DNA of 64,000 nt from Trueperaceae bacterium. Its GTDB lineage: Bacteria > Deinococcota > Deinococci > Deinococcales > Trueperaceae. Under the pieces are notes generated by a model that made no database searches, had not been told where the DNA came from, and saw only the letters and a list, made by a program, of their open reading frames with translations. This document shows, piece after piece, positions 1 through 64,000 of the stretch (position 1 is the stretch's first letter; each line of letters starts with the position of its first letter). Both the position numbers and the translations under genes were made by a program. The stretch lies in contig JAXHMC010000031.1 in NCBI GenBank assembly GCA_034521635.1, positions 62,677 through 126,676 on the forward strand, read 5' to 3'.

Positions 1-399
1 GACGGCAACGCCCTCACCGCGCTCGCCCTAGACCCCGAACGCGACCAGGAAGCGGTCGACGCACTACGCGCGGCGGTTCCCGACATGACCGAACAGCACG
101 CCGACACCCCGCAGCAGGCGCTCGCGGCGATAGGCCGCTCCTGTCACGTCGTGTCGGCCCGGCTCCACGGTCTAATTTTAGGGGCGGTCGCCGAGCGCCC
201 GTTAACCGGCCTGGTCTACGATCCGAAGGTGGCGGCGTTTCTCGGCGCGCTAGGCCGACCGGCCTACGAAGCCCCGTTCGACCTCGGCGCCCTGCTGCGC
301 GACGTGCGGGTCAGCGAACCGCTCGACAGCCACGCACTTACGGCGCTGCACCGCCACGCCGAAGACGGTATCGACTGGCTGCTCCGCACGCTTGTCTAG
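1..399 (+). CDS. 3' fragment of a gene running in from upstream of the window; C-terminal region resembles a polysaccharide pyruvyl transferase (CsaB/PS_pyruv_trans-like)
   Basis: Frame 1 is open from nt 1 to the stop at 399. Motifs SARLHGLILGA and YDPKVAAFLGALG resemble the C-terminus of the pyruvyl-transferase family. The ORF track only reports it from the internal Met at 85. Confidence 0.4.
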   Translation, partial: DGNALTALALDPERDQEAVDALRAAVPDMTEQHADTPQQALAAIGRSCHVVSARLHGLILGAVAERPLTGLVYDPKVAAFLGALGRPAYEAPFDLGALLRDVRVSEPLDSHALTALHRHAEDGIDWLLRTLV

Positions 400-939
400 C
401 ACGAGGCGGTAGCTTCCGAACCCGCGAACGTCACCCGCCGACATCATCTCCCGACATCATTTCCCCGCATCACCCGTCGATATCATCCTATCTACTGGAA
501 TCGTCTACCTACGACGACCTCGCTGGCCGTCACGTATCCGCTACGTGCGCTGTCCGGGACGCTAATACTAAGCTGACTTTGATACGTCACGTCGACCCTG
601 CTGGATAGAAAGCGTTCTGCGGCGCACGTGTTGTGGTGAATACGGGTTCTGGTGGCGGTGCTACGATTTGGATGAATGGACTGGCTCGTGTGGTGACGTA
701 AGCGAGTCGGGATGGTATGACGAGTGACGCTCACGAAGCACCGGAACTCCGGCTCGAGCCCTCCCTCTACCCCACAAACCACGTGACCTATCGCCAAAGA
801 CATCTACCCGACATCCGGCGAGCCGATTCGTGTCTAGAGTGTGTCGGGGCGCCCCCTGCGGCTACTGCTGGGTCACTACCGTGCCGCGCTTCCTATCTCT
901 GTCTCATAGCCACTGCGTAAACTCGGCACTAGGAGCTGT

Positions 940-1839
940 GTGACGACGATGCCGAAAACCCCCCCACAACACGATTCGGTCGCTCGGCAGCCGCGCTGTC
1001 TGCTGCGGGTGTCGCTGTTGATCGCCTTGTTGGGCGCGGGCGCGTTAGCGGCGCAGGTGGGCGCGCCCCAGACCGGACGGCCCGAAACCAGGTCGTTTGG
1101 AGAGATGGAGCAGTTGCTCGCGCAGGGGTTTTACGCGCTCGCGGCGCAGGTCGAGGGGCCGAGGCTCGTCGAGAGCTTTCCCGAAGCGGCGGAGGCACAC
1201 TATCTGTACGCGCGGGCGCTCTACCTGACTGGCGACGTCGCGACGGCGCAGGCCGAACTCGACGTGGCGACGGCGCTAAAGGGTGGGGTAGCGGCGCGTT
1301 ACGAGCAGCTCGCCGGTCTGTTGGCGGCGGCGCGGGGCGAGAGGGCGGCGGCGCAGGCGCATCTGCGGGCGGCGTGGGGGCTCGAGCCCTCCTCCTACTC
1401 TATCGCGATGGATTTGGGCCGGGTCGCGTGGCAGGCGGGCGATTACGACACGGCGCTCGCGGCGTACCGGGCGGCGGCAGACACCGAGGTTGGCTCGAGC
1501 CAACCCTGGCCGCTCCTTAACGGGGCGCGGCTGCTGCTCTACCAAGGCCGTCCGCAGAGCGCGATCGATCTGCTAGAACAGACCCTCGACCTACTCGACG
1601 CGACCGCCCTCGACACGACCTCTCTCGACACGACCTCGGGCGACGCCGCCGCGCAGAGCCCCGCACTCCCGTCGCCCGCCTACACCGAAGCGTTTTACCG
1701 TCTCGGTCAGGCCTACGAAGCGCTCGGCGATCTCGAACAGGCCCGCTCGAACTACGAGGCGGCGAGCTTCGCCGACCCGACCTACGAACCCGCCCGCACC
1801 GCCCGCGAACGCCTGACGCCGGGCCCGTCCCGGCCCTAG
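940..1839 (+). CDS. Secreted tetratricopeptide-repeat (TPR) protein
   Basis: N-terminal hydrophobic signal-like segment (LLRVSLLIALLGAGALAAQ). Ala/Leu/Tyr-rich helical repeats typical of TPR (AHYLYARALYLTGD, AFYRLGQAYEALGD). Confidence 0.55.
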   Translation: MTTMPKTPPQHDSVARQPRCLLRVSLLIALLGAGALAAQVGAPQTGRPETRSFGEMEQLLAQGFYALAAQVEGPRLVESFPEAAEAHYLYARALYLTGDVATAQAELDVATALKGGVAARYEQLAGLLAAARGERAAAQAHLRAAWGLEPSSYSIAMDLGRVAWQAGDYDTALAAYRAAADTEVGSSQPWPLLNGARLLLYQGRPQSAIDLLEQTLDLLDATALDTTSLDTTSGDAAAQSPALPSPAYTEAFYRLGQAYEALGDLEQARSNYEAASFADPTYEPARTARERLTPGPSRP

Positions 1840-2053
1840 GCTCGGCGTTGCAGACCCGAATGCCCGAGCGTACACGTATGCGCCTCCGAAGACGGGAGTG
1901 TAAGCGTTAACACGCTTTGTAACGACAAAATGACGGACGATCTATGATGGACTTTGAGACTGACCGCGCGAACGCCGTAACGCGTTCGGCGAACACCCGA
2001 CACCCTCGTCGCGACCTCGCGACAGGACAGATTGCAGAAAGGATGGTTTTACG

Positions 2054-2725
2054 TTGAGCGTCTCCGACGACACAACCGCTGTCCACAACGCGCTCGACAT
2101 CGTTCCGAGCACGCTCGCCCACGCGCCGAGGCGGCTCGAGCCCGGTGAAATTCTCTACGACGCGGGCCGCGAGGCGAGTTCGCTCTACGTGGTCTCGTCG
2201 GGCGTGCTTAAAGCGATCGTACCGACCTCGCTCGGACGCGACCGGATCGCCGACCTCTACGGTCCCGGCGACGTGTTGGGGGTCGCCGCTGTAGAAGGGG
2301 GCGAGCACGCCGAAACGGTGGTTACGGTGCACACCGCGACCCTTATCCCGCTAGACCCGCAACAGGCGATGAACGACCGCAAACTGCGCCGCTATATCTT
2401 TAGAAGCTTTTCGCGCCAGTTGCGCCGCAGCCGCGAAGCGATCGACGACGCCGAACTCCCGGTCGGGGCGCGTGTGACCCGCACCTTTTTACGGCTTAGC
2501 CGCCGCTTCGGCCAGCGCGCCGAAGACCACGACGGGGTGCGGCTACCGCTCGCGCTCACCCACGAAGACCTCGCCTCGCTCACCGGCAGTTCGCGCGTGA
2601 CCATCACCCGGATCTTAGGCGAGCTGCGCAACAACGGGACGATTTCGGGGACGCGGGGGATCTACATCGTCGATATCAAGGCGTTAGAAGCGGCGACCGA
2701 CGAGTACGTGATGCAGGTTATCTAG
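2054..2725 (+). CDS. Crp/Fnr-family transcriptional regulator
   Basis: cNMP-binding-like beta-roll region (ILYDAGREASSLYVVSSGVLKAI) followed by a C-terminal HTH (LTHEDLASLTGSSRVTITRILGELRNNG). TTG start in the ORF track. Confidence 0.8.
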   Translation: MSVSDDTTAVHNALDIVPSTLAHAPRRLEPGEILYDAGREASSLYVVSSGVLKAIVPTSLGRDRIADLYGPGDVLGVAAVEGGEHAETVVTVHTATLIPLDPQQAMNDRKLRRYIFRSFSRQLRRSREAIDDAELPVGARVTRTFLRLSRRFGQRAEDHDGVRLPLALTHEDLASLTGSSRVTITRILGELRNNGTISGTRGIYIVDIKALEAATDEYVMQVI

Positions 2726-2966
2726 TGGGCCATCCATCCTAAAACAGTACGCGAACGGAAGGTTGCGGAGCCAAAAGGCGGCGCGCGCGGCGCACCCTAC
2801 GAAATCGGAGTTCGCCCGTAGAGTGCGCCATTGCGCACCTAACTTTGAAAAGACATGTCGAGATGTCGGGCGGCGTGGTTCGTGCACCATTTTAGAGTAG
2901 CCAAGTCACTGCGATCCGGATGAATGGTACCAGCTCGCACGGTGACGTAGGCAGGTCGGGACGGTG

Positions 2967-3569
2967 TTATTCGGAGAGCGCGACGAGGTCGGGCCGCAGG
3001 AAGCGGAGTGCGGCGCGCGACCAGGGCTCGAGCCCCCCCAGCCTCGCGGCGACCTCGGCCCACGGCACCAGTTTCCCCGCGAGTGTGTCGGTTTCGCGCA
3101 CCCGCACCGGGTCGGGCGTCCGTACCCGGTAGAGGATACCGGTATGCACCCGCTCGACCGGTGTCTCGCTCCGGTGGATAAGCCCGAGCGCCTCGGCGAA
3201 AAACGCCCCGATAACGAGTTCTTCGCGCAGTTCGCGCGCGAGCCCCGCCTCGATCACGTCGCGGGCGTTAGGGTGTTCGCCGTCGTCGATATGTCCGCCG
3301 ATGCCGACAGACCACTGTCGCTCCAAACGCGTTTCGCGACCCCCCGCTAAGCGCTCGACCAACAACACCGCACCGCCGTGCTCGACCACCGCGTAGGGGA
3401 TAAGCTGCCGCCACGTCTCGTCGTGCTCCACCTCGTCGCGCGGGCGAAAGCTGCCGCCGTACGCGAGCTGTTCGTAGAGCGCCGCCGAGAGCGGTTGCAC
3501 GTCGGGGTGAGGGTCGGGCAACGCCGCCGCCGCGAGGCCGTAGACACGTTCGGACGTATGTTCGGACAT
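2967..3569 (-). CDS. NUDIX hydrolase
   Basis: Nudix box GGHIDDGEHPNARDVIEAGLARELREEL, matching G-x5-E-x7-REUxEExGU. Confidence 0.75.
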   Translation of the reverse strand: MSEHTSERVYGLAAAALPDPHPDVQPLSAALYEQLAYGGSFRPRDEVEHDETWRQLIPYAVVEHGGAVLLVERLAGGRETRLERQWSVGIGGHIDDGEHPNARDVIEAGLARELREELVIGAFFAEALGLIHRSETPVERVHTGILYRVRTPDPVRVRETDTLAGKLVPWAEVAARLGGLEPWSRAALRFLRPDLVALSE

Positions 3570-3838
3570 CGTTCTACGCTATCACGTCTGTCGGCTCGGC
3601 ACAAAAACGCTAGCGACCGCCCCGACCCGCGCGGATGGCAGTCGCTAGCGCGACGTTCGATATCGCGTCAAACACATACCAAACCTAAAAATCATACTTA
3701 ATCCGTAGGGTGCGCCATGCGCACCGGTTCCCCCACCCCGACATATCATCACCCGGACGCACTACCCGGACGTACCACCCCCCGAACGTATCGAGGTTGC
3801 GGCCTAGTCCGGTCGGTCCTAGAGGTCAGCCTTAGAGG

Positions 3839-4636
3839 TTAATCCTGAAGGGCGAAGCGGATCTGGAGCGAGACGCTTACGGCGAGCTGACCGCTTTCGA
3901 CCGGCACGTCCGCCATCATCATGGCTTCGGCGCGGAAGCTCGGCATCGGGCCGCCGCCGCCGCTGGTCGCGGTAATGGTCTGGGCGGGGCCGAGGCTCGA
4001 GCCCACCAACATCGCCAACTGTTCCGCCTTGGCCCGCGCGTCTTCGACCGCGAGCGCCCGCGCCTCTTCTTCTAGCGCCGCCGCGTCGGCGAAGGTGTAG
4101 TTAAGCGCGTTCACCGCGTTCGCGCCCGCCTCGATCGCCCGGCTTAGCACCGCGCCGACCTGTTCGGTGTCGCGCACCGTCACGCGCAGCGTGTTGTCGA
4201 CGCGGTAGCTGCTGCTGCTCGGTCGGCTGCCCGAACCGTCGTAGCGCTCCTCGCGAAACAGATTGAAGTTGGTGGTCTGCAGGTCGGCCCGCTCGATACC
4301 GAGGTCGACGAGGGCGTCGATCACCGCGCGCATCTGCTCGTTCGCCGCCTCGACCGCAGCCCCCGGATCGTCGTTAAGGACGCTCACCCCGAGGTCGACC
4401 CGGGCGATCTGCGGGGCGGCGTAGACCGTTCCGGTACCGTCGACCGTCACGCTGCGCTCGGCACTCTCCTGCGCGAACGCGGCGCCGAGCGTCACCCCGA
4501 CTATTGCGACGCCGACGAGTACGTGGCGCACGAGCCTAAACGTCGCTGCTGTCTTGCCTGTGGCTGTTACTGTGGTTGTCATACGGATCTTAGCTCCTTG
4601 TTTCGACGAATATGTGCTGACGAATGGCTGACGCAA
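3839..4636 (-). CDS. SIMPL/DUF541-domain periplasmic protein (26-kDa periplasmic immunogenic protein family)
   Basis: N-terminal TM/signal segment. Overall SIMPL-domain pattern, with C-terminal ...SGQLAVSVSLQIRFAL. Confidence 0.7.
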   Translation of the reverse strand: MRQPFVSTYSSKQGAKIRMTTTVTATGKTAATFRLVRHVLVGVAIVGVTLGAAFAQESAERSVTVDGTGTVYAAPQIARVDLGVSVLNDDPGAAVEAANEQMRAVIDALVDLGIERADLQTTNFNLFREERYDGSGSRPSSSSYRVDNTLRVTVRDTEQVGAVLSRAIEAGANAVNALNYTFADAAALEEEARALAVEDARAKAEQLAMLVGSSLGPAQTITATSGGGGPMPSFRAEAMMMADVPVESGQLAVSVSLQIRFALQD

Positions 4637-4841
4637 GAGGTTTCGACGACCTTGCCGACCGCTCGGTGTACCGGAAACACGTACCGGGAAATGTGTATCG
4701 AACAGTGTCCGCTAGCGAAAGCGACTGGGAAAGTGCGTCGGTGTCGGAGCTAAGCGTGCGCGCGCGCCAGATGAGAACAATAAGACGACGGTAGGGGATC
4801 GTTTAGACACGAGACTTAGACACGCGACTTAGACACATGAC

Positions 4842-4871
4842 AAAAAAGCGCCGGCCACGGTCGACCGGCGC
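4842..4871 (-). terminator. Intrinsic terminator downstream of the DinB-family gene
   Basis: GC stem GCGCCGG/CCGGCGC (4848-4854 / 4865-4871) with a 10-nt loop. On the minus strand it is followed by a U-run (plus-strand AAAAAA at 4842-4847). It lies 22 nt after the stop of the 4893..5459 gene. Confidence 0.5.
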
Positions 4872-4892
4872 GATTGCAGATGTCGGCGGAGC

Positions 4893-5459
4893 CTATTTGG
4901 CGGCGATAGCGTCTAGCACCCGCCGTGCCTGCCAGAGGTGTCGCCGTTCGTGGGCGAGCACCAGCGAAAACGCTTCGTAGAGATCGAGGCGTAGCCAGCG
5001 GGTGAGGGGCGAGTGCAGCGTGATGCGGTTTAGGTCGAGGCCGTCGGCCTTCGCGAGCCGCTCGTGTAGCGCCGCTTGCAGATCGTCGAACTCGCGCCGA
5101 ATCTCGTCCGGGTCGAGGTCGGGTGCGGGTGTCCAGCGGCCCGGCGCACCGACGCGCATCCGCACCGGCGGCTCGGTGAGCCGGATAAAGGTGCCGCCGA
5201 TAAGCCCGTAGCGAAACGGCCCCGACCCGCAGATGTCTTGTTCGTGGCCGCGTGCGGTCGCCTTGTCGATCTCGGCGAGATAGTCGTGCCCGGTCACGTT
5301 AAGGTGGGTGAGGCACTCGCTCACCGACCACTGCCCCGGTGCCGGTCGCTCTAAAAACTCGGCGTCCGAGAGGGGAGCGATCAGGGCTCGAGCCTCGTCC
5401 CAAATCTCGTTTAGCTGCCGCGCGAGCTGCTCGGTCGTCGTCGTCGCGATCACCGTCAC
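4893..5459 (-). CDS. DinB/YfiT-like (DinB_2) metal-dependent hydrolase family protein
   Basis: WSVSECLTHL...HDYL and C-terminal LAHERRHLWQARRVL, matching the His-triad pattern of the DinB_2 family. Confidence 0.65.
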   Translation of the reverse strand: MTVIATTTTEQLARQLNEIWDEARALIAPLSDAEFLERPAPGQWSVSECLTHLNVTGHDYLAEIDKATARGHEQDICGSGPFRYGLIGGTFIRLTEPPVRMRVGAPGRWTPAPDLDPDEIRREFDDLQAALHERLAKADGLDLNRITLHSPLTRWLRLDLYEAFSLVLAHERRHLWQARRVLDAIAAK

Positions 5460-5521
5460 GCGATCACCGTCACTGTGCCGCGCCCCTAAGCGCCCGGTCG
5501 GCTAGTCGGTTCGTCGAGTGG

Positions 5522-7099
5522 TTAGTCGAACAGCGACGCAACGTCTACCTCGCCCTGGGGCTCGACGTAGCCGGTATCCATCTGCGCGAGCTGGAGCCGC
5601 CCGCTGTGGTCGTCGTTGACGCCGTGCCAGTAGGTGTAGGCTTCTAGCACCCAGATACCGCTCTCGCGGGTGCCGTTCCCCGACCCCTTGACGCCGCCGA
5701 AGGGCATGTGCGCCTCGGCGCCGGAGGTGGTGTTGTTGATCGAGCTCATACCCGCTTCGATCTGGTCTTTGAACTGGTGGGCGTACTCGCGGCTGTTGGT
5801 GTAGATCGCGCTCGACAGCCCGTAATCGACCGCGTTGGCGGTGTCTAGCGCGTCCTGGATGCCGTTGACGCGCACCAGGTTGATGGTCGGCCCGAAGATC
5901 TCCTGCTGGAACTGCCGCATCTCTGGGGTCACGTTTTCCCAGATGGTCGGCCAGCCGTAAAAGGCCGCGTCCGGGTCGCCCTCGAAACCGGTCGGCTTGC
6001 TGTCGGCGGTAATGCGCCCGTTGCCGTACAGGAGCGAGGCGCCGTCTTCGCGGCCCCAGTCGTAGTGCTCGAGCCACTTGTCGAAAAACCGCTCGTTGAT
6101 AAACGGCCCGTACAGCACGTCCTCGACCTGGCCGGGGTCGCCGATCCGCAGGTCGCGCGTCGCCGCTAAGAAGCGCTCTTTAAATTCGTCGTAGATAGGC
6201 TCGTCGATAATAAAGTTGCCCGCACTCGTACAGCGCTGACCGCCGGTGCCGAACGCCGAAAAGATCGCCCCGCTCACCGCGTTGTCTAGGTCGGCGTCGC
6301 GCATGATGATGAGCGGGTTTTTGCCGCCTAGTTCTAGGGTCGGGTGGAGCAGGTTACGCCCCGCGATCGCCCCGATCGTGCGCCCGACCGCCGTCGAGCC
6401 GGTAAAGGCGAACTTGTTAAGCAGTCCCTCGTCCATCATCTCGACCAGATACTGCCCCGCTGCGTCGCCGCCGCCCCCAAACACCAGGTTGACCACGCCC
6501 GCCGGGATGCCCGCCTCGTCGATCAGCTTGGCGAACGCGTAGGCGATGGCCGGCGCGTCTTCGGACGGCTTCCAGACGATGGTGTTGCCGGTAACGAGCG
6601 CCGGGATAATCTTCCAGCTCGGCACCGCCATCGGAAAGTTGCCCGCCGTGACCATGCCGACCACGCCGAGCGGACGCCGGTAGGTGGTGAGCTCTTTGTT
6701 CGGCATTTCCGACGGCACGGTCTGCCCGTAGAGCCGCCGCCCCTCGGACTGGAAGAAGTGACAGGTATCGACGGCCTCCTGCACCTCGCCCCGCGCCTCC
6801 TTGAGCGTCTTTCCCATCTCGCGGCTTAGCAGCCGGCTCAGCGACTCTTTTTCGCGCTCTATGGCTACGCCGAGGCTACCGATAAGCTGACCGCGAACCG
6901 GGGCCGGCACCTTCGACCAGCTTTTAAACGCGCTCTGCGCCGCCTCGCACGCCTCGCGGACCTGTGCCTTGCTCGCTTCGGGAAAGACGCCTAAGACGTC
7001 GCTGTGGTTGCTAGAATTGCGCGACTCGAAGGTGCTGTCGCTCGTGACCTCGCGGCCACCGATAAGGTTGGGGTACTGACGTGTTGCTGTCTGGGTCAT
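5522..7099 (-). CDS. NAD(P)-dependent aldehyde dehydrogenase
   Basis: ALDH motifs FTGSTAVGRTI, catalytic ELGGKNP and Cys motif GQRCTS. 525 aa. Confidence 0.9.
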   Translation of the reverse strand: MTQTATRQYPNLIGGREVTSDSTFESRNSSNHSDVLGVFPEASKAQVREACEAAQSAFKSWSKVPAPVRGQLIGSLGVAIEREKESLSRLLSREMGKTLKEARGEVQEAVDTCHFFQSEGRRLYGQTVPSEMPNKELTTYRRPLGVVGMVTAGNFPMAVPSWKIIPALVTGNTIVWKPSEDAPAIAYAFAKLIDEAGIPAGVVNLVFGGGGDAAGQYLVEMMDEGLLNKFAFTGSTAVGRTIGAIAGRNLLHPTLELGGKNPLIIMRDADLDNAVSGAIFSAFGTGGQRCTSAGNFIIDEPIYDEFKERFLAATRDLRIGDPGQVEDVLYGPFINERFFDKWLEHYDWGREDGASLLYGNGRITADSKPTGFEGDPDAAFYGWPTIWENVTPEMRQFQQEIFGPTINLVRVNGIQDALDTANAVDYGLSSAIYTNSREYAHQFKDQIEAGMSSINNTTSGAEAHMPFGGVKGSGNGTRESGIWVLEAYTYWHGVNDDHSGRLQLAQMDTGYVEPQGEVDVASLFD

Positions 7100-7364
7100 A
7101 AAAACGTGACCTCCTTATGTCTAGAGATAAAAAGATGGTTACGACGAGACGCCCTAAGCCTATGCTACGGGCGAAACGTGGTCGGTAGTTTCAGTATGAC
7201 GGCTGCGCGTAATCGACGATGTCATCTTACGTCGTGGTGTCAAACCTGGGTGTTAAACCGTGGTGTTAAGTCGTGGTGGCGGAGCAGCCGACGCTAGCGC
7301 TGCCGAGAACGCCCGAGCCGGAGCAGCCGGGCAGGAAAAACGGAGACAGCGGATGATGTACATT

Positions 7365-10358
<2,994 letters not shown>

Positions 10359-10475
10359 AGCACGTGCTAACAGCTAACTCAAATTGTCAAGGTTCTCGTC
10401 TCTACAGGTTGCCGGCTTAACCAGTACCAGCTCTAGAGACTTGGGCGCTACCAAGGTTACAAAAGGCCGGTACGC
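10359..10475 (-). promoter_or_regulatory. Putative CRISPR leader / promoter region
   Basis: A 117-bp AT-richer (~50% GC) spacer between the cas7 stop and the first repeat in the transcription direction. Confidence 0.5.
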
Positions 10476-11372
10476 CTACCCCTCGGTAAGCGTTTGAAGC
10501 GTGACTCCTTCGGGCAAGTCGCTCGGCACCGTTACGGTGTAGTCACTAAACGCACGCGGCGGGGCGTTTCCGTCTTTTAGATCGACGGTAACCTGGTCAA
10601 AAAGCTTGTGGGCGGGCGCGTTGCCTAGCTTGCTGTTGTGCGAAAACACGTAGAGTCCTCGGCACGCCGTTAGACCCCGTGTTGCCGAGCGGTCGAGATC
10701 CCACATCTGCTGTAGCGACTGCCAGAAAAGTGCAAGGTCGTCGCCGTCAAAGCCGGTGTCTTCGCCAAAGGTCGGCACGAAGAAGCCGTATGCTCGGTAG
10801 AGGCCGTACGGAACATACGCCTTGCGGCCCATCGTGCCAACACTCTGCCCGCTCTCGTCATCGTCGCGCTTCTCGTCTTTTTTCGTGATCGCCATCCGCG
10901 TAATCGCGATGTCAAGACCTAAGATCGGGCTGATCGAACGAGCGAAGGTCATCTGGATAGGGCCACGAACCTGGCCGCAGTTGACCTCAGTGGTCATGAG
11001 CGCGCCAAAGGTGCGGATGTCGTAAAAGTTGTTGCACATCCACTGACGCACCTTTTTGACGTCGTCGGCGGGCTGCTTGGTGCCTTTGGGTTTGATGCCC
11101 TCGGCTTCGTAGGCGCGCCGGTTGCGCTCGTTTAGCACGGCGCCTTGCTGGACGTAAATCTTGTAGCGCTCTTCGGTGCCTTTGAACGCGTCTACAAAGT
11201 TGCGAACCTTGCGCTTCAGCGAGACGTCGGTGACGATGCCGTGGCGCGTTTCGGGGTCGACGCGGGGCAAGTTGCCTGCGTCGGGGTCGCCGTTGGGGTT
11301 GCCGTCGGTGACGTCAAAGAGCAACACGAAGTCGTGGCGGAGGGTCGGGTCGAGGTGCTTTTCGGTAGCCAT
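10476..11372 (-). CDS. cas7: Type I-C Cas7 (Csd2/DevR family) Cascade backbone subunit
   Basis: Hallmark VTDGNPNGDPDAGN motif near the N-terminus. 298 aa. Sits immediately upstream of the array. Confidence 0.9.
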   Translation of the reverse strand: MATEKHLDPTLRHDFVLLFDVTDGNPNGDPDAGNLPRVDPETRHGIVTDVSLKRKVRNFVDAFKGTEERYKIYVQQGAVLNERNRRAYEAEGIKPKGTKQPADDVKKVRQWMCNNFYDIRTFGALMTTEVNCGQVRGPIQMTFARSISPILGLDIAITRMAITKKDEKRDDDESGQSVGTMGRKAYVPYGLYRAYGFFVPTFGEDTGFDGDDLALFWQSLQQMWDLDRSATRGLTACRGLYVFSHNSKLGNAPAHKLFDQVTVDLKDGNAPPRAFSDYTVTVPSDLPEGVTLQTLTEG

Positions 11373-13195
11373 TACTGTTCTCCTTGTGTGGCGAGTTCGC
11401 CGTCGGAATCCGATTCGGTCTGTTCGCGGGCGTCTTTAGCGCGTTTGCGCTCCATAATGCCTTCCCAAAAGTCGGCCTTTTCGTGGTAGAAGCCGAGGCT
11501 AAACAGCGCCTGGCTCTTAACGTCGAAGGTCGCGGGGACGTCGCTGACGTGGCTGAGAATCTCTTGCAGACGCTTGTCGGCGTTTCTAAAAGCGCCCTCA
11601 CCCTTTTCCTTGCGGATTTTGCTGAGGTGATTGGTGGCACCTTGCATCAACCGGCCAAAGACGGACGCAGGGGCGGTACTAAACGAGCCGTAGAAGCGGT
11701 CGATGACGCCTGCTTTGACGTTGCCGAGGGCGTTACTCTGAATCGCGTCGAGCGCAGCGAGCAGCCGTCCTAAGTGATACGCGGTTTCGGGGCGGTCACG
11801 AACAAGTTTTTCCATACCGGTGTAGTCCTCTCCTGATCGAGCGTTAGATAGAAGCACCATCTTGGTCAGCGTCGCTCGGGGTCGTGTGACCGTTTGTGAT
11901 GCGCGGTTGCGAGCGACGAGTTGAGACAGAAACGCCCACGGCAGCGGCGTTCCTTTTAGAGCGTGAGCGAGAATCGCTACAGGGACGCTCTTAACCATCT
12001 CCTTTGTGGCGTCGCGGTAAAGACTCGCGGCGAGTGCGTAGATGCCGAAGGGTTCACCAGGGTTGCCCTCCCAATCGACAAGCGTTTGGCTAGCGAAGTA
12101 GCGCTCTAGGTGACGGATAAGCTCAGCGATCGTGAGCTGAATCTGATCGCGAACCACCACGCGGCTACCGCTTGCCGACAGACTTGCGGCGAAAAAGTCG
12201 CTCTGGCGGTCTTTGGCACCTCCGAAATAGCGCCCCACCCACGCAGACGACAAGAGTTTGCGGGCTTGTTCGGGATACGTGCTGCTTTTGTGGGGTACGT
12301 CGCGGCCCTCGATCAGGTCGAGTAGGGCGTTGCCTGGGTCGTTAAGTAGAGGCGCAACGCTCGGTACGTCTTCGTCTTTGGTCCAGAAGACATAGACGAC
12401 GTCACCGATACGCAGGTGAGTGTCTTTTTCGGTAAGGAGGGTGTTTAGGGCGTTGGCGTACTTCTCGGCGTATTCGCGCTTGATCGGGGCGATCTGCGAG
12501 GCTTTAAGACCGTAGGACTCGTAGGCGCTTTCGTTCGCAGAGATGATGTTCATCCCGCTTGGCTGGCCGTTTGGGATGCGGGTGCCTTTAATTTTGACCG
12601 GTTCGCGGTCCATCACGACGGTGCGCTCACCAGAGAGCAGACACTCCGCTTCTAAAGCTCCCTTTTTAGCTTTTTGGACCTCTTTGTTGCGCTCTTTCCA
12701 AAAAGACTTCACTTTGGGCAACTCAAAAGGCAGTTCACCGTCGACGACGAAGGAAACGTTGTCTTCGGGCTTAAAGTCATCCGGCAGGTCCATCTTAGAC
12801 GGTTCGTGCGTTTCTAAGAACTTAGCGACGGCCTGCACCTGGGACAGACCGGTGTCTTTGGCGCACGTCTCGACGAGGTCTTTGTAGGCTTGATGGCGTT
12901 TAGCAACCTGTTCAGGCTTAGCGCCTTCGCGTTCAATACCCAGAGTGTACTCTGCATTGTCGGCAAAGAGCTTCGGACGGATGGTCTGGCCCGAACGCAT
13001 CACGCTCGGAGCCTGAAAGATTTTGGCGCGGTCGTTCTCGCCGCTCGTGCTTTCGGGCATACCCTGCAAATTTCCCGAACCGTCTAACGGGATAAGCCAG
13101 TGAATCGTGACCGGTTGATAGCCTGTCGGCAGCGTGTCGCCTTCCTGCTCTCGTTCGCGCTGCTTAGCGTAATCGACAAGTGCTTTTAAAAGCAT
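11372..13195 (-). CDS. cas8c: Type I-C Cas8c (Csd1) large subunit
   Basis: 607-aa protein between cas5 and cas7 in the canonical I-C order. Overlaps its neighbours by 1-4 nt (operon). Confidence 0.8.
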   Translation of the reverse strand: MLLKALVDYAKQREREQEGDTLPTGYQPVTIHWLIPLDGSGNLQGMPESTSGENDRAKIFQAPSVMRSGQTIRPKLFADNAEYTLGIEREGAKPEQVAKRHQAYKDLVETCAKDTGLSQVQAVAKFLETHEPSKMDLPDDFKPEDNVSFVVDGELPFELPKVKSFWKERNKEVQKAKKGALEAECLLSGERTVVMDREPVKIKGTRIPNGQPSGMNIISANESAYESYGLKASQIAPIKREYAEKYANALNTLLTEKDTHLRIGDVVYVFWTKDEDVPSVAPLLNDPGNALLDLIEGRDVPHKSSTYPEQARKLLSSAWVGRYFGGAKDRQSDFFAASLSASGSRVVVRDQIQLTIAELIRHLERYFASQTLVDWEGNPGEPFGIYALAASLYRDATKEMVKSVPVAILAHALKGTPLPWAFLSQLVARNRASQTVTRPRATLTKMVLLSNARSGEDYTGMEKLVRDRPETAYHLGRLLAALDAIQSNALGNVKAGVIDRFYGSFSTAPASVFGRLMQGATNHLSKIRKEKGEGAFRNADKRLQEILSHVSDVPATFDVKSQALFSLGFYHEKADFWEGIMERKRAKDAREQTESDSDGELATQGEQ

Positions 13196-13905
13196 CAGCG
13201 GACCTTCTCGTAGTAATCAGGCACGTAGAGAATCCCTTGTTCAAGACGAGCATCGAAGAAGACCGGTTCTGCCTTACCCTCGACCCATTCGCCCCCGTCA
13301 GGACCGTGTTGCCGATACGTCACACCGCCCTTGCTTTTAGGCGTGTACTTCATGTCAAAAAGCATTCGTCCAAGCTCATCGGTGTGGTCGATAGCTTGTT
13401 CGTGGCCGTCTGGTGGCGCAAAGTAGGCGCTAAACTCGCGCGTACCGAGGTAGGGGCGGCTAAACGCCTGCCCCTTACTAACGCGACGATTAAAGATCGT
13501 TTCGTACTTGTTCAGAACCGCTCCCTTCGGTTCCTTGTCTGTCGCGGCGTGCTTTTTGAGCACAATTTCAGCCCGAATAAGATACGCAACGTCGCGAAGA
13601 ATCAGGCTGTAGCGTTGGGTGCGGTCTGTCTCGGCGTCATAAAGCCCTTCGCCGTCTTTCGCCCACCCTTTTACCGTACGCGCCGATACGGTGCTTCTAA
13701 CCTCGTTTCGCACCAGCCCAAAGTGGCGAATCGGATTTAAAATCCAGATCTCGCGCACCTTCCAATAAAACTCGGGCTTCCAGGCAATCGCTTCTAGCAC
13801 ACCGCGAGCCGCAGAAGGCGTCATCACGTCGTAGCTTACGCGCTCGACCTTGTGTTCTGGTCGCGTAAAGCAGGCGTAGTCACCCCAAACTTTGACTTCA
13901 AGCAA
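13195..13905 (-). CDS. cas5: Type I-C Cas5 (Cas5d; pre-crRNA endoribonuclease)
   Basis: N-terminus MLEVKVWGDYACFTRPEHKVERVSYDVMTPSAARGVLEAIAWKPEF is the characteristic Cas5d start. Confidence 0.9.
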   Translation of the reverse strand: MLEVKVWGDYACFTRPEHKVERVSYDVMTPSAARGVLEAIAWKPEFYWKVREIWILNPIRHFGLVRNEVRSTVSARTVKGWAKDGEGLYDAETDRTQRYSLILRDVAYLIRAEIVLKKHAATDKEPKGAVLNKYETIFNRRVSKGQAFSRPYLGTREFSAYFAPPDGHEQAIDHTDELGRMLFDMKYTPKSKGGVTYRQHGPDGGEWVEGKAEPVFFDARLEQGILYVPDYYEKVR

Positions 13906-13923
13906 AATATCCTCCTAACGGTT

Positions 13924-16161
13924 TTAAGACGGCTCGGACTCGACAATGCCGAGCTGCGCGTCGTAACTTCCGGTCCACTCCAACAGGTCCAAATCGTTGC
14001 GTTTCAGCAGTCCTTTAGCAAGATACTTATCGATCTTGTTGCTGTAGAGCGTCACCGTGTAGGGCTGCAACGCTCGCTGCGTGTATCCGTTAAGACCCCG
14101 AGACAAAATGCGAGCAACCGCCTCCGGGTCGTACTGCGGTACGAGAACGCCCTCGGTGTCCTGATCGATCATCTGAAACCGAGCGGCAACCTCAGGAAAG
14201 TCGAGCTTGTCACTTAACGCCCGAATCTCCTTTGCGTCGGTCGTGATGCGCCCGTAAAGCCGTGAAAAGTAGCGCTCGAACGTAACAGGGTCGTTTAGGT
14301 CGATGTCACCCTTCGAGAGAAGGTTTCTCGCGATGTCGCGTCCGCTCCGGTACGCACCAGGCGGAACCGTATCGTCTTCGGGCGCAAAAACCACTACGCG
14401 CCCCTGCTCTAAGCGGCTGTTTCGGTTGCAGCGTCCGGCGGCCTGCACGATGCTGTCGAGCGGCCCCAGTGCTCGCAAAACAAGCGGAAAGTCGAGGTCG
14501 ACGCCCGCCTCGATAAGCTGCGTCGACACCACCCGACAGGGTGTACCTGTATCAAGGTGCTCGCGAATATCCCGAATGACTTTAAGACGGTGTGCCGGAC
14601 ACATATCGGTCGAAAGATGGAGCGCCTGGCGGTCTTTTTCGCGGAGTGAACGGTAGAGATCGCGTGCTTGCGCCTTAGTGTTGACGATACAGAGTGCTTG
14701 TTTGTCCTCTAACATCTCGTCGGCAACAGCAGACCATAGCCAGCGCTCTTTGATCTGCGTGTCGTAACGCACCCGCGTAAGTACCTGAAAGTAGTGTGCG
14801 GGGTCGGGGGCGATCTCGGTGACCTCGCGGGTGATGTTGAGTTTACGAAAGAGCGGGGCTAGAGCAGGTTGGGTTGCGGTGCAGAAGACGAGGCTCGAGC
14901 CGTAACGCTCGTTCGTTAGTTCGTTTACAGCGTCAATAATCGGTTCGATGAGCGGCCCGGACAGCGTTTGTGCTTCGTCAAGAACAATCACGGCCTGGGT
15001 GAGGTTGTGCAGCTTGCGGACTTTGCTGGTGCGGTTAGAAAAAAGGCTCTCGAAGAGCTGCACCGTAGTGGTGACGATAACGGGGGCGTCCCAGTTTTCG
15101 GTCGCTAACTTGTGCCAACTGTTACCGACTTCGTGCGCGTCGTCAGCTTGGGTAGGTTGCAAGCTAGAGTGATGCTCTAAAACGTTAGCCGCTCCAAGAG
15201 CTTCGCGGTAGATCGCGGCGGTCTGTTGCGTGATGCTGGTGTAGGGGAGTGCAACCACCACGCGCCGAAGGTTGTGAAGGCGGGCGTGCTCTAAAGCAAA
15301 CGCCAAACTAGCGAGGGTCTTGCCGCCTCCGGTCGGAATCGTCATCTTAAACAAGCCGGGAGGAGTTTGGGCACGCTCTAGCGCGACGTCGAAGAAGGTG
15401 TTGCGGGCTCGAGCCAACACCGTGTCGTCGCGGCGGAGTGATGCTTGAAATGTTTTTAGCTCGCTCAACAGCGTTGCAGGTGTTTCCTGGTCGCGATAAC
15501 GCTGCGAGTGGCGCTCTGGATCGGCGTGTTTTTCAGTGTCAAGCCGATCAGCGTCTACAAGGGCGCTTAGCAGCATACGGATGAAGAAAGCCCGTTGACG
15601 TGGGTGCTGAAATGTTGGTAGCCCGGTGGCCTCTGCCTGATCAACAAGTGCCGCGAGTTGCTGACCCTGCTGACGTATGAGGTGGTTGACATCAGCATCT
15701 TCGGAAAGCTCTTTAAGGCGTTCATCGAGTGCGGCGAGGCCTAAAAGTTTACCGTGGTGGTTAAGCACGACCCAGGCTAATTCGCCTCCTGCACCGTCAC
15801 TGTCCTTTAGCTTTGGATATCGGTACTCGTAGAGAAGGTTAGCAATGCGGGCGCCATACTTAGCGTGTGGAGCACTGCCCGCACGAGGTGGCGTTGTCTC
15901 GTTAAGAGCGGCACGGTAGCACCGAAAGAGATAGTCCTGAAAAGCAGGATCGTACTTTCCAAAGTCGTGAAGATATCCGGCTAATGCTCCTAGCGGTCCT
16001 GCTGAAAAGGTGCTTGCAAACGTTCGGGTACGCTGGGCAACCTCGTCGAGATGATCTTCCAAAAGATGCCAGTGATGGTTGGCGTCTGTTGGTGTGTGGG
16101 CTACTGGCTCGTTTGGCAGAGGGACGGAGGGCTGATTAGGCGACATAGGTTTGACTCGCAT
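13924..16161 (-). CDS. cas3: Cas3 HD-nuclease/helicase
   Basis: N-terminal HD domain (HLLEDHL...YLHDFGKY), then SF2 helicase motifs (GGGKT Walker A; VIVLDEAQ DEAD/H box). 745 aa. Confidence 0.9.
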   Translation of the reverse strand: MRVKPMSPNQPSVPLPNEPVAHTPTDANHHWHLLEDHLDEVAQRTRTFASTFSAGPLGALAGYLHDFGKYDPAFQDYLFRCYRAALNETTPPRAGSAPHAKYGARIANLLYEYRYPKLKDSDGAGGELAWVVLNHHGKLLGLAALDERLKELSEDADVNHLIRQQGQQLAALVDQAEATGLPTFQHPRQRAFFIRMLLSALVDADRLDTEKHADPERHSQRYRDQETPATLLSELKTFQASLRRDDTVLARARNTFFDVALERAQTPPGLFKMTIPTGGGKTLASLAFALEHARLHNLRRVVVALPYTSITQQTAAIYREALGAANVLEHHSSLQPTQADDAHEVGNSWHKLATENWDAPVIVTTTVQLFESLFSNRTSKVRKLHNLTQAVIVLDEAQTLSGPLIEPIIDAVNELTNERYGSSLVFCTATQPALAPLFRKLNITREVTEIAPDPAHYFQVLTRVRYDTQIKERWLWSAVADEMLEDKQALCIVNTKAQARDLYRSLREKDRQALHLSTDMCPAHRLKVIRDIREHLDTGTPCRVVSTQLIEAGVDLDFPLVLRALGPLDSIVQAAGRCNRNSRLEQGRVVVFAPEDDTVPPGAYRSGRDIARNLLSKGDIDLNDPVTFERYFSRLYGRITTDAKEIRALSDKLDFPEVAARFQMIDQDTEGVLVPQYDPEAVARILSRGLNGYTQRALQPYTVTLYSNKIDKYLAKGLLKRNDLDLLEWTGSYDAQLGIVESEPS

Positions 16162-16455
16162 CTGAAAGGCAGTTCCAAAACGTTCGCATGGTAGTCTTGT
16201 TCACCAGCATCAACTCCGTTTTTAGCCTTAGCCGAAAGCCGAAGCCTCGTCTGGCTTATTAAACCATAAATGAGTTACTGGTTCATCCAAACGAACCGTG
16301 CACTAACTATCGCGGCGTTTCAAAAGCCGTCTGCGCCAAATTTAGTCATAAACAGAGTGCTCTAACCGCACCCACGGACGTCTACAGACAAGCCTTCATG
16401 CTATATTTTGAAAAGACTTCAAGCCTTTGGAATGTGTTCTCAGGAGAGAGTGACG

Positions 16456-16656
16456 ATGGCGATTCAAAAACGTAGTGTCGGCTCTGCAATGCGCGAGTTG
16501 CGGCTCGAGAAGGTCTGCCATTCTGTGCCGACTCGTATTCCAGACAGAATGGTGAACAGTATTCGCCAATCTATGCGGGTAGAAGGTTACGAGGTCTCTG
16601 CCGAAGAGACCCGCTCGGCAATCCAGCAGACCCTAGACCGCAGACAGCAGCGCTAA
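16456..16656 (+). CDS. VbhA/PhdA-like Fic antitoxin (small ORF carrying the inhibitory S-x-x-x-E-G motif)
   Basis: 66-aa ORF starting at the ATG at 16456, preceded by the RBS-like AGGAGAGAG. Contains SMRVEG, i.e. S-x-x-x-E-G. It sits immediately upstream of the Fic remnant, as in Class I Fic modules. The ORF track extends it upstream to 16408. Confidence 0.5.
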   Translation: MAIQKRSVGSAMRELRLEKVCHSVPTRIPDRMVNSIRQSMRVEGYEVSAEETRSAIQQTLDRRQQR

Positions 16657-16667
16657 CAGCTCTGTAG

Positions 16668-17355
16668 GTGTCAAAGCACATAGATAAAACCCAATCCGCC
16701 AGACAAACGCAGCCCATCGAGACTCGTAAAGGGCTGCTCAAAGCTTACGAGGATATAAAAAAATGGCTGACTCTAGGAGAGTCGCAAGGTCGGCTATGGA
16801 TCTACGAGAAGGCTAACAGCTACTGGAAAGATAACCCCGTGCGATTACCTCCGGCCCCTAACGACGAGGATATCTACGAACTCCATAGAGTTATGTTTTC
16901 GGCTCTCTTTGACTGGGCGGGTCAAACCAGACAAAAAGATGTAGGACCGGGCGGTCGGGTATTTGTTCGCTACTACGAGGTTCCGGTGCAGCTAAAGTAC
17001 CGCTTTGAAAACCTGCAAGCGCGTGTGTCGGGTTTAGCTATGAAGATGTCCGGTTAAATATCGTCAGAATCATTAGAAGGCGCACCGCGATCAACATCCA
17101 TCCTTTGAAATTACGAACGGTCGTACGGGGCGCGTTTTGGATCATTATATTTTGTGGCACACGCTCGGCCTTATCGGGGCTGATTACGATAGTACGCCCC
17201 AGATCGAGCACTTCCCGGACGAACGTTACGAAAAGCAGTACTCGGACGCCCTGAAAGCGGCGGATGATCACGACTTGGGGCCACTACAAGAATTCTACAG
17301 AGAGCGTATCGAAGAAGCGCTCGAAAGTGTCGGTATATCCGGTCCGGTAGAGTGA
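16668..17355 (+). pseudogene. Fic (filamentation induced by cAMP / AMPylase) domain gene, frameshifted and with a degenerate core motif
   Basis: Frame-0 ORF 16668-17057 contains the Fic N-terminal signature ...LHRVMFSALFDWAGQTRQKDV (the y-x-WAG-x-x-R element). The catalytic-loop region lies in a different frame: 17077-17355 gives KAHRDQHPSFEITNGRTGRVLDHYILWH..YSDALKAADDHDLGPLQEF. Stops at 17055 and 17074 separate the two parts. The core HPSFEITNGRTGR deviates from canonical HPFx(D/E)GNGR. Confidence 0.6.
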
Positions 17356-17565
17356 AGTGCGTCCGCATGTGTCTAGCCCTCGGGGCAGCGACGCGCTTGT
17401 GACGATCTAGCCTTTATTCGTCTCGGCGCGGATCTTAGCGGGTGCTTCTCCTGATGCGTTAAGCCTGAAGGCTCGAGCCCCACCAACCCTCGTCATCCGA
17501 GAGAATCACCGCCTACACCGCTAGCGACGCTATTTGTGGCTTAGAAAGGACGCGAAACACCCTAC

Positions 17566-18186
17566 ATGACCACGAACGTAATCTCTTTAGACCCGAACGA
17601 CGTGCGCGCCGACCACCCCTTTAGCCACCCCGACTACAGCCGCCGAGACGGTGAGGTGATGCGGGACATGATCGGGCAGGTGGGGGAGGGGCTCGAGCCC
17701 TCCCGTGAAGCGTCCCTCTATCGCCAAGACCCGGCGGACGAAGGCTGGCAGTACCGTCTGATCGTGCCGAACGCCGACGTCTTGCGCCAGCGCCGAGAGT
17801 TTGAAGTGGTGGGCTTTTTCGGCCAGCGGCAGACCGATACAGACGCGGACCCCCGACTGCTCGACGCGCTAGACGACATTCTGATCGCCGAACTGCCGAC
17901 ACATCCGGGCATCGTGTGCTACTTTTCGAAGGCGCTCGGCTCCGGTGACTACTGCAACCTCGTCCTGTTTGTCGACCGGGCGGCCAAAGAGCTGTGGGCG
18001 ACGAGTGAAGCATACGCCTTCGCGACGCGGCGCTTGGCCCCCGAACACTACGCGTCGGTCCGTATCCACAACGGGTGGTTGCGGCAGGGCTTGGCGAATC
18101 CGGACATGTTCGTGATGACCTGTAGCAAATACTTCGCCTATCGGCCCGGCTTCTGGCAGGCGCTAAGGCGTTACGAGAATCGTTAG
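17566..18186 (+). CDS. Hypothetical protein (206 aa)
   Basis: Clean ORF with no recognisable motif. One in-frame GLEPS palindrome insertion. Confidence 0.4.
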   Translation: MTTNVISLDPNDVRADHPFSHPDYSRRDGEVMRDMIGQVGEGLEPSREASLYRQDPADEGWQYRLIVPNADVLRQRREFEVVGFFGQRQTDTDADPRLLDALDDILIAELPTHPGIVCYFSKALGSGDYCNLVLFVDRAAKELWATSEAYAFATRRLAPEHYASVRIHNGWLRQGLANPDMFVMTCSKYFAYRPGFWQALRRYENR

Positions 18187-18555
18187 GCGGGAACGAGTCG
18201 GCGGGGTGCGGGGTGGCGGCTCGTCAGACCGGCTTGTAAGGCCGGCTCGGCTTCGATGTGTCGGGCGGTGTCGCTCGAACGGTAGGGCCGCACCTAGACG
18301 AGAGCACGTCGAGAGAACGAGCGGACGCGGGTCTAGCGCTGTACGGCTCGCCGGTACCGGAGATGTCGGGTGGTCGGTAAGGTCGTCGGCTAGCCCGGCA
18401 CCGCTACGCTGTGCGCTCCCCCGAGTAGACAACAAAACCGATAGCGTCTAAACAGGTAACTATAAGATAAGGTCTAGGCCTACATAAATCTAAGCACCGC
18501 TATTTTAGGGTGATAGTTACGCATTTCGATAGTTTCGAGACATTTAGGGGGCACC

Positions 18556-20457
18556 ATGAAACGTTTACACCGCATATTTTTCGTCCTGCTGCTAGCGCTA
18601 ACGGGGCTCGCGATCGCTCAAGAAGATACCCAGCAAGACGTCCAGCAAGACGTCGAAGACACTGTCGGCGAGCTGTTCGACACGCTGAGCGACACGCTGA
18701 GCGATTCCGACACGCTGAGCGCGCAGGGCGAGTTAAGCGTTCCTGACGAGGTGTCGGGCGAGCTGACCAGCGACGACGACGTCCGCGACGGCAGCTACGT
18801 CGACCTCTACACGCTGACCGTAGACGAGCCGATGACGGTGGTCATCACCATGACCTCGGATCCGCTCGACCCGTACCTCTATCTAGAAGCGGAAGACGGC
18901 ACGCAGATCGCCGAAAACGACGATGGGGCGCAGGGCGCGAACGCGCAGATCCAGCGCGAGTTAGAGGCCGGTAACTACCGCATCATCGCGACGACCTTGG
19001 CTAGCGAGGTGACCGGCCCGTACACGCTAAGCGTCCAGGAGGCCGAGACAACAGCGGATGAAACGACAGAGGTCGAGACCGAGACAGCAGAGACAGAAGA
19101 GCTCGAGCAGACCGGTCAGCTTTCTCTCGTCGCTCTACCCTCCTCGTTTAACGACGAACTAACCGCCGACGACGGGCGGCGCGGTGGCAGCTACGCCGAC
19201 CTGTACGTGTTGAGGGTCGACGAAGAGACGGACATCACCATCACCATGGCGTCGGAGCCGCTCGATCCGTACCTCTACCTAGAAGCTGAAGACGGCACGC
19301 TCATCGCGGAGAACGACGACGGCGCGGGCGGCGTTGACGCACAGATCCAGCGGACCTTAGCGCCCGGCAACTACCGCGTGATAGCGAGCACCCTCGCGAC
19401 CGGCGCGACCGGCCCGTACACCCTACGTTTTGCCGAGAGTGAGAGTACGTCGCTCCAGCCGAGTGGCGAGCTAAGCGTTCCGGGCGAGACAGACGGCGAA
19501 CTAACCTCGGACGACGCGCAGCGCGGCGGTAGCTATATCGACCTCTACACGCTGTCGGTAAGCGAAGAGACGACCGTGGTGATTACGATGACCTCGGATC
19601 CGCTCGACCCGTACCTCTATCTAGAAGCCGGAGACGGCACGCTCATCGCCGAGAACGACGACGGCGCGGGCGGCTTTAACGCCCGGATTAGCCGCACCTT
19701 AGAGCCGGGCGACTACCGTGTGCTCGCGAGCACCTTCGCGAGCGACGCGACCGGGACGTATACGTTAGAGGTGTCCGAAGGGGCAGGGCTCGAGCCCAGC
19801 GGCGACCTGACGCTGCCCGCCGAAGTAAGCGGCGAACTCAGCAGCGACGACGCGATCCGAGACAATAGCTACGCCGATCTCTACACACTAAGCATCGCCG
19901 AAACGACCACAGTGGTCATCGACATGACCTCGGACCCGCTCGACACGTACCTCTACCTAGAAGCGGCGGACGGTACGGAGATCACCACAAACGACGACGG
20001 CGGCGAAAGCTTTAACGCCCGCATCCGGCAGGAGCTCGAGCCCGGCGACTACCGCATCATCGCGACGACCTTCTTTAGCGACGCGATCGGCTCGTACACG
20101 CTCAGCGTCCGGGAGGCCGAAGAGGTAGAGCTCGAGCCCAGCGGCGAACTCTCTATCCCCGCCGAAGTCGCGGGCGAACTAAGCACCGACGACGCCCGGC
20201 GCAACGACAGCTACATCGACCTCTACCTGCTGACGGTCGAAGAGACGACGAACGTCACCATCACGATGACGTCGGACCCGGTCGATCCGTACCTCTACCT
20301 AGAAACCGAAGACGGTATGCAGATCGCCGAAAACGACGACGGCGCGCAGGGTTTTAACGCGAAGATCTCGCGAGAGCTAGAGGCCGGCACCTACCGCATC
20401 CTCATCGGTACCTTTACGCCGGACGCGACCGGTTCTTACACGCTCCAGGTAAGATAG
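18556..20457 (+). CDS. Secreted protein with five tandem PPC-like (pre-peptidase C-terminal-like) domains
   Basis: Signal peptide MKRLHRIFFVLLLALTGLAIAQE. Five ~115-aa repeats each carrying GEL(S/T)xPxExxGELxSDDxxRxxSYxDLYxLxVxExTxVxIxMTSDPLDPYLYLEAxDGTxIAENDDGAxGxNAxIxRxLExGxYRIIAxT...G(P/T)YTL. Confidence 0.7.
   Translation: MKRLHRIFFVLLLALTGLAIAQEDTQQDVQQDVEDTVGELFDTLSDTLSDSDTLSAQGELSVPDEVSGELTSDDDVRDGSYVDLYTLTVDEPMTVVITMTSDPLDPYLYLEAEDGTQIAENDDGAQGANAQIQRELEAGNYRIIATTLASEVTGPYTLSVQEAETTADETTEVETETAETEELEQTGQLSLVALPSSFNDELTADDGRRGGSYADLYVLRVDEETDITITMASEPLDPYLYLEAEDGTLIAENDDGAGGVDAQIQRTLAPGNYRVIASTLATGATGPYTLRFAESESTSLQPSGELSVPGETDGELTSDDAQRGGSYIDLYTLSVSEETTVVITMTSDPLDPYLYLEAGDGTLIAENDDGAGGFNARISRTLEPGDYRVLASTFASDATGTYTLEVSEGAGLEPSGDLTLPAEVSGELSSDDAIRDNSYADLYTLSIAETTTVVIDMTSDPLDTYLYLEAADGTEITTNDDGGESFNARIRQELEPGDYRIIATTFFSDAIGSYTLSVREAEEVELEPSGELSIPAEVAGELSTDDARRNDSYIDLYLLTVEETTNVTITMTSDPVDPYLYLETEDGMQIAENDDGAQGFNAKISRELEAGTYRILIGTFTPDATGSYTLQVR
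18726..20454 (+). repeat. Five tandem coding repeats of ~342-388 bp inside the PPC-domain gene
   Basis: Repeat units start at ~18726, 19114, 19456, 19801 and 20143. The substring gatccgctcgacccgtacctctatctagaagc recurs. Confidence 0.7.
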
Positions 20458-20758
20458 CTCTGGTAAGACAGACCCGGTAAGAGGCGAGGGAGTGCGTGAG
20501 GCCGAAACGCCTGTAAAACGCACGAACCGCTAGCGTTTACGACCGAACACACAGCCAAAGACAGACGTAAGTCGGCGCCGATGTGGGGTATAACCACGGT
20601 TACGGTGCCGACTTACGATGATCACCCTACGACCGCGACATGACCGCCGCGCGAAAAAGCACGTCTATAACGAACGCCCGGCCCGCTAGGCACGACCGGC
20701 ACGCCCGGTACGACTGGCACGAAGACGCGGTACGCGCGACAGAGACGCTAAGAACAGT

Positions 20759-21571
20759 GTGACGACTAAACCGAGGACCGAACCGATGACGCTAAGACTT
20801 ACCAACTGCCTCGCGGCTAATTTCGACGGCCCGTTGCGTGCGCTCGCGGCGCGGTGGGGGGCTCGTTTCGACGATACGCTACCGTGGCAGGCCCGCGAAC
20901 AGCTCGTCGATGACGGGCGGGTCGAGGTGGCCTGGACGTGCGGGTTGCTGTTCGCCCTTAAAGACCGGGCGCGTGCGGGGGTGTGGGAGCCGTTCGCGGC
21001 GCCGGTGATGGCGGCGGCGCACTACCGAGACAGGCCGGTCTACTTTACGGAGGTGGTGGTGCGTGCGGGGAGTGGCTACGAGCGGCTCGAGCACCTTCGT
21101 GGGGCGCGTTTTGTCTATAACGACCGGCAGTCGTTGTCGGGCTGTCACGCTCTGCGCGACCTGCGGGCCCAGCAGCGGGGGCTCGAGCCCGTCCACACCA
21201 TCGTGTCGGGCGGCGTCATGTCGGGTGGCCACCTGCGCTCGCTCGCCTACCTCCGCGCCGGCGACGCCGATTTCGCGCTTATCGACAGCACCGTCCTCGA
21301 AGCGTGGCGGCGTACGGAAGGGTCCGAAACACAGCAAGAGACACAGCACGAGGTGCGTTCGCTCGCTCGGTTGGGGCCGTATCCGAGCCCGCCGTTGTTG
21401 GTGCGTGCCGATGTGGCACCGGAGGTGCGCTCGGCGTTGCGGCGAGAGGTGCTAAGCGCCCACGAACGGTGTGGGGTGGCGCTTCGGGCGGCGGGGATCG
21501 CGCGTTTTGTCGCGGCGGAGGCGCGCGACTACGACCGGTTGCGGGCGTACGTGCCGGATGGGGCGGGGTGA
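20759..21571 (+). CDS. PhnD/SsuA/transferrin-family substrate-binding-domain protein (no obvious signal peptide)
   Basis: Weak family-level resemblance: VAWTCGLLFALKDRA, FVYNDRQSLSGCHALRDL, FALIDSTVLEAW. Start uncertain: GTG at 20759 or ATG at 20786. Confidence 0.35.
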   Translation: MTTKPRTEPMTLRLTNCLAANFDGPLRALAARWGARFDDTLPWQAREQLVDDGRVEVAWTCGLLFALKDRARAGVWEPFAAPVMAAAHYRDRPVYFTEVVVRAGSGYERLEHLRGARFVYNDRQSLSGCHALRDLRAQQRGLEPVHTIVSGGVMSGGHLRSLAYLRAGDADFALIDSTVLEAWRRTEGSETQQETQHEVRSLARLGPYPSPPLLVRADVAPEVRSALRREVLSAHERCGVALRAAGIARFVAAEARDYDRLRAYVPDGAG

Positions 21572-21684
21572 GGGGGGGCTCGAGCCCTCACACTGTGCTA
21601 GTCTGCGGTCCATATCAGACCTGATTATCCGATTCCACGATCCGACATCGTAATCTGTATTGTTCGGAGCCTCGTTTGTAAACC

Positions 21685-22830
21685 CTAATAGACGCTCGGC
21701 GGGTCGTAACGGCGCTGGATGGTACGGGCTCGCCGGTAGTACTCGACCAGCGCTTCGGTGCTCGCGCGCCAGCCGTGCTGCTCCATGTCCTGCCGCGCTC
21801 GCTCGCCCATGTCACGGCGAAGGTCGGCGTCGTCGAGGAGGGTCTGGAGCTGTGCGGTCAGGTCGCCGAGGTCGCCGGGTGTAAACATCAGCCCGTTGTG
21901 ACCGGGCGTAATCACGTCGGGGATGCCGCCCGCCCGCGCTCCGACCACCGGTACCCCCGACGCCATCGCCTCCATCGCGACAAAGCCGAGCGTTTCGGTG
22001 TCGGACGGAAACGCGAACACGTCGGCGCTCGCGTAGGCGGCGGCGAGGTCTTGGCCGCCCATGTAGCCGGTAAACACGGTCGGGGTGTCCTTAAACATGT
22101 CGCGAAGCTGCGCTTCGGCGGGCCCGGATCCTACAAACGCGAGCCGGACGTCGCCGAGCTGGGTGACCGGGGCGTAGAGCCAGTCGAGCCGTTTTTCGTA
22201 GGAGAGCCGCCCGACGTAGAGCATAAGCGGTTTGTCGGGTTCGCCGCCCGACAGCCGGTCGCGCATCGCCGCCGACGCGAAGCGCGGGTGGTAGTGCTCG
22301 GTGTCGACCGCCTTGGGCCAGAGCCGCACCCGCCGAATGCCGAGTCCCTGCGCCGAGTTGACCATCGGTTGGCTGGTGCAGAGGTTGACGTGGGCCTGGT
22401 TGTGGACGTCGCGCAGAAAGGTGCGCGACACAGGGCTTAGAAAAGGGAGCTTGAGGTGCACGGCGTACTGGGTGATGTCGGTGTGAAAGCTCGCGAGCAG
22501 CGGCAGGTTGCGCTGTTTGGCGATGGCGGTGCCCCACAGCCCCAAGATGACCGGGTTGACGACGTGGACGATATCGGCCTTGAAGCGGTCGAGTTCGCGT
22601 CCGAGGCGGGGTCGCGGCATCCCCAACACGAGTTCGGGGTACCAGGGTTTGAACGGTACCCCCGGCACCCCCACCACCTTATGACCGGCATAGCTTTTAG
22701 GCGGGTGGTGCGGCGCGAAGATAAGTGCCTGGTGGCCGAGGTCGGTAAGCTGGTCGAGGGTCCGCGTGATCCGCGTGACCACGCCGTCGATCTTCGGCAA
22801 AAACGTTTCGGTAAAGATAGCGATGCGCAT
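21685..22830 (-). CDS. sqdX: Sulfoquinovosyl-diacylglycerol synthase-like GT4 glycosyltransferase (SqdX/SQD2 family)
   Basis: N-terminus MRIAIFTETFLPKIDGVVTRI... and C-terminal FPSDTETLGFVAMEAMASGVPVVGARAGGIPDVI closely resemble cyanobacterial SqdX / plant SQD2. Immediately downstream of sqdB. Confidence 0.8.
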   Translation of the reverse strand: MRIAIFTETFLPKIDGVVTRITRTLDQLTDLGHQALIFAPHHPPKSYAGHKVVGVPGVPFKPWYPELVLGMPRPRLGRELDRFKADIVHVVNPVILGLWGTAIAKQRNLPLLASFHTDITQYAVHLKLPFLSPVSRTFLRDVHNQAHVNLCTSQPMVNSAQGLGIRRVRLWPKAVDTEHYHPRFASAAMRDRLSGGEPDKPLMLYVGRLSYEKRLDWLYAPVTQLGDVRLAFVGSGPAEAQLRDMFKDTPTVFTGYMGGQDLAAAYASADVFAFPSDTETLGFVAMEAMASGVPVVGARAGGIPDVITPGHNGLMFTPGDLGDLTAQLQTLLDDADLRRDMGERARQDMEQHGWRASTEALVEYYRRARTIQRRYDPPSVY

Positions 22831-23081
22831 GATAGTGACGCAACGATACCACGCGCCTACAAAACGGCGGCAGAGACATCAAACCTCTGCCGCACGTTGA
22901 CCACCTCACCCGACCGGTGTCGCTACAAACTCGGCCAGATGACGAGACGAGGCTCGCTACAAACAACCCTTCTAGGCGATGCTGCAACCACCACTTTAGA
23001 CGGATATCGACGGTGACGCTTTGTCCGGAGCGATGTTTTGCGAAACCGCTAAAAGCCGCTGTTCTAACGCTTATGACAACG

Positions 23082-24296
23082 CTACGACGACGCTGTTTCG
23101 ACCTCTTTCTGATCGGGAATTCCGGCCTTCTGCTCTTTGGTCCAGGTCGAGGTGCACGGAATCTTGCTAAGGTCGACGCGGTCGGCGTACTTTTTGGCGA
23201 TCTCGGTCACTTCCATCAGCAGACCCTGCTCGAGCGTGGTGGGGTTGAGGCCGAGGTCTAGAAACAGGTCGTTCTTGACGTGGAGCTCGTTTTCGGGCGC
23301 CTCTTTGCGGGGGTTGTCGAGGTAGGCGATGTCGGCGCCGGTCAGCTCGCTAATCCGCTCGGCGAGGTCGCGCACCCTATGGGTTTCGGTCATCTGGTTG
23401 AGGATCTTGACCCGTTCGCCCGGTGCGGGCGGGTTTTCGAGGGCGAGCTGTACACAGCGCACCGTGTCGCGGATATGGATAAAGGCGCGGGTCTGACCGC
23501 CGGTGCCGTGGACGGTAAGCGGATAGCCGACCGCCGCCTGCATCAGAAAACGGTTGAGGACGGTGCCGTAGTCGCCGTCGTAGTCGAAGCGGTTGACGAG
23601 CCGCTCGTCGCGCCCGGTTTCGGGGGTGTTGGTGCCCCACACGATGCCCTGGTGCAGGTCGGTGACGCGGACGCCGTCGTTCTTGTTGTAGTAGCTAAAG
23701 ATCAGCTGGTCGAGCGTCTTGGTCATGTGGTAGATGCTGCCGGGGTTGGTCGGGTAGAGGATCTGCTGCATCAGGCGGTCGCCCTCGTCGTTGACCACTT
23801 CGACGTCTAGATAACCTTCGGGGATCTTCATCCCGGCGGTGCCGTAGCCGTACACGCCCATGGTGCCGAGGTGGGCGATGTGGATGTCGAGGCCCGACTC
23901 GACCACCGCGCAGAGCAGGTTGTGGGTGACGCTAATGTTGTTGTTGACGGTGTAGCGCTTGTGACCGGGCGACTTCATCGAGTAGGGCGCGGCGCGCTGT
24001 TCGGCGAAGTGCACCACGGCGTCGGGCTCGAAGTCTTGGAGCAGGGTGAGCAGCCGGTGGTACTGGTCGTCGAGGTTGAGGTTGACGAAGCGGATCTCTT
24101 TGCCGGTCAGCTCTTTCCAGGCCGCTAAGCGGGTACCCATCGGCTGGATGGGGGTGAGCGACTCGGCTTCGAGCTCGTTGTCGATGTTGCGCCGCGACAG
24201 GTTGTCGACGATGACGATGTCGTGACCGAGGTTCGACAGGTGGAGCGCGGTCGGCCAGCCGCAGAAGCCGTCGCCGCCTAAAATGATAACTTTCAT
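23082..24296 (-). CDS. sqdB: UDP-sulfoquinovose synthase (SDR family)
   Basis: Strong resemblance to SQD1/SqdB throughout: ILGGDGFCGWPTALHLS, VDNLSRR, ESLTPIQP, FEPDAVVHFAEQRAAPYSM, LGTMGVYGY, NRFLMQAAVGYPLTVHGTGGQTRAFIHIRDTVRCVQLAL. Confidence 0.9.
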   Translation of the reverse strand: MKVIILGGDGFCGWPTALHLSNLGHDIVIVDNLSRRNIDNELEAESLTPIQPMGTRLAAWKELTGKEIRFVNLNLDDQYHRLLTLLQDFEPDAVVHFAEQRAAPYSMKSPGHKRYTVNNNISVTHNLLCAVVESGLDIHIAHLGTMGVYGYGTAGMKIPEGYLDVEVVNDEGDRLMQQILYPTNPGSIYHMTKTLDQLIFSYYNKNDGVRVTDLHQGIVWGTNTPETGRDERLVNRFDYDGDYGTVLNRFLMQAAVGYPLTVHGTGGQTRAFIHIRDTVRCVQLALENPPAPGERVKILNQMTETHRVRDLAERISELTGADIAYLDNPRKEAPENELHVKNDLFLDLGLNPTTLEQGLLMEVTEIAKKYADRVDLSKIPCTSTWTKEQKAGIPDQKEVETASS

Positions 24297-24516
24297 AAGA
24301 TTCCTCCGGGGGCTCGAGCCAGATTGTACCCCGCTTTGGTCGCGGGTCGCCGCTTACGGTGCAGGGCAGATAGAGATGACGTTGCAAAAGATGGGGGGCT
24401 CGAGCCCGCATCCGCACCAGTCTAACACCTCACAAAACGGGCCGGGGTGTGTTTCGCTGCTCACCCCGGCCCGGTCTTTCCGTCTCGGTCCTTCTGTTTC
24501 GGTTGTGTGGGTGGGC

Positions 24517-25725
24517 CTAACGCACCAGCGACGACTTGACCTTGCGCCGCCACTCGCGCCACTGCCGCTTAAAGAAGCGCCGCCGGTAGCTCTGCGCGCC
24601 CGCTTTCCACTCGCCGGACTTGATAAATGACCAGATCGAGATCGTGGCGATAAAGAAGGGGTGCAGCAGCGCCCACATCACGGTCTGCCAGCCCCACATG
24701 TCGCGCCGCTCGAGCTGCCCGGTACCGATATACATGCCGGTAAACTCGACGGCCAGCTTGACCGCCCAGAGCCCGAACACGTAGGGCGCCAGCGCCGGAA
24801 AGAAGGGCGTGAGCAGCACCGCGAGCGAGAGCATGATGCTCTGAAAACCGAGCGTGCCGATACTCGCCAAAAACGCCGGGTGGTAGTGCACCACGTGGTG
24901 GTAGCGCGACACCCAGCGCCGTCGCTGGTTTAGAAACGCCCCGAGACTCGGCATTGGCTGGGTGAGGACGCGGGTTTCGGGCGCGCTCGCGAACACCACC
25001 CGGACCCCCTCGAGCCGCCCGATCCGCTGCGTGAGCACGTCCTCGTCGCCGCTCGGTGCCCGTCCGCCCGCTCCGAAGCCGCCGATCGCCTCGAACGCGC
25101 TGCGCCGGTAGGCCTGGTTGTTGGCGGTGCTCGCAAACTTCCAACCGAAGTGGGTGAGCGAACGGGCGGTCAGCATCAGCGACAGCCAGTCGATCGCTTC
25201 GAAGCGCTGCACCGGCCCGACCTCGTCGCCGGGTTGGGTGGTTTCGACGTGGCCGATCACCATCGCGACGTCGGGCTCGAAGTGCGACACTAAGCCGTGA
25301 ATCCAGCCTTCGGGGTAGATGCAGTCGGCGTCGCTCGTAATGATGATGGTGCCGCTCGAGCCCTGAATGCCGTGATCGACCGCGTTCACTTTCGGCGCGA
25401 AGCGTCGGCTCGGCTCCGTCACGTCGAGCCGCCTAAAACGCGGGTCCTGCTCGACAAACCGGTCGATAATCGCGCCGGTCGCGTCGACCGACCGGTCGTT
25501 TACGATCACGAACTCGACTTTGCCGCTGTAGCGCTGCTCGCTAAGCGACGCGAGCGTCGAGCCGAGCTTGTCTTCTTCGTTATGGGCCGGAATGACCACC
25601 GACACACTCGGCGTTGCGTCGGTATAGGGGCGGCGTTGGGCCCGAAACATCCCGACGATCACCATCAGCATCAGGCCGATGTAGGGGATGACGAGCAGGT
25701 AGAGGGGCACCAGAAAAAAGGTCAT
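24517..25725 (-). CDS. Family-2 glycosyltransferase, membrane-integrated
   Basis: N-terminal TM, then the GT2 core (VSVVIPAHNEEDKLGSTLASLSEQ ... TSDADCIYPEGW), then C-terminal TM helices. Lies upstream of, and co-directional with, sqdB. Confidence 0.75.
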   Translation of the reverse strand: MTFFLVPLYLLVIPYIGLMLMVIVGMFRAQRRPYTDATPSVSVVIPAHNEEDKLGSTLASLSEQRYSGKVEFVIVNDRSVDATGAIIDRFVEQDPRFRRLDVTEPSRRFAPKVNAVDHGIQGSSGTIIITSDADCIYPEGWIHGLVSHFEPDVAMVIGHVETTQPGDEVGPVQRFEAIDWLSLMLTARSLTHFGWKFASTANNQAYRRSAFEAIGGFGAGGRAPSGDEDVLTQRIGRLEGVRVVFASAPETRVLTQPMPSLGAFLNQRRRWVSRYHHVVHYHPAFLASIGTLGFQSIMLSLAVLLTPFFPALAPYVFGLWAVKLAVEFTGMYIGTGQLERRDMWGWQTVMWALLHPFFIATISIWSFIKSGEWKAGAQSYRRRFFKRQWREWRRKVKSSLVR

Positions 25726-26123
25726 AGTTACTCCGTACGTTAGGGAGAGTCTGCACAGCGACCGCTCGGAGCGGTGTGTCCGTAGCCAGGACGCTGTCGT
25801 TGAAGTCGCGGGTCGTTAGGGTCACGGGTCGTTAAGGTCGCGGGGCTGTCGTTAACGCCTTTGCGTGAAGCATCTCTGTCTGTAGGGTCGTCGGTAAGGT
25901 TTTGAAGACATGATGAAAATGAAGTCACCGGGCTAAAGTCTATCACGGTTCGGGGCTGAATGTACGGTCTCGTTAATGGTTATGGGGAGCGTCCTTCTTT
26001 CTGCGGTGTCGCGCCGACCACGCGCGCCGACCGCCGTACTGCCGACCGTACCGACCGTGCTCGCGCTGCGAACGGGCTCGTAACCCTACCCGCACGCGCC
26101 TTCGCATCACATACAATGCAGCT

Positions 26124-26468
26124 ATGAGTCAGAAGCTATCGGAGATTAACCTAAAAGTCTACCTCGACGACGAAAACGTTCCCGACACCATCGAGTGGCA
26201 GGCCACCGACGCCCCCGAACCGGGCATGCAGGAGGCCAAGGCGATGATGATCTCGTTGTGGGACGCCGACGCGCGTAACGCGCTCCGGATCGACCTCTGG
26301 ACCAAGGACATGTCGATCGACGATATGAACGACTTCTTCTTTCAGGTGCTGCTCACCATGGCCGACACCTATAAGCGGGCGACCAACAACAAGGAGATTA
26401 TGGCCGATATGAAGCAGTTCGCCCGCGAATTCGCCGAAAAAGCCTCGGAGCAGACCTCCCAGTCGTAG
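26124..26468 (+). CDS. GldC-like protein
   Basis: 114 aa. The pattern LKVYLDDENVPDTIEWQATDAP...EAKAMMISLWDADARNALRIDLWTKDMSIDDMNDFFFQVLLTMADTYKRAT resembles gliding-motility-associated GldC. Confidence 0.6.
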   Translation: MSQKLSEINLKVYLDDENVPDTIEWQATDAPEPGMQEAKAMMISLWDADARNALRIDLWTKDMSIDDMNDFFFQVLLTMADTYKRATNNKEIMADMKQFAREFAEKASEQTSQS

Positions 26469-26623
26469 CCTAGTCCAGTCGTGGCTTGGTCGTGCCCTAG
26501 TTAGTCGTACTCGGTTGTAGTCCGGTTATGTTGTAGTCCGGTTGCAGCGCGATCACACCTACGAGCCGACCGATGGAGACGTGCACCGTGGTGTCCGGGC
26601 GCTCGGGGCGCTAGACTGCAACG

Positions 26624-27874
26624 ATGAAACAGCTTTTAGCAGCGATTGTCTGGAGCGTGCTGGTCGTGTCGGGGTGGGCGGCAGCGCAAGACCACGACCG
26701 GATTGCCTATATCGACCCGCAAGGACGCCTCGCGACGACCGACCTTAGCGGCAACGCCCGCACCCTTACCGACGAGGGGCGGGTGTTTCAGTTTCCGGCC
26801 TGGGCGCCGGACGGGTCGCCGCACCTAGCCGCGATCGGGGCGGCGCCGGGCGAGGTCGGGGTGTACGTCGTCGCCGACGAAGAGGAGGCCGAGGTGCGGA
26901 CGCTCTTTGCCGACACTCCGCCGGTCTACCTCTACTGGACGCCCGACGCGTCCGCCGTTAGCTTTATCGCCAACCGCCCCGGCAACACGTTCGGACTCTA
27001 TCTCGCGCCTAACGAAGACGATACCGCTGCCGAACTGCTCTACGAAGGCGCTCCGTTCTACTGGCGTTGGGACGCGCGCAGCGAGCGCGCTCTCGTTCAC
27101 GTCAACCTCGGCAGCGCCGACGCTCGCATCGGTTGGGTGTCGCGTGACAATCCCGACACGCTAGACGAAAACGCCGCGACCCCTGGTCGGTTCCAGGCTC
27201 CCGACATCTCGGTAAGCGGCGATTTTCTCGCCTTCGCCGAACAGGACGCCCTCGGAAGCAGCCGCCTCGTTATCGACTCGGTCGACGACGCGACGACAAC
27301 CGAACGCCGCGAACTGCCTCACGACGGTCTGGTCGCCTTTGCCTGGAGCCCGACCACCGACGACCTCGCGCTGATTAGCTCGCCGTCGCCGTCACCACAC
27401 TACTACGGGCCGCTACAACTTTTGGAGGCCGATACCGGAAACCTCGAAACCTTAGTCGACGACGTGGTGCTGGCTTTTTTCTGGTCGCCCGACGGTCGCT
27501 ATCTCGCCTACCTCACCCCTCTGTCTGGGGGCGGCAGCGAAAACGTCGCTGCAGCGAGGCAGTTGCAGCGCGTCTCGCAGACGTTACGACCGGCCCAGCA
27601 GGCCCCGCTACTTCTCAACCTTTCCGTGTACGACACGGATACCGGCGATAGTACGCTGCTGAGCACGTTCGCGCCGAGCCCCTTGTTCCTCGTCCAGTTT
27701 CTACCCTTTTTCGACCAGTACGCCCGTAGCCACCAGCTCTGGTCGCCCCGCAGCGACGCTATCGTCTTACCGATGCTCGACGGACAGACCCAGTCGCGGG
27801 TCACGGTGGTGTCGGTAGACGGTACGATCACGCCTCTGGCCCGGGGCGACCTGCCGTTCTGGAGCGTCCGCTAA
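26624..27874 (+). CDS. Secreted PD40/TolB-like beta-propeller repeat protein
   Basis: Signal peptide. Repeated xWSPDGxxLAF-type PD40 motifs (FPAWAPDGS, YLYWTPDAS, FAWSPTTDDLAL, FFWSPDGRYLAYL). Confidence 0.6.
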   Translation: MKQLLAAIVWSVLVVSGWAAAQDHDRIAYIDPQGRLATTDLSGNARTLTDEGRVFQFPAWAPDGSPHLAAIGAAPGEVGVYVVADEEEAEVRTLFADTPPVYLYWTPDASAVSFIANRPGNTFGLYLAPNEDDTAAELLYEGAPFYWRWDARSERALVHVNLGSADARIGWVSRDNPDTLDENAATPGRFQAPDISVSGDFLAFAEQDALGSSRLVIDSVDDATTTERRELPHDGLVAFAWSPTTDDLALISSPSPSPHYYGPLQLLEADTGNLETLVDDVVLAFFWSPDGRYLAYLTPLSGGGSENVAAARQLQRVSQTLRPAQQAPLLLNLSVYDTDTGDSTLLSTFAPSPLFLVQFLPFFDQYARSHQLWSPRSDAIVLPMLDGQTQSRVTVVSVDGTITPLARGDLPFWSVR

Positions 27875-27892
27875 CGTCCGACACGCATCACG

Positions 27893-28702
27893 CTACAACC
27901 CGACGCTGCGGTTGTCGTGCGGTCTTAGTTTGTACGGGATACAGAGCGGCACACCCGTGCGCGGGTCGGTGATGATGTCGGCGTCGATAGCAAAGACCTG
28001 ACGTAAGATCTCGGGCGTCATCACCTCGGCGGGGCTGCCTTCGGCGGCGATAGTACCTTCGGCAATCGCGACCATGTGGTGGGCGAAGCGCGACGCGTGG
28101 TTGAGGTCGTGGACGACCATGATAATGGTGCGGCCCTCGTCGCGGTTGAGGCGAGAGAGGAGCTCGAGCACCTCGAGCTGGTGCGCCATATCTAAAAACG
28201 TCGTCGGCTCGTCTAACAGCAAAACATCGGTACCCTGCGCCAACGCCATCGCGATCCAAGCCCGTTGCCGCTGACCGCCCGACAGGTTACCGACAGGCCG
28301 GTCGGCGAAGACGGTCATGCCGGTCATCGACAGCGCCCAGTCGATGATGTCGCGGTCTTCTGGGCCGAGGCCGTTAAAGCCGCGCTGGTGCGGAAAGCGC
28401 CCGTAGCTGACCAGCTCTCTAACCCGTAGGCCTTCGGGGGCGTCGGGGTTCTGGGGCAGGATGGCGAGTCGTTGGGCGACTTTTTTCGTCGACAGCGCAT
28501 GGATCGCCTTACCGTCTAGGTAGGCGGCACCTTCGCGGGGGCGCAAAACGCGGGCGAGCGCCTTGAGAATCGTCGACTTGCCCGAACCGTTCGCGCCGAC
28601 GAGCGCGATCACTTTACCTACCGGTAGCGTTAGGTTGAGGTCGCGAACGATAAGATGCTCGTAGTAGCCGAGTGAGAGATGTTCGGTATGCAGGTTCGCC
28701 AT
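27893..28702 (-). CDS. Iron-siderophore ABC transporter ATP-binding protein (FecE/FepC family)
   Basis: Walker [10 protein letters not shown], signature LSGGQRQR, Walker [12 protein letters not shown]. Confidence 0.85.
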
Positions 28703-28784
28703 CGAAACTCCTGTCGAAACTCTTGTCGAAATTGTTGTCGCAAGAAATGTTGGGATGGTCGTCGCAAAGCCGCCGCGGGATCAT

Positions 28785-29942
28785 TTAGCCCCGGGTCTTG
28801 GCGAGTAGATAGAGAAAGTAGGGTGCCCCGATCGCCGCGACGACGACGCCGACCGGCATCTCGACGGGGGCGAAGAGGTTGCGGGCGAGACTGTCCGCGA
28901 CGACGAGCAGCAAGGCGCCCGCTAGAGCAGTCGTCGGAAGCATCACGCGGTGGTTCGGGCCGACCAGCCGCCGCGCGAGGTGTGGGCCGACCAGGCCGAC
29001 AAAGCCGATACCGCCGCCGACCGCGACCGCCGAACCCGCTAACGCGACCGCGACGCCAAGCAGGATAAGCCGCTGCCGCTCTACTGCCGCCCCGAGCCCG
29101 GTCGCGAGCATGTCGCCGAGACTAAGAACGTCAAGGGTGCGGGCCTTCGCGAAGGTCAGCGGGACGAGGAGCAGCGTCCAGGGGAGGAGTGCGAACACGT
29201 AGTCCCAACTCGTTCCGGCGATCGTGCCCGACAGCCAAGCGACGGCGTAGCTGTAGAGCTGTCGGTCCATCCGCATTGACAAGACCAGTATAGTGGCGGC
29301 GATCCCGGCGTTGATAGCGATACCGACGAGCAGCAGACGCGACGGGGTGACGCTGCCATCTTTATAGGCCAGCGCGTAGATGAGGGCGGCGGTCGCGGCG
29401 GCGCCTAAAAAGGCGACGGCGGGTAGGAGAAACGCCGAAGAACCTGTCCCCACAATCAACAGCCCCACCACAGCCAAGCCCGCACCCGCGTTGATCCCTA
29501 AAATTCCCGGATCGGCTAAGCCGTTTTGAGACACGCTCTGCAGGATCGCGCCGGAGAGTGCTAGGCTTCCGCCGACGAGCAGGGCGAGCACGATACGGGG
29601 CAGGCGAAACTGAAACAGCACGAGCTCCTGTTGGGAGGTTCCTTGGCCGAAAAAGGTTTTTAGGACGTCGACGGGCGGAATCTTGATAAAGCCGAGGTTG
29701 AGGCTAACGAGCACCGCGACGACGATCAGCAGGGCGAGCGTCACCATGACCACCGCGGGATCAGAGCCCCGTTGCAGTGCACGAACGAGTGCCCAGAAGC
29801 GTCCGAGGGCGCTCCGGTCTTGCGGTTTACCGTAGGCTTTATCGTCTCGTGTCCGGTCGTCGTGATCGGCGGACGGTACTCCGGCGTCGCGAGATTGTGG
29901 GCCGCGCTTCGGGCTGTGTCGATCGAGACCGCTCGCCATCAC
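28785..29942 (-). CDS. FecCD-family iron-siderophore ABC permease
   Basis: Polytopic membrane protein with the FecCD pattern (...LSLGDMLATGLG..., ...GIGFVGLVGPHLAR...). Overlaps the next permease gene by 4 nt. Confidence 0.85.
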   Translation of the reverse strand: MMASGLDRHSPKRGPQSRDAGVPSADHDDRTRDDKAYGKPQDRSALGRFWALVRALQRGSDPAVVMVTLALLIVVAVLVSLNLGFIKIPPVDVLKTFFGQGTSQQELVLFQFRLPRIVLALLVGGSLALSGAILQSVSQNGLADPGILGINAGAGLAVVGLLIVGTGSSAFLLPAVAFLGAAATAALIYALAYKDGSVTPSRLLLVGIAINAGIAATILVLSMRMDRQLYSYAVAWLSGTIAGTSWDYVFALLPWTLLLVPLTFAKARTLDVLSLGDMLATGLGAAVERQRLILLGVAVALAGSAVAVGGGIGFVGLVGPHLARRLVGPNHRVMLPTTALAGALLLVVADSLARNLFAPVEMPVGVVVAAIGAPYFLYLLAKTRG

Positions 29943-31039
29943 ATCCCCCGGCGGTCGCGCCGCGCCAGATAGAGGAAGAAGGGGACGCCGACGAGCGCGG
30001 TAATGAGGCCGACCGGCGTCTCGAAGGGCGGGTTGACCATCCGCGCGCCGAGGTCGGAGAGGACGAACAGCAACCCGCCGAGCAGCGCCGAACTAGGGAT
30101 AATCCAGCGGTAGTCGAGCCCGACTAAGAAACGAGCGATGTGCGGGATGACCAGGCCGATAAAGCCGACGCCGCCCGCAATCGCGACCGCCGCGCCAGCG
30201 AGCAGCAGCGTGACGAGCGTCCCGCATACCTTGACAAGCCCGGTGCGCTGGCCGAGGCCGACGGCGATGTCGTCTCCCAAGCTCAAGATGGTGATGTTCG
30301 GCGCGATCACGAGCGCCCCGATGATTCCGGCGGCAAACCAGGGCAGCAGCAGCACGACCTGTTTCCAGCGGACGCCCTGAACACCGCCGGCGGTGTAGAA
30401 GAGCACGTCCTGCGCGAGATCGTAGTAGATGACGAGGCCGGTCGTGAGCGAGGTGAGTAACGCGGCGACGGCGGCACCGGCGAGGGCGAGTTTGACGGGC
30501 GTCAGGCCGCCGCGCGAGAGCGCCCCGACCCCGTACACGAGCGAAGCGCCGAACGCGGCCCCTAAAAACGACACCACAATCAGGCTGCTGTAGCTAAGCC
30601 CCGGCAGAAACGCGAAGGCGAGCACCAGAAAAAAGCCCGCGCCGGCGTTAAGGCCGAGCAGCGACGGGCTCGCGAGCGGGTTGCGGGTCATGCCCTGCAT
30701 CACCGCGCCAGCGACCGCGAAGCACGCCCCGACCATGACGCCGACGACCACGCGGGGAAGGCGGATCTCCTGGATAATCTGGTGGGCGGTGAGGTCGGGA
30801 TTATAGGCGAAGATCGCCGACCAGACGGTTCTGATGTCGATGTTCGCGGCGCCGACCGAGACCGACCAGGCCATCGCGCCGACGAGGGCGAGTGCCGACC
30901 CCAACAGCAAAAATACCGCCGCGGTAGGACGGGAGGGTACGCGGGGCGGGGTGGGGATGGGTCTCTGCGGTGAGGGTGAAGAGGCTTCCCCTCGGTTCTG
31001 CCTAAGCGTCATCGGCGCTACACCGTCCCCGTACCGCAC
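29939..31039 (-). CDS. FecCD-family iron-siderophore ABC permease (second subunit)
   Basis: FecCD pattern (ILSLGDDIAVGLG, GVGFIGLVIPHIAR). Confidence 0.85.
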   Translation of the reverse strand: MRYGDGVAPMTLRQNRGEASSPSPQRPIPTPPRVPSRPTAAVFLLLGSALALVGAMAWSVSVGAANIDIRTVWSAIFAYNPDLTAHQIIQEIRLPRVVVGVMVGACFAVAGAVMQGMTRNPLASPSLLGLNAGAGFFLVLAFAFLPGLSYSSLIVVSFLGAAFGASLVYGVGALSRGGLTPVKLALAGAAVAALLTSLTTGLVIYYDLAQDVLFYTAGGVQGVRWKQVVLLLPWFAAGIIGALVIAPNITILSLGDDIAVGLGQRTGLVKVCGTLVTLLLAGAAVAIAGGVGFIGLVIPHIARFLVGLDYRWIIPSSALLGGLLFVLSDLGARMVNPPFETPVGLITALVGVPFFLYLARRDRRGM

Positions 31040-31162
31040 GGCAAAACACCGTAAGACGGATTCGATCGATCCTGGTCCATAATATCCTTCTCTGTCCGAA
31101 CATTCTTATTTAGATGCCTTCTGGGTTCGGTATCTATACGCTTAACGGTCTAAGAAACTCTG

Positions 31163-32173
31163 TTAGCTGCCGACGGTCGGCGTCGCGATCCGGTCGAGCG
31201 CCGTAACCCGGTACTGCGGATAGCAGTAGAGCTTGTCGTCACCCGTCGAGGACGGCGTCGCGACCGCTGCTTCGCGCTCGACATACGCCTTGTACGCCCC
31301 GCCCCGACCGTCGGCGCTCTCGAAGTCGAGCCGCACCTCGGCCCAGCTCGGTTCGTCGGCGTCGTCCTGCGCGACCGTAACGCCACTTTTAGCGTAGTCG
31401 AGCCAGGCCCACCCCTCGCGCATCAGCGCTTCGCGTTCGGCGGCCTGTAAAAAGCTGTGCTCGAGCCCCGACCAGCCTCGGTAGTGACCGTAGAAGTCAC
31501 GGACATCGCCCTGACGTGTAAGCAACCGGGTAGGCTTGTCGCCGTCGATATAGGCCCAGTAGCGTCCGGCGGGTAGCTCTAAGAGCGTCGGGGCGAACAC
31601 GTGGCCGCCGAAGTGCGAAACGCGCCAGACCCGGACACCCTCCGGGGCGTGTGCTTGTAGCGCTTCGTAGAGCGGATAGCCGAACTTCGCGCAGGCGGCG
31701 TCGACGCTGCCGTGGTTGCAGACGAGCAGGTCGCGGGTCGTGCGGGGCGCCTCGCGGTAACGCTCGAAGCTCGGCAGGTCGCTTGGCTCCATCAGCAGCG
31801 CCCAGAAAAACGGTCCGACCCCCTCCTCGGGGAGCAGATACTCGGTCTTGTTAAAGTCGGCGAAACGGCCTCGGGGGCGCCGGTGCACCATCACCCGGCG
31901 GTAGCCACGCCTGGCACTTTCGGGGTCGGGAACGACTGCGAGGGGCCGCAGCCTCGGGCGGGGCGTTGCGACAAACGGCCACACTGCGTCGGCGGGTTGA
32001 AGCCAGAGTTCGACCAGGCGCCGCAGTTCGTCCGGGAGCTGTTCGCTCTGCCAGAGGTTACGCGGCCACGGCAGCGGCATCTCTAAGGTAATAAAGATGT
32101 CGGCGACGCCCGCGTAGCCCCCGGGATCGAGGTTTTTCTCGCGAGCGACGACATTACAGAAGTCTGTGCTCAT
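31163..32173 (-). CDS. Apd1/Aim32-like thioredoxin-like [2Fe-2S] ferredoxin (sucrase/ferredoxin-like family, PF06999-like)
   Basis: Cys2His2 cluster-ligand motifs of Apd1-type TLFs: C-N-H-GSVD-AAC (CxHx5C) and SHFGGHVFAP (HxGGH). Embedded in the siderophore-uptake operon. Confidence 0.55.
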   Translation of the reverse strand: MSTDFCNVVAREKNLDPGGYAGVADIFITLEMPLPWPRNLWQSEQLPDELRRLVELWLQPADAVWPFVATPRPRLRPLAVVPDPESARRGYRRVMVHRRPRGRFADFNKTEYLLPEEGVGPFFWALLMEPSDLPSFERYREAPRTTRDLLVCNHGSVDAACAKFGYPLYEALQAHAPEGVRVWRVSHFGGHVFAPTLLELPAGRYWAYIDGDKPTRLLTRQGDVRDFYGHYRGWSGLEHSFLQAAEREALMREGWAWLDYAKSGVTVAQDDADEPSWAEVRLDFESADGRGGAYKAYVEREAAVATPSSTGDDKLYCYPQYRVTALDRIATPTVGS

Positions 32174-32330
32174 ACAGATCCTTTCGGATTGTTAGGGGTG
32201 ACGTCGTAGCTGCGTGACGGTGTCGAGGTGACAGTTCGGGTCGACAGTTCGGTCGATGAGGGGACGGGGTCGGTCGCACGGTTTACGCATCCGCACGACC
32301 GACATAGCGACCGACATAGCGCTCGGCTGT

Positions 32331-33299
32331 TTACCAGCTACCCCGGACGGTGCGCTCGATAGCGGTTCCGGCGACCGCGTCCGCGACCTGCCGGTCGACG
32401 ATCGGCCCGGTCCAGGGGCTCATCCGCTCTAATTGATAGCGAATAATCGGTGCGTCCGAGCTTTCGATCAGCGCGAGGCTCTGCTCCTTACCTTCGAACG
32501 TGTCCCAGGCGACCGCGACCACGAGCGTATCGGCGTCGATCTGTACGAGCACCTCTTCGGAGACGAGCGTCCAGCCCTGCGGGTCGACCGTGACGCCCTC
32601 GGGGTAGGCGTAGCCGAAGCCGAGGGTGCGCATCACGGCGGCGATGCGGTCGTCGGTGTACATATAGACCTGGTTGCCGGTAAAGGGCGCGAGTACCAGG
32701 ACGTTGGGGTAGCGCTCGAACACGCCGGTGGTGCGAAGCTGCGCTTCTAACCCTGTGTAGTGTTCCGCTAACGCCTCGATCACCTCGTCCGCTCGCGCTT
32801 CTGCTTCGACGATCTTCGCCATCTCGCGGAGTGCGGCCTGCCAGCTTTCGGGAACGACTTGCGAAAACGACAGCGTCGGGGCGATGACGCTAAGCCGGTC
32901 GTAGCCCTCTTGGCCCCAGTAGGTGCGGATGATTAGGTCGGGTTGCAGCGCCAGAATCGCTTCGAGGTTCGGCTCGGTCCAGCTACCGACCACCGTGACG
33001 TCGGCGTAGGGGCTGTCGGCGAAGATGCTGTCCGCAAACGCTTCTGGGTCGATAGTGTTGTCGCTCGTGATCGCTTCGGGGCTGAGCCGCCCGGTCGCAA
33101 GGCCGACGACCGGCATGTCGAGCACCCAGGCGAGTTCGAGAATCTCCTCGCCGATAACGACGACGCGCTCGGGGTTGAGCGGCACTTCGGTCGACCCTTC
33201 GTCGTGGTCGATAGTGACGGTGTCCGTCGTGACCGCGTCTTGGGCGACGGCGACGCTAACGGTGAGCAGCAGCAGGATGCTAAGGATACGGGTAAACAT
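32331..33299 (-). CDS. Iron-siderophore ABC transporter substrate-binding protein
   Basis: Signal peptide. RVVVIGEEILELAWVLDMPVVG, EPNLEAILALQPDLII (FhuD/FecB-like). Confidence 0.8.
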   Translation of the reverse strand: MFTRILSILLLLTVSVAVAQDAVTTDTVTIDHDEGSTEVPLNPERVVVIGEEILELAWVLDMPVVGLATGRLSPEAITSDNTIDPEAFADSIFADSPYADVTVVGSWTEPNLEAILALQPDLIIRTYWGQEGYDRLSVIAPTLSFSQVVPESWQAALREMAKIVEAEARADEVIEALAEHYTGLEAQLRTTGVFERYPNVLVLAPFTGNQVYMYTDDRIAAVMRTLGFGYAYPEGVTVDPQGWTLVSEEVLVQIDADTLVVAVAWDTFEGKEQSLALIESSDAPIIRYQLERMSPWTGPIVDRQVADAVAGTAIERTVRGSW

Positions 33300-34243
33300 T
33301 AGTCTTGTCCTTCTAGAAGAAACGTTTCGAGGTCGTCTAGTACGAGGTTCGCCGCGCCGATACCGATGCCGAGCATCCAGTAGTCGTCGGGGACGTTGTA
33401 GACGTTATCCGCTTCGACGGCGTCTAAGTTTTCCCAGAGCGGGGTGTCGGTCACGCGGGCGTAGTCGGTGTCTTGGCGGGGTCCGTAGGTGGTTACGAAG
33501 ATCACGTCGCCGTCCATCGCCGGAATCCCCTCGTCGCCGATAATGGCGGCGAAATCGTCGACGTCTTGGGCGTCGGGGCGCGGGAGCCCGACGTCTTCGA
33601 GGATGGTGCCGATAAAGCTCGCCCTCTGATAGAGGCGGATCTGGTTCGGGAGAAAGCGGACGACCGAGATCTCGGGTAGCGGGGTGCCGAGTCCGTCGCG
33701 TAAGGTTGCGGCTCGAGCGAAGTAGTCGGAGAGCAGTTCGCGTGCTTCGGCGCCGCGACCGAGCGCCTCGCCGTGGACGAGCAGGTTGTCTTGCCAGACC
33801 ACGCCGACCGTTTCGGTAAACACGGTCGGGGCGATGCGGGAGAGCTGGTCGTAGATAGACTCGTGACGGAGGCGGCTCGACAGGATGAGGTCGGGCTGTA
33901 ACGCTAGAATCGCTTCGAGGTTCGGATCGGCGATCGTTCCGACCGGCGTAATCCCGTCGGTGTCGAGATACTCTAAAAAGGTGCCACCCCCAAACGCGGT
34001 GACCGCGCCGACCGGTTTGACGCCTAGTGCGAGGGCGCTGTCGAGTTCGCCGGTGTCGAGTACGACCACGCGCTGCGGCGCGTCGGGCACGCAGCTTTCG
34101 CCCATAGCGTGCGAGATAAGCCGTCCTTCACAGCGCTCGCCCTGAGCGGTCGCGGAGCTTAGCGCCGCTACACCGAGCAGAAGCGCCCAGCAGAGTAGCG
34201 GTATGCTGACGATTTTTAGGATGGTGCGTTGTAAGTTGGTCAA
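33299..34243 (-). CDS. Iron-siderophore ABC transporter substrate-binding protein (second, tandem)
   Basis: Signal peptide. QRVVVLDTGELDSALALGVKPVG, DPNLEAILALQPDLIL. Confidence 0.8.
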   Translation of the reverse strand: MTNLQRTILKIVSIPLLCWALLLGVAALSSATAQGERCEGRLISHAMGESCVPDAPQRVVVLDTGELDSALALGVKPVGAVTAFGGGTFLEYLDTDGITPVGTIADPNLEAILALQPDLILSSRLRHESIYDQLSRIAPTVFTETVGVVWQDNLLVHGEALGRGAEARELLSDYFARAATLRDGLGTPLPEISVVRFLPNQIRLYQRASFIGTILEDVGLPRPDAQDVDDFAAIIGDEGIPAMDGDVIFVTTYGPRQDTDYARVTDTPLWENLDAVEADNVYNVPDDYWMLGIGIGAANLVLDDLETFLLEGQD

Positions 34244-34884
34244 GGTACTCCCTCGGGTGGTGCAGGCCGGGTCGGTCGTGACGCTCGGACGCGGCGCAGA
34301 GACGATCGAGATAGGGGCCGAAGATAATCCCGAGCGGCGGCGTCGGAATTACTGGGTATCATATGCCGATCTAATTCCGAGTGTCAAGCTTGGGATTAAG
34401 AGAAAACCTCGTCCTAGACGAAAATCGTAACGATTCCGAAACAGCACCGTACCGAAAGACGCGTCGAAAAAATCGTGTTTAAAGGTGTCGTGATCGAGCG
34501 TGTACCGGCACGACGCTAGCGCGTAGCGGTGCGCAGAGAAGCCGAAATAGAGACATATAGCAGTTTCGCGAAACGTTGCTCCACACAAAGCGTCACCATC
34601 GATATCTGTCGGATGTGATTGTTGCAGCATCATCTGGAATTGCTAATAGTAGAGGGGGGTACGTCGGCATTGGTGCTTACGGGCGACGTCTAGCGGACGA
34701 CCACCGTCTCCGACCGTCATTGTCTCCAACGTCGCAGAGACCGTTTTTCGCGCGGTCTACATCATCTATACTAGAATCACAACAACAACCTACGCCCCTG
34801 TAGTGACCACCCCAGCCTCCGCCTAAGGCTGGTTTCGAAACACCGCGCCGGTCCCCGCGACGCACCCCCTAGAAGGGAGCCCAT

Positions 34885-36849
34885 GTGGTTCAGCACGAGG
34901 TGGCTCAACAGAAGATCGTCACCGCCCCCGAAGACTCGGGCGACGTCGTCCTCGGGCGGACGCTGCCGTCGCTATTAGATGAGGCGTGTCGGCACTACGG
35001 CAACGAACGGGCGCTTAACCGCTACGTAGACGGGGCGTGGCAGTCGCTGTCGACTACGGCGTTTCGGGACCGCGCCGAGGCGCTCGCACTCGGGCTGCGC
35101 ACGATCGGGCTCGAGCCCCCCGACCGCGTTGCTTTCTATATGCGGAGCGACCCCGACTTCTGTGTCGCGGACATGGCCTGCCTGATGGCCGGGCTGACCG
35201 ACGTCCCGATCTACCTGACCCACAGCGACGAGGCGGTGCGGCACATCGTGACGGAGACGGAGGCTCGAGCCCTGATCGTTTCCGACGCCGCACTGCTCGG
35301 CGAGATTGCCTTTTTGTGGCGAGACGGTGACGGGGGAGGGCCCGAACACCTCATCCTCGCGACTAGCCCCGACAACCTCGCCGAGAGCTTACCGGACGAC
35401 CTGCCCGACACCTTAAACGTCACCACGCTAGAACGGCTCGAGCAAGACGGTCGTAGCGCGGACGAAGATGCCGCCGCCCTCAGAGACGGGATCCGACCCG
35501 ACGACCTCGCGACCATCATCTATACGTCGGGTACGACCGGCACCCCCAAGGGCGTCATGCTTAGCCACGAAAACATCAGCTTTAACGCGCTCGCCGCCTT
35601 TAGCGGCCTGCCCGGACTAGCGCGGCGCGACGAGGTCGCGATCTCCTTTCTGCCGCTCAGCCACGTCTTCGCCCGCACCCTCTACTACGGCTACCTCAAC
35701 TACGGCACGGCGGTCTACTTTACCGAGCCGGACGACCTCGGCGACCACCTGCAGGGCGTCGCCCCGACCATTATGGCGACGGTGCCGCGCGTCCTCGAAA
35801 AGGTGCTCGACCGGATCAAGGCGCGGGGCCGTAGCCTAAGCGGGGTGCAGCGCTGGCTGTTCGCGTGGTCGTTCGGGGTCGCCGAACGCTACGACGTAAC
35901 CGACCCGCCGAGCGGCCTAGACGCGGTGCAGCACCGGCTTGCCGATACGCTCGCCTTTTCGCGCTGGCGCGAGGGGTTCGGCGGACGGCTGCGGTGGGTG
36001 ATCGTCGGCGGCGCGGCGCTGCGGCCCAAGCTCGGCCATATGTTGGGGGCGGCGGGGCTAGACGTGCTGCAGGGTTACGGCCTGACCGAGACCAGCCCGG
36101 TCATCAGCTTTAACCGCCCGGACGACAACCGGCCCGAAACGGTCGGCCCGCCGATCGCCGGAACCGAGGTGACGCTAAGTGACGAACAGGAGATTCTGAC
36201 GCGCGGCCCGCACGTGATGCAGGGCTACTTTCGTCAGCCGGACAAGACCGCCGAAACCATCGACGACGACGGCTGGCTCCATACCGGCGACCGGGGCGAG
36301 CTTAGCGACGACGGCTTTTTAAAGATTACCGGACGGCTCAAGAATCTGTTTAAGCTCTCGACCGGTAAGTACGTGATGCCGCAACCGATCGAAGACGACC
36401 TCGCCGGTCAGGACGTTATCGATCACGCGGTGGTGGTCGGCGAGGGGCGGAAATACTGCGCGGCGCTGCTCTTTATCGACGCGGCGCAGCTCGCGGCCTG
36501 TGCCGACGAGCGGGGGGTGACGAGAGACGAGGCGCTTGTCGACGCGGCGTTTCGGGAGCGGGTGAAAGAGGCGGTGGCTCGAGCCAACGCACCCCTCCCG
36601 CATTGGTCGAGGGTCAAACGCGCCGCTTTAATCGACGCCGAACTCACCACCGACAACGGCATGCTGACCCCGACGCTCAAGGTGCGCCGCCAGAAGGTTG
36701 TCGACGATTACCACGACCGGGTCGAGGCGATCTACGACGCCGACCCCGACCAGGAACCGACCATCCTCGAAATTATCGCGCCCGACAACGACGAGCGCCG
36801 CGAGCAGAACGCGCCCGAGGCCGATCCGCCCGAAGCGGTTCGGAGTTAG
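34885..36849 (+). CDS. fadD: Long-chain-fatty-acid--CoA ligase (AMP-dependent synthetase)
   Basis: AMP-binding signature IIYTSGTTGTPKGVMLSHENI plus the downstream GYGLTETSP and TGDRGE motifs. GTG start. Confidence 0.85.
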   Translation: MVQHEVAQQKIVTAPEDSGDVVLGRTLPSLLDEACRHYGNERALNRYVDGAWQSLSTTAFRDRAEALALGLRTIGLEPPDRVAFYMRSDPDFCVADMACLMAGLTDVPIYLTHSDEAVRHIVTETEARALIVSDAALLGEIAFLWRDGDGGGPEHLILATSPDNLAESLPDDLPDTLNVTTLERLEQDGRSADEDAAALRDGIRPDDLATIIYTSGTTGTPKGVMLSHENISFNALAAFSGLPGLARRDEVAISFLPLSHVFARTLYYGYLNYGTAVYFTEPDDLGDHLQGVAPTIMATVPRVLEKVLDRIKARGRSLSGVQRWLFAWSFGVAERYDVTDPPSGLDAVQHRLADTLAFSRWREGFGGRLRWVIVGGAALRPKLGHMLGAAGLDVLQGYGLTETSPVISFNRPDDNRPETVGPPIAGTEVTLSDEQEILTRGPHVMQGYFRQPDKTAETIDDDGWLHTGDRGELSDDGFLKITGRLKNLFKLSTGKYVMPQPIEDDLAGQDVIDHAVVVGEGRKYCAALLFIDAAQLAACADERGVTRDEALVDAAFRERVKEAVARANAPLPHWSRVKRAALIDAELTTDNGMLTPTLKVRRQKVVDDYHDRVEAIYDADPDQEPTILEIIAPDNDERREQNAPEADPPEAVRS

Positions 36850-36987
36850 CTGGGGGCATATTTATGATGACGGACAGCAGTACGACAACAGCATGACAAC
36901 ACCCTAGCCAGAAGACGCTACCCGAGGCTGATACATTGATCCGAAACGACCTCGCCGAACACGACAGACCGAAAGGAGCGACCGCCG

Positions 36988-38331
36988 ATGGCGACAAAAT
37001 TAGACGACCTAGCGAAGCAGATCGACCCGAGGAAGCTCGCCGAACTCGCCGACAAGGTCGATATAGACGCGTTGCTCGAGCGGGTGTCCCGGCTCGACGC
37101 CGACACCCTGCAGAGCCTGATGAGGACGTTGCAAAAACAGACCGAGCCGCTCGACATGCCCGCACCCGACGGCGACTTCTACGCTATCGCCGACACCCTA
37201 AGCGACGAACAGCGCGAACTCCAGCGGCGCGTCCGTGACTTTATGGAGACGGAGGTCGCACCGATCATCAACGACTACTGGTCGCGCGACACCTTTCCGC
37301 AGCAGCTTATCGCCCAGTTTCGCGACCTCGACCTCGTCCGGCATATCTACGACGAGCGGGGCGAGCGCCGCCCGGACGCTTCGGTCACCGAGGGGATCAT
37401 CACCATGGAGATGGCCCGGGTCGACGTGTCGACCGCGACCTTTTTCGGGGTGCAGTCCGGTCTGGTGATGGCGTCGGTCGCGGTCGGCGGAAGCGACGAG
37501 CAGAAGCGCGCGTGGATCCCGAAGCTGCGCGACCTAGAACAGATCGGCGCCTTCGGCCTGACCGAGCCCGAGGTCGGTTCGGCGATCTCTAAAGGGATGC
37601 AGACGCGTTGCCGCCGCGACGACGACGGCTGGGTGCTAAACGGCGAAAAGTACTGGATCGGTAACGCCACCTTCGCCGACGTGATCGTGGTCTGGGCCAA
37701 AGACGAAGACGACGGACAGGTCAAGGGCTTTCTGGTGCCGGGCCAGGCGGAGGGGCTGCGGGTCGAAAAGATTACCGGCAAGATCGCGCTCCGGGCGGTC
37801 GAAAACGGTCACGTGTTTCTAGACAACTGCCGCGTAGACGACTCGGCCCGGCTCGCTAACGCCGACTCGTTTCGCCAGACCAGCGACGTGTTGCGCATGA
37901 CTCGGGCCGGGGTAGCCTGGCAGGCGGTCGGGGCGGCGATGGGCGCCTACGAAAAGACGCTCGCCTACACCCAGTCGCGCCAGCAGTTTAAGCGTCCTAT
38001 CGCGAACTTTCAGCTTGTCCAGGAGAAGCTCGTGCGGATGCTCGGCAACGTCACCGCGATGCAGACGATGTGTCTGCGTCTCTCTCGGCTCCAGGACGCC
38101 GGTCGGATGAGCGACGCCCAGGCCTCGCTCGCGAAGGTCTTCGCCGCCCAGAAGTGCCGCGAGACGGTCGCCCTCGGACGCGAACTGCACGGCGGCAAGG
38201 GGATCCTGCTAGAAACCGATATCGCCCGTCTCTTTAGCGACGCCGAAGCGATCTACTCCTACGAAGGCACCCACGAGATCAACAGCCTGGTGGTGGGCCG
38301 CGCGATCACCGGCCTCGGGGCGTTTGTGTAG
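36988..38331 (+). CDS. Acyl-CoA dehydrogenase (glutaryl-CoA dehydrogenase-like) with N-terminal extension
   Basis: [30 protein letters not shown]-terminal [21 protein letters not shown]. Confidence 0.85.
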
Positions 38332-38728
38332 TCTCGCGCCGCATAGTCTCGCGCTACGTAGTCTCACGCTGGTTCGGGTCGGCTCACGCGTAACGGCGGA
38401 CCGACCCGAGTAGGACGAGGAAGAAGGTGCGGATAGCGCGGTACGGAGTGTCGTCCGAGCTTTTTACGAACGACGCAAAGAGAGGCCGAAACCGTATCGG
38501 ACGTGCTGCTGTAGCGGTACGCGGGCGGCTCGCAGCGTCCGCACCGCTCGGCGAAATGTATAAAAAGGTGCATAATTCTCGTGTGTGACCTTCACCGAGA
38601 GCTCATCGAAACCGTCACGCACGGCCAAGTCTTAGATGCCCTGTCTGTATATGCTATACTAAATCACGCAGCTAGACGTACGCACACGTGCGCTAGGGCG
38701 TAGACACCGCGCCAAGAAAGGGAGACCT

Positions 38729-39043
38729 ATGACCGACGACAAGCTCCGTCAACGCGTTACGCCGACCGACGAACGCCCCTGGTACGACACGGCAACCGGA
38801 GTGAGAACGGCTGTGCTCTCACCGCCTACACTACGTGTCGCGCTCGTGCTGCTTATGATCTGTCTTAGTCTGCTCCTCGTCGCGGCGCTGCCGCTCTGGC
38901 TCAAGCTTAGCGGCGAGACGCTCGGACTTAGCGCGCTCGCGTGGGGCGTGGTTACGCTACGCAGTGCGCAGGAGCGCGACCTTGAAGCGAAGCGGGCTCG
39001 AGCCCTCCTCCTCGCCCCCGCCTCCCGCCGTACCCGGCGCTAG
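38729..39043 (+). CDS. Small hypothetical membrane protein
   Basis: 104-aa ORF with two predicted TM helices. Low support. Confidence 0.3.
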   Translation: MTDDKLRQRVTPTDERPWYDTATGVRTAVLSPPTLRVALVLLMICLSLLLVAALPLWLKLSGETLGLSALAWGVVTLRSAQERDLEAKRARALLLAPASRRTRR

Positions 39044-39074
39044 CGTCTCGCTGCCGAACACCCCTTAAACGCCA

Positions 39075-39827
39075 CTAAAAAAGATACAGACCCCCTTCCT
39101 CCCCTTTAGCGATATTGGGGAAGGTCTTTCTCGCCTCCTCGATGGCCGCTTCGTCTAGCAGCGCTTCGGGCGGCAGGTGCACGAGCAGCACCTCTTTAAC
39201 GCCCGCGTCGAGCGCGACTTCGGCGGCGTCCTGGGCGGTCGCGTGGCCGTCGATGTCGCCGTTGGCTTCGTGCACGAGCAGCACCGACTGCTTGGCGAGT
39301 TCGGTGATGGCATCACTCTTTTCGGTGTCGCACGAGTAGGTCAGCACGCCGCCCCCCGCCTTGTCGAGTACCCGCAATCCGATCACCGGTACGGAGTGCG
39401 TGCCGGGCGAGGCGACGATCTGCCAGTGCTCGTTGTCGAGCACGGTGCTGTGCGCCTCATGGGAGACCTCGTGCCAGCGGATGTCGGGCAGCCCCTTAAA
39501 GCCGCTCATGTCGAAGCTCTCGAAACTGCGCCGCGCCTGTTCGAGTGCGGGCGCGATGCCGTACACGTCGATCGGGTCGCGCCGTCCGGCGATCCAGATC
39601 TTCTGCATAAAGAGCGGAAAGCCGCTGACGTGGTCGGCGTGTTCGTGGGTGATGATCAGCGCGTCGATGCTGTCTAGATCGACATTAGCGGCCATCAGAC
39701 GCTGGACGACGTCGCCGCCGCAGTCGACGACCACGACCGAATCGTCGTTTTCGACGGCGAGCATGGTGGTGGTGCGGTGCGGGTCGCTAACGGACGCGCC
39801 GGTGCCGAGTAGGTGGAGTCTGGCCAT
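39075..39827 (-). CDS. MBL-fold metallo-hydrolase
   Basis: Metallo-beta-lactamase His motif ITHEHADHVSG and downstream His/Asp ligands. Confidence 0.75.
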   Translation of the reverse strand: MARLHLLGTGASVSDPHRTTTMLAVENDDSVVVVDCGGDVVQRLMAANVDLDSIDALIITHEHADHVSGFPLFMQKIWIAGRRDPIDVYGIAPALEQARRSFESFDMSGFKGLPDIRWHEVSHEAHSTVLDNEHWQIVASPGTHSVPVIGLRVLDKAGGGVLTYSCDTEKSDAITELAKQSVLLVHEANGDIDGHATAQDAAEVALDAGVKEVLLVHLPPEALLDEAAIEEARKTFPNIAKGEEGGLYLF

Positions 39828-40303
39828 AGACGGTTCCTTTCACAGAGGCTCGTGGCGGAGGCTTGTAGCGAAGGCTTGTAGCCCCGGTGTTTAGTGTAAC
39901 AAAGTTTACAAGGGCTGTCGGGTGAAACGTTCGGTGTCGGAGGGGCTCGAGCCTCGCGGTGTCGCAGTTTCGGCCCGCTTCGGTAACGGCGTCGGTGAGG
40001 TGTGGCTCGAGCTCCTCCGGTAACGTTACAAACGCCTTCTCGCGACGCCGCGTCGCTCATAATCGTCCTGTGTCGCTACCGTGACGCTATTTTCGTATTC
40101 TCGCGTTGTGCCAGAGGCGCGCTACCGTTTGGTCTCACCCCTAAAACACGTAAAGGGTAGCAGATCTCGTCACATTAGAAAACAGTAAGCAGAACAGGTC
40201 GCCAGAACCAGATCGACAGAGCAGGTCGGCGCTGCGAGCGTAAGGCTCCTAAGCGTAAGGCTCCTAAAGGTTTGCCTTCACGTTACGGTGTAGCTTAGTA
40301 GCC

Positions 40304-42136
40304 ATGTCTGACGCACACGAGTCCGTTCATCCCCCGTCTGTTCATCCCCCGTCTGTCCACCCCCTGTGGCGCTTGTGGCGCTACGCTGGCAAGCACCGCC
40401 CCCGTATCGCGTGGGCGACGCTGTTTTCGGTGCTTAACAAAGCCTTCGATCTGGCCCCGCCGATCCTGATCGGGGTCGCGGTCGATACGGTGGTTTTGCA
40501 GGAGGGGTCGTTTTTGGCGCGGCTCGGCTTTACCGAGGTGATGACCCAGCTCTGGGTGCTTGCCGGTTTGACGGTAGCGGTGTGGGGGCTCGAGTCGGTG
40601 TCGGAGTACGTCTACCAGATCTTCTGGCGTAACCTCGCCCAGACCCTCCAGCACGACCTGCGGGTCGACGGCTACGACCACGTCCAGCGGCTCAAGCTTG
40701 CCTATTTCGAGGACCAGAGCAGTGGCGGGCTGATGGCGGTGCTAAACGACGACATCAACCAGCTCGAGCGCTTTCTAGACGTCGGTGCGAACGATATTTT
40801 GCAGGTACTCACCACGGTGGTGCTGGTCGGGCTGCTTTTCTTCGGCGTCGCGCCGGGGGTGGCCTGGCTAGCGTTTCTGCCGATACCGCTTATTATCTGG
40901 GGGTCGTTTCGTTTCCAGCAGCGGATCGCGCCGCGCTACGCCGAGGTGCGCGAACAGGTCGGCCTTCTAAACGCTCAGCTCGCGAACAACTTGGGCGGCA
41001 TCGCGACCATTAAGAGCTTCGCCGCCGAATCATTCGAAACCGAGCGGATCCGTACTGAGAGTAACGTCTACCGCGACAGCAACCGTCACGCGATCCGGCT
41101 GAGTTCGGCGTTTGTGCCGCTTATCCGTATGGCGATCGTGGCCGGGTTTATCGCGACGCTCGTCTACGGCGGCTACCTGACCACGACCGGCACGCTCGCG
41201 GTAGGCGTGTACAGCACGCTCGTCTTTATGACCCAGCGGCTGCTGTGGCCCCTGACTCGGCTCGGTCAGACCTTCGACCTCTATCAGCGGGCGATGGCGT
41301 CGACGCGGCGGGTGTTTCGGCTGCTCGACACCGACGCGAAGCTGTCGAACGGCGAACGCTCGCTACAGGCCGACGACGTGGCGGGCGAGTTTAGGCTCGA
41401 GCACGTCCACTTCTCCTACCAGGACGGTCCGGCGGTGCTGCGCGACGTCTCGCTGACGCTGCCTGCCGGCCAGACCAGCGCGATCGTCGGCGCGACCGGG
41501 GCGGGCAAAAGCACCCTCGTGAAGCTACTGCTCCGGTTCTACGACCCCACCGAAGGCCGCGTGACCCTCGACGGCGTCGACCTGCGCGAGTTTAAGCTCG
41601 CCGACCTGCGCCGCAGCATCGGTTTTGTCAGCCAGGACGTGTTTCTGTTTCCGGGCTCGGTACGCGACAACATCGCCTACAGCGACCCCGACGCCGACCT
41701 GGACAAAGTGATGTGGGCGGCTAACGTCGCCGAAGCGCACGACTTTATCGAACGTCTGCCGCAGGGCTACGACACGGTGGTCGGCGAACGCGGTCAGAAG
41801 CTGTCGGGTGGGCAGCGGCAACGGCTTTCGATCGCCCGGGCGGTGCTTAAAAACCCGCCGGTTCTGGTGCTCGACGAAGCGACTTCGGCGGTCGACAACG
41901 AAACCGAAGCGGCCATCCAGCGCTCGCTCGCGCGGCTGTCGGTCGGACGCACCGTCATACTTATTGCCCACCGCCTCTCGACGGTTCGCGGCGCCGACCA
42001 GATCTACGTGCTCGAGCACGGACGCCTCGCCGAAGCCGGACGACACGAAGAGCTGCTCGATCAGCAGGGCATCTACGCCGCACTCTGGCAGGTGCAGACC
42101 GGCGAACGCGCGGCGCAGACCTTCGCGAGCGATTAG
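40304..42136 (+). CDS. ABC exporter, fused permease/ATPase (MsbA-like)
   Basis: Six-TM N-terminal domain. Walker [10 protein letters not shown], signature [13 protein letters not shown], Walker [13 protein letters not shown]. The N-terminus carries a tandem HPPSV duplication. Confidence 0.85.
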
Positions 42137-42152
42137 CATCCCCTACCAAAAC

Positions 42153-42180
42153 AAAAACCTCGGGCCGAAACCCGAGGTCG
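42153..42180 (-). terminator. Intrinsic terminator for rpmE (minus strand), between convergent genes
   Basis: Stem CCTCGGG/CCCGAGG (42158-42164 / 42171-42177), loop CCGAAA. On the minus strand it is followed by UUUUUGUUUU (plus-strand AAAACAAAAA). Confidence 0.6.
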
Positions 42181-42201
42181 CTCTGTGCGCGTGCGGTCTG
42201 C

Positions 42202-42426
42202 TTAGCTCTTTTTTCTGTCGCGCCGGTAGCTCTCGCCGAAACGCTTCTGAAACTTTTCGACGCGGCCTTCGGTGTCGATAAAGCGCTGCTGACCGGTGTA
42301 GAAGGGGTGGTTGCCGCTCCACACGTCGACGCTAAACTTGTCTTGGGTGCTGTAGGTCTCCATAACGACTTCGCCGTCACAGATAACCTGGGTCTTTTGT
42401 AGCTTGGGGTGGATGTCTTCTTTCAT
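42202..42426 (-). CDS. rpmE: 50S ribosomal protein L31
   Basis: [10 protein letters not shown]...CDGE...[11 protein letters not shown]...RFQKRFG: full-length L31 signature. Confidence 0.95.
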
Positions 42427-42609
42427 GGTGTCTCCTCGGTAGGGGTTTAGCTGTACCTATCTTAGTTGCGCCCGGTGGCGCGCTCGTCCGGATAATGCCG
42501 TCGCTCGGGCAAACGCTTTCTATCATAGCAAAAAACGGTGGTGGCGTGTGGTTTAGTGCGTCGTTACTTTGTCGCCTGTCGTGTCGGCGTGATGATTCAG
42601 GGCTGACGG

Positions 42610-43062
42610 TTAGGGCTCGAGCCCCACTTGGTGTTCGCCGACCTGACGCTTGAGACGGCCCATAATCGCCTCCATACCGCGTAGCCGTAGCGGCGAGATG
42701 ACTTCGGCGAGGCCCATGTCGGTGTAGAAGTCGTTAGGTGTGGCGAGAACTTCGGCGGGCTCGAGCCCACTCAGCCCCTCGGACAGAATCCCGGCAAAGC
42801 CGCGCGTGGTCGGTGCTTCGGGCGGCGCGTCGAAGTGAAACAGCACCCGCTCGCCCCGCACCTCGGTCGCGACAAAAAAGGGCGTCTGGCACTCGTGGAC
42901 GCGCTCCATCTGGTCCTGGTTGTCGCTGAGGTGGGCGGGCAGGGGCGGCACCTTTTTAGAAAACTCGAGCAGCAGCTGGAGCCGCAGTTTGCCCGGCACC
43001 GACTTAAACGCGCCGATAATGTCTTGCAGCTTTTCGGGGACGTGTGTTTCGGAAGCACTCAT
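42610..43062 (-). CDS. sufE: Cysteine desulfuration protein SufE
   Basis: 150-aa protein starting MSASETHVPEKLQDIIGAFK..., with the conserved ...ECQTPFFV... Cys region. The ORF track merges it into a 488-aa antisense ORF; the true start is the ATG at 43062. Confidence 0.8.
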   Translation of the reverse strand: MSASETHVPEKLQDIIGAFKSVPGKLRLQLLLEFSKKVPPLPAHLSDNQDQMERVHECQTPFFVATEVRGERVLFHFDAPPEAPTTRGFAGILSEGLSGLEPAEVLATPNDFYTDMGLAEVISPLRLRGMEAIMGRLKRQVGEHQVGLEP

Positions 43063-43200
43063 ACGTCTAGCATACTGAATTTGTCGCCGCGCTTCGGGCG
43101 GATACTCTACGTTTGTGCGGCTGGTCGGCCCATTTGTCGGCGTACCTAACCGCGACGATTGACGAGACGTTAGGCGAGGCGGGGTGTTATCGTAACCGAC

Positions 43201-44487
43201 ATGCTTAGCTACCCTGACCAGCTCGAAATCGTTCCGAAGCGGGTCGTCGACGCCCGCCGCAGCGTGCCCGGCTCTAAAAGCCTGACCAACCGGGCGTTTG
43301 TCGTCGCGGCGCTCGCGACCGGGCGTTCGGTTCTGCACGACGTGCTTATCGCTGAAGACAGCGAGGTGATGATCGGGGCGCTCCGTCAGCTCGATTTTAG
43401 CGTCACGCTGACCGGTATCACCGCGACTGTCGAGGGCCGGGCCGGGGCGATTCCGGCGGACGCGGCGACGCTCGACCTCCGGCTGTCGGGCACGTCGATC
43501 CGCTTTCTGACGGCGCTCGTCGCGCTCGGTCGGGGTGACTACCGGCTCGACGGTACGGCGCGGATGCGCGAACGGCCTATCGGCGATCTGCTCGCGGCGC
43601 TTTCCGAACTCGGCGCGTCGGTCGGTACCGAGTTGGGCAACGACTGCCCGCCGGTTATCGTCCGGGCGGACGGGCTTGGCGGCGGCGCGGCGACGATCGC
43701 GGGGGGGCGTTCGTCGCAGTATCTGTCGGCGCTGCTGATGGCGGCGCCCTACGCCCGCAACCCGGTCACGCTGCGCGTCGAGGGGGTGCTCCAGTCGAAG
43801 CCGTTTATCGATATGACGATCGAACTGATGCGAGACTTCGGCGTCGACGTGGTGCGGGAGGGTTACGAGCGTTTCGAGATCGCGCCGGGGGTGTACCAGG
43901 CTAGAGAATACGCCGTCGAAGGTGACGCGATGGCGGCGGGCTACCTGTGGGCGGCGGCGGCGGTGACCGGGGGCCGGGTCACGGTGACGAATCTGGGGGA
44001 GGGCTCGAGCCAGGGCGACAAGCGCCTCGCCGACGTCCTCGGGTCGATGGGTTGTAGCGTCGGTTGGAGCGAACACGAGGTCGCGGTCGCGGCCCCCGCC
44101 GACGGCGTGCTGCGCGGCGGACGTTTCGACCTCAACGATATGCCCGACCAGGCCCAGACCCTCGCGGTCGTCGCGCTTTTCGCCGACCGACCGGTGCGTA
44201 TCGACAACATCTGGAACCTCCGGATCAAAGAGACCGACCGGCTGCGGGCGCTCGCGACCGAGCTGCGCAAGTTCGGCACCGAAGTCACCGAGGGCGACGA
44301 CTACATCGTGGTAAACCCGTTAGAGACGCCGCCGCCCGGACGTGTGATCGTCGACAGCTACGGCGACCACCGGATGGCGATGGCGTTCGCGCTCGCCGGG
44401 CTGCGCCTGCCCGGTGTGGTGATCGACAACCCGGCCTGCGTCGCCAAAACCTTTCCCGACTTTTTTCGGGTGCTCGCCGACCTGTAG
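43201..44487 (+). CDS. aroA: 3-phosphoshikimate 1-carboxyvinyltransferase (EPSP synthase)
   Basis: PGSKSLTNRAFVVAALA, LDLRLSGTSIRFL, DHRMAMAFALAGL: the full EPSPS pattern. Confidence 0.95.
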   Translation: MLSYPDQLEIVPKRVVDARRSVPGSKSLTNRAFVVAALATGRSVLHDVLIAEDSEVMIGALRQLDFSVTLTGITATVEGRAGAIPADAATLDLRLSGTSIRFLTALVALGRGDYRLDGTARMRERPIGDLLAALSELGASVGTELGNDCPPVIVRADGLGGGAATIAGGRSSQYLSALLMAAPYARNPVTLRVEGVLQSKPFIDMTIELMRDFGVDVVREGYERFEIAPGVYQAREYAVEGDAMAAGYLWAAAAVTGGRVTVTNLGEGSSQGDKRLADVLGSMGCSVGWSEHEVAVAAPADGVLRGGRFDLNDMPDQAQTLAVVALFADRPVRIDNIWNLRIKETDRLRALATELRKFGTEVTEGDDYIVVNPLETPPPGRVIVDSYGDHRMAMAFALAGLRLPGVVIDNPACVAKTFPDFFRVLADL

Positions 44488-44742
44488 CGCGGGGTGTCGG
44501 GTATAGTAGACGTATACGTTCGCGTTACAACCGCACGGGTTGGGGCACGCGGCACCAAGACACGTCGTGCCGAAGCGAGTGCCGAAGCAACGGTTACGCC
44601 GAAATAAGTCGTACCGAGACGGTTTATGCCGAGGTATCTTACCGGGATAGTCGTACGCCGAGACAGTCTGCGGCGAGATAGTCTGTGAGACAAACGAGAT
44701 AATGAGATGGTGTGCGAGACAGCAGCGAAGAGGCTAGGGGAG

Positions 44743-45426
44743 ATGTCGGTGGAGAAACAGCAGGGAGATGTGCGGCAGGTCGTCACGATCGACGGTCCGG
44801 CGGCGTCGGGAAAGTCGAGTGTCGCGCGGGAGGTCGCGCGGCGCCTAGAGATTCCGTTCGTGTCGAGCGGGCTGCTCTACCGGCTCGCGACCTATCTGGT
44901 GCTGCGTGCGGAGGTCGACCGGGACGACGAGGGGGCGGTGCTCGGCTGTTTGCGGGCGCACGCGGTGAGGCTCGAGCCCAGCACCGCGCACGGCAACCGC
45001 GTGTTTCTAGACGACGCCGACGTGACCGACCAGCTCCACACCGACACCGTCGACACCAACGTCTCGCAGGTCGCCCGCCACCCCGAGGTGCGCCGCTGGG
45101 CCAATCAGCGTCTGCGCGAGATGACCGGGCGTTTTGTGGTCGAGGGCCGCGACATGGGCCGGGTGGTCTTTCCCGAAGCGGCCTACAAGTTCTATCTGTT
45201 CGCCGCGCCGGAGGTGCGGGCCGAGCGCCGCGCTAAAGAGCGGGACGCGGACGTCGGCGCTATCGCCGCGCGGTTACGAGCCCGCGACGAGGCCGACCAG
45301 AAACAGCTCGAGCCCCCCCCCGACGCCGTCTACATCGACACGAGCGACCTCGGTATCGACGAGGTGGTCGCGACCGTCATCACCCATATCCAGGCGACCC
45401 GCACCGCCTTTTCGGACCGGACGTAG
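44743..45426 (+). CDS. cmk: Cytidylate kinase
   Basis: VVTIDGPAASGKSSVAREVARRLEIPFVSSGLLYR. The ATG at 44743 has an AGGGGAG RBS; an alternative upstream ATG is at 44707. Confidence 0.9.
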   Translation: MSVEKQQGDVRQVVTIDGPAASGKSSVAREVARRLEIPFVSSGLLYRLATYLVLRAEVDRDDEGAVLGCLRAHAVRLEPSTAHGNRVFLDDADVTDQLHTDTVDTNVSQVARHPEVRRWANQRLREMTGRFVVEGRDMGRVVFPEAAYKFYLFAAPEVRAERRAKERDADVGAIAARLRARDEADQKQLEPPPDAVYIDTSDLGIDEVVATVITHIQATRTAFSDRT

Positions 45427-45460
45427 GCGAGCTGGTGCGCTTTAAAGATACAATCTAACG

Positions 45461-46375
45461 ATGCGACCTAACGGCGAACGCTTTAAGCTTCAGGCCGCCG
45501 ACCTGCGCCACGCCATCATCACGAGCACCCACTACAAGCCCCAGGCCCACCCGCTCGTCCGCGACACGGCGACCCGGCTACGCGACCTCGGCGTTCGGGT
45601 GACCGAAGACCCCGACGGGGTGATGCCGCTCGCCGAACATGCCGACGGGGTCGACCTCGTCATCGCTATCGGCGGCGACGGTACGCTGCTCACCACCGCC
45701 CGGCGACTGGTCGGGGTGCACGTTCCGACACTCGGCGTCAACCTCGGCAAGCTCGGTTTTCTGGCCGAACACAGCCCCGGCGACCTCGACCGCTACCTGC
45801 GCGGCGAGATCAGCGCCCACTGGCACATCAGCCCCAAGATGATGCTCCAGGTCAGTCTCGAAAACAGCGACGGCGACACGCTCCGCTACGCGCTTAACGA
45901 CGTCATCGTGTCGCAGGGCGTGATGACGCGGCTTATCGGTATCGACATGGCCGTCGACGACCAGCACGCGACCCAGTACCGCGCCGATGGCCTCGTCGTG
46001 TCGAGCCCGGTCGGGTCGACGGCGTATTCGCTCTCGCTCGGCGGCCCGATTTTAAGCCAGGGGCTACGTGCCTTCGTGATCACCCCGATCGCGCCCCACG
46101 TGCTGACCAACCGCCCTATCGTGATCGAGGGCTCGTCGGAGGTGCGCTTTACGGTGCGCGGCCCTATCGGCGAACTCGCGCTCGTCATCGACGGTCACGA
46201 ACGCTTAGAACTCGCCGAGGACGACCGCTTTATCGTCTGCGCCGCGCCGACCGACTTTCTGCTGATCTCGTCGGACCAGCACAGCTACTTCGACATCTTG
46301 CGGACCAAGCTCGCCTGGGGCGAAAAGCCGCAGCTCCAGGACTGGGCCGCCGCCGTACCCGACAAGCCGTCCTAA
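45461..46375 (+). CDS. nadK: NAD+ kinase
   Basis: DLVIAIGGDGTLL (GGDG motif), NDVIVSQG, DGLVVSSPVGSTAYSLSLGGPI. Confidence 0.9.
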   Translation: MRPNGERFKLQAADLRHAIITSTHYKPQAHPLVRDTATRLRDLGVRVTEDPDGVMPLAEHADGVDLVIAIGGDGTLLTTARRLVGVHVPTLGVNLGKLGFLAEHSPGDLDRYLRGEISAHWHISPKMMLQVSLENSDGDTLRYALNDVIVSQGVMTRLIGIDMAVDDQHATQYRADGLVVSSPVGSTAYSLSLGGPILSQGLRAFVITPIAPHVLTNRPIVIEGSSEVRFTVRGPIGELALVIDGHERLELAEDDRFIVCAAPTDFLLISSDQHSYFDILRTKLAWGEKPQLQDWAAAVPDKPS

Positions 46376-46443
46376 GCGTGTAGGCCGCCCTGTTTGGCGC
46401 GTCTCGCCACGGTGTTCGCGCGCGCTGCCGGGTCCAATGGGGG

Positions 46444-47466
46444 GTGATGAAGACGACGATGGCGTCACCCGAAACACTCCCGGACACGATGAGGGGGCTC
46501 GAGCTCTCCGCCTACCACGGCCCGAGTGCGCTGCACCTCGTCGACAAACCCCTGCCGCGCCCCGGTCCCGGCCAACTGCTCGTCGAGATGCACGCCGCTC
46601 CGATCAACCCCTCCGACCTGCTCTTTCTGTCCGGGCGCTACGGCCAAAAAAAGACGCTGCCGGTCGTGCCCGGCTTTGAAGGGAGCGGCACCGTCGTCGC
46701 GGTCGGGTCCGGCCTGCTGCCGCGTCTCTACCTCGGGCGTCAGGTCGCGTGCGGCGCGGCGACGGGGGGAGACGGGACGTGGGCCGAGTACCTGCTCACC
46801 AGCCCGCTAAGCTGCATCCCGCTACGCGGCAAGGTCAGCCTCGATCAGGGCGCGACGATGCTCGTCAACCCGACCACCGCCTATCTGCTGATGCAACGGG
46901 CGCGGCGGGTCGACGCCGTGATTAGCACCGCCGCGCTTAGCCAGGTCGGGCGGATGCTGCACCGGCTTAGCCGACACTACGACGTCCCGATCATCCACAC
47001 CGTCCGGCGCGACGAACAGGTCGCAACGCTTCGCGACCTGGGCGCGACCCACGTCCTAAACAGCAGCGACGACGATTTCGAACAGCAGCTCTACGACCTC
47101 AGCCACGACCTAAACGCGACGCTCGCCTTCGACGCGGTCGCCGGGCCGATGAGTGCGCGGCTGCTCGGCGCGATGCCTCAAGGTTCGCGGGTGGTGGTGT
47201 ACGGCGCACTGTCGGAAGACGACACGGTGGTGTCGCCTAAGCCCTTTATTTTCGAAGACAAACGGCTCGAAGGGTTCTGGTTAGGGACGGCGTTACGAGG
47301 CACACAGGCGTGGCGGGCGCTGCCGGCGCTGTGGCGGATCCCTAAACTGATGGGAGACGTGTTGCAGACCGAGGTGCGCGCCAAGGTGCCGTTAGAGGAG
47401 TTCGAGGAGGGGCTCGAGCACTACCAGCAGTCTATGAGCCGAGGCAAAATCCTCCTCACCCCCTAA
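46444..47466 (+). CDS. MDR-family zinc-binding dehydrogenase / quinone oxidoreductase-like
   Basis: Medium-chain dehydrogenase/reductase pattern (LLVEMHAAPINPSD, cofactor-binding Gly-rich region). Start may be a downstream Met. Confidence 0.7.
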   Translation: MMKTTMASPETLPDTMRGLELSAYHGPSALHLVDKPLPRPGPGQLLVEMHAAPINPSDLLFLSGRYGQKKTLPVVPGFEGSGTVVAVGSGLLPRLYLGRQVACGAATGGDGTWAEYLLTSPLSCIPLRGKVSLDQGATMLVNPTTAYLLMQRARRVDAVISTAALSQVGRMLHRLSRHYDVPIIHTVRRDEQVATLRDLGATHVLNSSDDDFEQQLYDLSHDLNATLAFDAVAGPMSARLLGAMPQGSRVVVYGALSEDDTVVSPKPFIFEDKRLEGFWLGTALRGTQAWRALPALWRIPKLMGDVLQTEVRAKVPLEEFEEGLEHYQQSMSRGKILLTP

Positions 47467-47468
47467 CC

Positions 47469-47798
47469 CTACATCTCGAGCAGAATATGCTCGATCTTCC
47501 CGAACAGCGCGAACGCCTCCGAAGTAAGCTGCTGCGCCTCGTCGTACTCCTGCTTAGCTGCGTGGTCGACGGCGTCCTCGGTAATGCTGTGAAACTGTTT
47601 GTGCAGCTCGCCGAGTTCGTCGAAACGCGGATGGCTCTTGGCCTCGGCGTCCTGCTGCGCTTCGCCGCAGTACCACTGCCCGAAGCTACATTCGTGCGGA
47701 TCCGGCGTCGGCGGGCGCTCTACGGCGTTTTCCTCGGTGTACTTCACAATGTTGTCGAGATAGTTTAGGTGCGACAGTACGATCTGCTCTACGGTCAT
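47469..47798 (-). CDS. CZB (chemoreceptor zinc-binding) domain protein
   Basis: HECSFGQWYCGE fits the CZB H-x-x-C-x-x-G-x-W motif, with downstream His residues. 109 aa. Its stop lies 3 nt from the convergent neighbour's stop. Confidence 0.65.
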   Translation of the reverse strand: MTVEQIVLSHLNYLDNIVKYTEENAVERPPTPDPHECSFGQWYCGEAQQDAEAKSHPRFDELGELHKQFHSITEDAVDHAAKQEYDEAQQLTSEAFALFGKIEHILLEM

Positions 47799-48015
47799 GA
47801 TGGACCTCCTCTAAAGCAGCAAAAGACGGTCTGCCGTAAGAGGCTACTGCACTCTAGCTGCCTTTGATGGCTCGAGCCTACACCTTCAAATGCTCTGTAG
47901 ACACGGGAAGAATGTCCCCCGACCACCAGACAGGACGGAGCGGGCTGCCCGTCTGACAAACATAAAAAACCCCCTCACATGTTCGCGAGGGGGATAGAGA
48001 TTGACAGGGTTTAGC

Positions 48016-49632
48016 TTACTGTGTTGTAAAGCTTCGCGCGCCCGACGTTCCGAAGCGGATGTTGTCGGCATTGGAAGGGCCGCCAGAAAAGCTAGGCTCA
48101 GCCGTCTCGTCGACACTCGCGAAGGGCGCAAGGCCTAAGACTCGCCAGTCGTACGACGTCCCACTCGGCAGATTGAACCCCGAGATGTTGGCGAGATCCG
48201 GAATGGTCGTCTGCGTATCGTCGGTGATGACGAAGAAGTCAGGTCCGTTCGGCGACGTAAAATTGACAATGTAGACCCCGCTATTGAACGCTGACCATTC
48301 GAACGACGAACTCGTATCAATACCGCTAGCAGCATCTGCCGGAAGGCTTAGTTCGGGCGCCGCAAAGAGGTCGACGCTAACGCCGCTGGCGTCGATTGCT
48401 TCGGTAGTAATGGTAAACGTGCTGAGTGAGCCACTACTACCCGTCGCCGCTGCGCCGGCACCCACTAAGAATCGTGCGGTCGCACCAGAGACATCCGGTG
48501 TGGTGTAGGTGAAACTGTTGTTTTGCGAAGGATCGCTGACTACCTGGATGGTTGCCTGATCGCCGAAATTAACCTCGAGATCCTTTCCTAGTAGACTGTA
48601 AGATCCGGAAGTCGCGCTAGGAAGCGATGTGATTGTCCCGTCGAAGTTAGTGTTGGCTATACCAGCCAGGGCAATATCGGTAGTTGGACTCGAGAAGCTG
48701 CCGCCATCGGTAAGGGTGATCGACTCCGTACCGTATCCTGTATAGTCAGTCGGGAAGCCACTAGCATTATTCGTCCACTGCAAAGCGTGGAGCGTGCCCA
48801 TCGTGCTGTTGGGCCCGAACCAGTCAACTGTAGTCAACCCTAGAGTTGGGTAGTTGCCGGTTGTGGAGTTGACGGAGAACGTTGCGCTAGCTTCCGGAGA
48901 GCCGAACACTACCTCCGTCTCGCCGGGAGTTGGCTCTGGAAACTGTCCTCCCGAACCTGCCGAAACCGTTCCCTGGACGGCTGCCGTATTTCCGCTTCCC
49001 GCAGAAGGAGCACTTCCGATAAATAAAACTATAGGGTCGTTACGCGTCAGACCTCTGTACACGACGACTTCGTTAGGTGGGCCGCTTACTGCGACGGCAA
49101 GGTCGTAGGGTGTCGTGACGTTGCTAAAGCTAAAGTTGCCGCTCGCGTCAGTTGTGGTGCTAGCCCCGCCTAAAATGGCTACGGGCGTATTGGCTACCGG
49201 CTGCTCGTTAGTGTCGACGACCGTTCCCGACACGTTTACCGTCGCCGAGGTAACCTCTAGCGTAAAGGTCGCGGTCTGGGTCGACGACCCCGACGTTCCT
49301 TCGACGGTGATCGTATTGGTTCCGGTCGCCGCACTCGCGCTGACGTTGACGGTCAGGGTGCTACTGCCACCGCCACCGGTCACCGGATCGGTTCCGAAAC
49401 TCGTGCTCACGTCGCTCGGAACTCCAGTCGTACTTAGGTTGACGTCGCTGCTAAAGCCGCCGCTGCCGCTAACGTTGACGGTTAGTGTGTCCGAAGCACC
49501 CTGCGTGACGGTGAGTGTGTTGGTGCTTAGCGATAAACTAAAGCTACCACCGCCACCGCCGCCGTTCGGGCAGGCCGTGAGGATAAATAGGCCGATAAAG
49601 AGTGAAAATAGAAGTGAAAGATGTCTACGCAC
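48016..49632 (-). CDS. Ser/Thr/Gly-rich surface lipoprotein (hypothetical)
   Basis: Lipoprotein-type signal with lipobox (RRHLSLLFSLFIGLFILTAC-PNGGGGGGS) if it starts at the GTG at 49632; the ORF track extends it to 49752. Long low-complexity S/T/G-rich body. Local GC is lower than the genome average. Confidence 0.5.
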   Translation of the reverse strand: MRRHLSLLFSLFIGLFILTACPNGGGGGGSFSLSLSTNTLTVTQGASDTLTVNVSGSGGFSSDVNLSTTGVPSDVSTSFGTDPVTGGGGSSTLTVNVSASAATGTNTITVEGTSGSSTQTATFTLEVTSATVNVSGTVVDTNEQPVANTPVAILGGASTTTDASGNFSFSNVTTPYDLAVAVSGPPNEVVVYRGLTRNDPIVLFIGSAPSAGSGNTAAVQGTVSAGSGGQFPEPTPGETEVVFGSPEASATFSVNSTTGNYPTLGLTTVDWFGPNSTMGTLHALQWTNNASGFPTDYTGYGTESITLTDGGSFSSPTTDIALAGIANTNFDGTITSLPSATSGSYSLLGKDLEVNFGDQATIQVVSDPSQNNSFTYTTPDVSGATARFLVGAGAAATGSSGSLSTFTITTEAIDASGVSVDLFAAPELSLPADAASGIDTSSSFEWSAFNSGVYIVNFTSPNGPDFFVITDDTQTTIPDLANISGFNLPSGTSYDWRVLGLAPFASVDETAEPSFSGGPSNADNIRFGTSGARSFTTQ

Positions 49633-50099
49633 AGGTGTTGCCCCCTGGTAAGTTGTGCACGGACGTGGAGAAGCGAACGAAAGACGTACAGTACGCACGC
49701 TTCGCTTGGTGCTTGCTCCGTAGAAAGGCATAAAACGCTGCGTTTTTAACATTTGCTCCGATGTTTCCGAGCACCGCGTGTCGTGCTTTTGTCGTCGCGT
49801 GTGACGCTGTGTTTGACAAAGCTGTCACGCCGTGCAAAAACAGACGGATTCAAACGCTACCAACGTTTTTTTTACCTATTTCTTAGGATAGGATGAGAGC
49901 TATATATTTTCTGTAGGTTGGCTCGTAATTGTTTTTAGAAAGAGGACTTTTGAAAGCTTACTTAAATCATAGGTTTGTCGGGGTGCAGCTCTAGCAACCG
50001 TGCGCTTCCGTACACACGCACTGCTTCCGACTCGGCATTCTGTAGAGACGGGTTAAAAAACTTTACTGTCCTTACGACCCGCAAGGAGGCATCTATATT

Positions 50100-51062
50100 A
50101 TGCACGACGAGCACACGAAGATTTTCGCTAAGCTCCAGGGTAAGGTCTCGCGGCGGACGCTGCTCAAAGGCGTCGGGCTAGGCGGTGCTGCTGCTGCACT
50201 CGCGAACTTTGGAGGGTGGGCGCAGGCCCAAGAAGGTAGCTCGCTCGCGACGACCGGCGGCACCTTTCGGATGATGGTCGGCGACATCGGCGTGACGGCG
50301 GTCAATGCGGCGCGGCTCCAACTCCCCTCTAGTTCGTTCGGCATCGGCGCTCCCGAAGGCGGTCCGGACGAGGTGCTGACCTCGGTCAACCTACCGACCG
50401 GCACTATTCCGAGCGTCGCTACCCCGGTCCTGTTCGAGGTCGGCGGTAACCTGGTGCTGCTCGACACCGGCACCGGCGCTCCGAACGTGACGCTGATGAG
50501 CGGCCTCGCCTCGTTAGGCGTCATGCCCGAAGACATCGACACGGTCATCATCTCGCACTGGCACGGCGACCACACCGGCGGCCTGTCGTTCGACGGCGAG
50601 CTAGCTTTCCCGAACGCGAACGTGATGATTTCGGAGACCGAATACGCGTTTATCCAGGACGGTGGCGACACCACCGCTCAAGCGCGGAGCAAACTCGCCC
50701 CTGCTGACGACGCGGGCGTGCTGATGCAGTACACCGACGGCGACGAACTCTTCCCCGGCATCACCGCCGTCGCCGCGCCCGGTCACACCCCCGGTCACTT
50801 CGTGTTCGACATCCAGTCGGGCGGCCAGCGGCTCTGGCACCTCGTCGACACGGCGAACCACCAGGTTATCGCGCTGCGGCACCCGGAGTGGGGCTTCGGC
50901 TTCGACGGCGACGTCGAACAGGCGACTGCAACCCGCCGGATGCTGCTCGGCACCGCTGCCGACGAGCAGATTATGATTATGGCCTATCACTTCCCGTTTG
51001 CGGGCACGGGCTACGTGGCGCGTAACGGCGAGGACGGCTTTAGCTTTACGCCGAGCTTGTAA
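50100..51062 (+). CDS. Tat-secreted MBL-fold metallo-hydrolase
   Basis: Twin-arginine signal SRRTLLKGVGLGGAAAALA, MBL motif ISHWHGDHTGG, downstream AAPGHTPGH. Confidence 0.75.
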   Translation: MHDEHTKIFAKLQGKVSRRTLLKGVGLGGAAAALANFGGWAQAQEGSSLATTGGTFRMMVGDIGVTAVNAARLQLPSSSFGIGAPEGGPDEVLTSVNLPTGTIPSVATPVLFEVGGNLVLLDTGTGAPNVTLMSGLASLGVMPEDIDTVIISHWHGDHTGGLSFDGELAFPNANVMISETEYAFIQDGGDTTAQARSKLAPADDAGVLMQYTDGDELFPGITAVAAPGHTPGHFVFDIQSGGQRLWHLVDTANHQVIALRHPEWGFGFDGDVEQATATRRMLLGTAADEQIMIMAYHFPFAGTGYVARNGEDGFSFTPSL

Positions 51063-51257
51063 CCCAACGGCCTTTTTCTCTGTCGCGACCTCGGGTAACT
51101 CCGGGGTCGTTTTGATGTGACTGCTTTACGTGAGCTTATTCTGTAACCTCGTCCCGTAACCCCATCGTCATGACCGCTGATTCGTCTGACTGCTGATGCG
51201 TCTGACCCCGATGCTTGTAACGCCAGAGACACGCGCTCGGTTTGCTATCTTGAAGAC

Positions 51258-53276
51258 ATGACCAAGCACCGCACCACCTGCCCGCTCGACTGTCCCGACG
51301 CCTGTTCGCTGCTCGTTACCGTCGAGGACGGACGGATGACGAAGCTCGAAGGCAACCCCGACCACCCCGTGACTAAGGGCTTCGCCTGCGTCAAGATGTA
51401 TCCGTATCCCGAGCGGCAGAACCATCCGGAGCGGCTCACGCATCCGCTCAAACGGGTCGGGGCTAAGGGGGAGGGGCGTTTCGAGCGGGTGTCGTGGGAC
51501 GAGGCGTTAGACGATATCGCTGCAAAACTCGGCCATATCGTCGACGAGCACGGGGGTGAGGCGGTGCTGCCCTACTGTTATGCGGGGACGATGGGGTGGG
51601 TCGAGCGCGACCATTCGCTGGCGCTGTTTCGGGCGCTCGGCGCGTCCGAACTAGACCAGACCATCTGTGCGACCACCGGCGGTGCGGGCTGGGAGGCGAA
51701 CTACGGGCCGAACAAACTCGCACCCGACCCTGACGACGTCGCGCACGCCAAATTTATCATCTTGTGGGGCATCAACAGCCTGCGGAGCAATTCGCACCTG
51801 ACCCCTGCGCTAAAGGCGGCGCGGAAGCGGGGGGCGCACATCCTCCATATCGACCCGTACCGTAACGAGACGAGCCGGTTCGCCGACGAGCACTGGCAGC
51901 TTAATGTCGGCACTGACGCGGCGCTCGCACTCGCGATGGGGAAGGTGATTATCGACGAGGGGTTGGTCGACGAGGCGTATGTGGCGGCGTACGGTGACGG
52001 GTTCGAGGACTACAAGGCGGCGTGTGAGGAGTGGCCTTTAGAGCGGGCGGGGGTGTTTTGTGGGCTCGAGCCCTCCCAAATCCGCACCGCTGCTATCGCG
52101 TTCGCTAAGTCCCAGGCGGGCTACATCCGTATCGGCTACGGCATGAGCCGCAACGAGGGCGGCGGCAACGCGACCCGGGCCGTCACACTCCTGCCAGCCT
52201 TGACCGGCGCGTGGCAACACCAGGGCGGCGGCGCGGCGGTATCGACGAGCGGCGGTTTCGCGCTTAACACCGTGCGTTTGGGCGGTAAACATCTTCTAAA
52301 ATCGGACGTGCGGCACATCAACATGAGCCAAATCGCGTCGGGATTAGAGCTGCGCGACAACCCCCTCAAAGCCGTGGTGGTGTTTAACTCTAACCCCGTC
52401 GCCGTCGCGCCCGATTCGAGCCGGGTGCGCCGAGGTTTCGCCCGCGACGACCTGTTTACGGTGGTGCTCGAGCACTTCCAGACCGACACCGCCGACTACG
52501 CCGACTACCTGCTGCCCGCCACCACCTTTTTAGAGCACCCCGACATCTACAGCTCGTACGGTCACTATCTGTTGCAGTGGGCCGAGCCCGTCGTCGCCCC
52601 GACCGGCGAGTGCCGCCCGAACACCTGGGTGTTTCGCGAATTTGCGAAACGGCTCGGTATCGAGGACGAAACCCTAAGCTGGACCGCCGAAGACGTCGCC
52701 CGCGACCTGCTGAGCGGCGACCATCCCTTTGTCCGGGGGATAACCTTCGAGATGCTACGCGACAAAGGCTTCGTCAAGCTAAACCTCCCCCAACCGTTTC
52801 GGCCCTACGCCCACGGCAGCCACTTTGCAGACGGCAAAATCCGCTTCGGCCCGGCCCCCGAACAGCTCGTGTTCGAAGAGCAGCCGACCGACCGCTACCC
52901 GCTCCGGCTCATCAGCCCGCCCGGCTCGCACGTCCTCAACACCAGTATGGGCAACATCGAAAGCCTGCTTAAAGCCGCTGGCGGCGAGCCCCAGGTCATC
53001 GTCCACCCCGACGACGCGGCGCGCTACGGCGTCAGCCACGGCGAGCGGATTCGGGTCACGAGCGCCCAGGGCAGTATCGTCCGCAAGGTGATTGTGAGTG
53101 ACGACGCCAGACTCGGCACCGTCATCGCTATCGGGCAGTGGTGGCCTAAACTCGCGCCCGACGGTAAAAGCCTTAACGACCTGACCAGCGAACGGCTAAC
53201 CGATTTAGGTGCGGGGAGTACGTTCGGCAATCCGGTCGTCGCTATCGCGCCGCTGCTACAAGAGGCCGCCGACTAG
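51258..53276 (+). CDS. Molybdopterin-dependent oxidoreductase (MopB superfamily, cytoplasmic)
   Basis: N-terminal [4Fe-4S] motif CPLDCPDAC-x-...-GFACVK. Large MGD-binding body. No signal peptide. Confidence 0.85.
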   Translation: MTKHRTTCPLDCPDACSLLVTVEDGRMTKLEGNPDHPVTKGFACVKMYPYPERQNHPERLTHPLKRVGAKGEGRFERVSWDEALDDIAAKLGHIVDEHGGEAVLPYCYAGTMGWVERDHSLALFRALGASELDQTICATTGGAGWEANYGPNKLAPDPDDVAHAKFIILWGINSLRSNSHLTPALKAARKRGAHILHIDPYRNETSRFADEHWQLNVGTDAALALAMGKVIIDEGLVDEAYVAAYGDGFEDYKAACEEWPLERAGVFCGLEPSQIRTAAIAFAKSQAGYIRIGYGMSRNEGGGNATRAVTLLPALTGAWQHQGGGAAVSTSGGFALNTVRLGGKHLLKSDVRHINMSQIASGLELRDNPLKAVVVFNSNPVAVAPDSSRVRRGFARDDLFTVVLEHFQTDTADYADYLLPATTFLEHPDIYSSYGHYLLQWAEPVVAPTGECRPNTWVFREFAKRLGIEDETLSWTAEDVARDLLSGDHPFVRGITFEMLRDKGFVKLNLPQPFRPYAHGSHFADGKIRFGPAPEQLVFEEQPTDRYPLRLISPPGSHVLNTSMGNIESLLKAAGGEPQVIVHPDDAARYGVSHGERIRVTSAQGSIVRKVIVSDDARLGTVIAIGQWWPKLAPDGKSLNDLTSERLTDLGAGSTFGNPVVAIAPLLQEAAD

Positions 53277-53330
53277 CCGCCTGCTGTCTCGTCTAACCAG
53301 TCTCGTCTAACGTTGGGACGGCGCGGGTGT

Positions 53331-54131
53331 TCAGTCGCGCTCGTAGTAGTGGTACTGGTAGAACGGCGCGAAACCGAGCCGTCGGTAGAGTGTTTGGGCG
53401 GGGGTGTTGCCCTGTCCGACTTGCAGATAGACGTTGGTCGCGCCCTGTCGCGCGGCCCAGTCGGCGAGGGCGGCGAGCAGGGTGGTGGCGGCGCCGCGCC
53501 GTCTCGCGGCGGGAAAAGTAGCGACGTTAAAGATGCCGAGCCAGCCGCCTTCAACGACGCCGAGGCCGACGGCGAGCGGTTCGTTCTGGTTCTCGGCAGC
53601 GGGATTGTCAATAGTCGTGTCGGTGACGGTCGCGAAGCGGGCGGGGGTGACGAGGTGGTTTAGCATCCGGCGTCTGACCTCGGCCTTAAAGCCTTCGTGG
53701 GGTTCGGCGCGGAGGTAGTGGGAGAACCAGTCGGGCTCGAGGGTGGGGTAGAGGTGGGGCTCGAGCCCCTCCCTCCCTACCGCATGATGCTGTAACGTCG
53801 TGACCGGCACGCTCAACACGTCGACCGCAGCGGCGTGACGATAGCCGTGCGCCCGTAGCGCCTCGGCGAGCTGACTCGGTTGCGACACCGGCGTGACCTG
53901 AAAGCGGGGCGACACGCCGAACTGTTGGTAGAACGCTTCGACGTCTGCGAGTTTGGCATCTAATGACGTTTCGGCGCTGTGGCCTTCGGCGAGTACCGAA
54001 TTGGCCCGCCGCGTCACGCCGTGGTTGTAGCGGAGCCGCCAGCCGTCGACAATCTGCAGGTGGCTCGCTGGTACCGCGTTGGCTGCGTGCGCTTCGGCGG
54101 CGCGAATCTGGTCGCGTAGTGGGCTTTTCAC
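53331..54131 (-). CDS. GNAT-family N-acetyltransferase (two-lobe)
   Basis: C-terminal acetyl-CoA-binding region LAVGLGVVEGGWLGIFNVATFPAARRRGAATTLLAAL. Confidence 0.7.
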   Translation of the reverse strand: MKSPLRDQIRAAEAHAANAVPASHLQIVDGWRLRYNHGVTRRANSVLAEGHSAETSLDAKLADVEAFYQQFGVSPRFQVTPVSQPSQLAEALRAHGYRHAAAVDVLSVPVTTLQHHAVGREGLEPHLYPTLEPDWFSHYLRAEPHEGFKAEVRRRMLNHLVTPARFATVTDTTIDNPAAENQNEPLAVGLGVVEGGWLGIFNVATFPAARRRGAATTLLAALADWAARQGATNVYLQVGQGNTPAQTLYRRLGFAPFYQYHYYERD

Positions 54132-54265
54132 TTTGTCACCACAATCATTGTGTCATCATAAACAGCATCATAGAAAAACACAGCCCCCCGTGTGTGACGA
54201 GGCGCTGTGTACTCGGGTCGTGCTCGCTTTACAGCACGCCGATGTAGTGCGTGAGGTGCGCGGGT

Positions 54266-54706
54266 TTAGCTGTTTGCTTCGTCGATTTCGACGAGCTCGA
54301 GCTCGAACATCAGGTCTTTGCCAGCGAGCGGATGGTTGGCGTCTAGCGTTACTGTTTCGTCGGAGACGTCGGTCACCGTGACCGGTACCGCTTGGCCGTC
54401 CGGCTGCTGGATCTGTAGCTGCTGACCGATTTCGACCTCGATGTTTTCGGGGATCTGCTCTTTAGCGACTTCGAGCACCATGTCGTCGCGGCGCTCGCCG
54501 TAGGCCTTGTCGTGCGGGATGTGGCTGGCCTTGCTCTCGCCCGGCTCCATGCCGACCACGGCCTCTTCGAAGCCCGGAATAAGCTGTCCCTGACCGATGG
54601 TAAACTCGAGCGGGTCGCGCTCGAACGACGAATCGAACTCGGTGCCGTCTTGTAGTTTGCCCCGGTAGTGGACGCGGACGGTATCGCCTTGTTTGGCTTG
54701 TGACAT
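54266..54706 (-). CDS. slyD: FKBP-type peptidyl-prolyl cis-trans isomerase, SlyD-like
   Basis: GDTVRVHYRGKLQDGTEFDSS, LIPGFEEAVVGMEPGESK. An IF-domain-like insertion and an acidic C-terminus. Confidence 0.8.
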   Translation of the reverse strand: MSQAKQGDTVRVHYRGKLQDGTEFDSSFERDPLEFTIGQGQLIPGFEEAVVGMEPGESKASHIPHDKAYGERRDDMVLEVAKEQIPENIEVEIGQQLQIQQPDGQAVPVTVTDVSDETVTLDANHPLAGKDLMFELELVEIDEANS

Positions 54707-55776
54707 AGATGATTCCTTTCTTTAGGTGACGTGTCTTTAGATGACGTGATGTTGTGTGTGCCGTGTTGTGTGCGTGATGTTTCGCGCTCGGTGCTAGCCG
54801 CCAAGTCTGGGGTGCTGCGCATGGCGTATCGTCACCGACGCGTGTTTCGTATCTAAGTGTTGTTGTGGGTGCTTGGCGCTAGGCCAGTTAGACACCGAAC
54901 CGGCAATGAAGATAGAAACGTTCCTACCAAAACGGTAGCAGCAAAATCGCCCGCAGACCGTAATGTCGACCCTAACAGCTTCGGGCGCTCGGCACCGCCC
55001 GGCACATCACGGACGCCGAACGGTCGCGTCACCTTAACGAGAGGCGAAACTGTCGCACATGCGTGTTCGAGGAGATAAACGGCTGCCGAGCCCCCGTTGT
55101 TCGGGAGAGGGTGTGTCGACGAGGTCGCGACATTATGCAGAACCGCTTACACGTTCGTGCTAGACGACACACGCTACGACGCCCTTGCCGGTGTTTCTGC
55201 CGTGTGCGCCCTCTGATGTCTCTGCAATGTCCCTGTTGCGACATCCCTGTAATGTCTCTGTATCTCTGCGATATCCCCCGAAACGTTACGGCGTCGCCCG
55301 ATCGCGAGATGGAATCCGACACCAGGACGGGATTTGTCTTATAATTGTCGTGATAACTACCGAAACGCTCGGTAGGCGCTCCGGTCTTCACCCACCCGGA
55401 CGCGCGACGAGGCCTATCGCGGGGTTCGTACGAAGATGTGCGGCCCGTACAAAACGTTGCCCCACTCGTTACTGTGCCGCGCGCTACGGCCTTGGTACCG
55501 ACCAGCACTGCCACCGACTAACGGAGTTGATTGTGATGATTCAGACACTTTCTGTGTGTCGCCCGCGTCACCGCACTACCCGGACTTTTGTGCGGTCCGC
55601 GACGCCCTCGACCTCTTCGCATCCGGCCTACTCTGTCTCGCGGGGTGCGGTTAATTCGGACACCTGTTGCTGTCCCGCCTAGGACTTACAGCCACACCGA
55701 CAGGGGCGGCGCGGTTTCGGAAGCGTTGTCTAGCACGTAACAGAACGACGACCGTAATCTATGGGGGGAAACCTAA

Positions 55777-58700
55777 ATGAGCCTCGCAACAGCTCGTTTC
55801 GACACGTTACGCGGCTATACGCTCCGGCGCAAGATCGGATCGGGCTCTTTTGGCGACGTCTATCTTATGGATCAGGCGCTGCTCGGGCGCGAGGTCGCGG
55901 TCAAGGTGATCTTGCCGCGCTACGCCAACGCGCCCGACTTCGTCCGGTCGTTCGAAGCCGAAGCGCAGCTCGTGGCGAGGCTCGAGCACCCCTTCATCGT
56001 CCCGCTCTACGATTTTTGGCGCGAACCGAGCGGTGCCTACCTGGTGATGCGTTACCTGCGCGGCGGCACCCTGCGCGACCTGATGGACAACAGCGACGAA
56101 CCGCTGTCGGCGGCGAGCGTCGCCGACCTGCTCGACCAGATCGCGTCGGCGCTGCACGCGGCGCACCGGCGCGGCATCGTACACCGCGACATCAAACCGA
56201 CCAACATCATGCTCGACGAGGGGCGTAACGCCTACCTCGCCGACTTCGGGATCGCCAAAGACCTGAACGACGGCTCGAGCCTCTCGCTCGACACCTTTGC
56301 CGGCAGCCCCGCCTACACCACGCCCGAACAGATCCAGGGCCGACCGGTAAGTAGCGCCTCGGACCTCTACAGCTTAGGCATTATCCTCTACGAACTGCTC
56401 ACCAAGCGCTATCCGTTCGCCCGCAACAACATCGCTGCCCTGCTCGAAGCCCACCTCGACACGCCGCTACCGGACCTCGGCGCCGAGCCTAACCCGCTCG
56501 ACGAGGTGCTCCGGCGTGCGACTGACAAAGACCCCGAACGGCGCTACCCGAGCGCCCTAGCCCTTGCGAGCGCGTTTCGGCAGGCGCTGCAACAGCAGAG
56601 CGAGCATCCCGTCACAAACAGAGTCACGAACAGAGCACCGAACAGAACCCGCCCCGACGTCGCGGTGAGCGCCACGGTAACCAACCCCTACAAGGGGCTG
56701 CGGGCGTTTGGAGAGGCCGACGCCGCCGACTTTTTCGGACGTGACGCCCTCGTCACGCGGCTGCTGCTGAAGCTCGGCGAAGACCGTCCCGAAGCGCGCT
56801 TTTTGGCGGTGGTCGGCCCGAGCGGCAGCGGTAAGTCGAGCGTGGTGCAGGCAGGTGTGTTGCCGAAGCTGCGGCGCGGTGCGGTGCCGGGGTCGGCGCA
56901 GTGGTTTGTCGTCGAGATGGTGCCCGGAAACAACCCGCTCGGCGAGCTCGAAGGGGCGCTACGGCGGATCGCGACCCGCCCGCTCGGCGACGTCGGTGCG
57001 CGGCTACTCGCGAGCGACCGGGCGCTTGCGGACATGCTCGACGACGTCCTCTACGGCCAAGACGGTGACCTGCTGCTCGTCGTCGATCAGTTCGAAGAGC
57101 TGTTTACGCAGACCGAAGACGACGTGTTGCGGCGCAGCTTTCTGGCGAACCTGCAGCGGGCGCTAACCGATGCGGACAGCCGCTTGCGGGTCATCATCAC
57201 GCTGCGGGCCGACTTTTACGACCGTCCGCTCTTAGAGCCGGGCTTCGGCAGCCTGGTGCAGCGGCGCACCGAGGCGGTCATTCCGCTAAGCGACCAAGAG
57301 TTGCAGGAGGCGATCGTGCAGCCCGCCGAGCGGGTCGGGTTAGGGCTCGAGCCCGGTCTTATCTCGGTGGTGGTACAAGACATCCGCGACGAACCGGGTG
57401 CGCTGCCGCTGCTGCAGTACGCGCTGACCGAGCTGTTCGAGCAGCGCGACGGTACGCTTCTGACCCACCGCGCCTACCGTCGTAACGGCGGCGTACGCGG
57501 GGCGCTCGCCCGGCGGGCCGAGGCGATTTACAACGAGGCGAACAGCCGCGAACAGGCCGCGATCCGGCAGCTCTTTTTACGTCTGGTGAGCTTCGGGAGC
57601 GAGGGCCAGCTGACCCGGCGCCGCGCTTTGCGGGCCGAACTCGTCGCGTCGGCGCAGTCCGGTCGTGCGGGCGACGCTGACGCGCCAGACGTGACGCGCC
57701 AGGTGCTCGAGCGCTACGGGAGCTACCGGCTGCTCACCTTCGACGTCGACCCGCTCAGCCGCGAACCGACCGCCGAGATCGCGCACGAGGCGCTGCTCCG
57801 CAACTGGAGCCGGCTCGGTGTTTGGCTCGAAGAGAATCGCGAAGCGCTGCACGTCCAGCGGCGTCTGTCGGTCCTGACGCGCGAGTGGATTGGTGCCGGG
57901 CGCGACCCGAGCTTTCTGTCGCGCGGCGCCCAGCTTGCGCAGCTCGAGCGCTGGTGCCGCGACCACGACCTGACCCCGAACGACGACGAGTGCGCCTACA
58001 TCGAGGCGAGTGTTCGCGCCCGCCACGTCCGCGACGCACAGGAGGACGCCCAGCGCCGCCGCGAACAGACGTTGCGGTCGCGCTCGCGCTGGTTTTTGCG
58101 GGGGCTGGTCGGGGTGATGGCGGTCGCGATGCTCGTGTCGCTAAGCTTGTTGCGAAGTTCGCAGCAGGCCGAGCAGATCGCCGCCGACCTTGCCACGCGG
58201 GCGCAGAGCCTCGCGCTGACCAACGGCGCCCAGCTCGCGATCCGCGACAACGACCTCGACCAGGCCATCGCTTTGGCGCTAAGCGCGCTCGAAGTCGGCG
58301 GGCCGATCCCGCAGGTCGAACGGATGCTCTCCGAAGCGGCCTACGCGCCCGGTACCGAGCGGCGTTTTGAGTTTGGTGCCGGGCCGACCTGGTCGGTTGT
58401 AAGCCACCCGACCCGGCCCGAAGCGTTTGTTGCGACCGAGCGCGGCGGCGTGGTGCGGTGGCGGCTCGAGCCCTCCACCCCCGGCTTAGACACGTTAGAC
58501 ACAAACGACACCGTAGACACAAATGATACCGTCCTCGAACGCCTCCCCCACAGCGGCCCGGTCTACAGCCTCGCCCTAAGCCCCGACGGCAGCAGCCTCG
58601 CGACCGGTAGCGCTGACGGCACGGTGCGGATCTGGCAGCTGTCACGGCGTTCTGCCGACGACCTGTCTGGTGACCTGTCTGGCGACATGACCGGTGACCC

Positions 58701-60327
58701 GTTAGGCGAGCCCGCCTCGGTAGCGCGGCTGTTCGGGCGTCACGACGGCGCGGTACGCAGCCTCGCTTTTAGCCCCGACGGACGCAGCCTCGTGTCGGGC
58801 GGCGACGACGCGACCATCTGGGTCTGGAGCGTTCGCGACGGCGCAGAAGTGGCGCGTCTGGATCAGCACGGGACGCCGGTCTACGCGCTGCACTACGGCC
58901 CTAACGGACAACGGCTGGTTAGCGGCGACGCAGACGGTCAGCTGATCGTCTGGAGCACCGAACGTTGGGAGCCGCTCGCGCAGCGGCGGGGTCACGACGG
59001 CGAAATCTGGGCGCTCGACATCAGCAGCGACGGGTTGCAGCTTCTCTCCGCTGCCGCCGACCGGCAGGTGCGGGTGTGGCGGCTCGAGCCCCTCCTGCGC
59101 CTGAGCGAGTTCGGCGGTCACACCGACCAGGTCTACAGCGTCCGCTTCGGCCCGGACGGTACGAGCGCGTTTTCGGGGTCGCAAGACACCAGCGTGCTGT
59201 GGTGGAGCATCGACAACGGCGAGATCCGCCACCGCTTCGACGCTCACAGCGGCGGCGTCCACAGCCTCGACCTAGACGTCGACGGGCGGTTGCTGTCGGC
59301 CTCCTACGACGGCACGGTGCGGCGCTGGGCGCTCGAAAGCGGCGTCGCCGAAACGGTCTGGAGTGGCCACAGCGAGCGGATTCGCAGCGTCGCGTTTAGC
59401 GCTGACGGCAGCCGCGCCCTCTCTACCTCCGACGACACCCGGCTCCTCCTCTGGGACACCGACACCGGCAGGCCGATCCACCGCCTAGACGGACACACCG
59501 CGCGCGTTCGCAGCGTCGCTTTCGCTCCAGACGGTAACCACGCCCTCTCCGCCGCCGACGACCGGACGCTGATCTGGTGGGATCTAAACACCGGCACGCC
59601 GGTCTACACCCTGACCGGCCACCGCGAACAGGTCTACAGCGTCGCGCTTAGCCCCGACGGCAGCCGCGCGGTGTCGGGATCTTCGGACGGCGACGCGATC
59701 CTCTGGGATCTTACGACCGGCACCGAACTGCGCCGCTTTAGCGATCATGTCGGTTGGGTTCGCGGTACCGCCTACAGCCCCGACGGGGCCACCGTGTTGA
59801 CCGGTAGCGGTGAGGGACGCGCGCTTAGTGTCTGGGACGTAGACAGCGGCGAACGGCTGCACCACCTGCGCGGCCATAGCGACTGGCTTTGGGAGGTCGC
59901 CTACAGCCCCGACGGACGCTACGCGGTGTCGGGCGCCTCGGACAACAATGTGCTGGTCTGGGATCTCGTCGCTGGCAGCCTCGTAGCGCGTCTGCGCGGC
60001 CACAGCGCGCCGGTCTACGACGTAACTTTTAGCCCCGACGGCGACTACGTGGTGTCGGCGGCAGGAGACGGTACGGTGCGGGTCTGGGAGGTGGCGCGGG
60101 CCGAAGAGGTGCGGCGCTTTCGGACCGGATCGGCGGTGTGGGGGGTCGCGGTCAGCCCCGACGGCGAGACGGTGCTGTCCGGCGGCGACGACGGGGTGGT
60201 GCAGGTGTGGCGGCTCGAGCCCTCCCTCGACAACCTCGTGAGCTGGACGTACGCCAACCGCTACATCCGCCCGCTGACCTGCGACGAGCAGCGGCGCTAC
60301 AGCCTCCCCGAAACGTCCTGTTCCTAA
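55777..60327 (+). CDS. Multidomain signalling protein: Ser/Thr protein kinase + STAND P-loop NTPase + TM segment + C-terminal WD40 beta-propeller repeats
   Basis: Kinase subdomains (GSGSFGDVY, VAVK, HRDIKPTN, DFG, APE). Walker A VVGPSGSGKSS. TM helix WFLRGLVGVMAVAMLVSLSLL. At least 12 WD40 repeats (…GSxDGTVRVW…). 1516 aa. Confidence 0.85.
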   Translation: MSLATARFDTLRGYTLRRKIGSGSFGDVYLMDQALLGREVAVKVILPRYANAPDFVRSFEAEAQLVARLEHPFIVPLYDFWREPSGAYLVMRYLRGGTLRDLMDNSDEPLSAASVADLLDQIASALHAAHRRGIVHRDIKPTNIMLDEGRNAYLADFGIAKDLNDGSSLSLDTFAGSPAYTTPEQIQGRPVSSASDLYSLGIILYELLTKRYPFARNNIAALLEAHLDTPLPDLGAEPNPLDEVLRRATDKDPERRYPSALALASAFRQALQQQSEHPVTNRVTNRAPNRTRPDVAVSATVTNPYKGLRAFGEADAADFFGRDALVTRLLLKLGEDRPEARFLAVVGPSGSGKSSVVQAGVLPKLRRGAVPGSAQWFVVEMVPGNNPLGELEGALRRIATRPLGDVGARLLASDRALADMLDDVLYGQDGDLLLVVDQFEELFTQTEDDVLRRSFLANLQRALTDADSRLRVIITLRADFYDRPLLEPGFGSLVQRRTEAVIPLSDQELQEAIVQPAERVGLGLEPGLISVVVQDIRDEPGALPLLQYALTELFEQRDGTLLTHRAYRRNGGVRGALARRAEAIYNEANSREQAAIRQLFLRLVSFGSEGQLTRRRALRAELVASAQSGRAGDADAPDVTRQVLERYGSYRLLTFDVDPLSREPTAEIAHEALLRNWSRLGVWLEENREALHVQRRLSVLTREWIGAGRDPSFLSRGAQLAQLERWCRDHDLTPNDDECAYIEASVRARHVRDAQEDAQRRREQTLRSRSRWFLRGLVGVMAVAMLVSLSLLRSSQQAEQIAADLATRAQSLALTNGAQLAIRDNDLDQAIALALSALEVGGPIPQVERMLSEAAYAPGTERRFEFGAGPTWSVVSHPTRPEAFVATERGGVVRWRLEPSTPGLDTLDTNDTVDTNDTVLERLPHSGPVYSLALSPDGSSLATGSADGTVRIWQLSRRSADDLSGDLSGDMTGDPLGEPASVARLFGRHDGAVRSLAFSPDGRSLVSGGDDATIWVWSVRDGAEVARLDQHGTPVYALHYGPNGQRLVSGDADGQLIVWSTERWEPLAQRRGHDGEIWALDISSDGLQLLSAAADRQVRVWRLEPLLRLSEFGGHTDQVYSVRFGPDGTSAFSGSQDTSVLWWSIDNGEIRHRFDAHSGGVHSLDLDVDGRLLSASYDGTVRRWALESGVAETVWSGHSERIRSVAFSADGSRALSTSDDTRLLLWDTDTGRPIHRLDGHTARVRSVAFAPDGNHALSAADDRTLIWWDLNTGTPVYTLTGHREQVYSVALSPDGSRAVSGSSDGDAILWDLTTGTELRRFSDHVGWVRGTAYSPDGATVLTGSGEGRALSVWDVDSGERLHHLRGHSDWLWEVAYSPDGRYAVSGASDNNVLVWDLVAGSLVARLRGHSAPVYDVTFSPDGDYVVSAAGDGTVRVWEVARAEEVRRFRTGSAVWGVAVSPDGETVLSGGDDGVVQVWRLEPSLDNLVSWTYANRYIRPLTCDEQRRYSLPETSCS

Positions 60328-60429
60328 ACAGCGTTTATCCTCTGGGTACACAGCCGGGTACACAGCAGGACGGACACGAAATTCGTCCTGCTTTTCTAAT
60401 GCCGGTCGTGGGTCGGTCCTTAGCGCCCT

Positions 60430-62185
60430 CTAGTCCTCTTTCTGCGTGACCCGTAACACCCGCAACCGGTTGAGCGCGGCGGCGACCTCGAACCGGCGCG
60501 GCCTCGCGAGGTTGCCCGGGTGCTGGCCCTGAAACGGGCTTACCGTCTCGACCCCCTCGCGGTCGAAACGTGCGTCGAGGTCGTCCATCAGCTCGCGCAG
60601 CGTCAGGCTATCTTTCGCTAACTTTTTTCCTAACAGTTCGAGTGCGTCGGCGACGGCGGCGGTCTGGCTCCGGTCGACGAGCTGTTCTAGGTAACGCAGG
60701 TCGAGGTCGCTGTGGCCGTACTGGATCTGCTCGGCCCCGCGCACCCTGACCTTCCCCTTCCGGCTCGTCGCTCTAGGGTCGAGGCTGCCCGCGTCGGGCC
60801 CACGCTCTCGCAACCGCCCGATATCGCCGCCCGTTTCGCGCTGCCGCGTACTCTGCTGCTCGGTCGCGATCCGTTTCGCCTCGGCGGTCACGTCGACCGG
60901 CTGGTAGTCGCGCATCATCACCACCACGTCGGCGACCTCGAAATAGTCGCCGCTGCCGCCCATGACGAGCACCGTCGACACGCCCCGGTCGCGGTAGAGC
61001 GCTTCGATCTGGTCTAGAAACGGCGTGATCGGCTCGTGCTCTTTGGCCACCAACGCCTGCATCCGGGCGTCGCGCACCATAAAGTTGGTCGCGCAGGTGT
61101 CTTCGTCGAGCAGCAGCCCGCTCGCGCCGACTTCGAGCGCCTCGACGATGTTGGCGGCCTGGCTGGTGCTGCCGCTGGCGTTGTCGGAGCTAAACGAACG
61201 GGTGTCGCGTCCGCTCGGCAGCGACCCGATAAAGGGCCGGATGTCGACCGCTGTGACGCTGCGCCCGTCTTCGCTGCGGATCTTGACGAGGTCGGGATCG
61301 GCGACGACGTACTCGCGCCCGTCGCCGGGGATGTGCGGATAGACGCCCCGCTCGAGCCCCGCGAGCAGCGTCGACTTGCCGTGGTAGCCGCCGCCCACGA
61401 TCAGCGTCACGCCGCGCGGCACCCCCATCCCCGTGATCGTCTGGCGCCGCTCGCCCGCCCACACGAACGCGTTAGGCAGGTCGATATCGACGCGTAAGCT
61501 CTCGGGCGATCGAAACGCTACCGCCTCGTTCTGAAGACAGGGGCCGGTCGCTCGCGCCGCTCTCGCGTGGCAGCACCGAGCCGTCGGCGACGAACGCGAC
61601 GAGATCGCGCTCCCGGAGCTGTGCGCGGATATGTTCCTGGTTTTCGGCGCACGCGACGAACGCCTCGACTTCGCCCTGCGGCAGCGTCGCCCACTGCAGC
61701 GTCTCGCTAACGACCATCGGCAACTCTTCGGTGAGCATCGCGCGGGCCTGGTAGCCGAGCACGGTGCGGCCCCGAGCGGGCAGGCCGGCTTCGAGACGGA
61801 GTTCGATGCCGTTGTCGCTAATACGACAGGCGGTCCGCTCTAGAATCTCCTGTCCGCCCGCGTCGATGAGCAGGGCGCCGCTCTTACCCGACCCCCGGTG
61901 GCCCTGGGCGTGTTCGGCCATGCGGGCTCGAGCCCGCCGCGCTAAGTAGTCTTCGAGCGCGACGCGCCGCACCGGCGTCTGGTAGAGCTGTTTCGGGATC
62001 TCGGCCCGGTCGTGGTCGACGTAGGCCCGCAGCTTCGAGGGCGCCGCGAACGGGTCGCCCTGGACGTGGTCGACGTAGAGCCTAAAAAAGTCGTAGTCGT
62101 AGTGACCGCGAATGTCGTTGTAGGCCTTGTAGCCTCTGCCGTCGATGCGGCCTAGTGTGTCGTGCAGATCCTGGTCGGTCGGCAT
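60430..62185 (-). pseudogene. PF09818-type predicted ABC-class ATPase, split by a frameshift into N- (61472-62185) and C- (60430-61464) parts
   Basis: The N-part carries the family's N-terminal signature ...YKAYNDIRGHYDYDFFRLYVDHVQGDPFAAPSKLR. The C-part has TGMGVPRGVTLIVGGGYHGKSTLL...DASGSTSQAANIVEALE...LLLDEDTCATNFMVRD. The two ORFs are in different frames, overlap by 9 nt, and together equal one full-length family member. This could be a sequencing error rather than a real frameshift. Confidence 0.55.
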
Positions 62186-62270
62186 GTCTATCCCCCCAAA
62201 TGCCTGTAGCGTAGCGCGTCTGCGGGAGCCGCTACTGTAGGACGGCGTCGCCTTTCGAGGCGAGCGAGGG

Positions 62271-63299
62271 CTAGGCGGACGTACCGGACGTGTCGGGCGA
62301 TTCGCGGCGTTCGGGGTTCGGTTCGGGCGGGGCGTCGTTAAGGGCCGCCCGGCGTTCGGGGGGGGTGTCGGTAGAGGTGGGGGGCTCGAGCCCCGACAAC
62401 ATCTCCCGCAAGCCGCCGACCGCTCCGAGAAACCCGCTCGCTTCAAACGGCATGTAGACGACCTTGTTGTCCTTGCCCGACACCATCTCTTTAAGCGTGT
62501 CGAGATAACGGACGTTGATCAGGTACCGGCTCGGATCGTGGCCCGACGCCTCGCGTAACATCGTAATCGCGTCGGCTTCGGCCCGGGCGGTGCTAAGCCG
62601 CGCCTGCGAGTCACCTTCGGAGTCGAGAATCTTCGATTTTTTCCGGGCTTCGGCGCGAATCAGCGTCGCCTTGCTCTCTCGGTCGGCCCGAATCTGCTGC
62701 TCTAGCGCCTCCTGAATCTCCTGGGGTGGGCTGATGTTTTGCAGCTCGATCCGGTTCACCTGCACGCCCCACTTCTCTGCCGCCTCGTTCAGAATCTGCC
62801 GTAGCCGCGTGTTGATCTTGTCGCGTGACACGAGCGTTTCGTCGAGGTCGAGTTCGCCGATCACGTTGCGCAGGTTGGTCTGGGTTAGCGTGCTCAGCGC
62901 GTCGGGCAGGTTTTCGATCTCGTAGATCGCCTTCTTCGGATCGACCACCCGAAAGTAGAGCACCGCGTCGATGCCGGTGTTGACGTTGTCTTTGGTGATC
63001 ACGCTCTGCTTGGTAAAGCTGTAGACCTGTTCGCGCAGATCGATGCGGCTCGTCATCACCGTGACAAACTTGTTGGTCGCCGGGTCTTTGCGGCGCCACA
63101 ACATCTCTCGCGGCTGGTCGATCAGGGGTACGAGCACGTTGACGCCGCTGCTAAGCGTTTTGCGGTAGCGTCCGAAGCGCTCGATGAGAACCGTCTCGGC
63201 CTGTTTGACGACGAACACGCCGAGCATCAGAAACGACACGAGTAGAAACACGAGCAGCCCCGACCCTGTCGCGATTAGCACGATCACTAACGTCGGCAT
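62271..63299 (-). CDS. SPFH/band-7 (stomatin/prohibitin-like) membrane protein
   Basis: N-terminal TM (MPTLVIVLIATGSGLLVFLLVSFLML), then SPFH core (VNTGIDAVLYFRVVDPKKAIY...). Start at the ATG at 63299; the ORF-track N-terminal extension to 63578 is an artefact. Confidence 0.8.
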   Translation of the reverse strand: MPTLVIVLIATGSGLLVFLLVSFLMLGVFVVKQAETVLIERFGRYRKTLSSGVNVLVPLIDQPREMLWRRKDPATNKFVTVMTSRIDLREQVYSFTKQSVITKDNVNTGIDAVLYFRVVDPKKAIYEIENLPDALSTLTQTNLRNVIGELDLDETLVSRDKINTRLRQILNEAAEKWGVQVNRIELQNISPPQEIQEALEQQIRADRESKATLIRAEARKKSKILDSEGDSQARLSTARAEADAITMLREASGHDPSRYLINVRYLDTLKEMVSGKDNKVVYMPFEASGFLGAVGGLREMLSGLEPPTSTDTPPERRAALNDAPPEPNPERRESPDTSGTSA

Positions 63300-63579
63300 C
63301 GATCCGCCGCCTGACGATCTGCTGTCTGCCGATATACAACCACAGTAACGCTCATAAATCTTAGTGTAGCAGGCCGCTCGGTTAGGCGACTGAGGGGCGT
63401 CCAAAACGAAATCTAAGACAAAACATCTAAGACAAAACAAGACAAAAGAGCAGCGACGATTCGCGTCGTCATTCTGGATAACGCTGCAACCATCACCGTC
63501 GGCAGATACCGGGCAGAGACGGGTGGTGATGCTTTGTGGAGAGTCTGTTTGGGGCTCGAGCACCAAACTCACCGACATT

Positions 63580-63607
63580 AAAAAAGAGAGGGGTTTGTCC
63601 CCTCTCT
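63580..63607 (-). terminator. Intrinsic terminator downstream of the H+-PPase gene
   Basis: Stem AGAGAGGGG/CCCCTCTCT with loop TTTGT. The minus-strand transcript is followed by a U-run (plus-strand AAAAA at 63581-63585). Confidence 0.55.
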
Positions 63608-63647
63608 AGGTCGTGTGTGGTCGTATGGTCGAATCTAACTGCCGGGT

Positions 63648-64000
63648 CTAGAAGATAAGCAGGCCACCCGTCGAGGCGATGATCGCCGCGAAGATCAGCG
63701 CGATCGTGTTGATCACCTTGATCAGCGGGTTGATCGAGGGGCCGGCGGTGTCCTTGTAGGGGTCGCCGACCGTGTCACCGACGATCGCGGCTTCGTGAGC
63801 GTCGCTGCCCTTGCCGCCGTGGTTGCCGTCTTCGATGTACTTCTTAGCGTTGTCCCAGGCGCCGCCGCCGTTCGACATCATCAGCGCCATCATTAGGCCG
63901 CTACCGATCACGCCGATCAGCAGGCCGCCGAGCGCGAGCGGGCCGAACAGAAAGCCGACGATAAGCGGTGCGACGACCGCCATAATGCCCGGCAGCGCCA
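63648..64000 (-). CDS. hppA: Membrane-bound H+-translocating pyrophosphatase, C-terminal end (gene continues beyond the window)
   Basis: C-terminal signature ...[48 protein letters not shown].., typical of V-type H+-PPases. Confidence 0.85.

Follow-up and report, generated by a model that had tools for sequence, protein, structure and literature searches.

A HIP1-like iterated palindrome in a subclade of the Trueperaceae (Deinococcota)

Examination of 64,000 nt from a Trueperaceae MAG (Deinococcota; contig JAXHMC010000031.1, positions 62,677 to 126,676; henceforth the window) reveals that its most frequent 8-mer is the palindrome GCTCGAGC, which, like HIP1 of cyanobacteria, occurs about once per kb in both genes and intergenic DNA, with a different sequence. 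We propose that the word, in the form (GG)GCTCGAGC(CC), is probably a lineage-specific highly iterated palindrome (HIP) of a Trueperaceae subclade and, by analogy with the cyanobacterial HIPs, a target of DNA transactions. HIP1-type palindromes are unexplained and, in the searchable literature, have been described from cyanobacteria only; the Trueperaceae word has most of the features by which a HIP is operationally recognized, with a core that is new and in a phylum that is new. A preliminary description of this DNA had likened the word to HIP1, which is borne out by its enrichment in every reading frame and in spacers, beyond what codon usage predicts, its conservation and its clade-wide presence. 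The core is not longer than that of HIP1, as had been supposed, given that both span 8 nt; what the Trueperaceae word adds is a graded G...C extension.

Abundance of the word

The window contains 62 copies of GCTCGAGC (0.97 per kb), 35 of the 10-mer GGCTCGAGCC and exactly 16 of the 12-mer GGGCTCGAGCCC, and 62 of its 72 CTCGAG sites lie within GCTCGAGC. The earlier by-eye estimate of about 55 8-mers was right as to over-abundance and low in number, and its minimum of 16 12-mers is the actual count. Base composition predicts 2.1 and 0.02 copies of the 8-mer and 12-mer, close to the random expectation of about 2 and about 0.03 given previously, and dinucleotide-preserving shuffles yield means of 4.08 (largest 8) and 0.02. 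An order-3 Markov model predicts about 0.035 12-mers per strand and 8.6 8-mers; thus, at the level of the window, the over-representation also holds against a third-order background. The density agrees with the value of roughly 1 per kb predicted by Elhai's repair model (PMC4390886). For HIP1 a 10-90-kb periodicity has been reported, a scale for which the 64 kb window is too short to allow comparison.

Going outward along the half-site, G occupies 92% of positions at -1, 64% at -2, 58% at -3 and 42% at -4, against a genomic G content of 31%. The 8-mer is carried by 29 of the 52 called CDSs, whose products belong to unrelated Pfam families; the statement that many unrelated genes are hosts therefore stands, though not the figure of at least 30. 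Copies in intergenic spacers, also noted before, comprise nine of the 62 8-mers and include eight 10-mers, in line with the non-coding share of the window, 19%.

Reading frames and codon usage

Among the 53 coding 8-mers, 41 (77%) read G|CTC|GAG|C and encode Leu-Glu, with six each in the A-R-A and G-S-S frames, which replaces the earlier tally of 37/6/6 among 49 and retains its pattern. The frame preference had been viewed as a special property of the word; however, codon usage predicts a ratio of 2.3 : 0.08 : 0.92 in the same order, that is, a Leu-Glu share of 70%, and the fold-enrichment in the A-R-A and G-S-S frames equals or exceeds that in the Leu-Glu frame. For the 10-mers the frames are 17/5/5, against 0.07/0.009/0.10 expected from codon usage.

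These figures bear on the possibility that the word is a by-product of translation, namely the footprint of preferred codons, favoured codon junctions or a selected (G/R)LEP peptide. Besides the excess of the Leu-Glu frame, this would accord with CTC and GAG being the commonest Leu and Glu codons of the window, and with the codon-context bias, which is extreme and works in favour of precisely those three junctions that xxG|CTC|GAG|Cxx contains (CTG|GAG 0 versus 16 expected; CTG|CTC 60 versus 21); in-frame CTC|GAG occurs 49 times against 25 expected, a 1.9-fold excess somewhat above the 1.4-fold of NNC|GAG pairs overall. Yet adjustment for context raises the expectation for frame-0 8-mers only to 5.5-7.7, against 41 observed. 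Furthermore, synonymous-codon shuffles, in which every protein and the codon usage were retained, gave 7.1±2.6 coding 8-mers (maximum 16 in 1000) against 53 observed, 1.6±1.2 10-mers against 27, and 0.2 12-mers against 13. Leu-Glu dipeptides are merely 1.19 times as frequent as expected (127 versus 107), the A-R-A frame relies on rare codons (GCT|CGA 7 versus 0.7 expected), copies occur in intergenic DNA, and the core is about 10-fold enriched in relatives in which CTC is rare. The synonymous shuffle, codon context, intergenic copies and such relatives contradict the translational reading, which we regard as very improbable. The in-frame CTCGAG is preceded by a wobble G in 47 of 49 cases and followed by C in 42 of 49, with background rates elsewhere of 49% and 33%. 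Given the enrichment in all three frames and in intergenic DNA, far above the synonymous shuffle, the word operates on DNA and not on protein. Leu-Glu predominates only because CTC and GAG are common codons and the genome favours G|C and C|G junctions, and "(G/R)-L-E-P" is the mere translation of xGG CTC GAG CCx.

Placement, origin and persistence of copies

Intergenic copies are the 10-mers at 752-759, 17471-17478 and 47870-47877, a 12-mer at 21578-21585 (7 nt past the stop of CDS 20759-21571), a 10-mer and a 12-mer starting at 24312 and 24398 (24312-24405), a 10-mer and an 8-mer between divergent genes (39945 and 40005; 39945-40012) and a 12-mer at 61926-61933 within the 16-nt palindrome GCGGGCTCGAGCCCGC. 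In the Leu-Glu frame, 12-mers lie in a TPR protein (1380-1387, reading GLEP; CDS 940-1839(+), which also has a G-S-S 10-mer at 1493-1500), two hypothetical proteins (3026-3033 in 2967-3569(-), and 17691-17698, reading GLEPS, in 17566-18186(+)) and a GNAT acetyltransferase (53759-53766; 53331-54131(-)), and a 10-mer reading RLEP in a Crp-family regulator (2134-2141; 2054-2725(+)). Leu-Glu 8-mers are seen in an ABC ATPase (28162-28169; 27893-28702(-)), a Suc_Fer-like protein (31459-31466; 31163-32173(-)), a Zn-dependent dehydrogenase (two, 46497-47419; 46444-47466(+)), an FKBP (54295-54302; 54266-54706(-)), an ABC_ATPase P-loop protein (61350-61357; 60430-61464(-)) and three CDSs that, by translation alone, resemble an aldehyde dehydrogenase (6067-6074; 5522-7099(-)), an SQD1-like epimerase (23228-23235; 23082-24296(-)) and an acyl-CoA dehydrogenase (37074-37081; 36988-38331(+)). 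The A-R-A frame is used by a 10-mer in a DinB-family protein (5386-5393; 4893-5459(-)) and an 8-mer in a periplasmic binding protein (33711-33718; 33299-34243(-)), and the G-S-S frame by a 10-mer in a SIMPL/DUF541 protein (3995-4002; 3839-4636(-)).

Several genes carry multiple copies. A phosphonate-binding-like protein (20759-21571(+)) has an 8-mer at 21085 and a 12-mer at 21181, both Leu-Glu (21085-21188), and a molybdopterin oxidoreductase (51258-53276(+)) a 12-mer reading GLEPS at 52064 and an 8-mer at 52466 (52064-52473). A PPC-repeat protein (18556-20457(+)) has four copies (19101, 19788 [12-mer], 20034 and 20130, spanning 19101-20137), each in the Leu-Glu frame. Because three of these encode LEP(S/G) at comparable places in its repeated segments, some may have arisen from one another by duplication. 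The kinase-nSTAND1-WD40 protein (55777-60327(+)) contains eight copies (55980-60220), not the five reported earlier, starting at 55980, 56273, 57345 (12-mer), 57705, 57942, 58464, 59082 and 60213. In those at 58464, 59082 and 60213, WRLEP coincides with the Trp position of a WD40 blade, as had been noted; the blades are 1, 5 and 14 of 14 and not successive ones.

The CRISPR-cas island has only two copies, both 10-mers in cas3 (13924-16161(-)), at 14893-14900 (G-S-S) and 15407-15414 (A-R-A). This compares with 7.7 expected for cas genes plus spacers (P=0.017) and, marginally, with 6.2 for the cas genes taken alone (P=0.054). The GC3 of the island is atypically low, and it may have been horizontally acquired.

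Alignment of about 11 kb of the window with a sister MAG (72-87% identity) showed that 7 of 12 window copies (p=0.014) and 7 of 7 sister copies (p=6e-5), small samples of 12 and 7 sites, are retained, against a baseline of 25% for all 8-mers. Hence copies, once present, outlast neighbouring sequence. Those kept in the sister include one of two 8-mers in a GT2 glycosyltransferase (24517-25725(-); 24708-25361), namely 24708 (Leu-Glu), with 25354 (G-S-S) being window-specific. In an acyl-CoA ligase (34885-36849(+); 35109-36584), which has copies at 35109 (12-mer, Leu-Glu), 35263 (A-R-A), 35436 (Leu-Glu) and 36577 (A-R-A), the first is kept, and at the last the sister reads GCCCGAGC. Of three Leu-Glu 8-mers in an ABC exporter (40762, 41395 and 42010; 40762-42017 in 40304-42136(+)), only 41395 is exactly conserved. 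Also kept are an A-R-A 12-mer in a small CDS (38996-39003; 38729-39043(+)), the G-S-S 10-mer of AroA (44003-44010; 43201-44487(+)) and both copies in Cmk (44707-45426(+); 44970-45313), a 10-mer reading RLEPS at 44970 and an 8-mer reading QLEPP at 45306.

In SufE (42610-43032(-)), which has two 12-mers (42615 and 42759; 42615-42766), the copy at 42759 reads GLEP, against GLSP or GLGP in relatives, and in aroA the copy entailed a change from G-S-V to G-S-S. Orthologues thus support the origin of GLEP by substitution, and not by insertion; likewise, the five window-specific 8-mers in aligned blocks show zero indels relative to orthologous sequence. Together these observations show that the word spread through the chromosome by point substitutions. 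Copies occupy sites where the protein tolerates them, such as variable positions in AroA (S-V, S-I or S-Y in the nearest relatives, mostly T-R or S-R in distant ones), SufE and Cmk, or termini, as in the previously noted C-terminal VGLEP* of SufE (42615) and the SPFH/Band7 protein (62271-63578(-); 62384-63561), where a 12-mer at 62384 encodes GLEPP close to the C-terminus and an 8-mer at 63554 lies close to the N-terminus.

Distribution among relatives

CTCGAG is the top palindromic hexamer by observed/expected ratio in each of the seven nearest relatives sampled (L001-L007), at 5.6-9.5 times the composition expectation and across a GC range of 38-64%. Enrichment of the word extends to the sister MAG (contig L161), whose top 8-mer is GCTCGAGC. 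In L006 (38% GC) CTC accounts for 6% of Leu codons, yet 11 of the 54 Leu-Glu pairs are written CTC|GAG (1.1 expected), as are 8 of 16 in L002 (0.7 expected). CTCGAG shows no enrichment in 14 high-GC Trueperaceae loci, where it is at or below the order-3 Markov expectation, nor does it exceed that expectation in two Planctomycetota loci. An aroA neighbor-joining tree places the enriched genomes in one clade. Flank preference varies between its species, the relatives holding the CTCGAG core with loose flanks. CTCGAG is thus the core common to the clade, almost every copy of which is "dressed" with G...C flanks in the window's own lineage, and the graded extension to 10-12 nt is specific to that lineage.

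Possible mechanisms

By analogy with the cyanobacterial HIPs, a sequence-specific DNA-transaction system might target the word, the most probable actor being a solitary methyltransferase with CTCGAG, or the TCGA at its centre, as its site. Depending on methylation state, mismatch or short-patch repair could be skewed in favour of the complete palindrome (Elhai's ratchet), and/or methylation could flag DNA as "self" when cells transform naturally or recombine. A system of this kind would create sites as well as keep them, at about 1 per kb. In cyanobacteria, alternate HIPs occur together with their cognate methyltransferases (PMC4390886), and CTCGAG-specific m5C methylation is known in Halorubrum (PMC8112702). 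When about 0.5 Mb of DNA (the window, contigs of the sister MAG and loci from 21 relatives) was scanned with regular expressions for catalytic motifs, only weak matches emerged and no methyltransferase, Vsr or uptake gene came to light, so the mechanistic half of the proposal is one of analogy. In the window, 8-mers that differ from the word at one position show no excess, nor is there a deficit of the deamination products GCTTGAGC/GCTCAAGC (3 observed against 2.5-3 expected); hence, at low power, no signature of very-short-patch repair is visible. To our knowledge, Deinococcota have MutS/MutL and lack MutH, which would leave a classical methyl-directed repair ratchet without a known strand-nicking component; the identical objection has been made for cyanobacteria.

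Usual Type II methyltransferase sites are shorter than 10-12 bp, and as the graded preference exceeds them, a dimeric DNA-binding protein would fit too. The word could then be the 10-12-bp palindromic binding site of an abundant protein of this kind, such as a nucleoid-associated, chromosome-organising or repair-loading factor, and under selection for chromosome architecture; we consider this quite unlikely. The gradual outward decay of information resembles a protein footprint, sites are conserved above background, and Xu et al. 2018 argued that HIP1 is under selection with a structural role (PMC5861425). However, outside the CRISPR-cas island the spacing of copies is indistinguishable from random (CV 0.87 versus 0.98 for random placement), and the loose flanks around CTCGAG in relatives are better explained by a 6-bp recogniser than by a 10-12-bp binder.

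A possible, though still unlikely, alternative is that the word serves in DNA uptake or self-recognition, a role recently proposed for HIP1: the machinery of competence or recombination would bind it, conspecific DNA would be imported or integrated in preference, and sites would build up through molecular drive. This reading overlaps with the methylation-based one we prefer and does not exclude it. A density of about 1 per kb, coding frames compatible with codon usage, conservation, scarcity in CRISPR-cas and sharing across the clade are consistent with it, all of them in agreement with the established pattern of the Neisseria DUS and Pasteurellaceae USS. Members of the Deinococcus-Thermus group are known to be naturally competent. 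The uptake sequences known to us are asymmetric, none being palindromic, whereas the Trueperaceae word is a palindrome. HIP1 enhances transformation (10.1101/2024.09.10.611283), and a phylogenetic correlation links its abundance to several Type IV secretion system proteins (10.64898/2026.06.24.733823). The species-specific flanks within the clade, on the other hand, would weaken exchange between species. Finally, the copies could be inserted units of a mobile mini-element, linker remnants or assembly artefacts, the last two being a caveat raised in the preliminary description: CTCGAG is the XhoI cloning site, and next to its orthologue of 38996 the sister MAG has an extra copy, 24 nt upstream, that lies in an insertion of 24 nt absent from the window. 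This reading is extremely improbable, being contradicted by the in-frame position of copies within conserved genes and the indel-free alignment of the window-specific ones; moreover, copies share no sequence beyond about ±3 nt, and the same enrichment recurs in nine or more MAGs that were deposited separately.

Abundance and distribution of the CTCGAG-core palindrome

At a G+C content of 62.5%, the window contains 72 CTCGAG sites, 62 of which are embedded in the 8-mer GCTCGAGC, along with 35 copies of the 10-mer GGCTCGAGCC and 16 of the 12-mer GGGCTCGAGCCC; the by-eye counts of the 8-mer and 12-mer in the preliminary description lie near these computed values. GCTCGAGC is the most frequent 8-mer of the window (124 both-strand counts), with a density of 969 per Mb in this 64-kb sample, and it is also the top 8-mer by count in contig L161 of the sister metagenome-assembled genome (MAG) GCA_963992665.1. 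Base composition predicts 2.1 copies of the 8-mer and 0.02 of the 12-mer, dinucleotide-preserving shuffles predict 4.08 (largest value 8) and 0.02, and an order-3 Markov model predicts 8.6 and ~0.035 per strand, higher Markov orders, in which sub-words of the word itself dominate, being uninformative. The comparison with a third-order Markov expectation proposed earlier bears out the excess within the window (62 vs 8.6). The strictest null was one in which synonymous codons were reshuffled while each protein sequence and the codon usage were kept: it yields 7.1±2.6 copies of the 8-mer in coding sequences (CDSs; maximum 16 of 1000), 1.6±1.2 of the 10-mer and 0.2 of the 12-mer, against 53, 27 and 13 observed, respectively. 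Expressed as ratios of observed to expected, GCTCGAGC is enriched 30-fold over composition, 15-fold over the dinucleotide shuffle, 7-fold over the order-3 Markov model and 7.5-fold over the synonymous shuffle (coding copies only), while the 12-mer is enriched several hundred-fold (16 vs ~0.02-0.04 expected). These statistics are based on the 64-kb window and ~160 kb of relatives' loci; gene calls were GC3-based with four manual corrections, and ~30 genes were checked by Pfam scans or by the annotation of the sister MAG.

Copies are present in 29 of the 52 called CDSs, 23 of which belong, by Pfam scan or sister MAG annotation, to unrelated Pfam families. These include TPR, Crp, SIMPL, DinB, Cas3, PPC, GT2, ABC, AMP-binding, SufE, EPSP synthase, cytidylate kinase, ADH, molybdopterin oxidoreductase, GNAT, FKBP, kinase-nSTAND1-WD40 and SPFH, among others. 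Outside the CRISPR-cas island, the spacing between copies is indistinguishable from random (CV 0.87 vs 0.98 for random placement in the 64-kb window). One of the proteins bearing the word, a 1516-aa product of positions 55777-60327, combines a Ser/Thr kinase domain with an nSTAND1 NTPase and 14 WD40 blades. We counted eight copies in its gene rather than the five initially described, and the three WD40 blades that finish with an identical 16-nt GTGGCGGCTCGAGCCC (WRLEP) are not successive, as had been thought, but are blades 1, 5 and 14 of 14, where WRLEP falls at the Trp position; the other blades end in WDL/WDV-type sequences.

The word behaves as DNA rather than as a codon or peptide by-product

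The 53 coding copies of the 8-mer are read as Leu-Glu (frame 0; 41 copies), A-R-A (6) or G-S-S (6), and nine further copies are intergenic. Independent codon frequencies predict 2.3, 0.08 and 0.92 copies in these frames, such that all three are enriched (18-, 75- and 6.5-fold). The codon-phase tally confirms the Leu-Glu majority reported earlier; however, the strong frame preference to which a special significance had been attached is no special property, as codon usage predicts a Leu-Glu share of 70% and 77% is observed. The 10-mer is distributed 17/5/5 over the three frames, against 0.07/0.009/0.10 expected, with eight intergenic copies in the non-coding 19% of the window. Extension to a 10- or 12-mer is seen in 10 of the 12 off-frame copies and in 8 of the 9 intergenic ones, against 17 of the 41 in the Leu-Glu frame, from which it follows that a few members of the Leu-Glu class are probably codon-driven chance occurrences. 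In this genome the truer unit of the word may be the 10-mer.

The Leu-Glu dipeptide itself is hardly enriched (127 vs 107 expected). In-frame CTC-GAG occurs 49 times against 25 expected (1.9-fold), while the remaining NNC-GAG pairs are raised 1.4-fold; adjusting for this context bias brings the frame-0 expectation of the 8-mer to 5.5-7.7, with 41 observed. Moreover, the wobble position before in-frame CTCGAG is G in 47 of 49 cases, compared to 49% before other CTC codons, and the base that follows is C in 42 of 49, compared to 33% after other GAG codons. Together, the enrichment in every frame, the excess after adjustment for codon context and the near-normal Leu-Glu frequency imply that the word is selected or generated as DNA, and '(G/R)-L-E-P' is mere translation of xGG CTC GAG CCx. 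Low-GC relatives settle the case against codon usage as the cause: in the aroA locus L006, CTC accounts for 6% of Leu codons, yet CTC-GAG encodes 11 of the 54 Leu-Glu pairs (1.1 expected) and eight further CTCGAG copies lie in other frames, and in locus L002 it encodes 8 of 16 such pairs (0.7 expected). Accordingly, a reading of the word as a by-product of codon or peptide preferences is contradicted by the synonymous shuffle, by the off-frame and intergenic copies and by these relatives.

The CDSs of the window also display an extreme codon-context bias of their own, in which NNG-GNN junctions are avoided and, in many pairs, near-forbidden (observed vs expected: CTG-GAC 1 vs 28.8; CTG-GGC 1 vs 20.7; CTG-GAG 0 vs 16; GCG-GAG 6 vs 29; GTG-GAA 0 vs 12; CGG-GAA 0 vs 9.9). 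G-C and C-G junctions are favoured (CTG-CTC 60 vs 21; CCC-GAA 44 vs 8), and as a consequence the Leu codon is CTC when the next base is G and CTG when it is C, A or T. The arrangement xxG-CTC-GAG-Cxx contains three favoured junctions.

Phylogenetic spread and variation of the flanks

The AroA and the acyl-CoA ligase of the window match proteins of a Trueperaceae MAG at NCBI with 100% identity, and the GTDB-nearest genomes of the window are Trueperaceae, Truepera or Deinococci MAGs. The closest relative found is the sister MAG, with an AroA identity of 81%; scanning metagenomes for the acyl-CoA ligase gave no match above 46% identity. Comparison of relatives over 21-kb loci around aroA revealed that in all seven of the nearest (L001-L007; GC 38%-64%) CTCGAG ranks first among palindromic hexamers by observed/expected ratio, with densities of 0.9-3.3 per kb that amount to 5.6-9.5 times the composition expectation. 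By contrast, in 14 loci from Trueperaceae of high GC (67-75%) CTCGAG does not rise above what the order-3 Markov model predicts, nor is it enriched in two Planctomycetota loci. In a neighbour-joining tree of aroA, the window, the sister MAG and L001-L007 form one clade.

Within this clade the sequence around the core varies. The share of G at position -1 is 92% in the window and 88% in the sister MAG (contigs L161 and L162), and the full GCTCGAGC accounts for 86% and 82% of the CTCGAG sites, respectively; the corresponding ranges in L001-L007 are 47-82% and 15-65%. At position -2, a G share above 55% is confined to the window and the sister MAG. CTCGAG sites devoid of the G...C flanks are scarcer than expected in the window (10 vs roughly 38, the latter an estimate). 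The pattern is as if pre-existing CTCGAG sites were later 'dressed' with G...C flanks.

Origin and persistence of the copies

In codon alignments of aroA, cmk, sufE and one neighbouring gene, the positions of most copies differ from species to species and a minority are shared. Copies in the window fall at variable positions of the proteins, and amino-acid changes are frequent: the aroA copy converts G-S-V/I to G-S-S, and one sufE copy converts G-L-S-P or G-L-G-P to G-L-E-P, the C-terminal GLE(P) tail of SufE being confined to the clade. Conservation was assessed over ~11 kb aligned between the window and the sister MAG at 72-87% nucleotide identity, a comparison with few sites. Exact retention was seen for 7 of the 12 copies in the window and for all 7 in the sister MAG, compared to 25% of 8-mers overall and likewise 25% of those matched for GC (p=0.014 and 6e-5). 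Within the aligned blocks, five 8-mer copies are specific to the window, and there the sister differs by one to several substitutions and by no indels; a sixth such copy, at the C-terminus of SufE, falls just outside the blocks where the alignment is poor. The orthologue comparison that had been proposed thus indicates, on this small sample, that the copies arose as codon replacements without indels.

Contig L162 of the sister MAG (6457-6488) has a pair of GGCTCGAGCC copies at a distance of 24 nt, each read as A-R-A, at a place where the window has one (38996-39003). The extra copy sits within an insertion relative to the window, and the region could represent a small duplication or, alternatively, a deletion between copies; it is reminiscent of smtB, in which a deletion flanked by HIP1, the highly iterated palindrome (HIP) of cyanobacteria, has reportedly been found.

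The origin by substitution also bears on repeat-based explanations of the word. Dispersed repeats of the REP, BIME or MITE type do not account for it, given that there is no conservation past ±3 nt and that 85% of copies lie within CDSs; mobile-element and artefact readings are similarly contradicted by the substitution origin, the absence of an extended unit and the presence of the word in relatives. Conversion or extension templated by a hairpin or cruciform found no support either: complementarity of the flanks beyond ±2 was not significant against permuted left and right flanks (p=0.11; p=0.02 when positions ±1-2 are included), and the apparent long palindromes result from a G-rich left and a C-rich right consensus.

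Scarcity of the word in a CRISPR-cas island

A CRISPR array with 42 copies of the 37-nt repeat GTTTCAATCCTCAGCCGCCCCGAAGGACGGCTGCAAC and 41 spacers of 32-38 nt occupies positions 7364-10358. Adjoining it are four genes for type I-C effectors, all on the minus strand: cas7 (10476-11372), cas8c/csd1 (11372-13195), cas5d (13195-13905) and cas3 (13924-16161). No ORFs for cas1, cas2 or cas4 lie between cas7 and the array. The GC3 of the cas genes is atypically low (0.61-0.76 vs ~0.8 elsewhere in the window), and the genes (10476-16161) contain two copies of the 8-mer vs 6.2 expected (P=0.054). Inclusion of the 1.44 kb of spacers gives two copies vs 7.7 expected (P=0.017), and the depletion of the island reaches p=0.0016 when the CRISPR array itself is counted, becoming weaker with the repeats left out. 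This scarcity is modestly in favor of the word accumulating with residence time. A search of the CRISPR spacers against motif-bearing IMG/VR contigs yielded chance 14-nt matches only.

Relationship to known iterated words and possible causes

A clade-specific, frame-independent palindromic word at ~1 per kb is a HIP in the operational sense used for cyanobacteria. HIP1 (GCGATCGC) occurs at 300-2700 per Mb (PMC4390886, Table 2), has spread by substitution without indels (10.64898/2026.06.24.733823) and is better conserved between genomes than control octamers (PMC5861425). Xu et al. (2018) also describe for it a quasi-periodic arrangement along the chromosome at 10-90 kb. Like HIP1, the present word is a GC-rich perfect palindrome of 8 nt at ~1 per kb (969 per Mb), with coding copies in all frames as well as non-coding ones, spread by substitution and above-control conservation. 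Both also have a 4-nt palindromic centre, GATC in HIP1 and TCGA here, each a classic methyltransferase target. It differs in having a CTCGAG/TCGA rather than a CGATCG/GATC core and a host from Deinococcota rather than a cyanobacterium, and hence departs from HIP1 proper in both of its defining features; CGATCG, with 36 copies vs 44 expected, is not enriched in the window. Furthermore, its observed/expected ratio of 30 is below that of typical HIP1 (55-228) and within the range of 'weak' or alternate HIPs (24-50), it shows a graded extension to 10-12 nt, and its outer-base one-off variants are not enriched, unlike HIP1, in which deviations are biased to the outer bases.

Closer in numbers are the alternate HIPs of cyanobacteria, GGGATCCC, TCGATCGA, GGCGCC-based words, rCCGGy and CAGGCCTG, of which GGGATCCC attains 1160-1345 per Mb at a ratio of 39-50 (PMC4390886). 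These resemble the present case in that an iterated palindrome is replaced or varied by lineage with comparable counts and ratios, and in that a common core has varying flanks (loose CTCGAG in L001-L007, strict GCTCGAGC in the window and sister MAG). All of them, however, are cyanobacterial, and CTCGAG features in none of those listed.

By analogy with these systems, the likeliest driver of the word would be a solitary methyltransferase acting on CTCGAG or its TCGA centre. Its action would be coupled to biased repair, as in Elhai's ratchet, and/or to methylation-dependent transformation. HIP1 and the alternate HIPs are each accompanied by a cognate methyltransferase, for the alternates one encoded in the same genome, and the repair ratchet is predicted to saturate near one site per kb (PMC4390886); methylation-dependent transformation has been put forward for HIP1 (bioRxiv 10.1101/2024.09.10.611283; 10.64898/2026.06.24.733823), and Halorubrum provides a documented case of cytosine methylation specific to CTCGAG (PMC8112702). 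The enzymes for HIP1 are known, namely DmtA and a CGATCG-specific enzyme. For the present word, a regular-expression scan for catalytic motifs in the long ORFs of ~0.5 Mb of DNA from the window, the sister contigs and 21 relatives' loci returned only weak and unconvincing methyltransferase matches. The simplest known route from methylation to a higher word frequency is very-short-patch (VSP) repair of the Dcm/Vsr type, in which biased T:G repair keeps or raises the frequency of the methyltransferase target (CCWGG in E. coli). VSP repair produces modest enrichment and depletes the deamination product, unlike the 7- to 30-fold enrichment seen here, where GCTTGAGC/GCTCAAGC are not depleted; one-mismatch neighbours of the 8-mer in the window are neither enriched nor depleted in general, leaving no VSP signature. 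The missing VSP signature counts against the methylation-based proposal, and so does the fact that Deinococcota are not known to have a MutH-type nuclease.

Two other models deserve consideration, neither of which is mutually exclusive with methylation. One is that the word marks DNA for uptake, in the manner of the DUS of Neisseria and the USS of Pasteurellaceae, which are short hyper-abundant words at ~1/kb, found mostly within genes in frames that the protein can bear, rare in islands of foreign DNA and common to related species. The present word shares the density, the mostly genic location, the scarcity in an island and the spread across a clade, but it is palindromic, whereas DUS and USS are not palindromes and are recognised by a known receptor (ComP) or by uptake machinery; we consider this model unlikely. 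The other, to which we give slightly less credence still, is that the word serves as the binding site of a dimeric DNA-binding protein with an architectural role, which the graded 10-12-bp preference would fit equally well.

Novelty and significance

The literature searched, on HIPs and more broadly, included few subscription-journal papers; in it we found no CTCGAG-based iterated palindrome, no HIP in Trueperaceae or Deinococcota and no HIP outside cyanobacteria. The HIP phenomenon is known; what is new is its CTCGAG core, its phylum and the drift of specificity within the family. We regard as evenly balanced the proposal that this is an independent HIP that arose outside cyanobacteria, in a Trueperaceae subclade with 38-64% GC, and whose word drifted from CTCGAG through GCTCGAGC to GGGCTCGAGCCC. 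The first description of HIP1 dates back more than three decades, and the origin and function of this palindrome are still debated between a repair ratchet, chromosome architecture and a transformation signal (PMC4390886, PMC5861425, 10.64898/2026.06.24.733823). As every HIP in the literature searched is cyanobacterial, lineage history and mechanism have been inseparable; an independent HIP in Deinococcota with an unrelated core would demonstrate convergence. If the proposal is true, HIPs would be convergent and general, produced by a sequence-specific DNA-transaction system in which a methyltransferase is combined with repair or uptake and which co-evolves with the genomic word. A second, independent HIP system would then be available in this clade, which offers relatives with and without enrichment as well as several complete chromosomes, OZ243913.1, OZ243956.1 and CBDCDB010000008.1 among them; there, phylogenetic profiling and methylome calling could reveal the machinery behind the 30-year-old HIP1 puzzle. 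The presence of enriched and non-enriched genomes within one family provides a natural contrast for finding the responsible genes, and methylation at CTCGAG/TCGA is a prediction that can be checked in existing long-read MAG data; judged by their naming, the OZ and CBDC accessions of the relatives appear to be assemblies of this type.

As a strong compositional signature, the word can also help to bin these genomes and to recognise foreign DNA within them. Additionally, it places Gly/Arg-Leu-Glu-Pro, Ala-Arg-Ala or Gly-Ser-Ser in the variable parts of many proteins, and such peptides could be mistaken for a common protein motif.

Related signals in these and other genomes

CGGCCG has no copies in the window, against 60 (composition) or 73 (order-3 Markov) expected, and two further words are strongly depleted there, CCGCGG (3 vs 63) and GCCGGC (17 vs 72). 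Only 0-2 copies of CGGCCG occur in each of L161, L162, L001-L003 and L005-L007, with 16 in L004; high-GC Trueperaceae have 27-64 per locus, roughly as composition predicts. This scarcity looks like restriction-site avoidance, the reverse of the CTCGAG trend.

Among the 2.9 million contigs of IMG/VR, GGGGCTCGAGCCCC was found in only 79 DNA stretches. A few of these, namely L175 and L179 (IMGVR_UViG_3300024283_000005), L178 (IMGVR_UViG_3300024323_000027) and L211 (IMGVR_UViG_3300046836_000076), have 11-14 copies of GCTCGAGC per 5-14 kb along with 1-2 copies of CGGCCG vs 8-20 expected, and so share the double signature of the window's clade, with the CTCGAG word up and CGGCCG down. L178 encodes a contractile-tail module comprising sheath, tape measure, baseplate hub and wedge, which implies that a prophage, tailocin or injection system also bears the word. 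A further stretch, L202 (IMGVR_UViG_3300010051_000183), has 78 CTCGAG sites over 14 kb where 4.8 are expected (a density of 5.5 per kb), with CCTCGAGG and CCTCGAGC as the top contexts (20 each) and no GTCGAC (4.8 expected); it may represent another CTCGAG-based iterated palindrome with different flanks.

Follow-up and report, generated by a model that had tools for sequence, protein, structure and literature searches.

The window analyzed here, a 64,000-nucleotide stretch of DNA from an uncultured Trueperaceae bacterium, carries a small cassette on its forward strand (16384–17355) that consists of a promoter region, an antitoxin gene and a toxin pseudogene, and its limits are those of DNA homology to contig L035 from a stromatolite metagenome (run SRR3341855). 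The antitoxin gene (16456–16656, forward strand) is intact and encodes 66 amino acids from an ATG start, with an intact ribosome-binding site, AGGAG (16442–16446), 9 nt upstream, and its ORF ends 11 nt ahead of the start of the Fic gene. The small ORF can also be read as 82 amino acids from a TTG at 16408 (ORF 16408–16656), but the ATG at 16456 is more probably the start. The toxin gene follows in two pieces on the same strand: an N-terminal fragment of 129 amino acids in frame 1 (16668–17057), which starts with GTG and ends at the TAA at 17055–17057, and a C-terminal remnant of 84 codons in frame 2 (17104–17355), which contains no internal lesions and ends at the TGA at 17353–17355. The public annotation of the antitoxin (NCBI MDZ7704717.1) and of the N-terminal toxin fragment (MDZ7704718.1) is “hypothetical protein” in both cases.

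The sequence-only reading had described an intact small ORF with an SMRVEG motif, and this ORF was found as described. The motif, S39-M-R-V-E43-G44 (16570–16587, forward strand), has the form (S/T)xxxE(G/N) by which the inhibitory helix of Fic proteins is defined (PMC3667792). It is conserved in alignment A3, whose members are 23–34% identical to the window antitoxin and in which S, E and G are the sole invariant residues besides Met1. A small upstream ORF with QS[LM]x[VA]EGY was present at 28 of 29 related loci (7/7 metagenome loci and 21/22 evaluable genome loci). The same reading had also called the antitoxin VbhA-like and had proposed a search with VbhA/Fic antitoxin models. The motif bears out the first of these; the search fell short. 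The Pfam VbhA model PF18495 scored the antitoxin at 14.8–15.9 bits against a gathering cut-off of 25.9 (E 0.013–0.029), with the match confined to the motif helix, and it matched one of seven clade antitoxins at all. In addition, hhalign of the antitoxin against VbhA gave a probability of 2.1% (E 0.023), and a profile search with the antitoxin found no VbhA chain among solved structures. Homology to VbhA is not statistically established, and “VbhA-like” would denote a shared motif rather than family membership.

The two toxin pieces belong to the Fic family. A family profile built from 22 full-length homologues matched frame 1 at positions 3–115 (118 bits) and frame 2 at positions 136–212 (95 bits), far above chance. 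The N-terminal fragment contains LFDWAGQTRQKDV, which includes the conserved FDWAG element with W83 at 16914–16916, and the remnant of the Fic signature motif (17095–17133, forward strand) reads HPSFEITNGRTGR in frame 2. Thus the earlier claim that the N-terminal element and the catalytic loop lie in different frames is correct. Neither uncorrected fragment by itself matches Pfam Fic PF02661; the 229-amino-acid frame-corrected reconstruction passes the PF02661 search that had been proposed, scoring 27.5 bits (E 5.9e-6) where the gathering cut-off is 24. The same domain is present in all 32 full-length homologues, which were found at 35–44% identity. Among solved structures, a profile search matched Fic-1/AntF (E 2.6e-12) and VbhT (E 1.6e-8). 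Furthermore, the AlphaFold model of the intact homologue P0002, and not of the broken window gene, has a pLDDT of 93.6, and Foldseek matched it to FICD, Bep, Fic-1, EcFicT and VbhT with a probability of 1.00 (TM 0.55–0.72).

The damage to the toxin gene is confined to 17030–17112 (forward strand), which encodes the last part of helix alpha-4 together with the catalytic loop and in which the reading passes from frame 1 through frame 3 to frame 2, with further switches possible. The two separating stops noted previously were confirmed as TAA at 17055–17057 in frame 1 and TAG at 17074–17076 in frame 2, and between them only frame 3 is open. Since stops lie in both frame 1 and frame 2, there are at least two frame-breaking lesions. 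In this zone, 20 profile positions are spanned by just 49 nt, so that about 11 nt are missing, and when the DNA is aligned with L011 and L012 the gaps point to four small deletions (1, 4, 5 and 1 nt). The shift points are placed only approximately, as many paths score 230–232 bits; a reconstruction with a single indel (frame 1 to 2) was rejected, because it retains the TAG at 17074 and scores 8–9 bits below the two-shift paths. The gene kept 49 of 56 conserved family columns overall and 49 of 51 outside the lesion zone, while five of the seven deviations fall in residues 138–149, within that zone. The conserved AHHRFQW residues are missing from every frame. The toxin gene is therefore a pseudogene. 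We also observed that all lesions are packed into approximately 85 nt while the rest of the gene is pristine, unlike the prediction of random neutral decay.

The sequence-only reading regarded the active site as degenerate, and this holds in part. All intact clade members carry the signature HPFxDTNGRTGR, so that Thr at the Gly position is the clade norm. In contrast, Ile in place of the clade-invariant Asp is specific to the window copy: L035 has TTT GAA GAC ACG (FEDT) where the window has TTT GAA ATT ACG (FEIT), with the Asp codon changed at all three bases. The extra Ser of “HPSF” is an effect of reading frame 2 through a lesion, and we infer HPFEDTNGRTGR as the ancestral motif. The strict signature of AMPylating Fic enzymes is HxFx(D/E)GNGRxxR (PMC3667792). 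The clade departs from it by Thr for the first Gly, and the window copy departs further by the Ile and by the frameshift-split motif. AMPylation by the clade would be an analogy rather than a matter of membership, with both chemistry and target assumed. Within the Fic chains no conserved inhibitory motif was found; the sporadic matches, seen in 4 of 33 family members, fall at positions that are not conserved. The architecture is that of a class I Fic toxin-antitoxin module in the Engel/Goepfert classification, with the motif on a separate small protein encoded upstream.

The cassette is set apart from its surroundings. Its DNA identity to L035 is 97.3% over window positions 16384–16682 and 94.4% over 17104–17355, and the homology ends exactly at the toxin stop codon. 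Its GC content is 50.8%, whereas the window has 62.5% and the cas operon 56.6%. The flanks of the L035 cassette differ from those in the window; therefore, the cas operon lies outside the cassette. The composition and the differing flanks mark the approximately 970-bp cassette as putatively foreign DNA acquired horizontally. No flanking direct repeats or att-like sites rose above the shuffle background, and no integron attC-type boundary (GTTRRRY core site) was seen by eye in the inspected junction sequences. Across 16100–17700, a consensus scan found no sigma-70-like promoter, terminator candidates were at chance level, and no Rfam RNA family matched.

The neighboring cas3 gene (13924–16161, reverse strand; Pfam Cas3 HD and helicase domains) is accompanied by a type I-C effector operon of cas5 (13195–13905), cas8c (11372–13195) and cas7 (10476–11372), which match Pfam Cas5d, Csd1 and Cas7, and by a CRISPR array (7365–10358) with 42–43 repeats of 37 nt. 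Between cas7 and the array, cas1, cas2 and cas4 are absent. The spacers gave only chance matches of 11–18 nt to the cassette and the remaining window. The suggestion of a decaying island in low-GC DNA is upheld as regards the cassette, with its intact antitoxin, its disrupted toxin and its GC content; however, it does not extend to the neighbors, as cas3, cas5, cas8c and cas7 are all intact. With sharp homology boundaries and another location in the genome of a relative, the cassette provides an example of module movement in and around defence loci.

Our analysis placed the module in a clade of class-I-type Fic toxin-antitoxin pairs from Trueperaceae and Myxococcota MAGs, which is small and unnamed, comprising approximately 30 clusters at E≤1e-30 among 1.84 billion representatives. 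A literature search for “DTNGR” returned no Fic-related paper. No closer intact orthologue was found: the protein search gave nothing above 44% identity apart from the window's own fragment, and the best matches in the genome scan came from Trueperaceae MAGs at 49–51%. The metagenome scan added no closer orthologue, only one distant partial match; the antitoxin search gave L035 as its sole match, and no relative was found in the phage collection. The comparison with orthologues in related genomes that had been proposed confirmed that intact relatives are continuous and carry HPFxDTNGRTGR.

Toxin loss recurs in this clade. At least 17 of the 24 distant genome loci have one continuous toxin ORF, and five (L028–L032) have broken toxins; the antitoxin ORFs are intact in L028–L031, and the region upstream in L032 is cut by the contig end. 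The L038 toxin is shortened and has lost its C-terminal half, and in P0051, P0055, P0058 and P0062 the frame breaks at AHHRF/IHPF. L035, which is 94–97% identical to the window cassette, retained its antitoxin and lost the part corresponding to window positions 16683–17103 (approximately 420 nt of the toxin). Repeated and independent loss of the toxin with the antitoxin retained would be indirect evidence that the clade enzymes are truly toxic.

The differences between the window and L035 bear on the time of inactivation. In the C-terminal remnant there are nine synonymous and 2–3 non-synonymous codon differences, with a dN/dS of 0.05–0.10 (P=3.6e-5 against neutrality); the two toxin inactivations thus look recent and independent. 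The L035 antitoxin is 95% identical in amino acid sequence to that of the window, and from residue 19 to the C-terminus, inhibitory motif included, the two are 100% identical. They differ by three non-synonymous and two synonymous changes in Nei-Gojobori path counting, or by three non-synonymous and one synonymous when differing codons are counted. These differences, mostly non-synonymous, do not demonstrate purifying selection on the orphan antitoxin.

We consider it highly probable that the locus was once a two-gene class-I-type Fic toxin-antitoxin cassette, horizontally acquired, in which the toxin is now dead and the antitoxin intact. By analogy with its relatives, the intact enzyme would have transferred a nucleotide-derived group, most likely AMP from ATP, onto a cellular target and thereby arrested growth. 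The characterised relatives FicT, VbhT and Fic-1 act on GyrB and ParE. The antitoxin encoded upstream would have bound the enzyme and blocked catalysis, with E43 occupying the place of the ATP gamma-phosphate. In such a pair, a cell that lost the antitoxin before the toxin would die, whereas loss of the toxin would be tolerated or favoured, which may be why the antitoxin outlives the toxin here. The inactivation appears recent, because the remaining toxin gene is nearly undamaged. The surviving antitoxin may be a neutral relic, or it may protect against related incoming toxins. This is ordinary toxin-antitoxin decay, a fate that such modules commonly meet, rather than a novel type of system; for the window, it is the textbook outcome of a chromosomal toxin-antitoxin cassette.

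Several other explanations have to be weighed against toxin decay. The sequence-only reading had offered a sequencing error of one nucleotide, with the gene itself live, which fails, since no single indel bridges both stops, about 11 nt are missing and the Asp codon carries a triple substitution. A broader version, in which the toxin gene is live and its frameshifts arose as errors in the sequencing or assembly of a metagenome-assembled genome (a local misassembly within 17030–17112 or strain variants collapsed into one consensus), would fit the source of the sequence, the short homopolymers (GGG/TTT, AAA) that adjoin the inferred indels, the almost perfect conservation of the remaining gene and the purifying selection seen in its C-terminal part. 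We nevertheless regard it as very unlikely: it would have to place at least two and probably four indels within 85 nt, it leaves the AHHRFQW residues in no frame, and indel-type errors do not replace all three bases of a codon relative to a near-identical copy. Moreover, no further split gene is seen in the 64 kb, where approximately 45 other long genes are uninterrupted, an independent assembly from another sample (L035) also holds a dead toxin, and broken toxins are common in the clade. Least credible of all, in our view, is a programmed split in which ribosomal frameshifting or transcriptional slippage yields a low level of full-length toxin. That several clade members are frame-broken near a common AHHRF/IHPF stretch would agree with it, but the predominance of continuous ORFs (at least 17/24 genome loci), the need for at least two shifts across three frames in the window, the missing conserved residues and the catalytic-loop Asp replaced by Ile, the variation of the break points among loci and the lack of an Rfam element all oppose it.

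Selection may instead act on what is left, keeping the antitoxin and perhaps 72–84 C-terminal Fic codons (ORF 17137–17355 from TTG) as a regulator or as an anti-addiction or immunity factor directed at incoming Fic toxins of related type. The low dN/dS of the C-terminal part in two broken copies points in this direction, as do the 72-codon ORF that is open in L035 too, the antitoxin that is intact in both copies and identical from residue 19, and a silent divergence that is lower in the antitoxin and its promoter region than in the toxin remnant (Fisher p 0.058; 0.004 with the upstream non-coding region). However, two recent independent inactivations explain the low dN/dS equally well, neither a start codon nor a ribosome-binding site is convincing ahead of the C-terminal ORF, and among the other broken relatives L038 has lost the C-terminal half while others break elsewhere. 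The mostly non-synonymous antitoxin substitutions and the window's lack of any other Fic gene also speak against a functional remnant, and we judge it improbable. Slightly less improbable, though still a slim prospect, is that the undescribed Thr-signature clade performs a different nucleotide-dependent modification or acts on a different target, and that the orphan antitoxin, possibly with the C-terminal Fic fragment, is retained because it confers immunity to incoming cassettes of its own clade. If this were true, the clustering of catalytic-loop lesions in several lineages would indicate strong and repeated counter-selection of catalytic activity specifically. Decay of the toxin beside a surviving antitoxin remains our preferred explanation.

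The decayed cassette can be compared with several known systems. In PADLOC, the Fic domain hits two anti-phage candidates, the candidate defence system PDC-S04 at E 3.6e-16 and SoFic at E 3.2e-6, a likeness at the level of the domain only. As a class II protein, SoFic contains its own inhibitory helix and differs in this respect from the window toxin. The location of the cassette beside CRISPR-Cas fits a defence-island setting, and a defence role for the clade is putative.

The mobile mystery A/B pair (TIGR02612/TIGR02613), found for example on Agrobacterium Ti plasmids, is likewise mobile and made up of two genes, of which the Fic gene comes second. Mobile mystery protein B is the best NCBIfam match, with 56.3 bits at profile positions 51–185, well below the cut-off of 124.4, and tblastn recovered it in 211 plasmids at 29% identity and 93% query coverage. 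Its signature is HPFPNGNGR, whereas that of the clade is HPFxDTNGRTGR. Mobile mystery protein A of Agrobacterium, a helix-turn-helix protein of 153 amino acids, has near its C-terminus a T-M-R-L-E-A stretch similar to the window motif. In contrast, the window partner has 66 amino acids and no helix-turn-helix match in Pfam or NCBIfam, and the clade partners have 60–70.

In VbhT/VbhA of Bartonella schoenbuchensis (PDB 3SHG, 3ZC7), as in the window, a small antitoxin gene lies directly upstream of the Fic gene, and the SQRLEG of VbhA (ASQRLEG) aligns in register with the SMRVEG of the window. VbhT shares the Fic fold with the clade (Foldseek probability 1.00, TM 0.60–0.68) at 13–15% identity and, like the clade, has no internal inhibitory motif in its Fic chain. 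The signature of VbhT is HPFxEGNGR rather than HPFxDTNGRTGR, and the clade toxin, unlike VbhT, lacks a BID or secretion domain.

Fic-1/AntF of Pseudomonas bijieensis 2P24 (PDB 8WT0) is the best solved-structure match to the clade by sequence profile. The Fic proteins of Fic-1/AntF and EcFicT/EcFicA (PDB 5JFF) are similar in size to the clade toxin (approximately 200 amino acids), with Foldseek target-normalised TM (TMt) values of 0.70–0.72 and 17–20% identity. For these two systems, both FicTA modules that AMPylate GyrB, Y111 of GyrB as the target and a deAMPylase activity of the complex have reportedly been shown by experiment. Just upstream of their Fic genes lies the gene of a small protein with the inhibitory helix, whose conserved Glu prevents catalysis (PMC13327609), and the arrangement in the clade is alike. 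Both Fic-1/AntF and EcFicT/EcFicA carry the canonical GNG signature, unlike the Thr clade; the locus points to an uncharacterised class-I-type Fic clade with a non-canonical signature, in which Thr stands for Gly.

The locus holds an orphan antitoxin next to a dead Fic toxin of the class-I type. The sequence-only reading had proposed a remnant module of this kind, antitoxin intact and toxin disrupted, and the profile matches and the frame-split toxin support it. Eleven bases past the antitoxin stop, a GTG-initiated ORF of 129 aa (16668-17057; NCBI hypothetical protein MDZ7704718.1) contains ...LFDWAGQTRQKDV... in frame 1 and is closed by TAA at 17055. Frame 2 meets a TAG at 17074 and later reads KAHRDQHPSFEITNGRTGRVLDHY... 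on to the TGA ending at 17355, and three-frame translation leaves frame 3 as the sole open forward frame between the two stops, confirming that the catalytic loop lies in another frame. Frame 1 matches positions 3-115 of a profile of 22 homologues and frame 2 positions 136-212; since only 49 nt cover the 20 profile positions between these matches, approximately 11 nt are missing from the toxin gene.

Single-shift reconstructions all retained a stop, and the best scores came from two-shift paths, although path scoring could not localize the shift points. Codon-level alignment with the closest relatives, the Trueperaceae loci L011 and L012 (49-51% identity), points to four short deletions (1, 4, 5, and 1 nt) within 17028-17110. 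The alternative of a single-base sequencing error in a live gene is excluded by at least two lesions, probably four, together with a triple-substituted codon. The window derives from a Trueperaceae MAG, and approximately 45 other genes in it are uninterrupted. The toxin keeps 49 of the 56 family columns conserved at ≥90%, and five of the seven deviations fall in the AHHRFQW stretch and at the catalytic-loop Asp (residues 138-149). The toxin gene is a real pseudogene, recently inactivated, with all damage at the active site.

The frame-corrected 229-aa reconstruction passed the Pfam Fic cut-off (27.5 bits; cut-off 24), while the uncorrected fragments had no match to this family. The top NCBIfam match, mobile mystery protein B, reached 56 bits, far under its cut-off of 124. 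A large protein database yielded 32 full-length homologues (212-280 aa, 35-44% identity), all carrying PF02661, and their profile matched the solved Fic proteins Fic-1/AntF (8WT0; E 2.6e-12), FICD, and VbhT (E 1.6e-8). The AlphaFold model of the intact homologue P0002 had a pLDDT of 93.6 and retrieved FICD, Bep, Fic-1, EcFicT, and VbhT in Foldseek (probability 1.00, TM 0.55-0.72). In L011 (3914-5116), the Fic ORF continues to 400 aa with a C-terminal extension of about 150 aa that is not in L012 (252 aa); the extension may result from fusion to, or read-through into, a downstream gene, and an HNH-like ORF comes after it.

ORF listing and reading of 16200-17600 placed the small ORF at 16408-16656; its true start is likely ATG 16456, preceded by AGGAG at 16442-16446, giving 66 aa (NCBI hypothetical protein MDZ7704717.1). 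The inhibitory motif SMRVEG was present as described (S39-M-R-V-E43-G44, 16570-16587). Seven antitoxins, 23-34% identical to the window protein, were aligned, and no residue other than Met1, S39, E43, and G44 was invariant. The last three make up exactly the (S/T)xxxE(G/N) inhibitory-helix motif by which Fic inhibition is defined (PMC3667792). A partner ORF of 59-92 aa with QS[LM]x[VA]EGY occurred at 7/7 metagenome loci and 21/22 evaluable genome loci, its end falling from 52 nt before to 9 nt after the Fic start. Since this small upstream ORF carries the motif and the Fic chains of the clade have no conserved internal copy, the architecture is assigned from sequence to class I. The description "VbhA-like" holds for motif and architecture but not for Pfam family membership, which is not established: the antitoxin scored 15.9 bits, below the cut-off of 25.9, one of seven clade members matches, and hhalign against a verified VbhA sequence aligned the motif in register at a probability of 2%. 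In the intact module, the antitoxin glutamate would inhibit the Fic toxin, and toxicity would be of the AMPylation type, as in characterised relatives.

The antitoxin search returned one protein (95% identity), on the 1143-nt stromatolite-metagenome contig L035. By BLASTN, L035 491-789 corresponds to window 16384-16682 (97.3% identity) and 826-1077 to 17104-17355 (94.4%); L035 lacks window 16683-17103 and has 36 nt with an in-frame TAA in that place. Toxin codons from about 6 to 145 are lost there, and the antitoxin is intact. The C-terminal remnant common to both copies spans 84 codons, of which 12 differ, 9 of them synonymously; dN/dS is 0.05-0.10 (P = 3.6e-5 against neutrality). Because this ratio is low, most divergence (dS ~0.2) appears to have arisen while selection still acted on the toxin gene. 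Both inactivations would then be recent and independent of each other, provided that the C-terminal piece is no longer selected. Silent divergence was uneven, with dS 0.045 in the antitoxin versus ~0.2 in the toxin remnant and 2 mismatches in 72 nt upstream of the antitoxin (Fisher p 0.058; 0.004 with the upstream region added), a pattern suggestive of a mosaic or recombinant past, or of constraint acting on the mRNA of the antitoxin.

The catalytic core had been regarded as degenerate, which proved correct for its Ile but not for its Thr. L035 reads FEDTNGRTGR, its Asp codon GAC standing against ATT in the window; the Ile is thus the window's own lesion, and the ancestral motif is reconstructed as HPFEDTNGRTGR. 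HPFxDTNGRTGR occurs in the homologue alignment, at 23/24 genome loci, and in all strong matches of an exhaustive search covering 1.84 billion representatives; Thr is therefore the normal state of this clade of Trueperaceae and Myxococcota MAGs. The clade is small (31 clusters at E ≤ 1e-30 among these representatives), and bit scores fall sharply to the next Fic groups, with HPFxDFNGR or HPFxNGNGR. For AMPylation the canonical signature reads HxFx(D/E)GNGRxxR, and other activities are suspected for Fic proteins that deviate from it (PMC3667792). Nothing relevant came from a literature search for "DTNGR".

Toxin genes were broken at 5/24 species-representative genome loci, by frameshifts at the NGRTGR stretch (L028, L029) or near the WAG element (L030), an internal deletion plus stop codon (L031), or an in-frame deletion (L032); antitoxin ORFs are intact in L028-L031. 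A further relative, L038, is missing its entire catalytic half and has SMRVED in its antitoxin. The homologues P0051, P0055, P0058, and P0062 lose the reading frame no more than a few codons from AHHRF/IHPF.

The cassette (16384-17355) is low in GC, as had been noted (50.8% versus 62.5% for the window), and 222 nt separate it from the cas3 start in an intact type I-C effector operon. This locus (7365-16161) comprises cas3, cas5d, cas8c (Csd1), cas7, and a CRISPR array with 42-43 copies of a 37-nt repeat, whose reverse strand ends in ...ATTGAAAC. With cas7 ending at 10476, the array at 10358, and no cas4, cas1, or cas2 between them, an adaptation module is absent here. Two spacer pairs are duplicated (7546-7580 and 8271-8305, with one mismatch; 8487-8518 and 9494-9525, identical), and no spacer matched the rest of the window. 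A second low-GC stretch (48000-50000; 53-56% versus ~63%), containing a 578-aa ORF (48016-49752, minus strand), may be another acquired island.

Homology to L035 starts at 16384 and stops exactly at the toxin stop codon. The L035 left flank (444-489) matches window 17488-17533 (89% identity), and its right flank (1103-1143) matches 17806-17846 (83%), codons 81-94 of a 206-aa ORF (17566-18186) whose 5'-truncated homologue abuts the L035 cassette. Since both flanks match sequence downstream of the window cassette, the L035 cassette appears to lie on the other side of this segment, which a short hop within the locus, a rearrangement, or chimerism of the contig could explain. No flanking repeats were found around the cassette in the window. 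The 206-aa ORF, directly downstream on the plus strand, has a genome-typical GC of 62.6% and no Pfam or PADLOC match; its L035 homologue is disrupted. Distant homologues are surrounded by integrases, HTH proteins, PIN toxins, SSB, and ArdC, typical of mobile, toxin-antitoxin-rich islands. Plasmids carried only distant mobile-mystery relatives, and a phage collection yielded no relative. In PADLOC, the domain matched PDC-S04 and SoFic, both candidate defence systems.

The nearest Fic groups outside the clade (P0069-P0084) likewise depart from the canonical signature. In one group a bulky Phe occupies the Gly position (HPFKDFNGR[IV]GR), sometimes C-terminally in 1273-1434-aa proteins (P0079, P0080); a second group has HPFxNGNGR, as does mobile mystery protein B. 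Mobile mystery protein A of an Agrobacterium pTi locus (153 aa; L037 752-1213) carries T-M-R-L-E-A near its C-terminus. Since the small antitoxins have a similar stretch as their inhibitory-helix motif, mobile mystery protein A may inhibit its own Fic partner in a comparable way.
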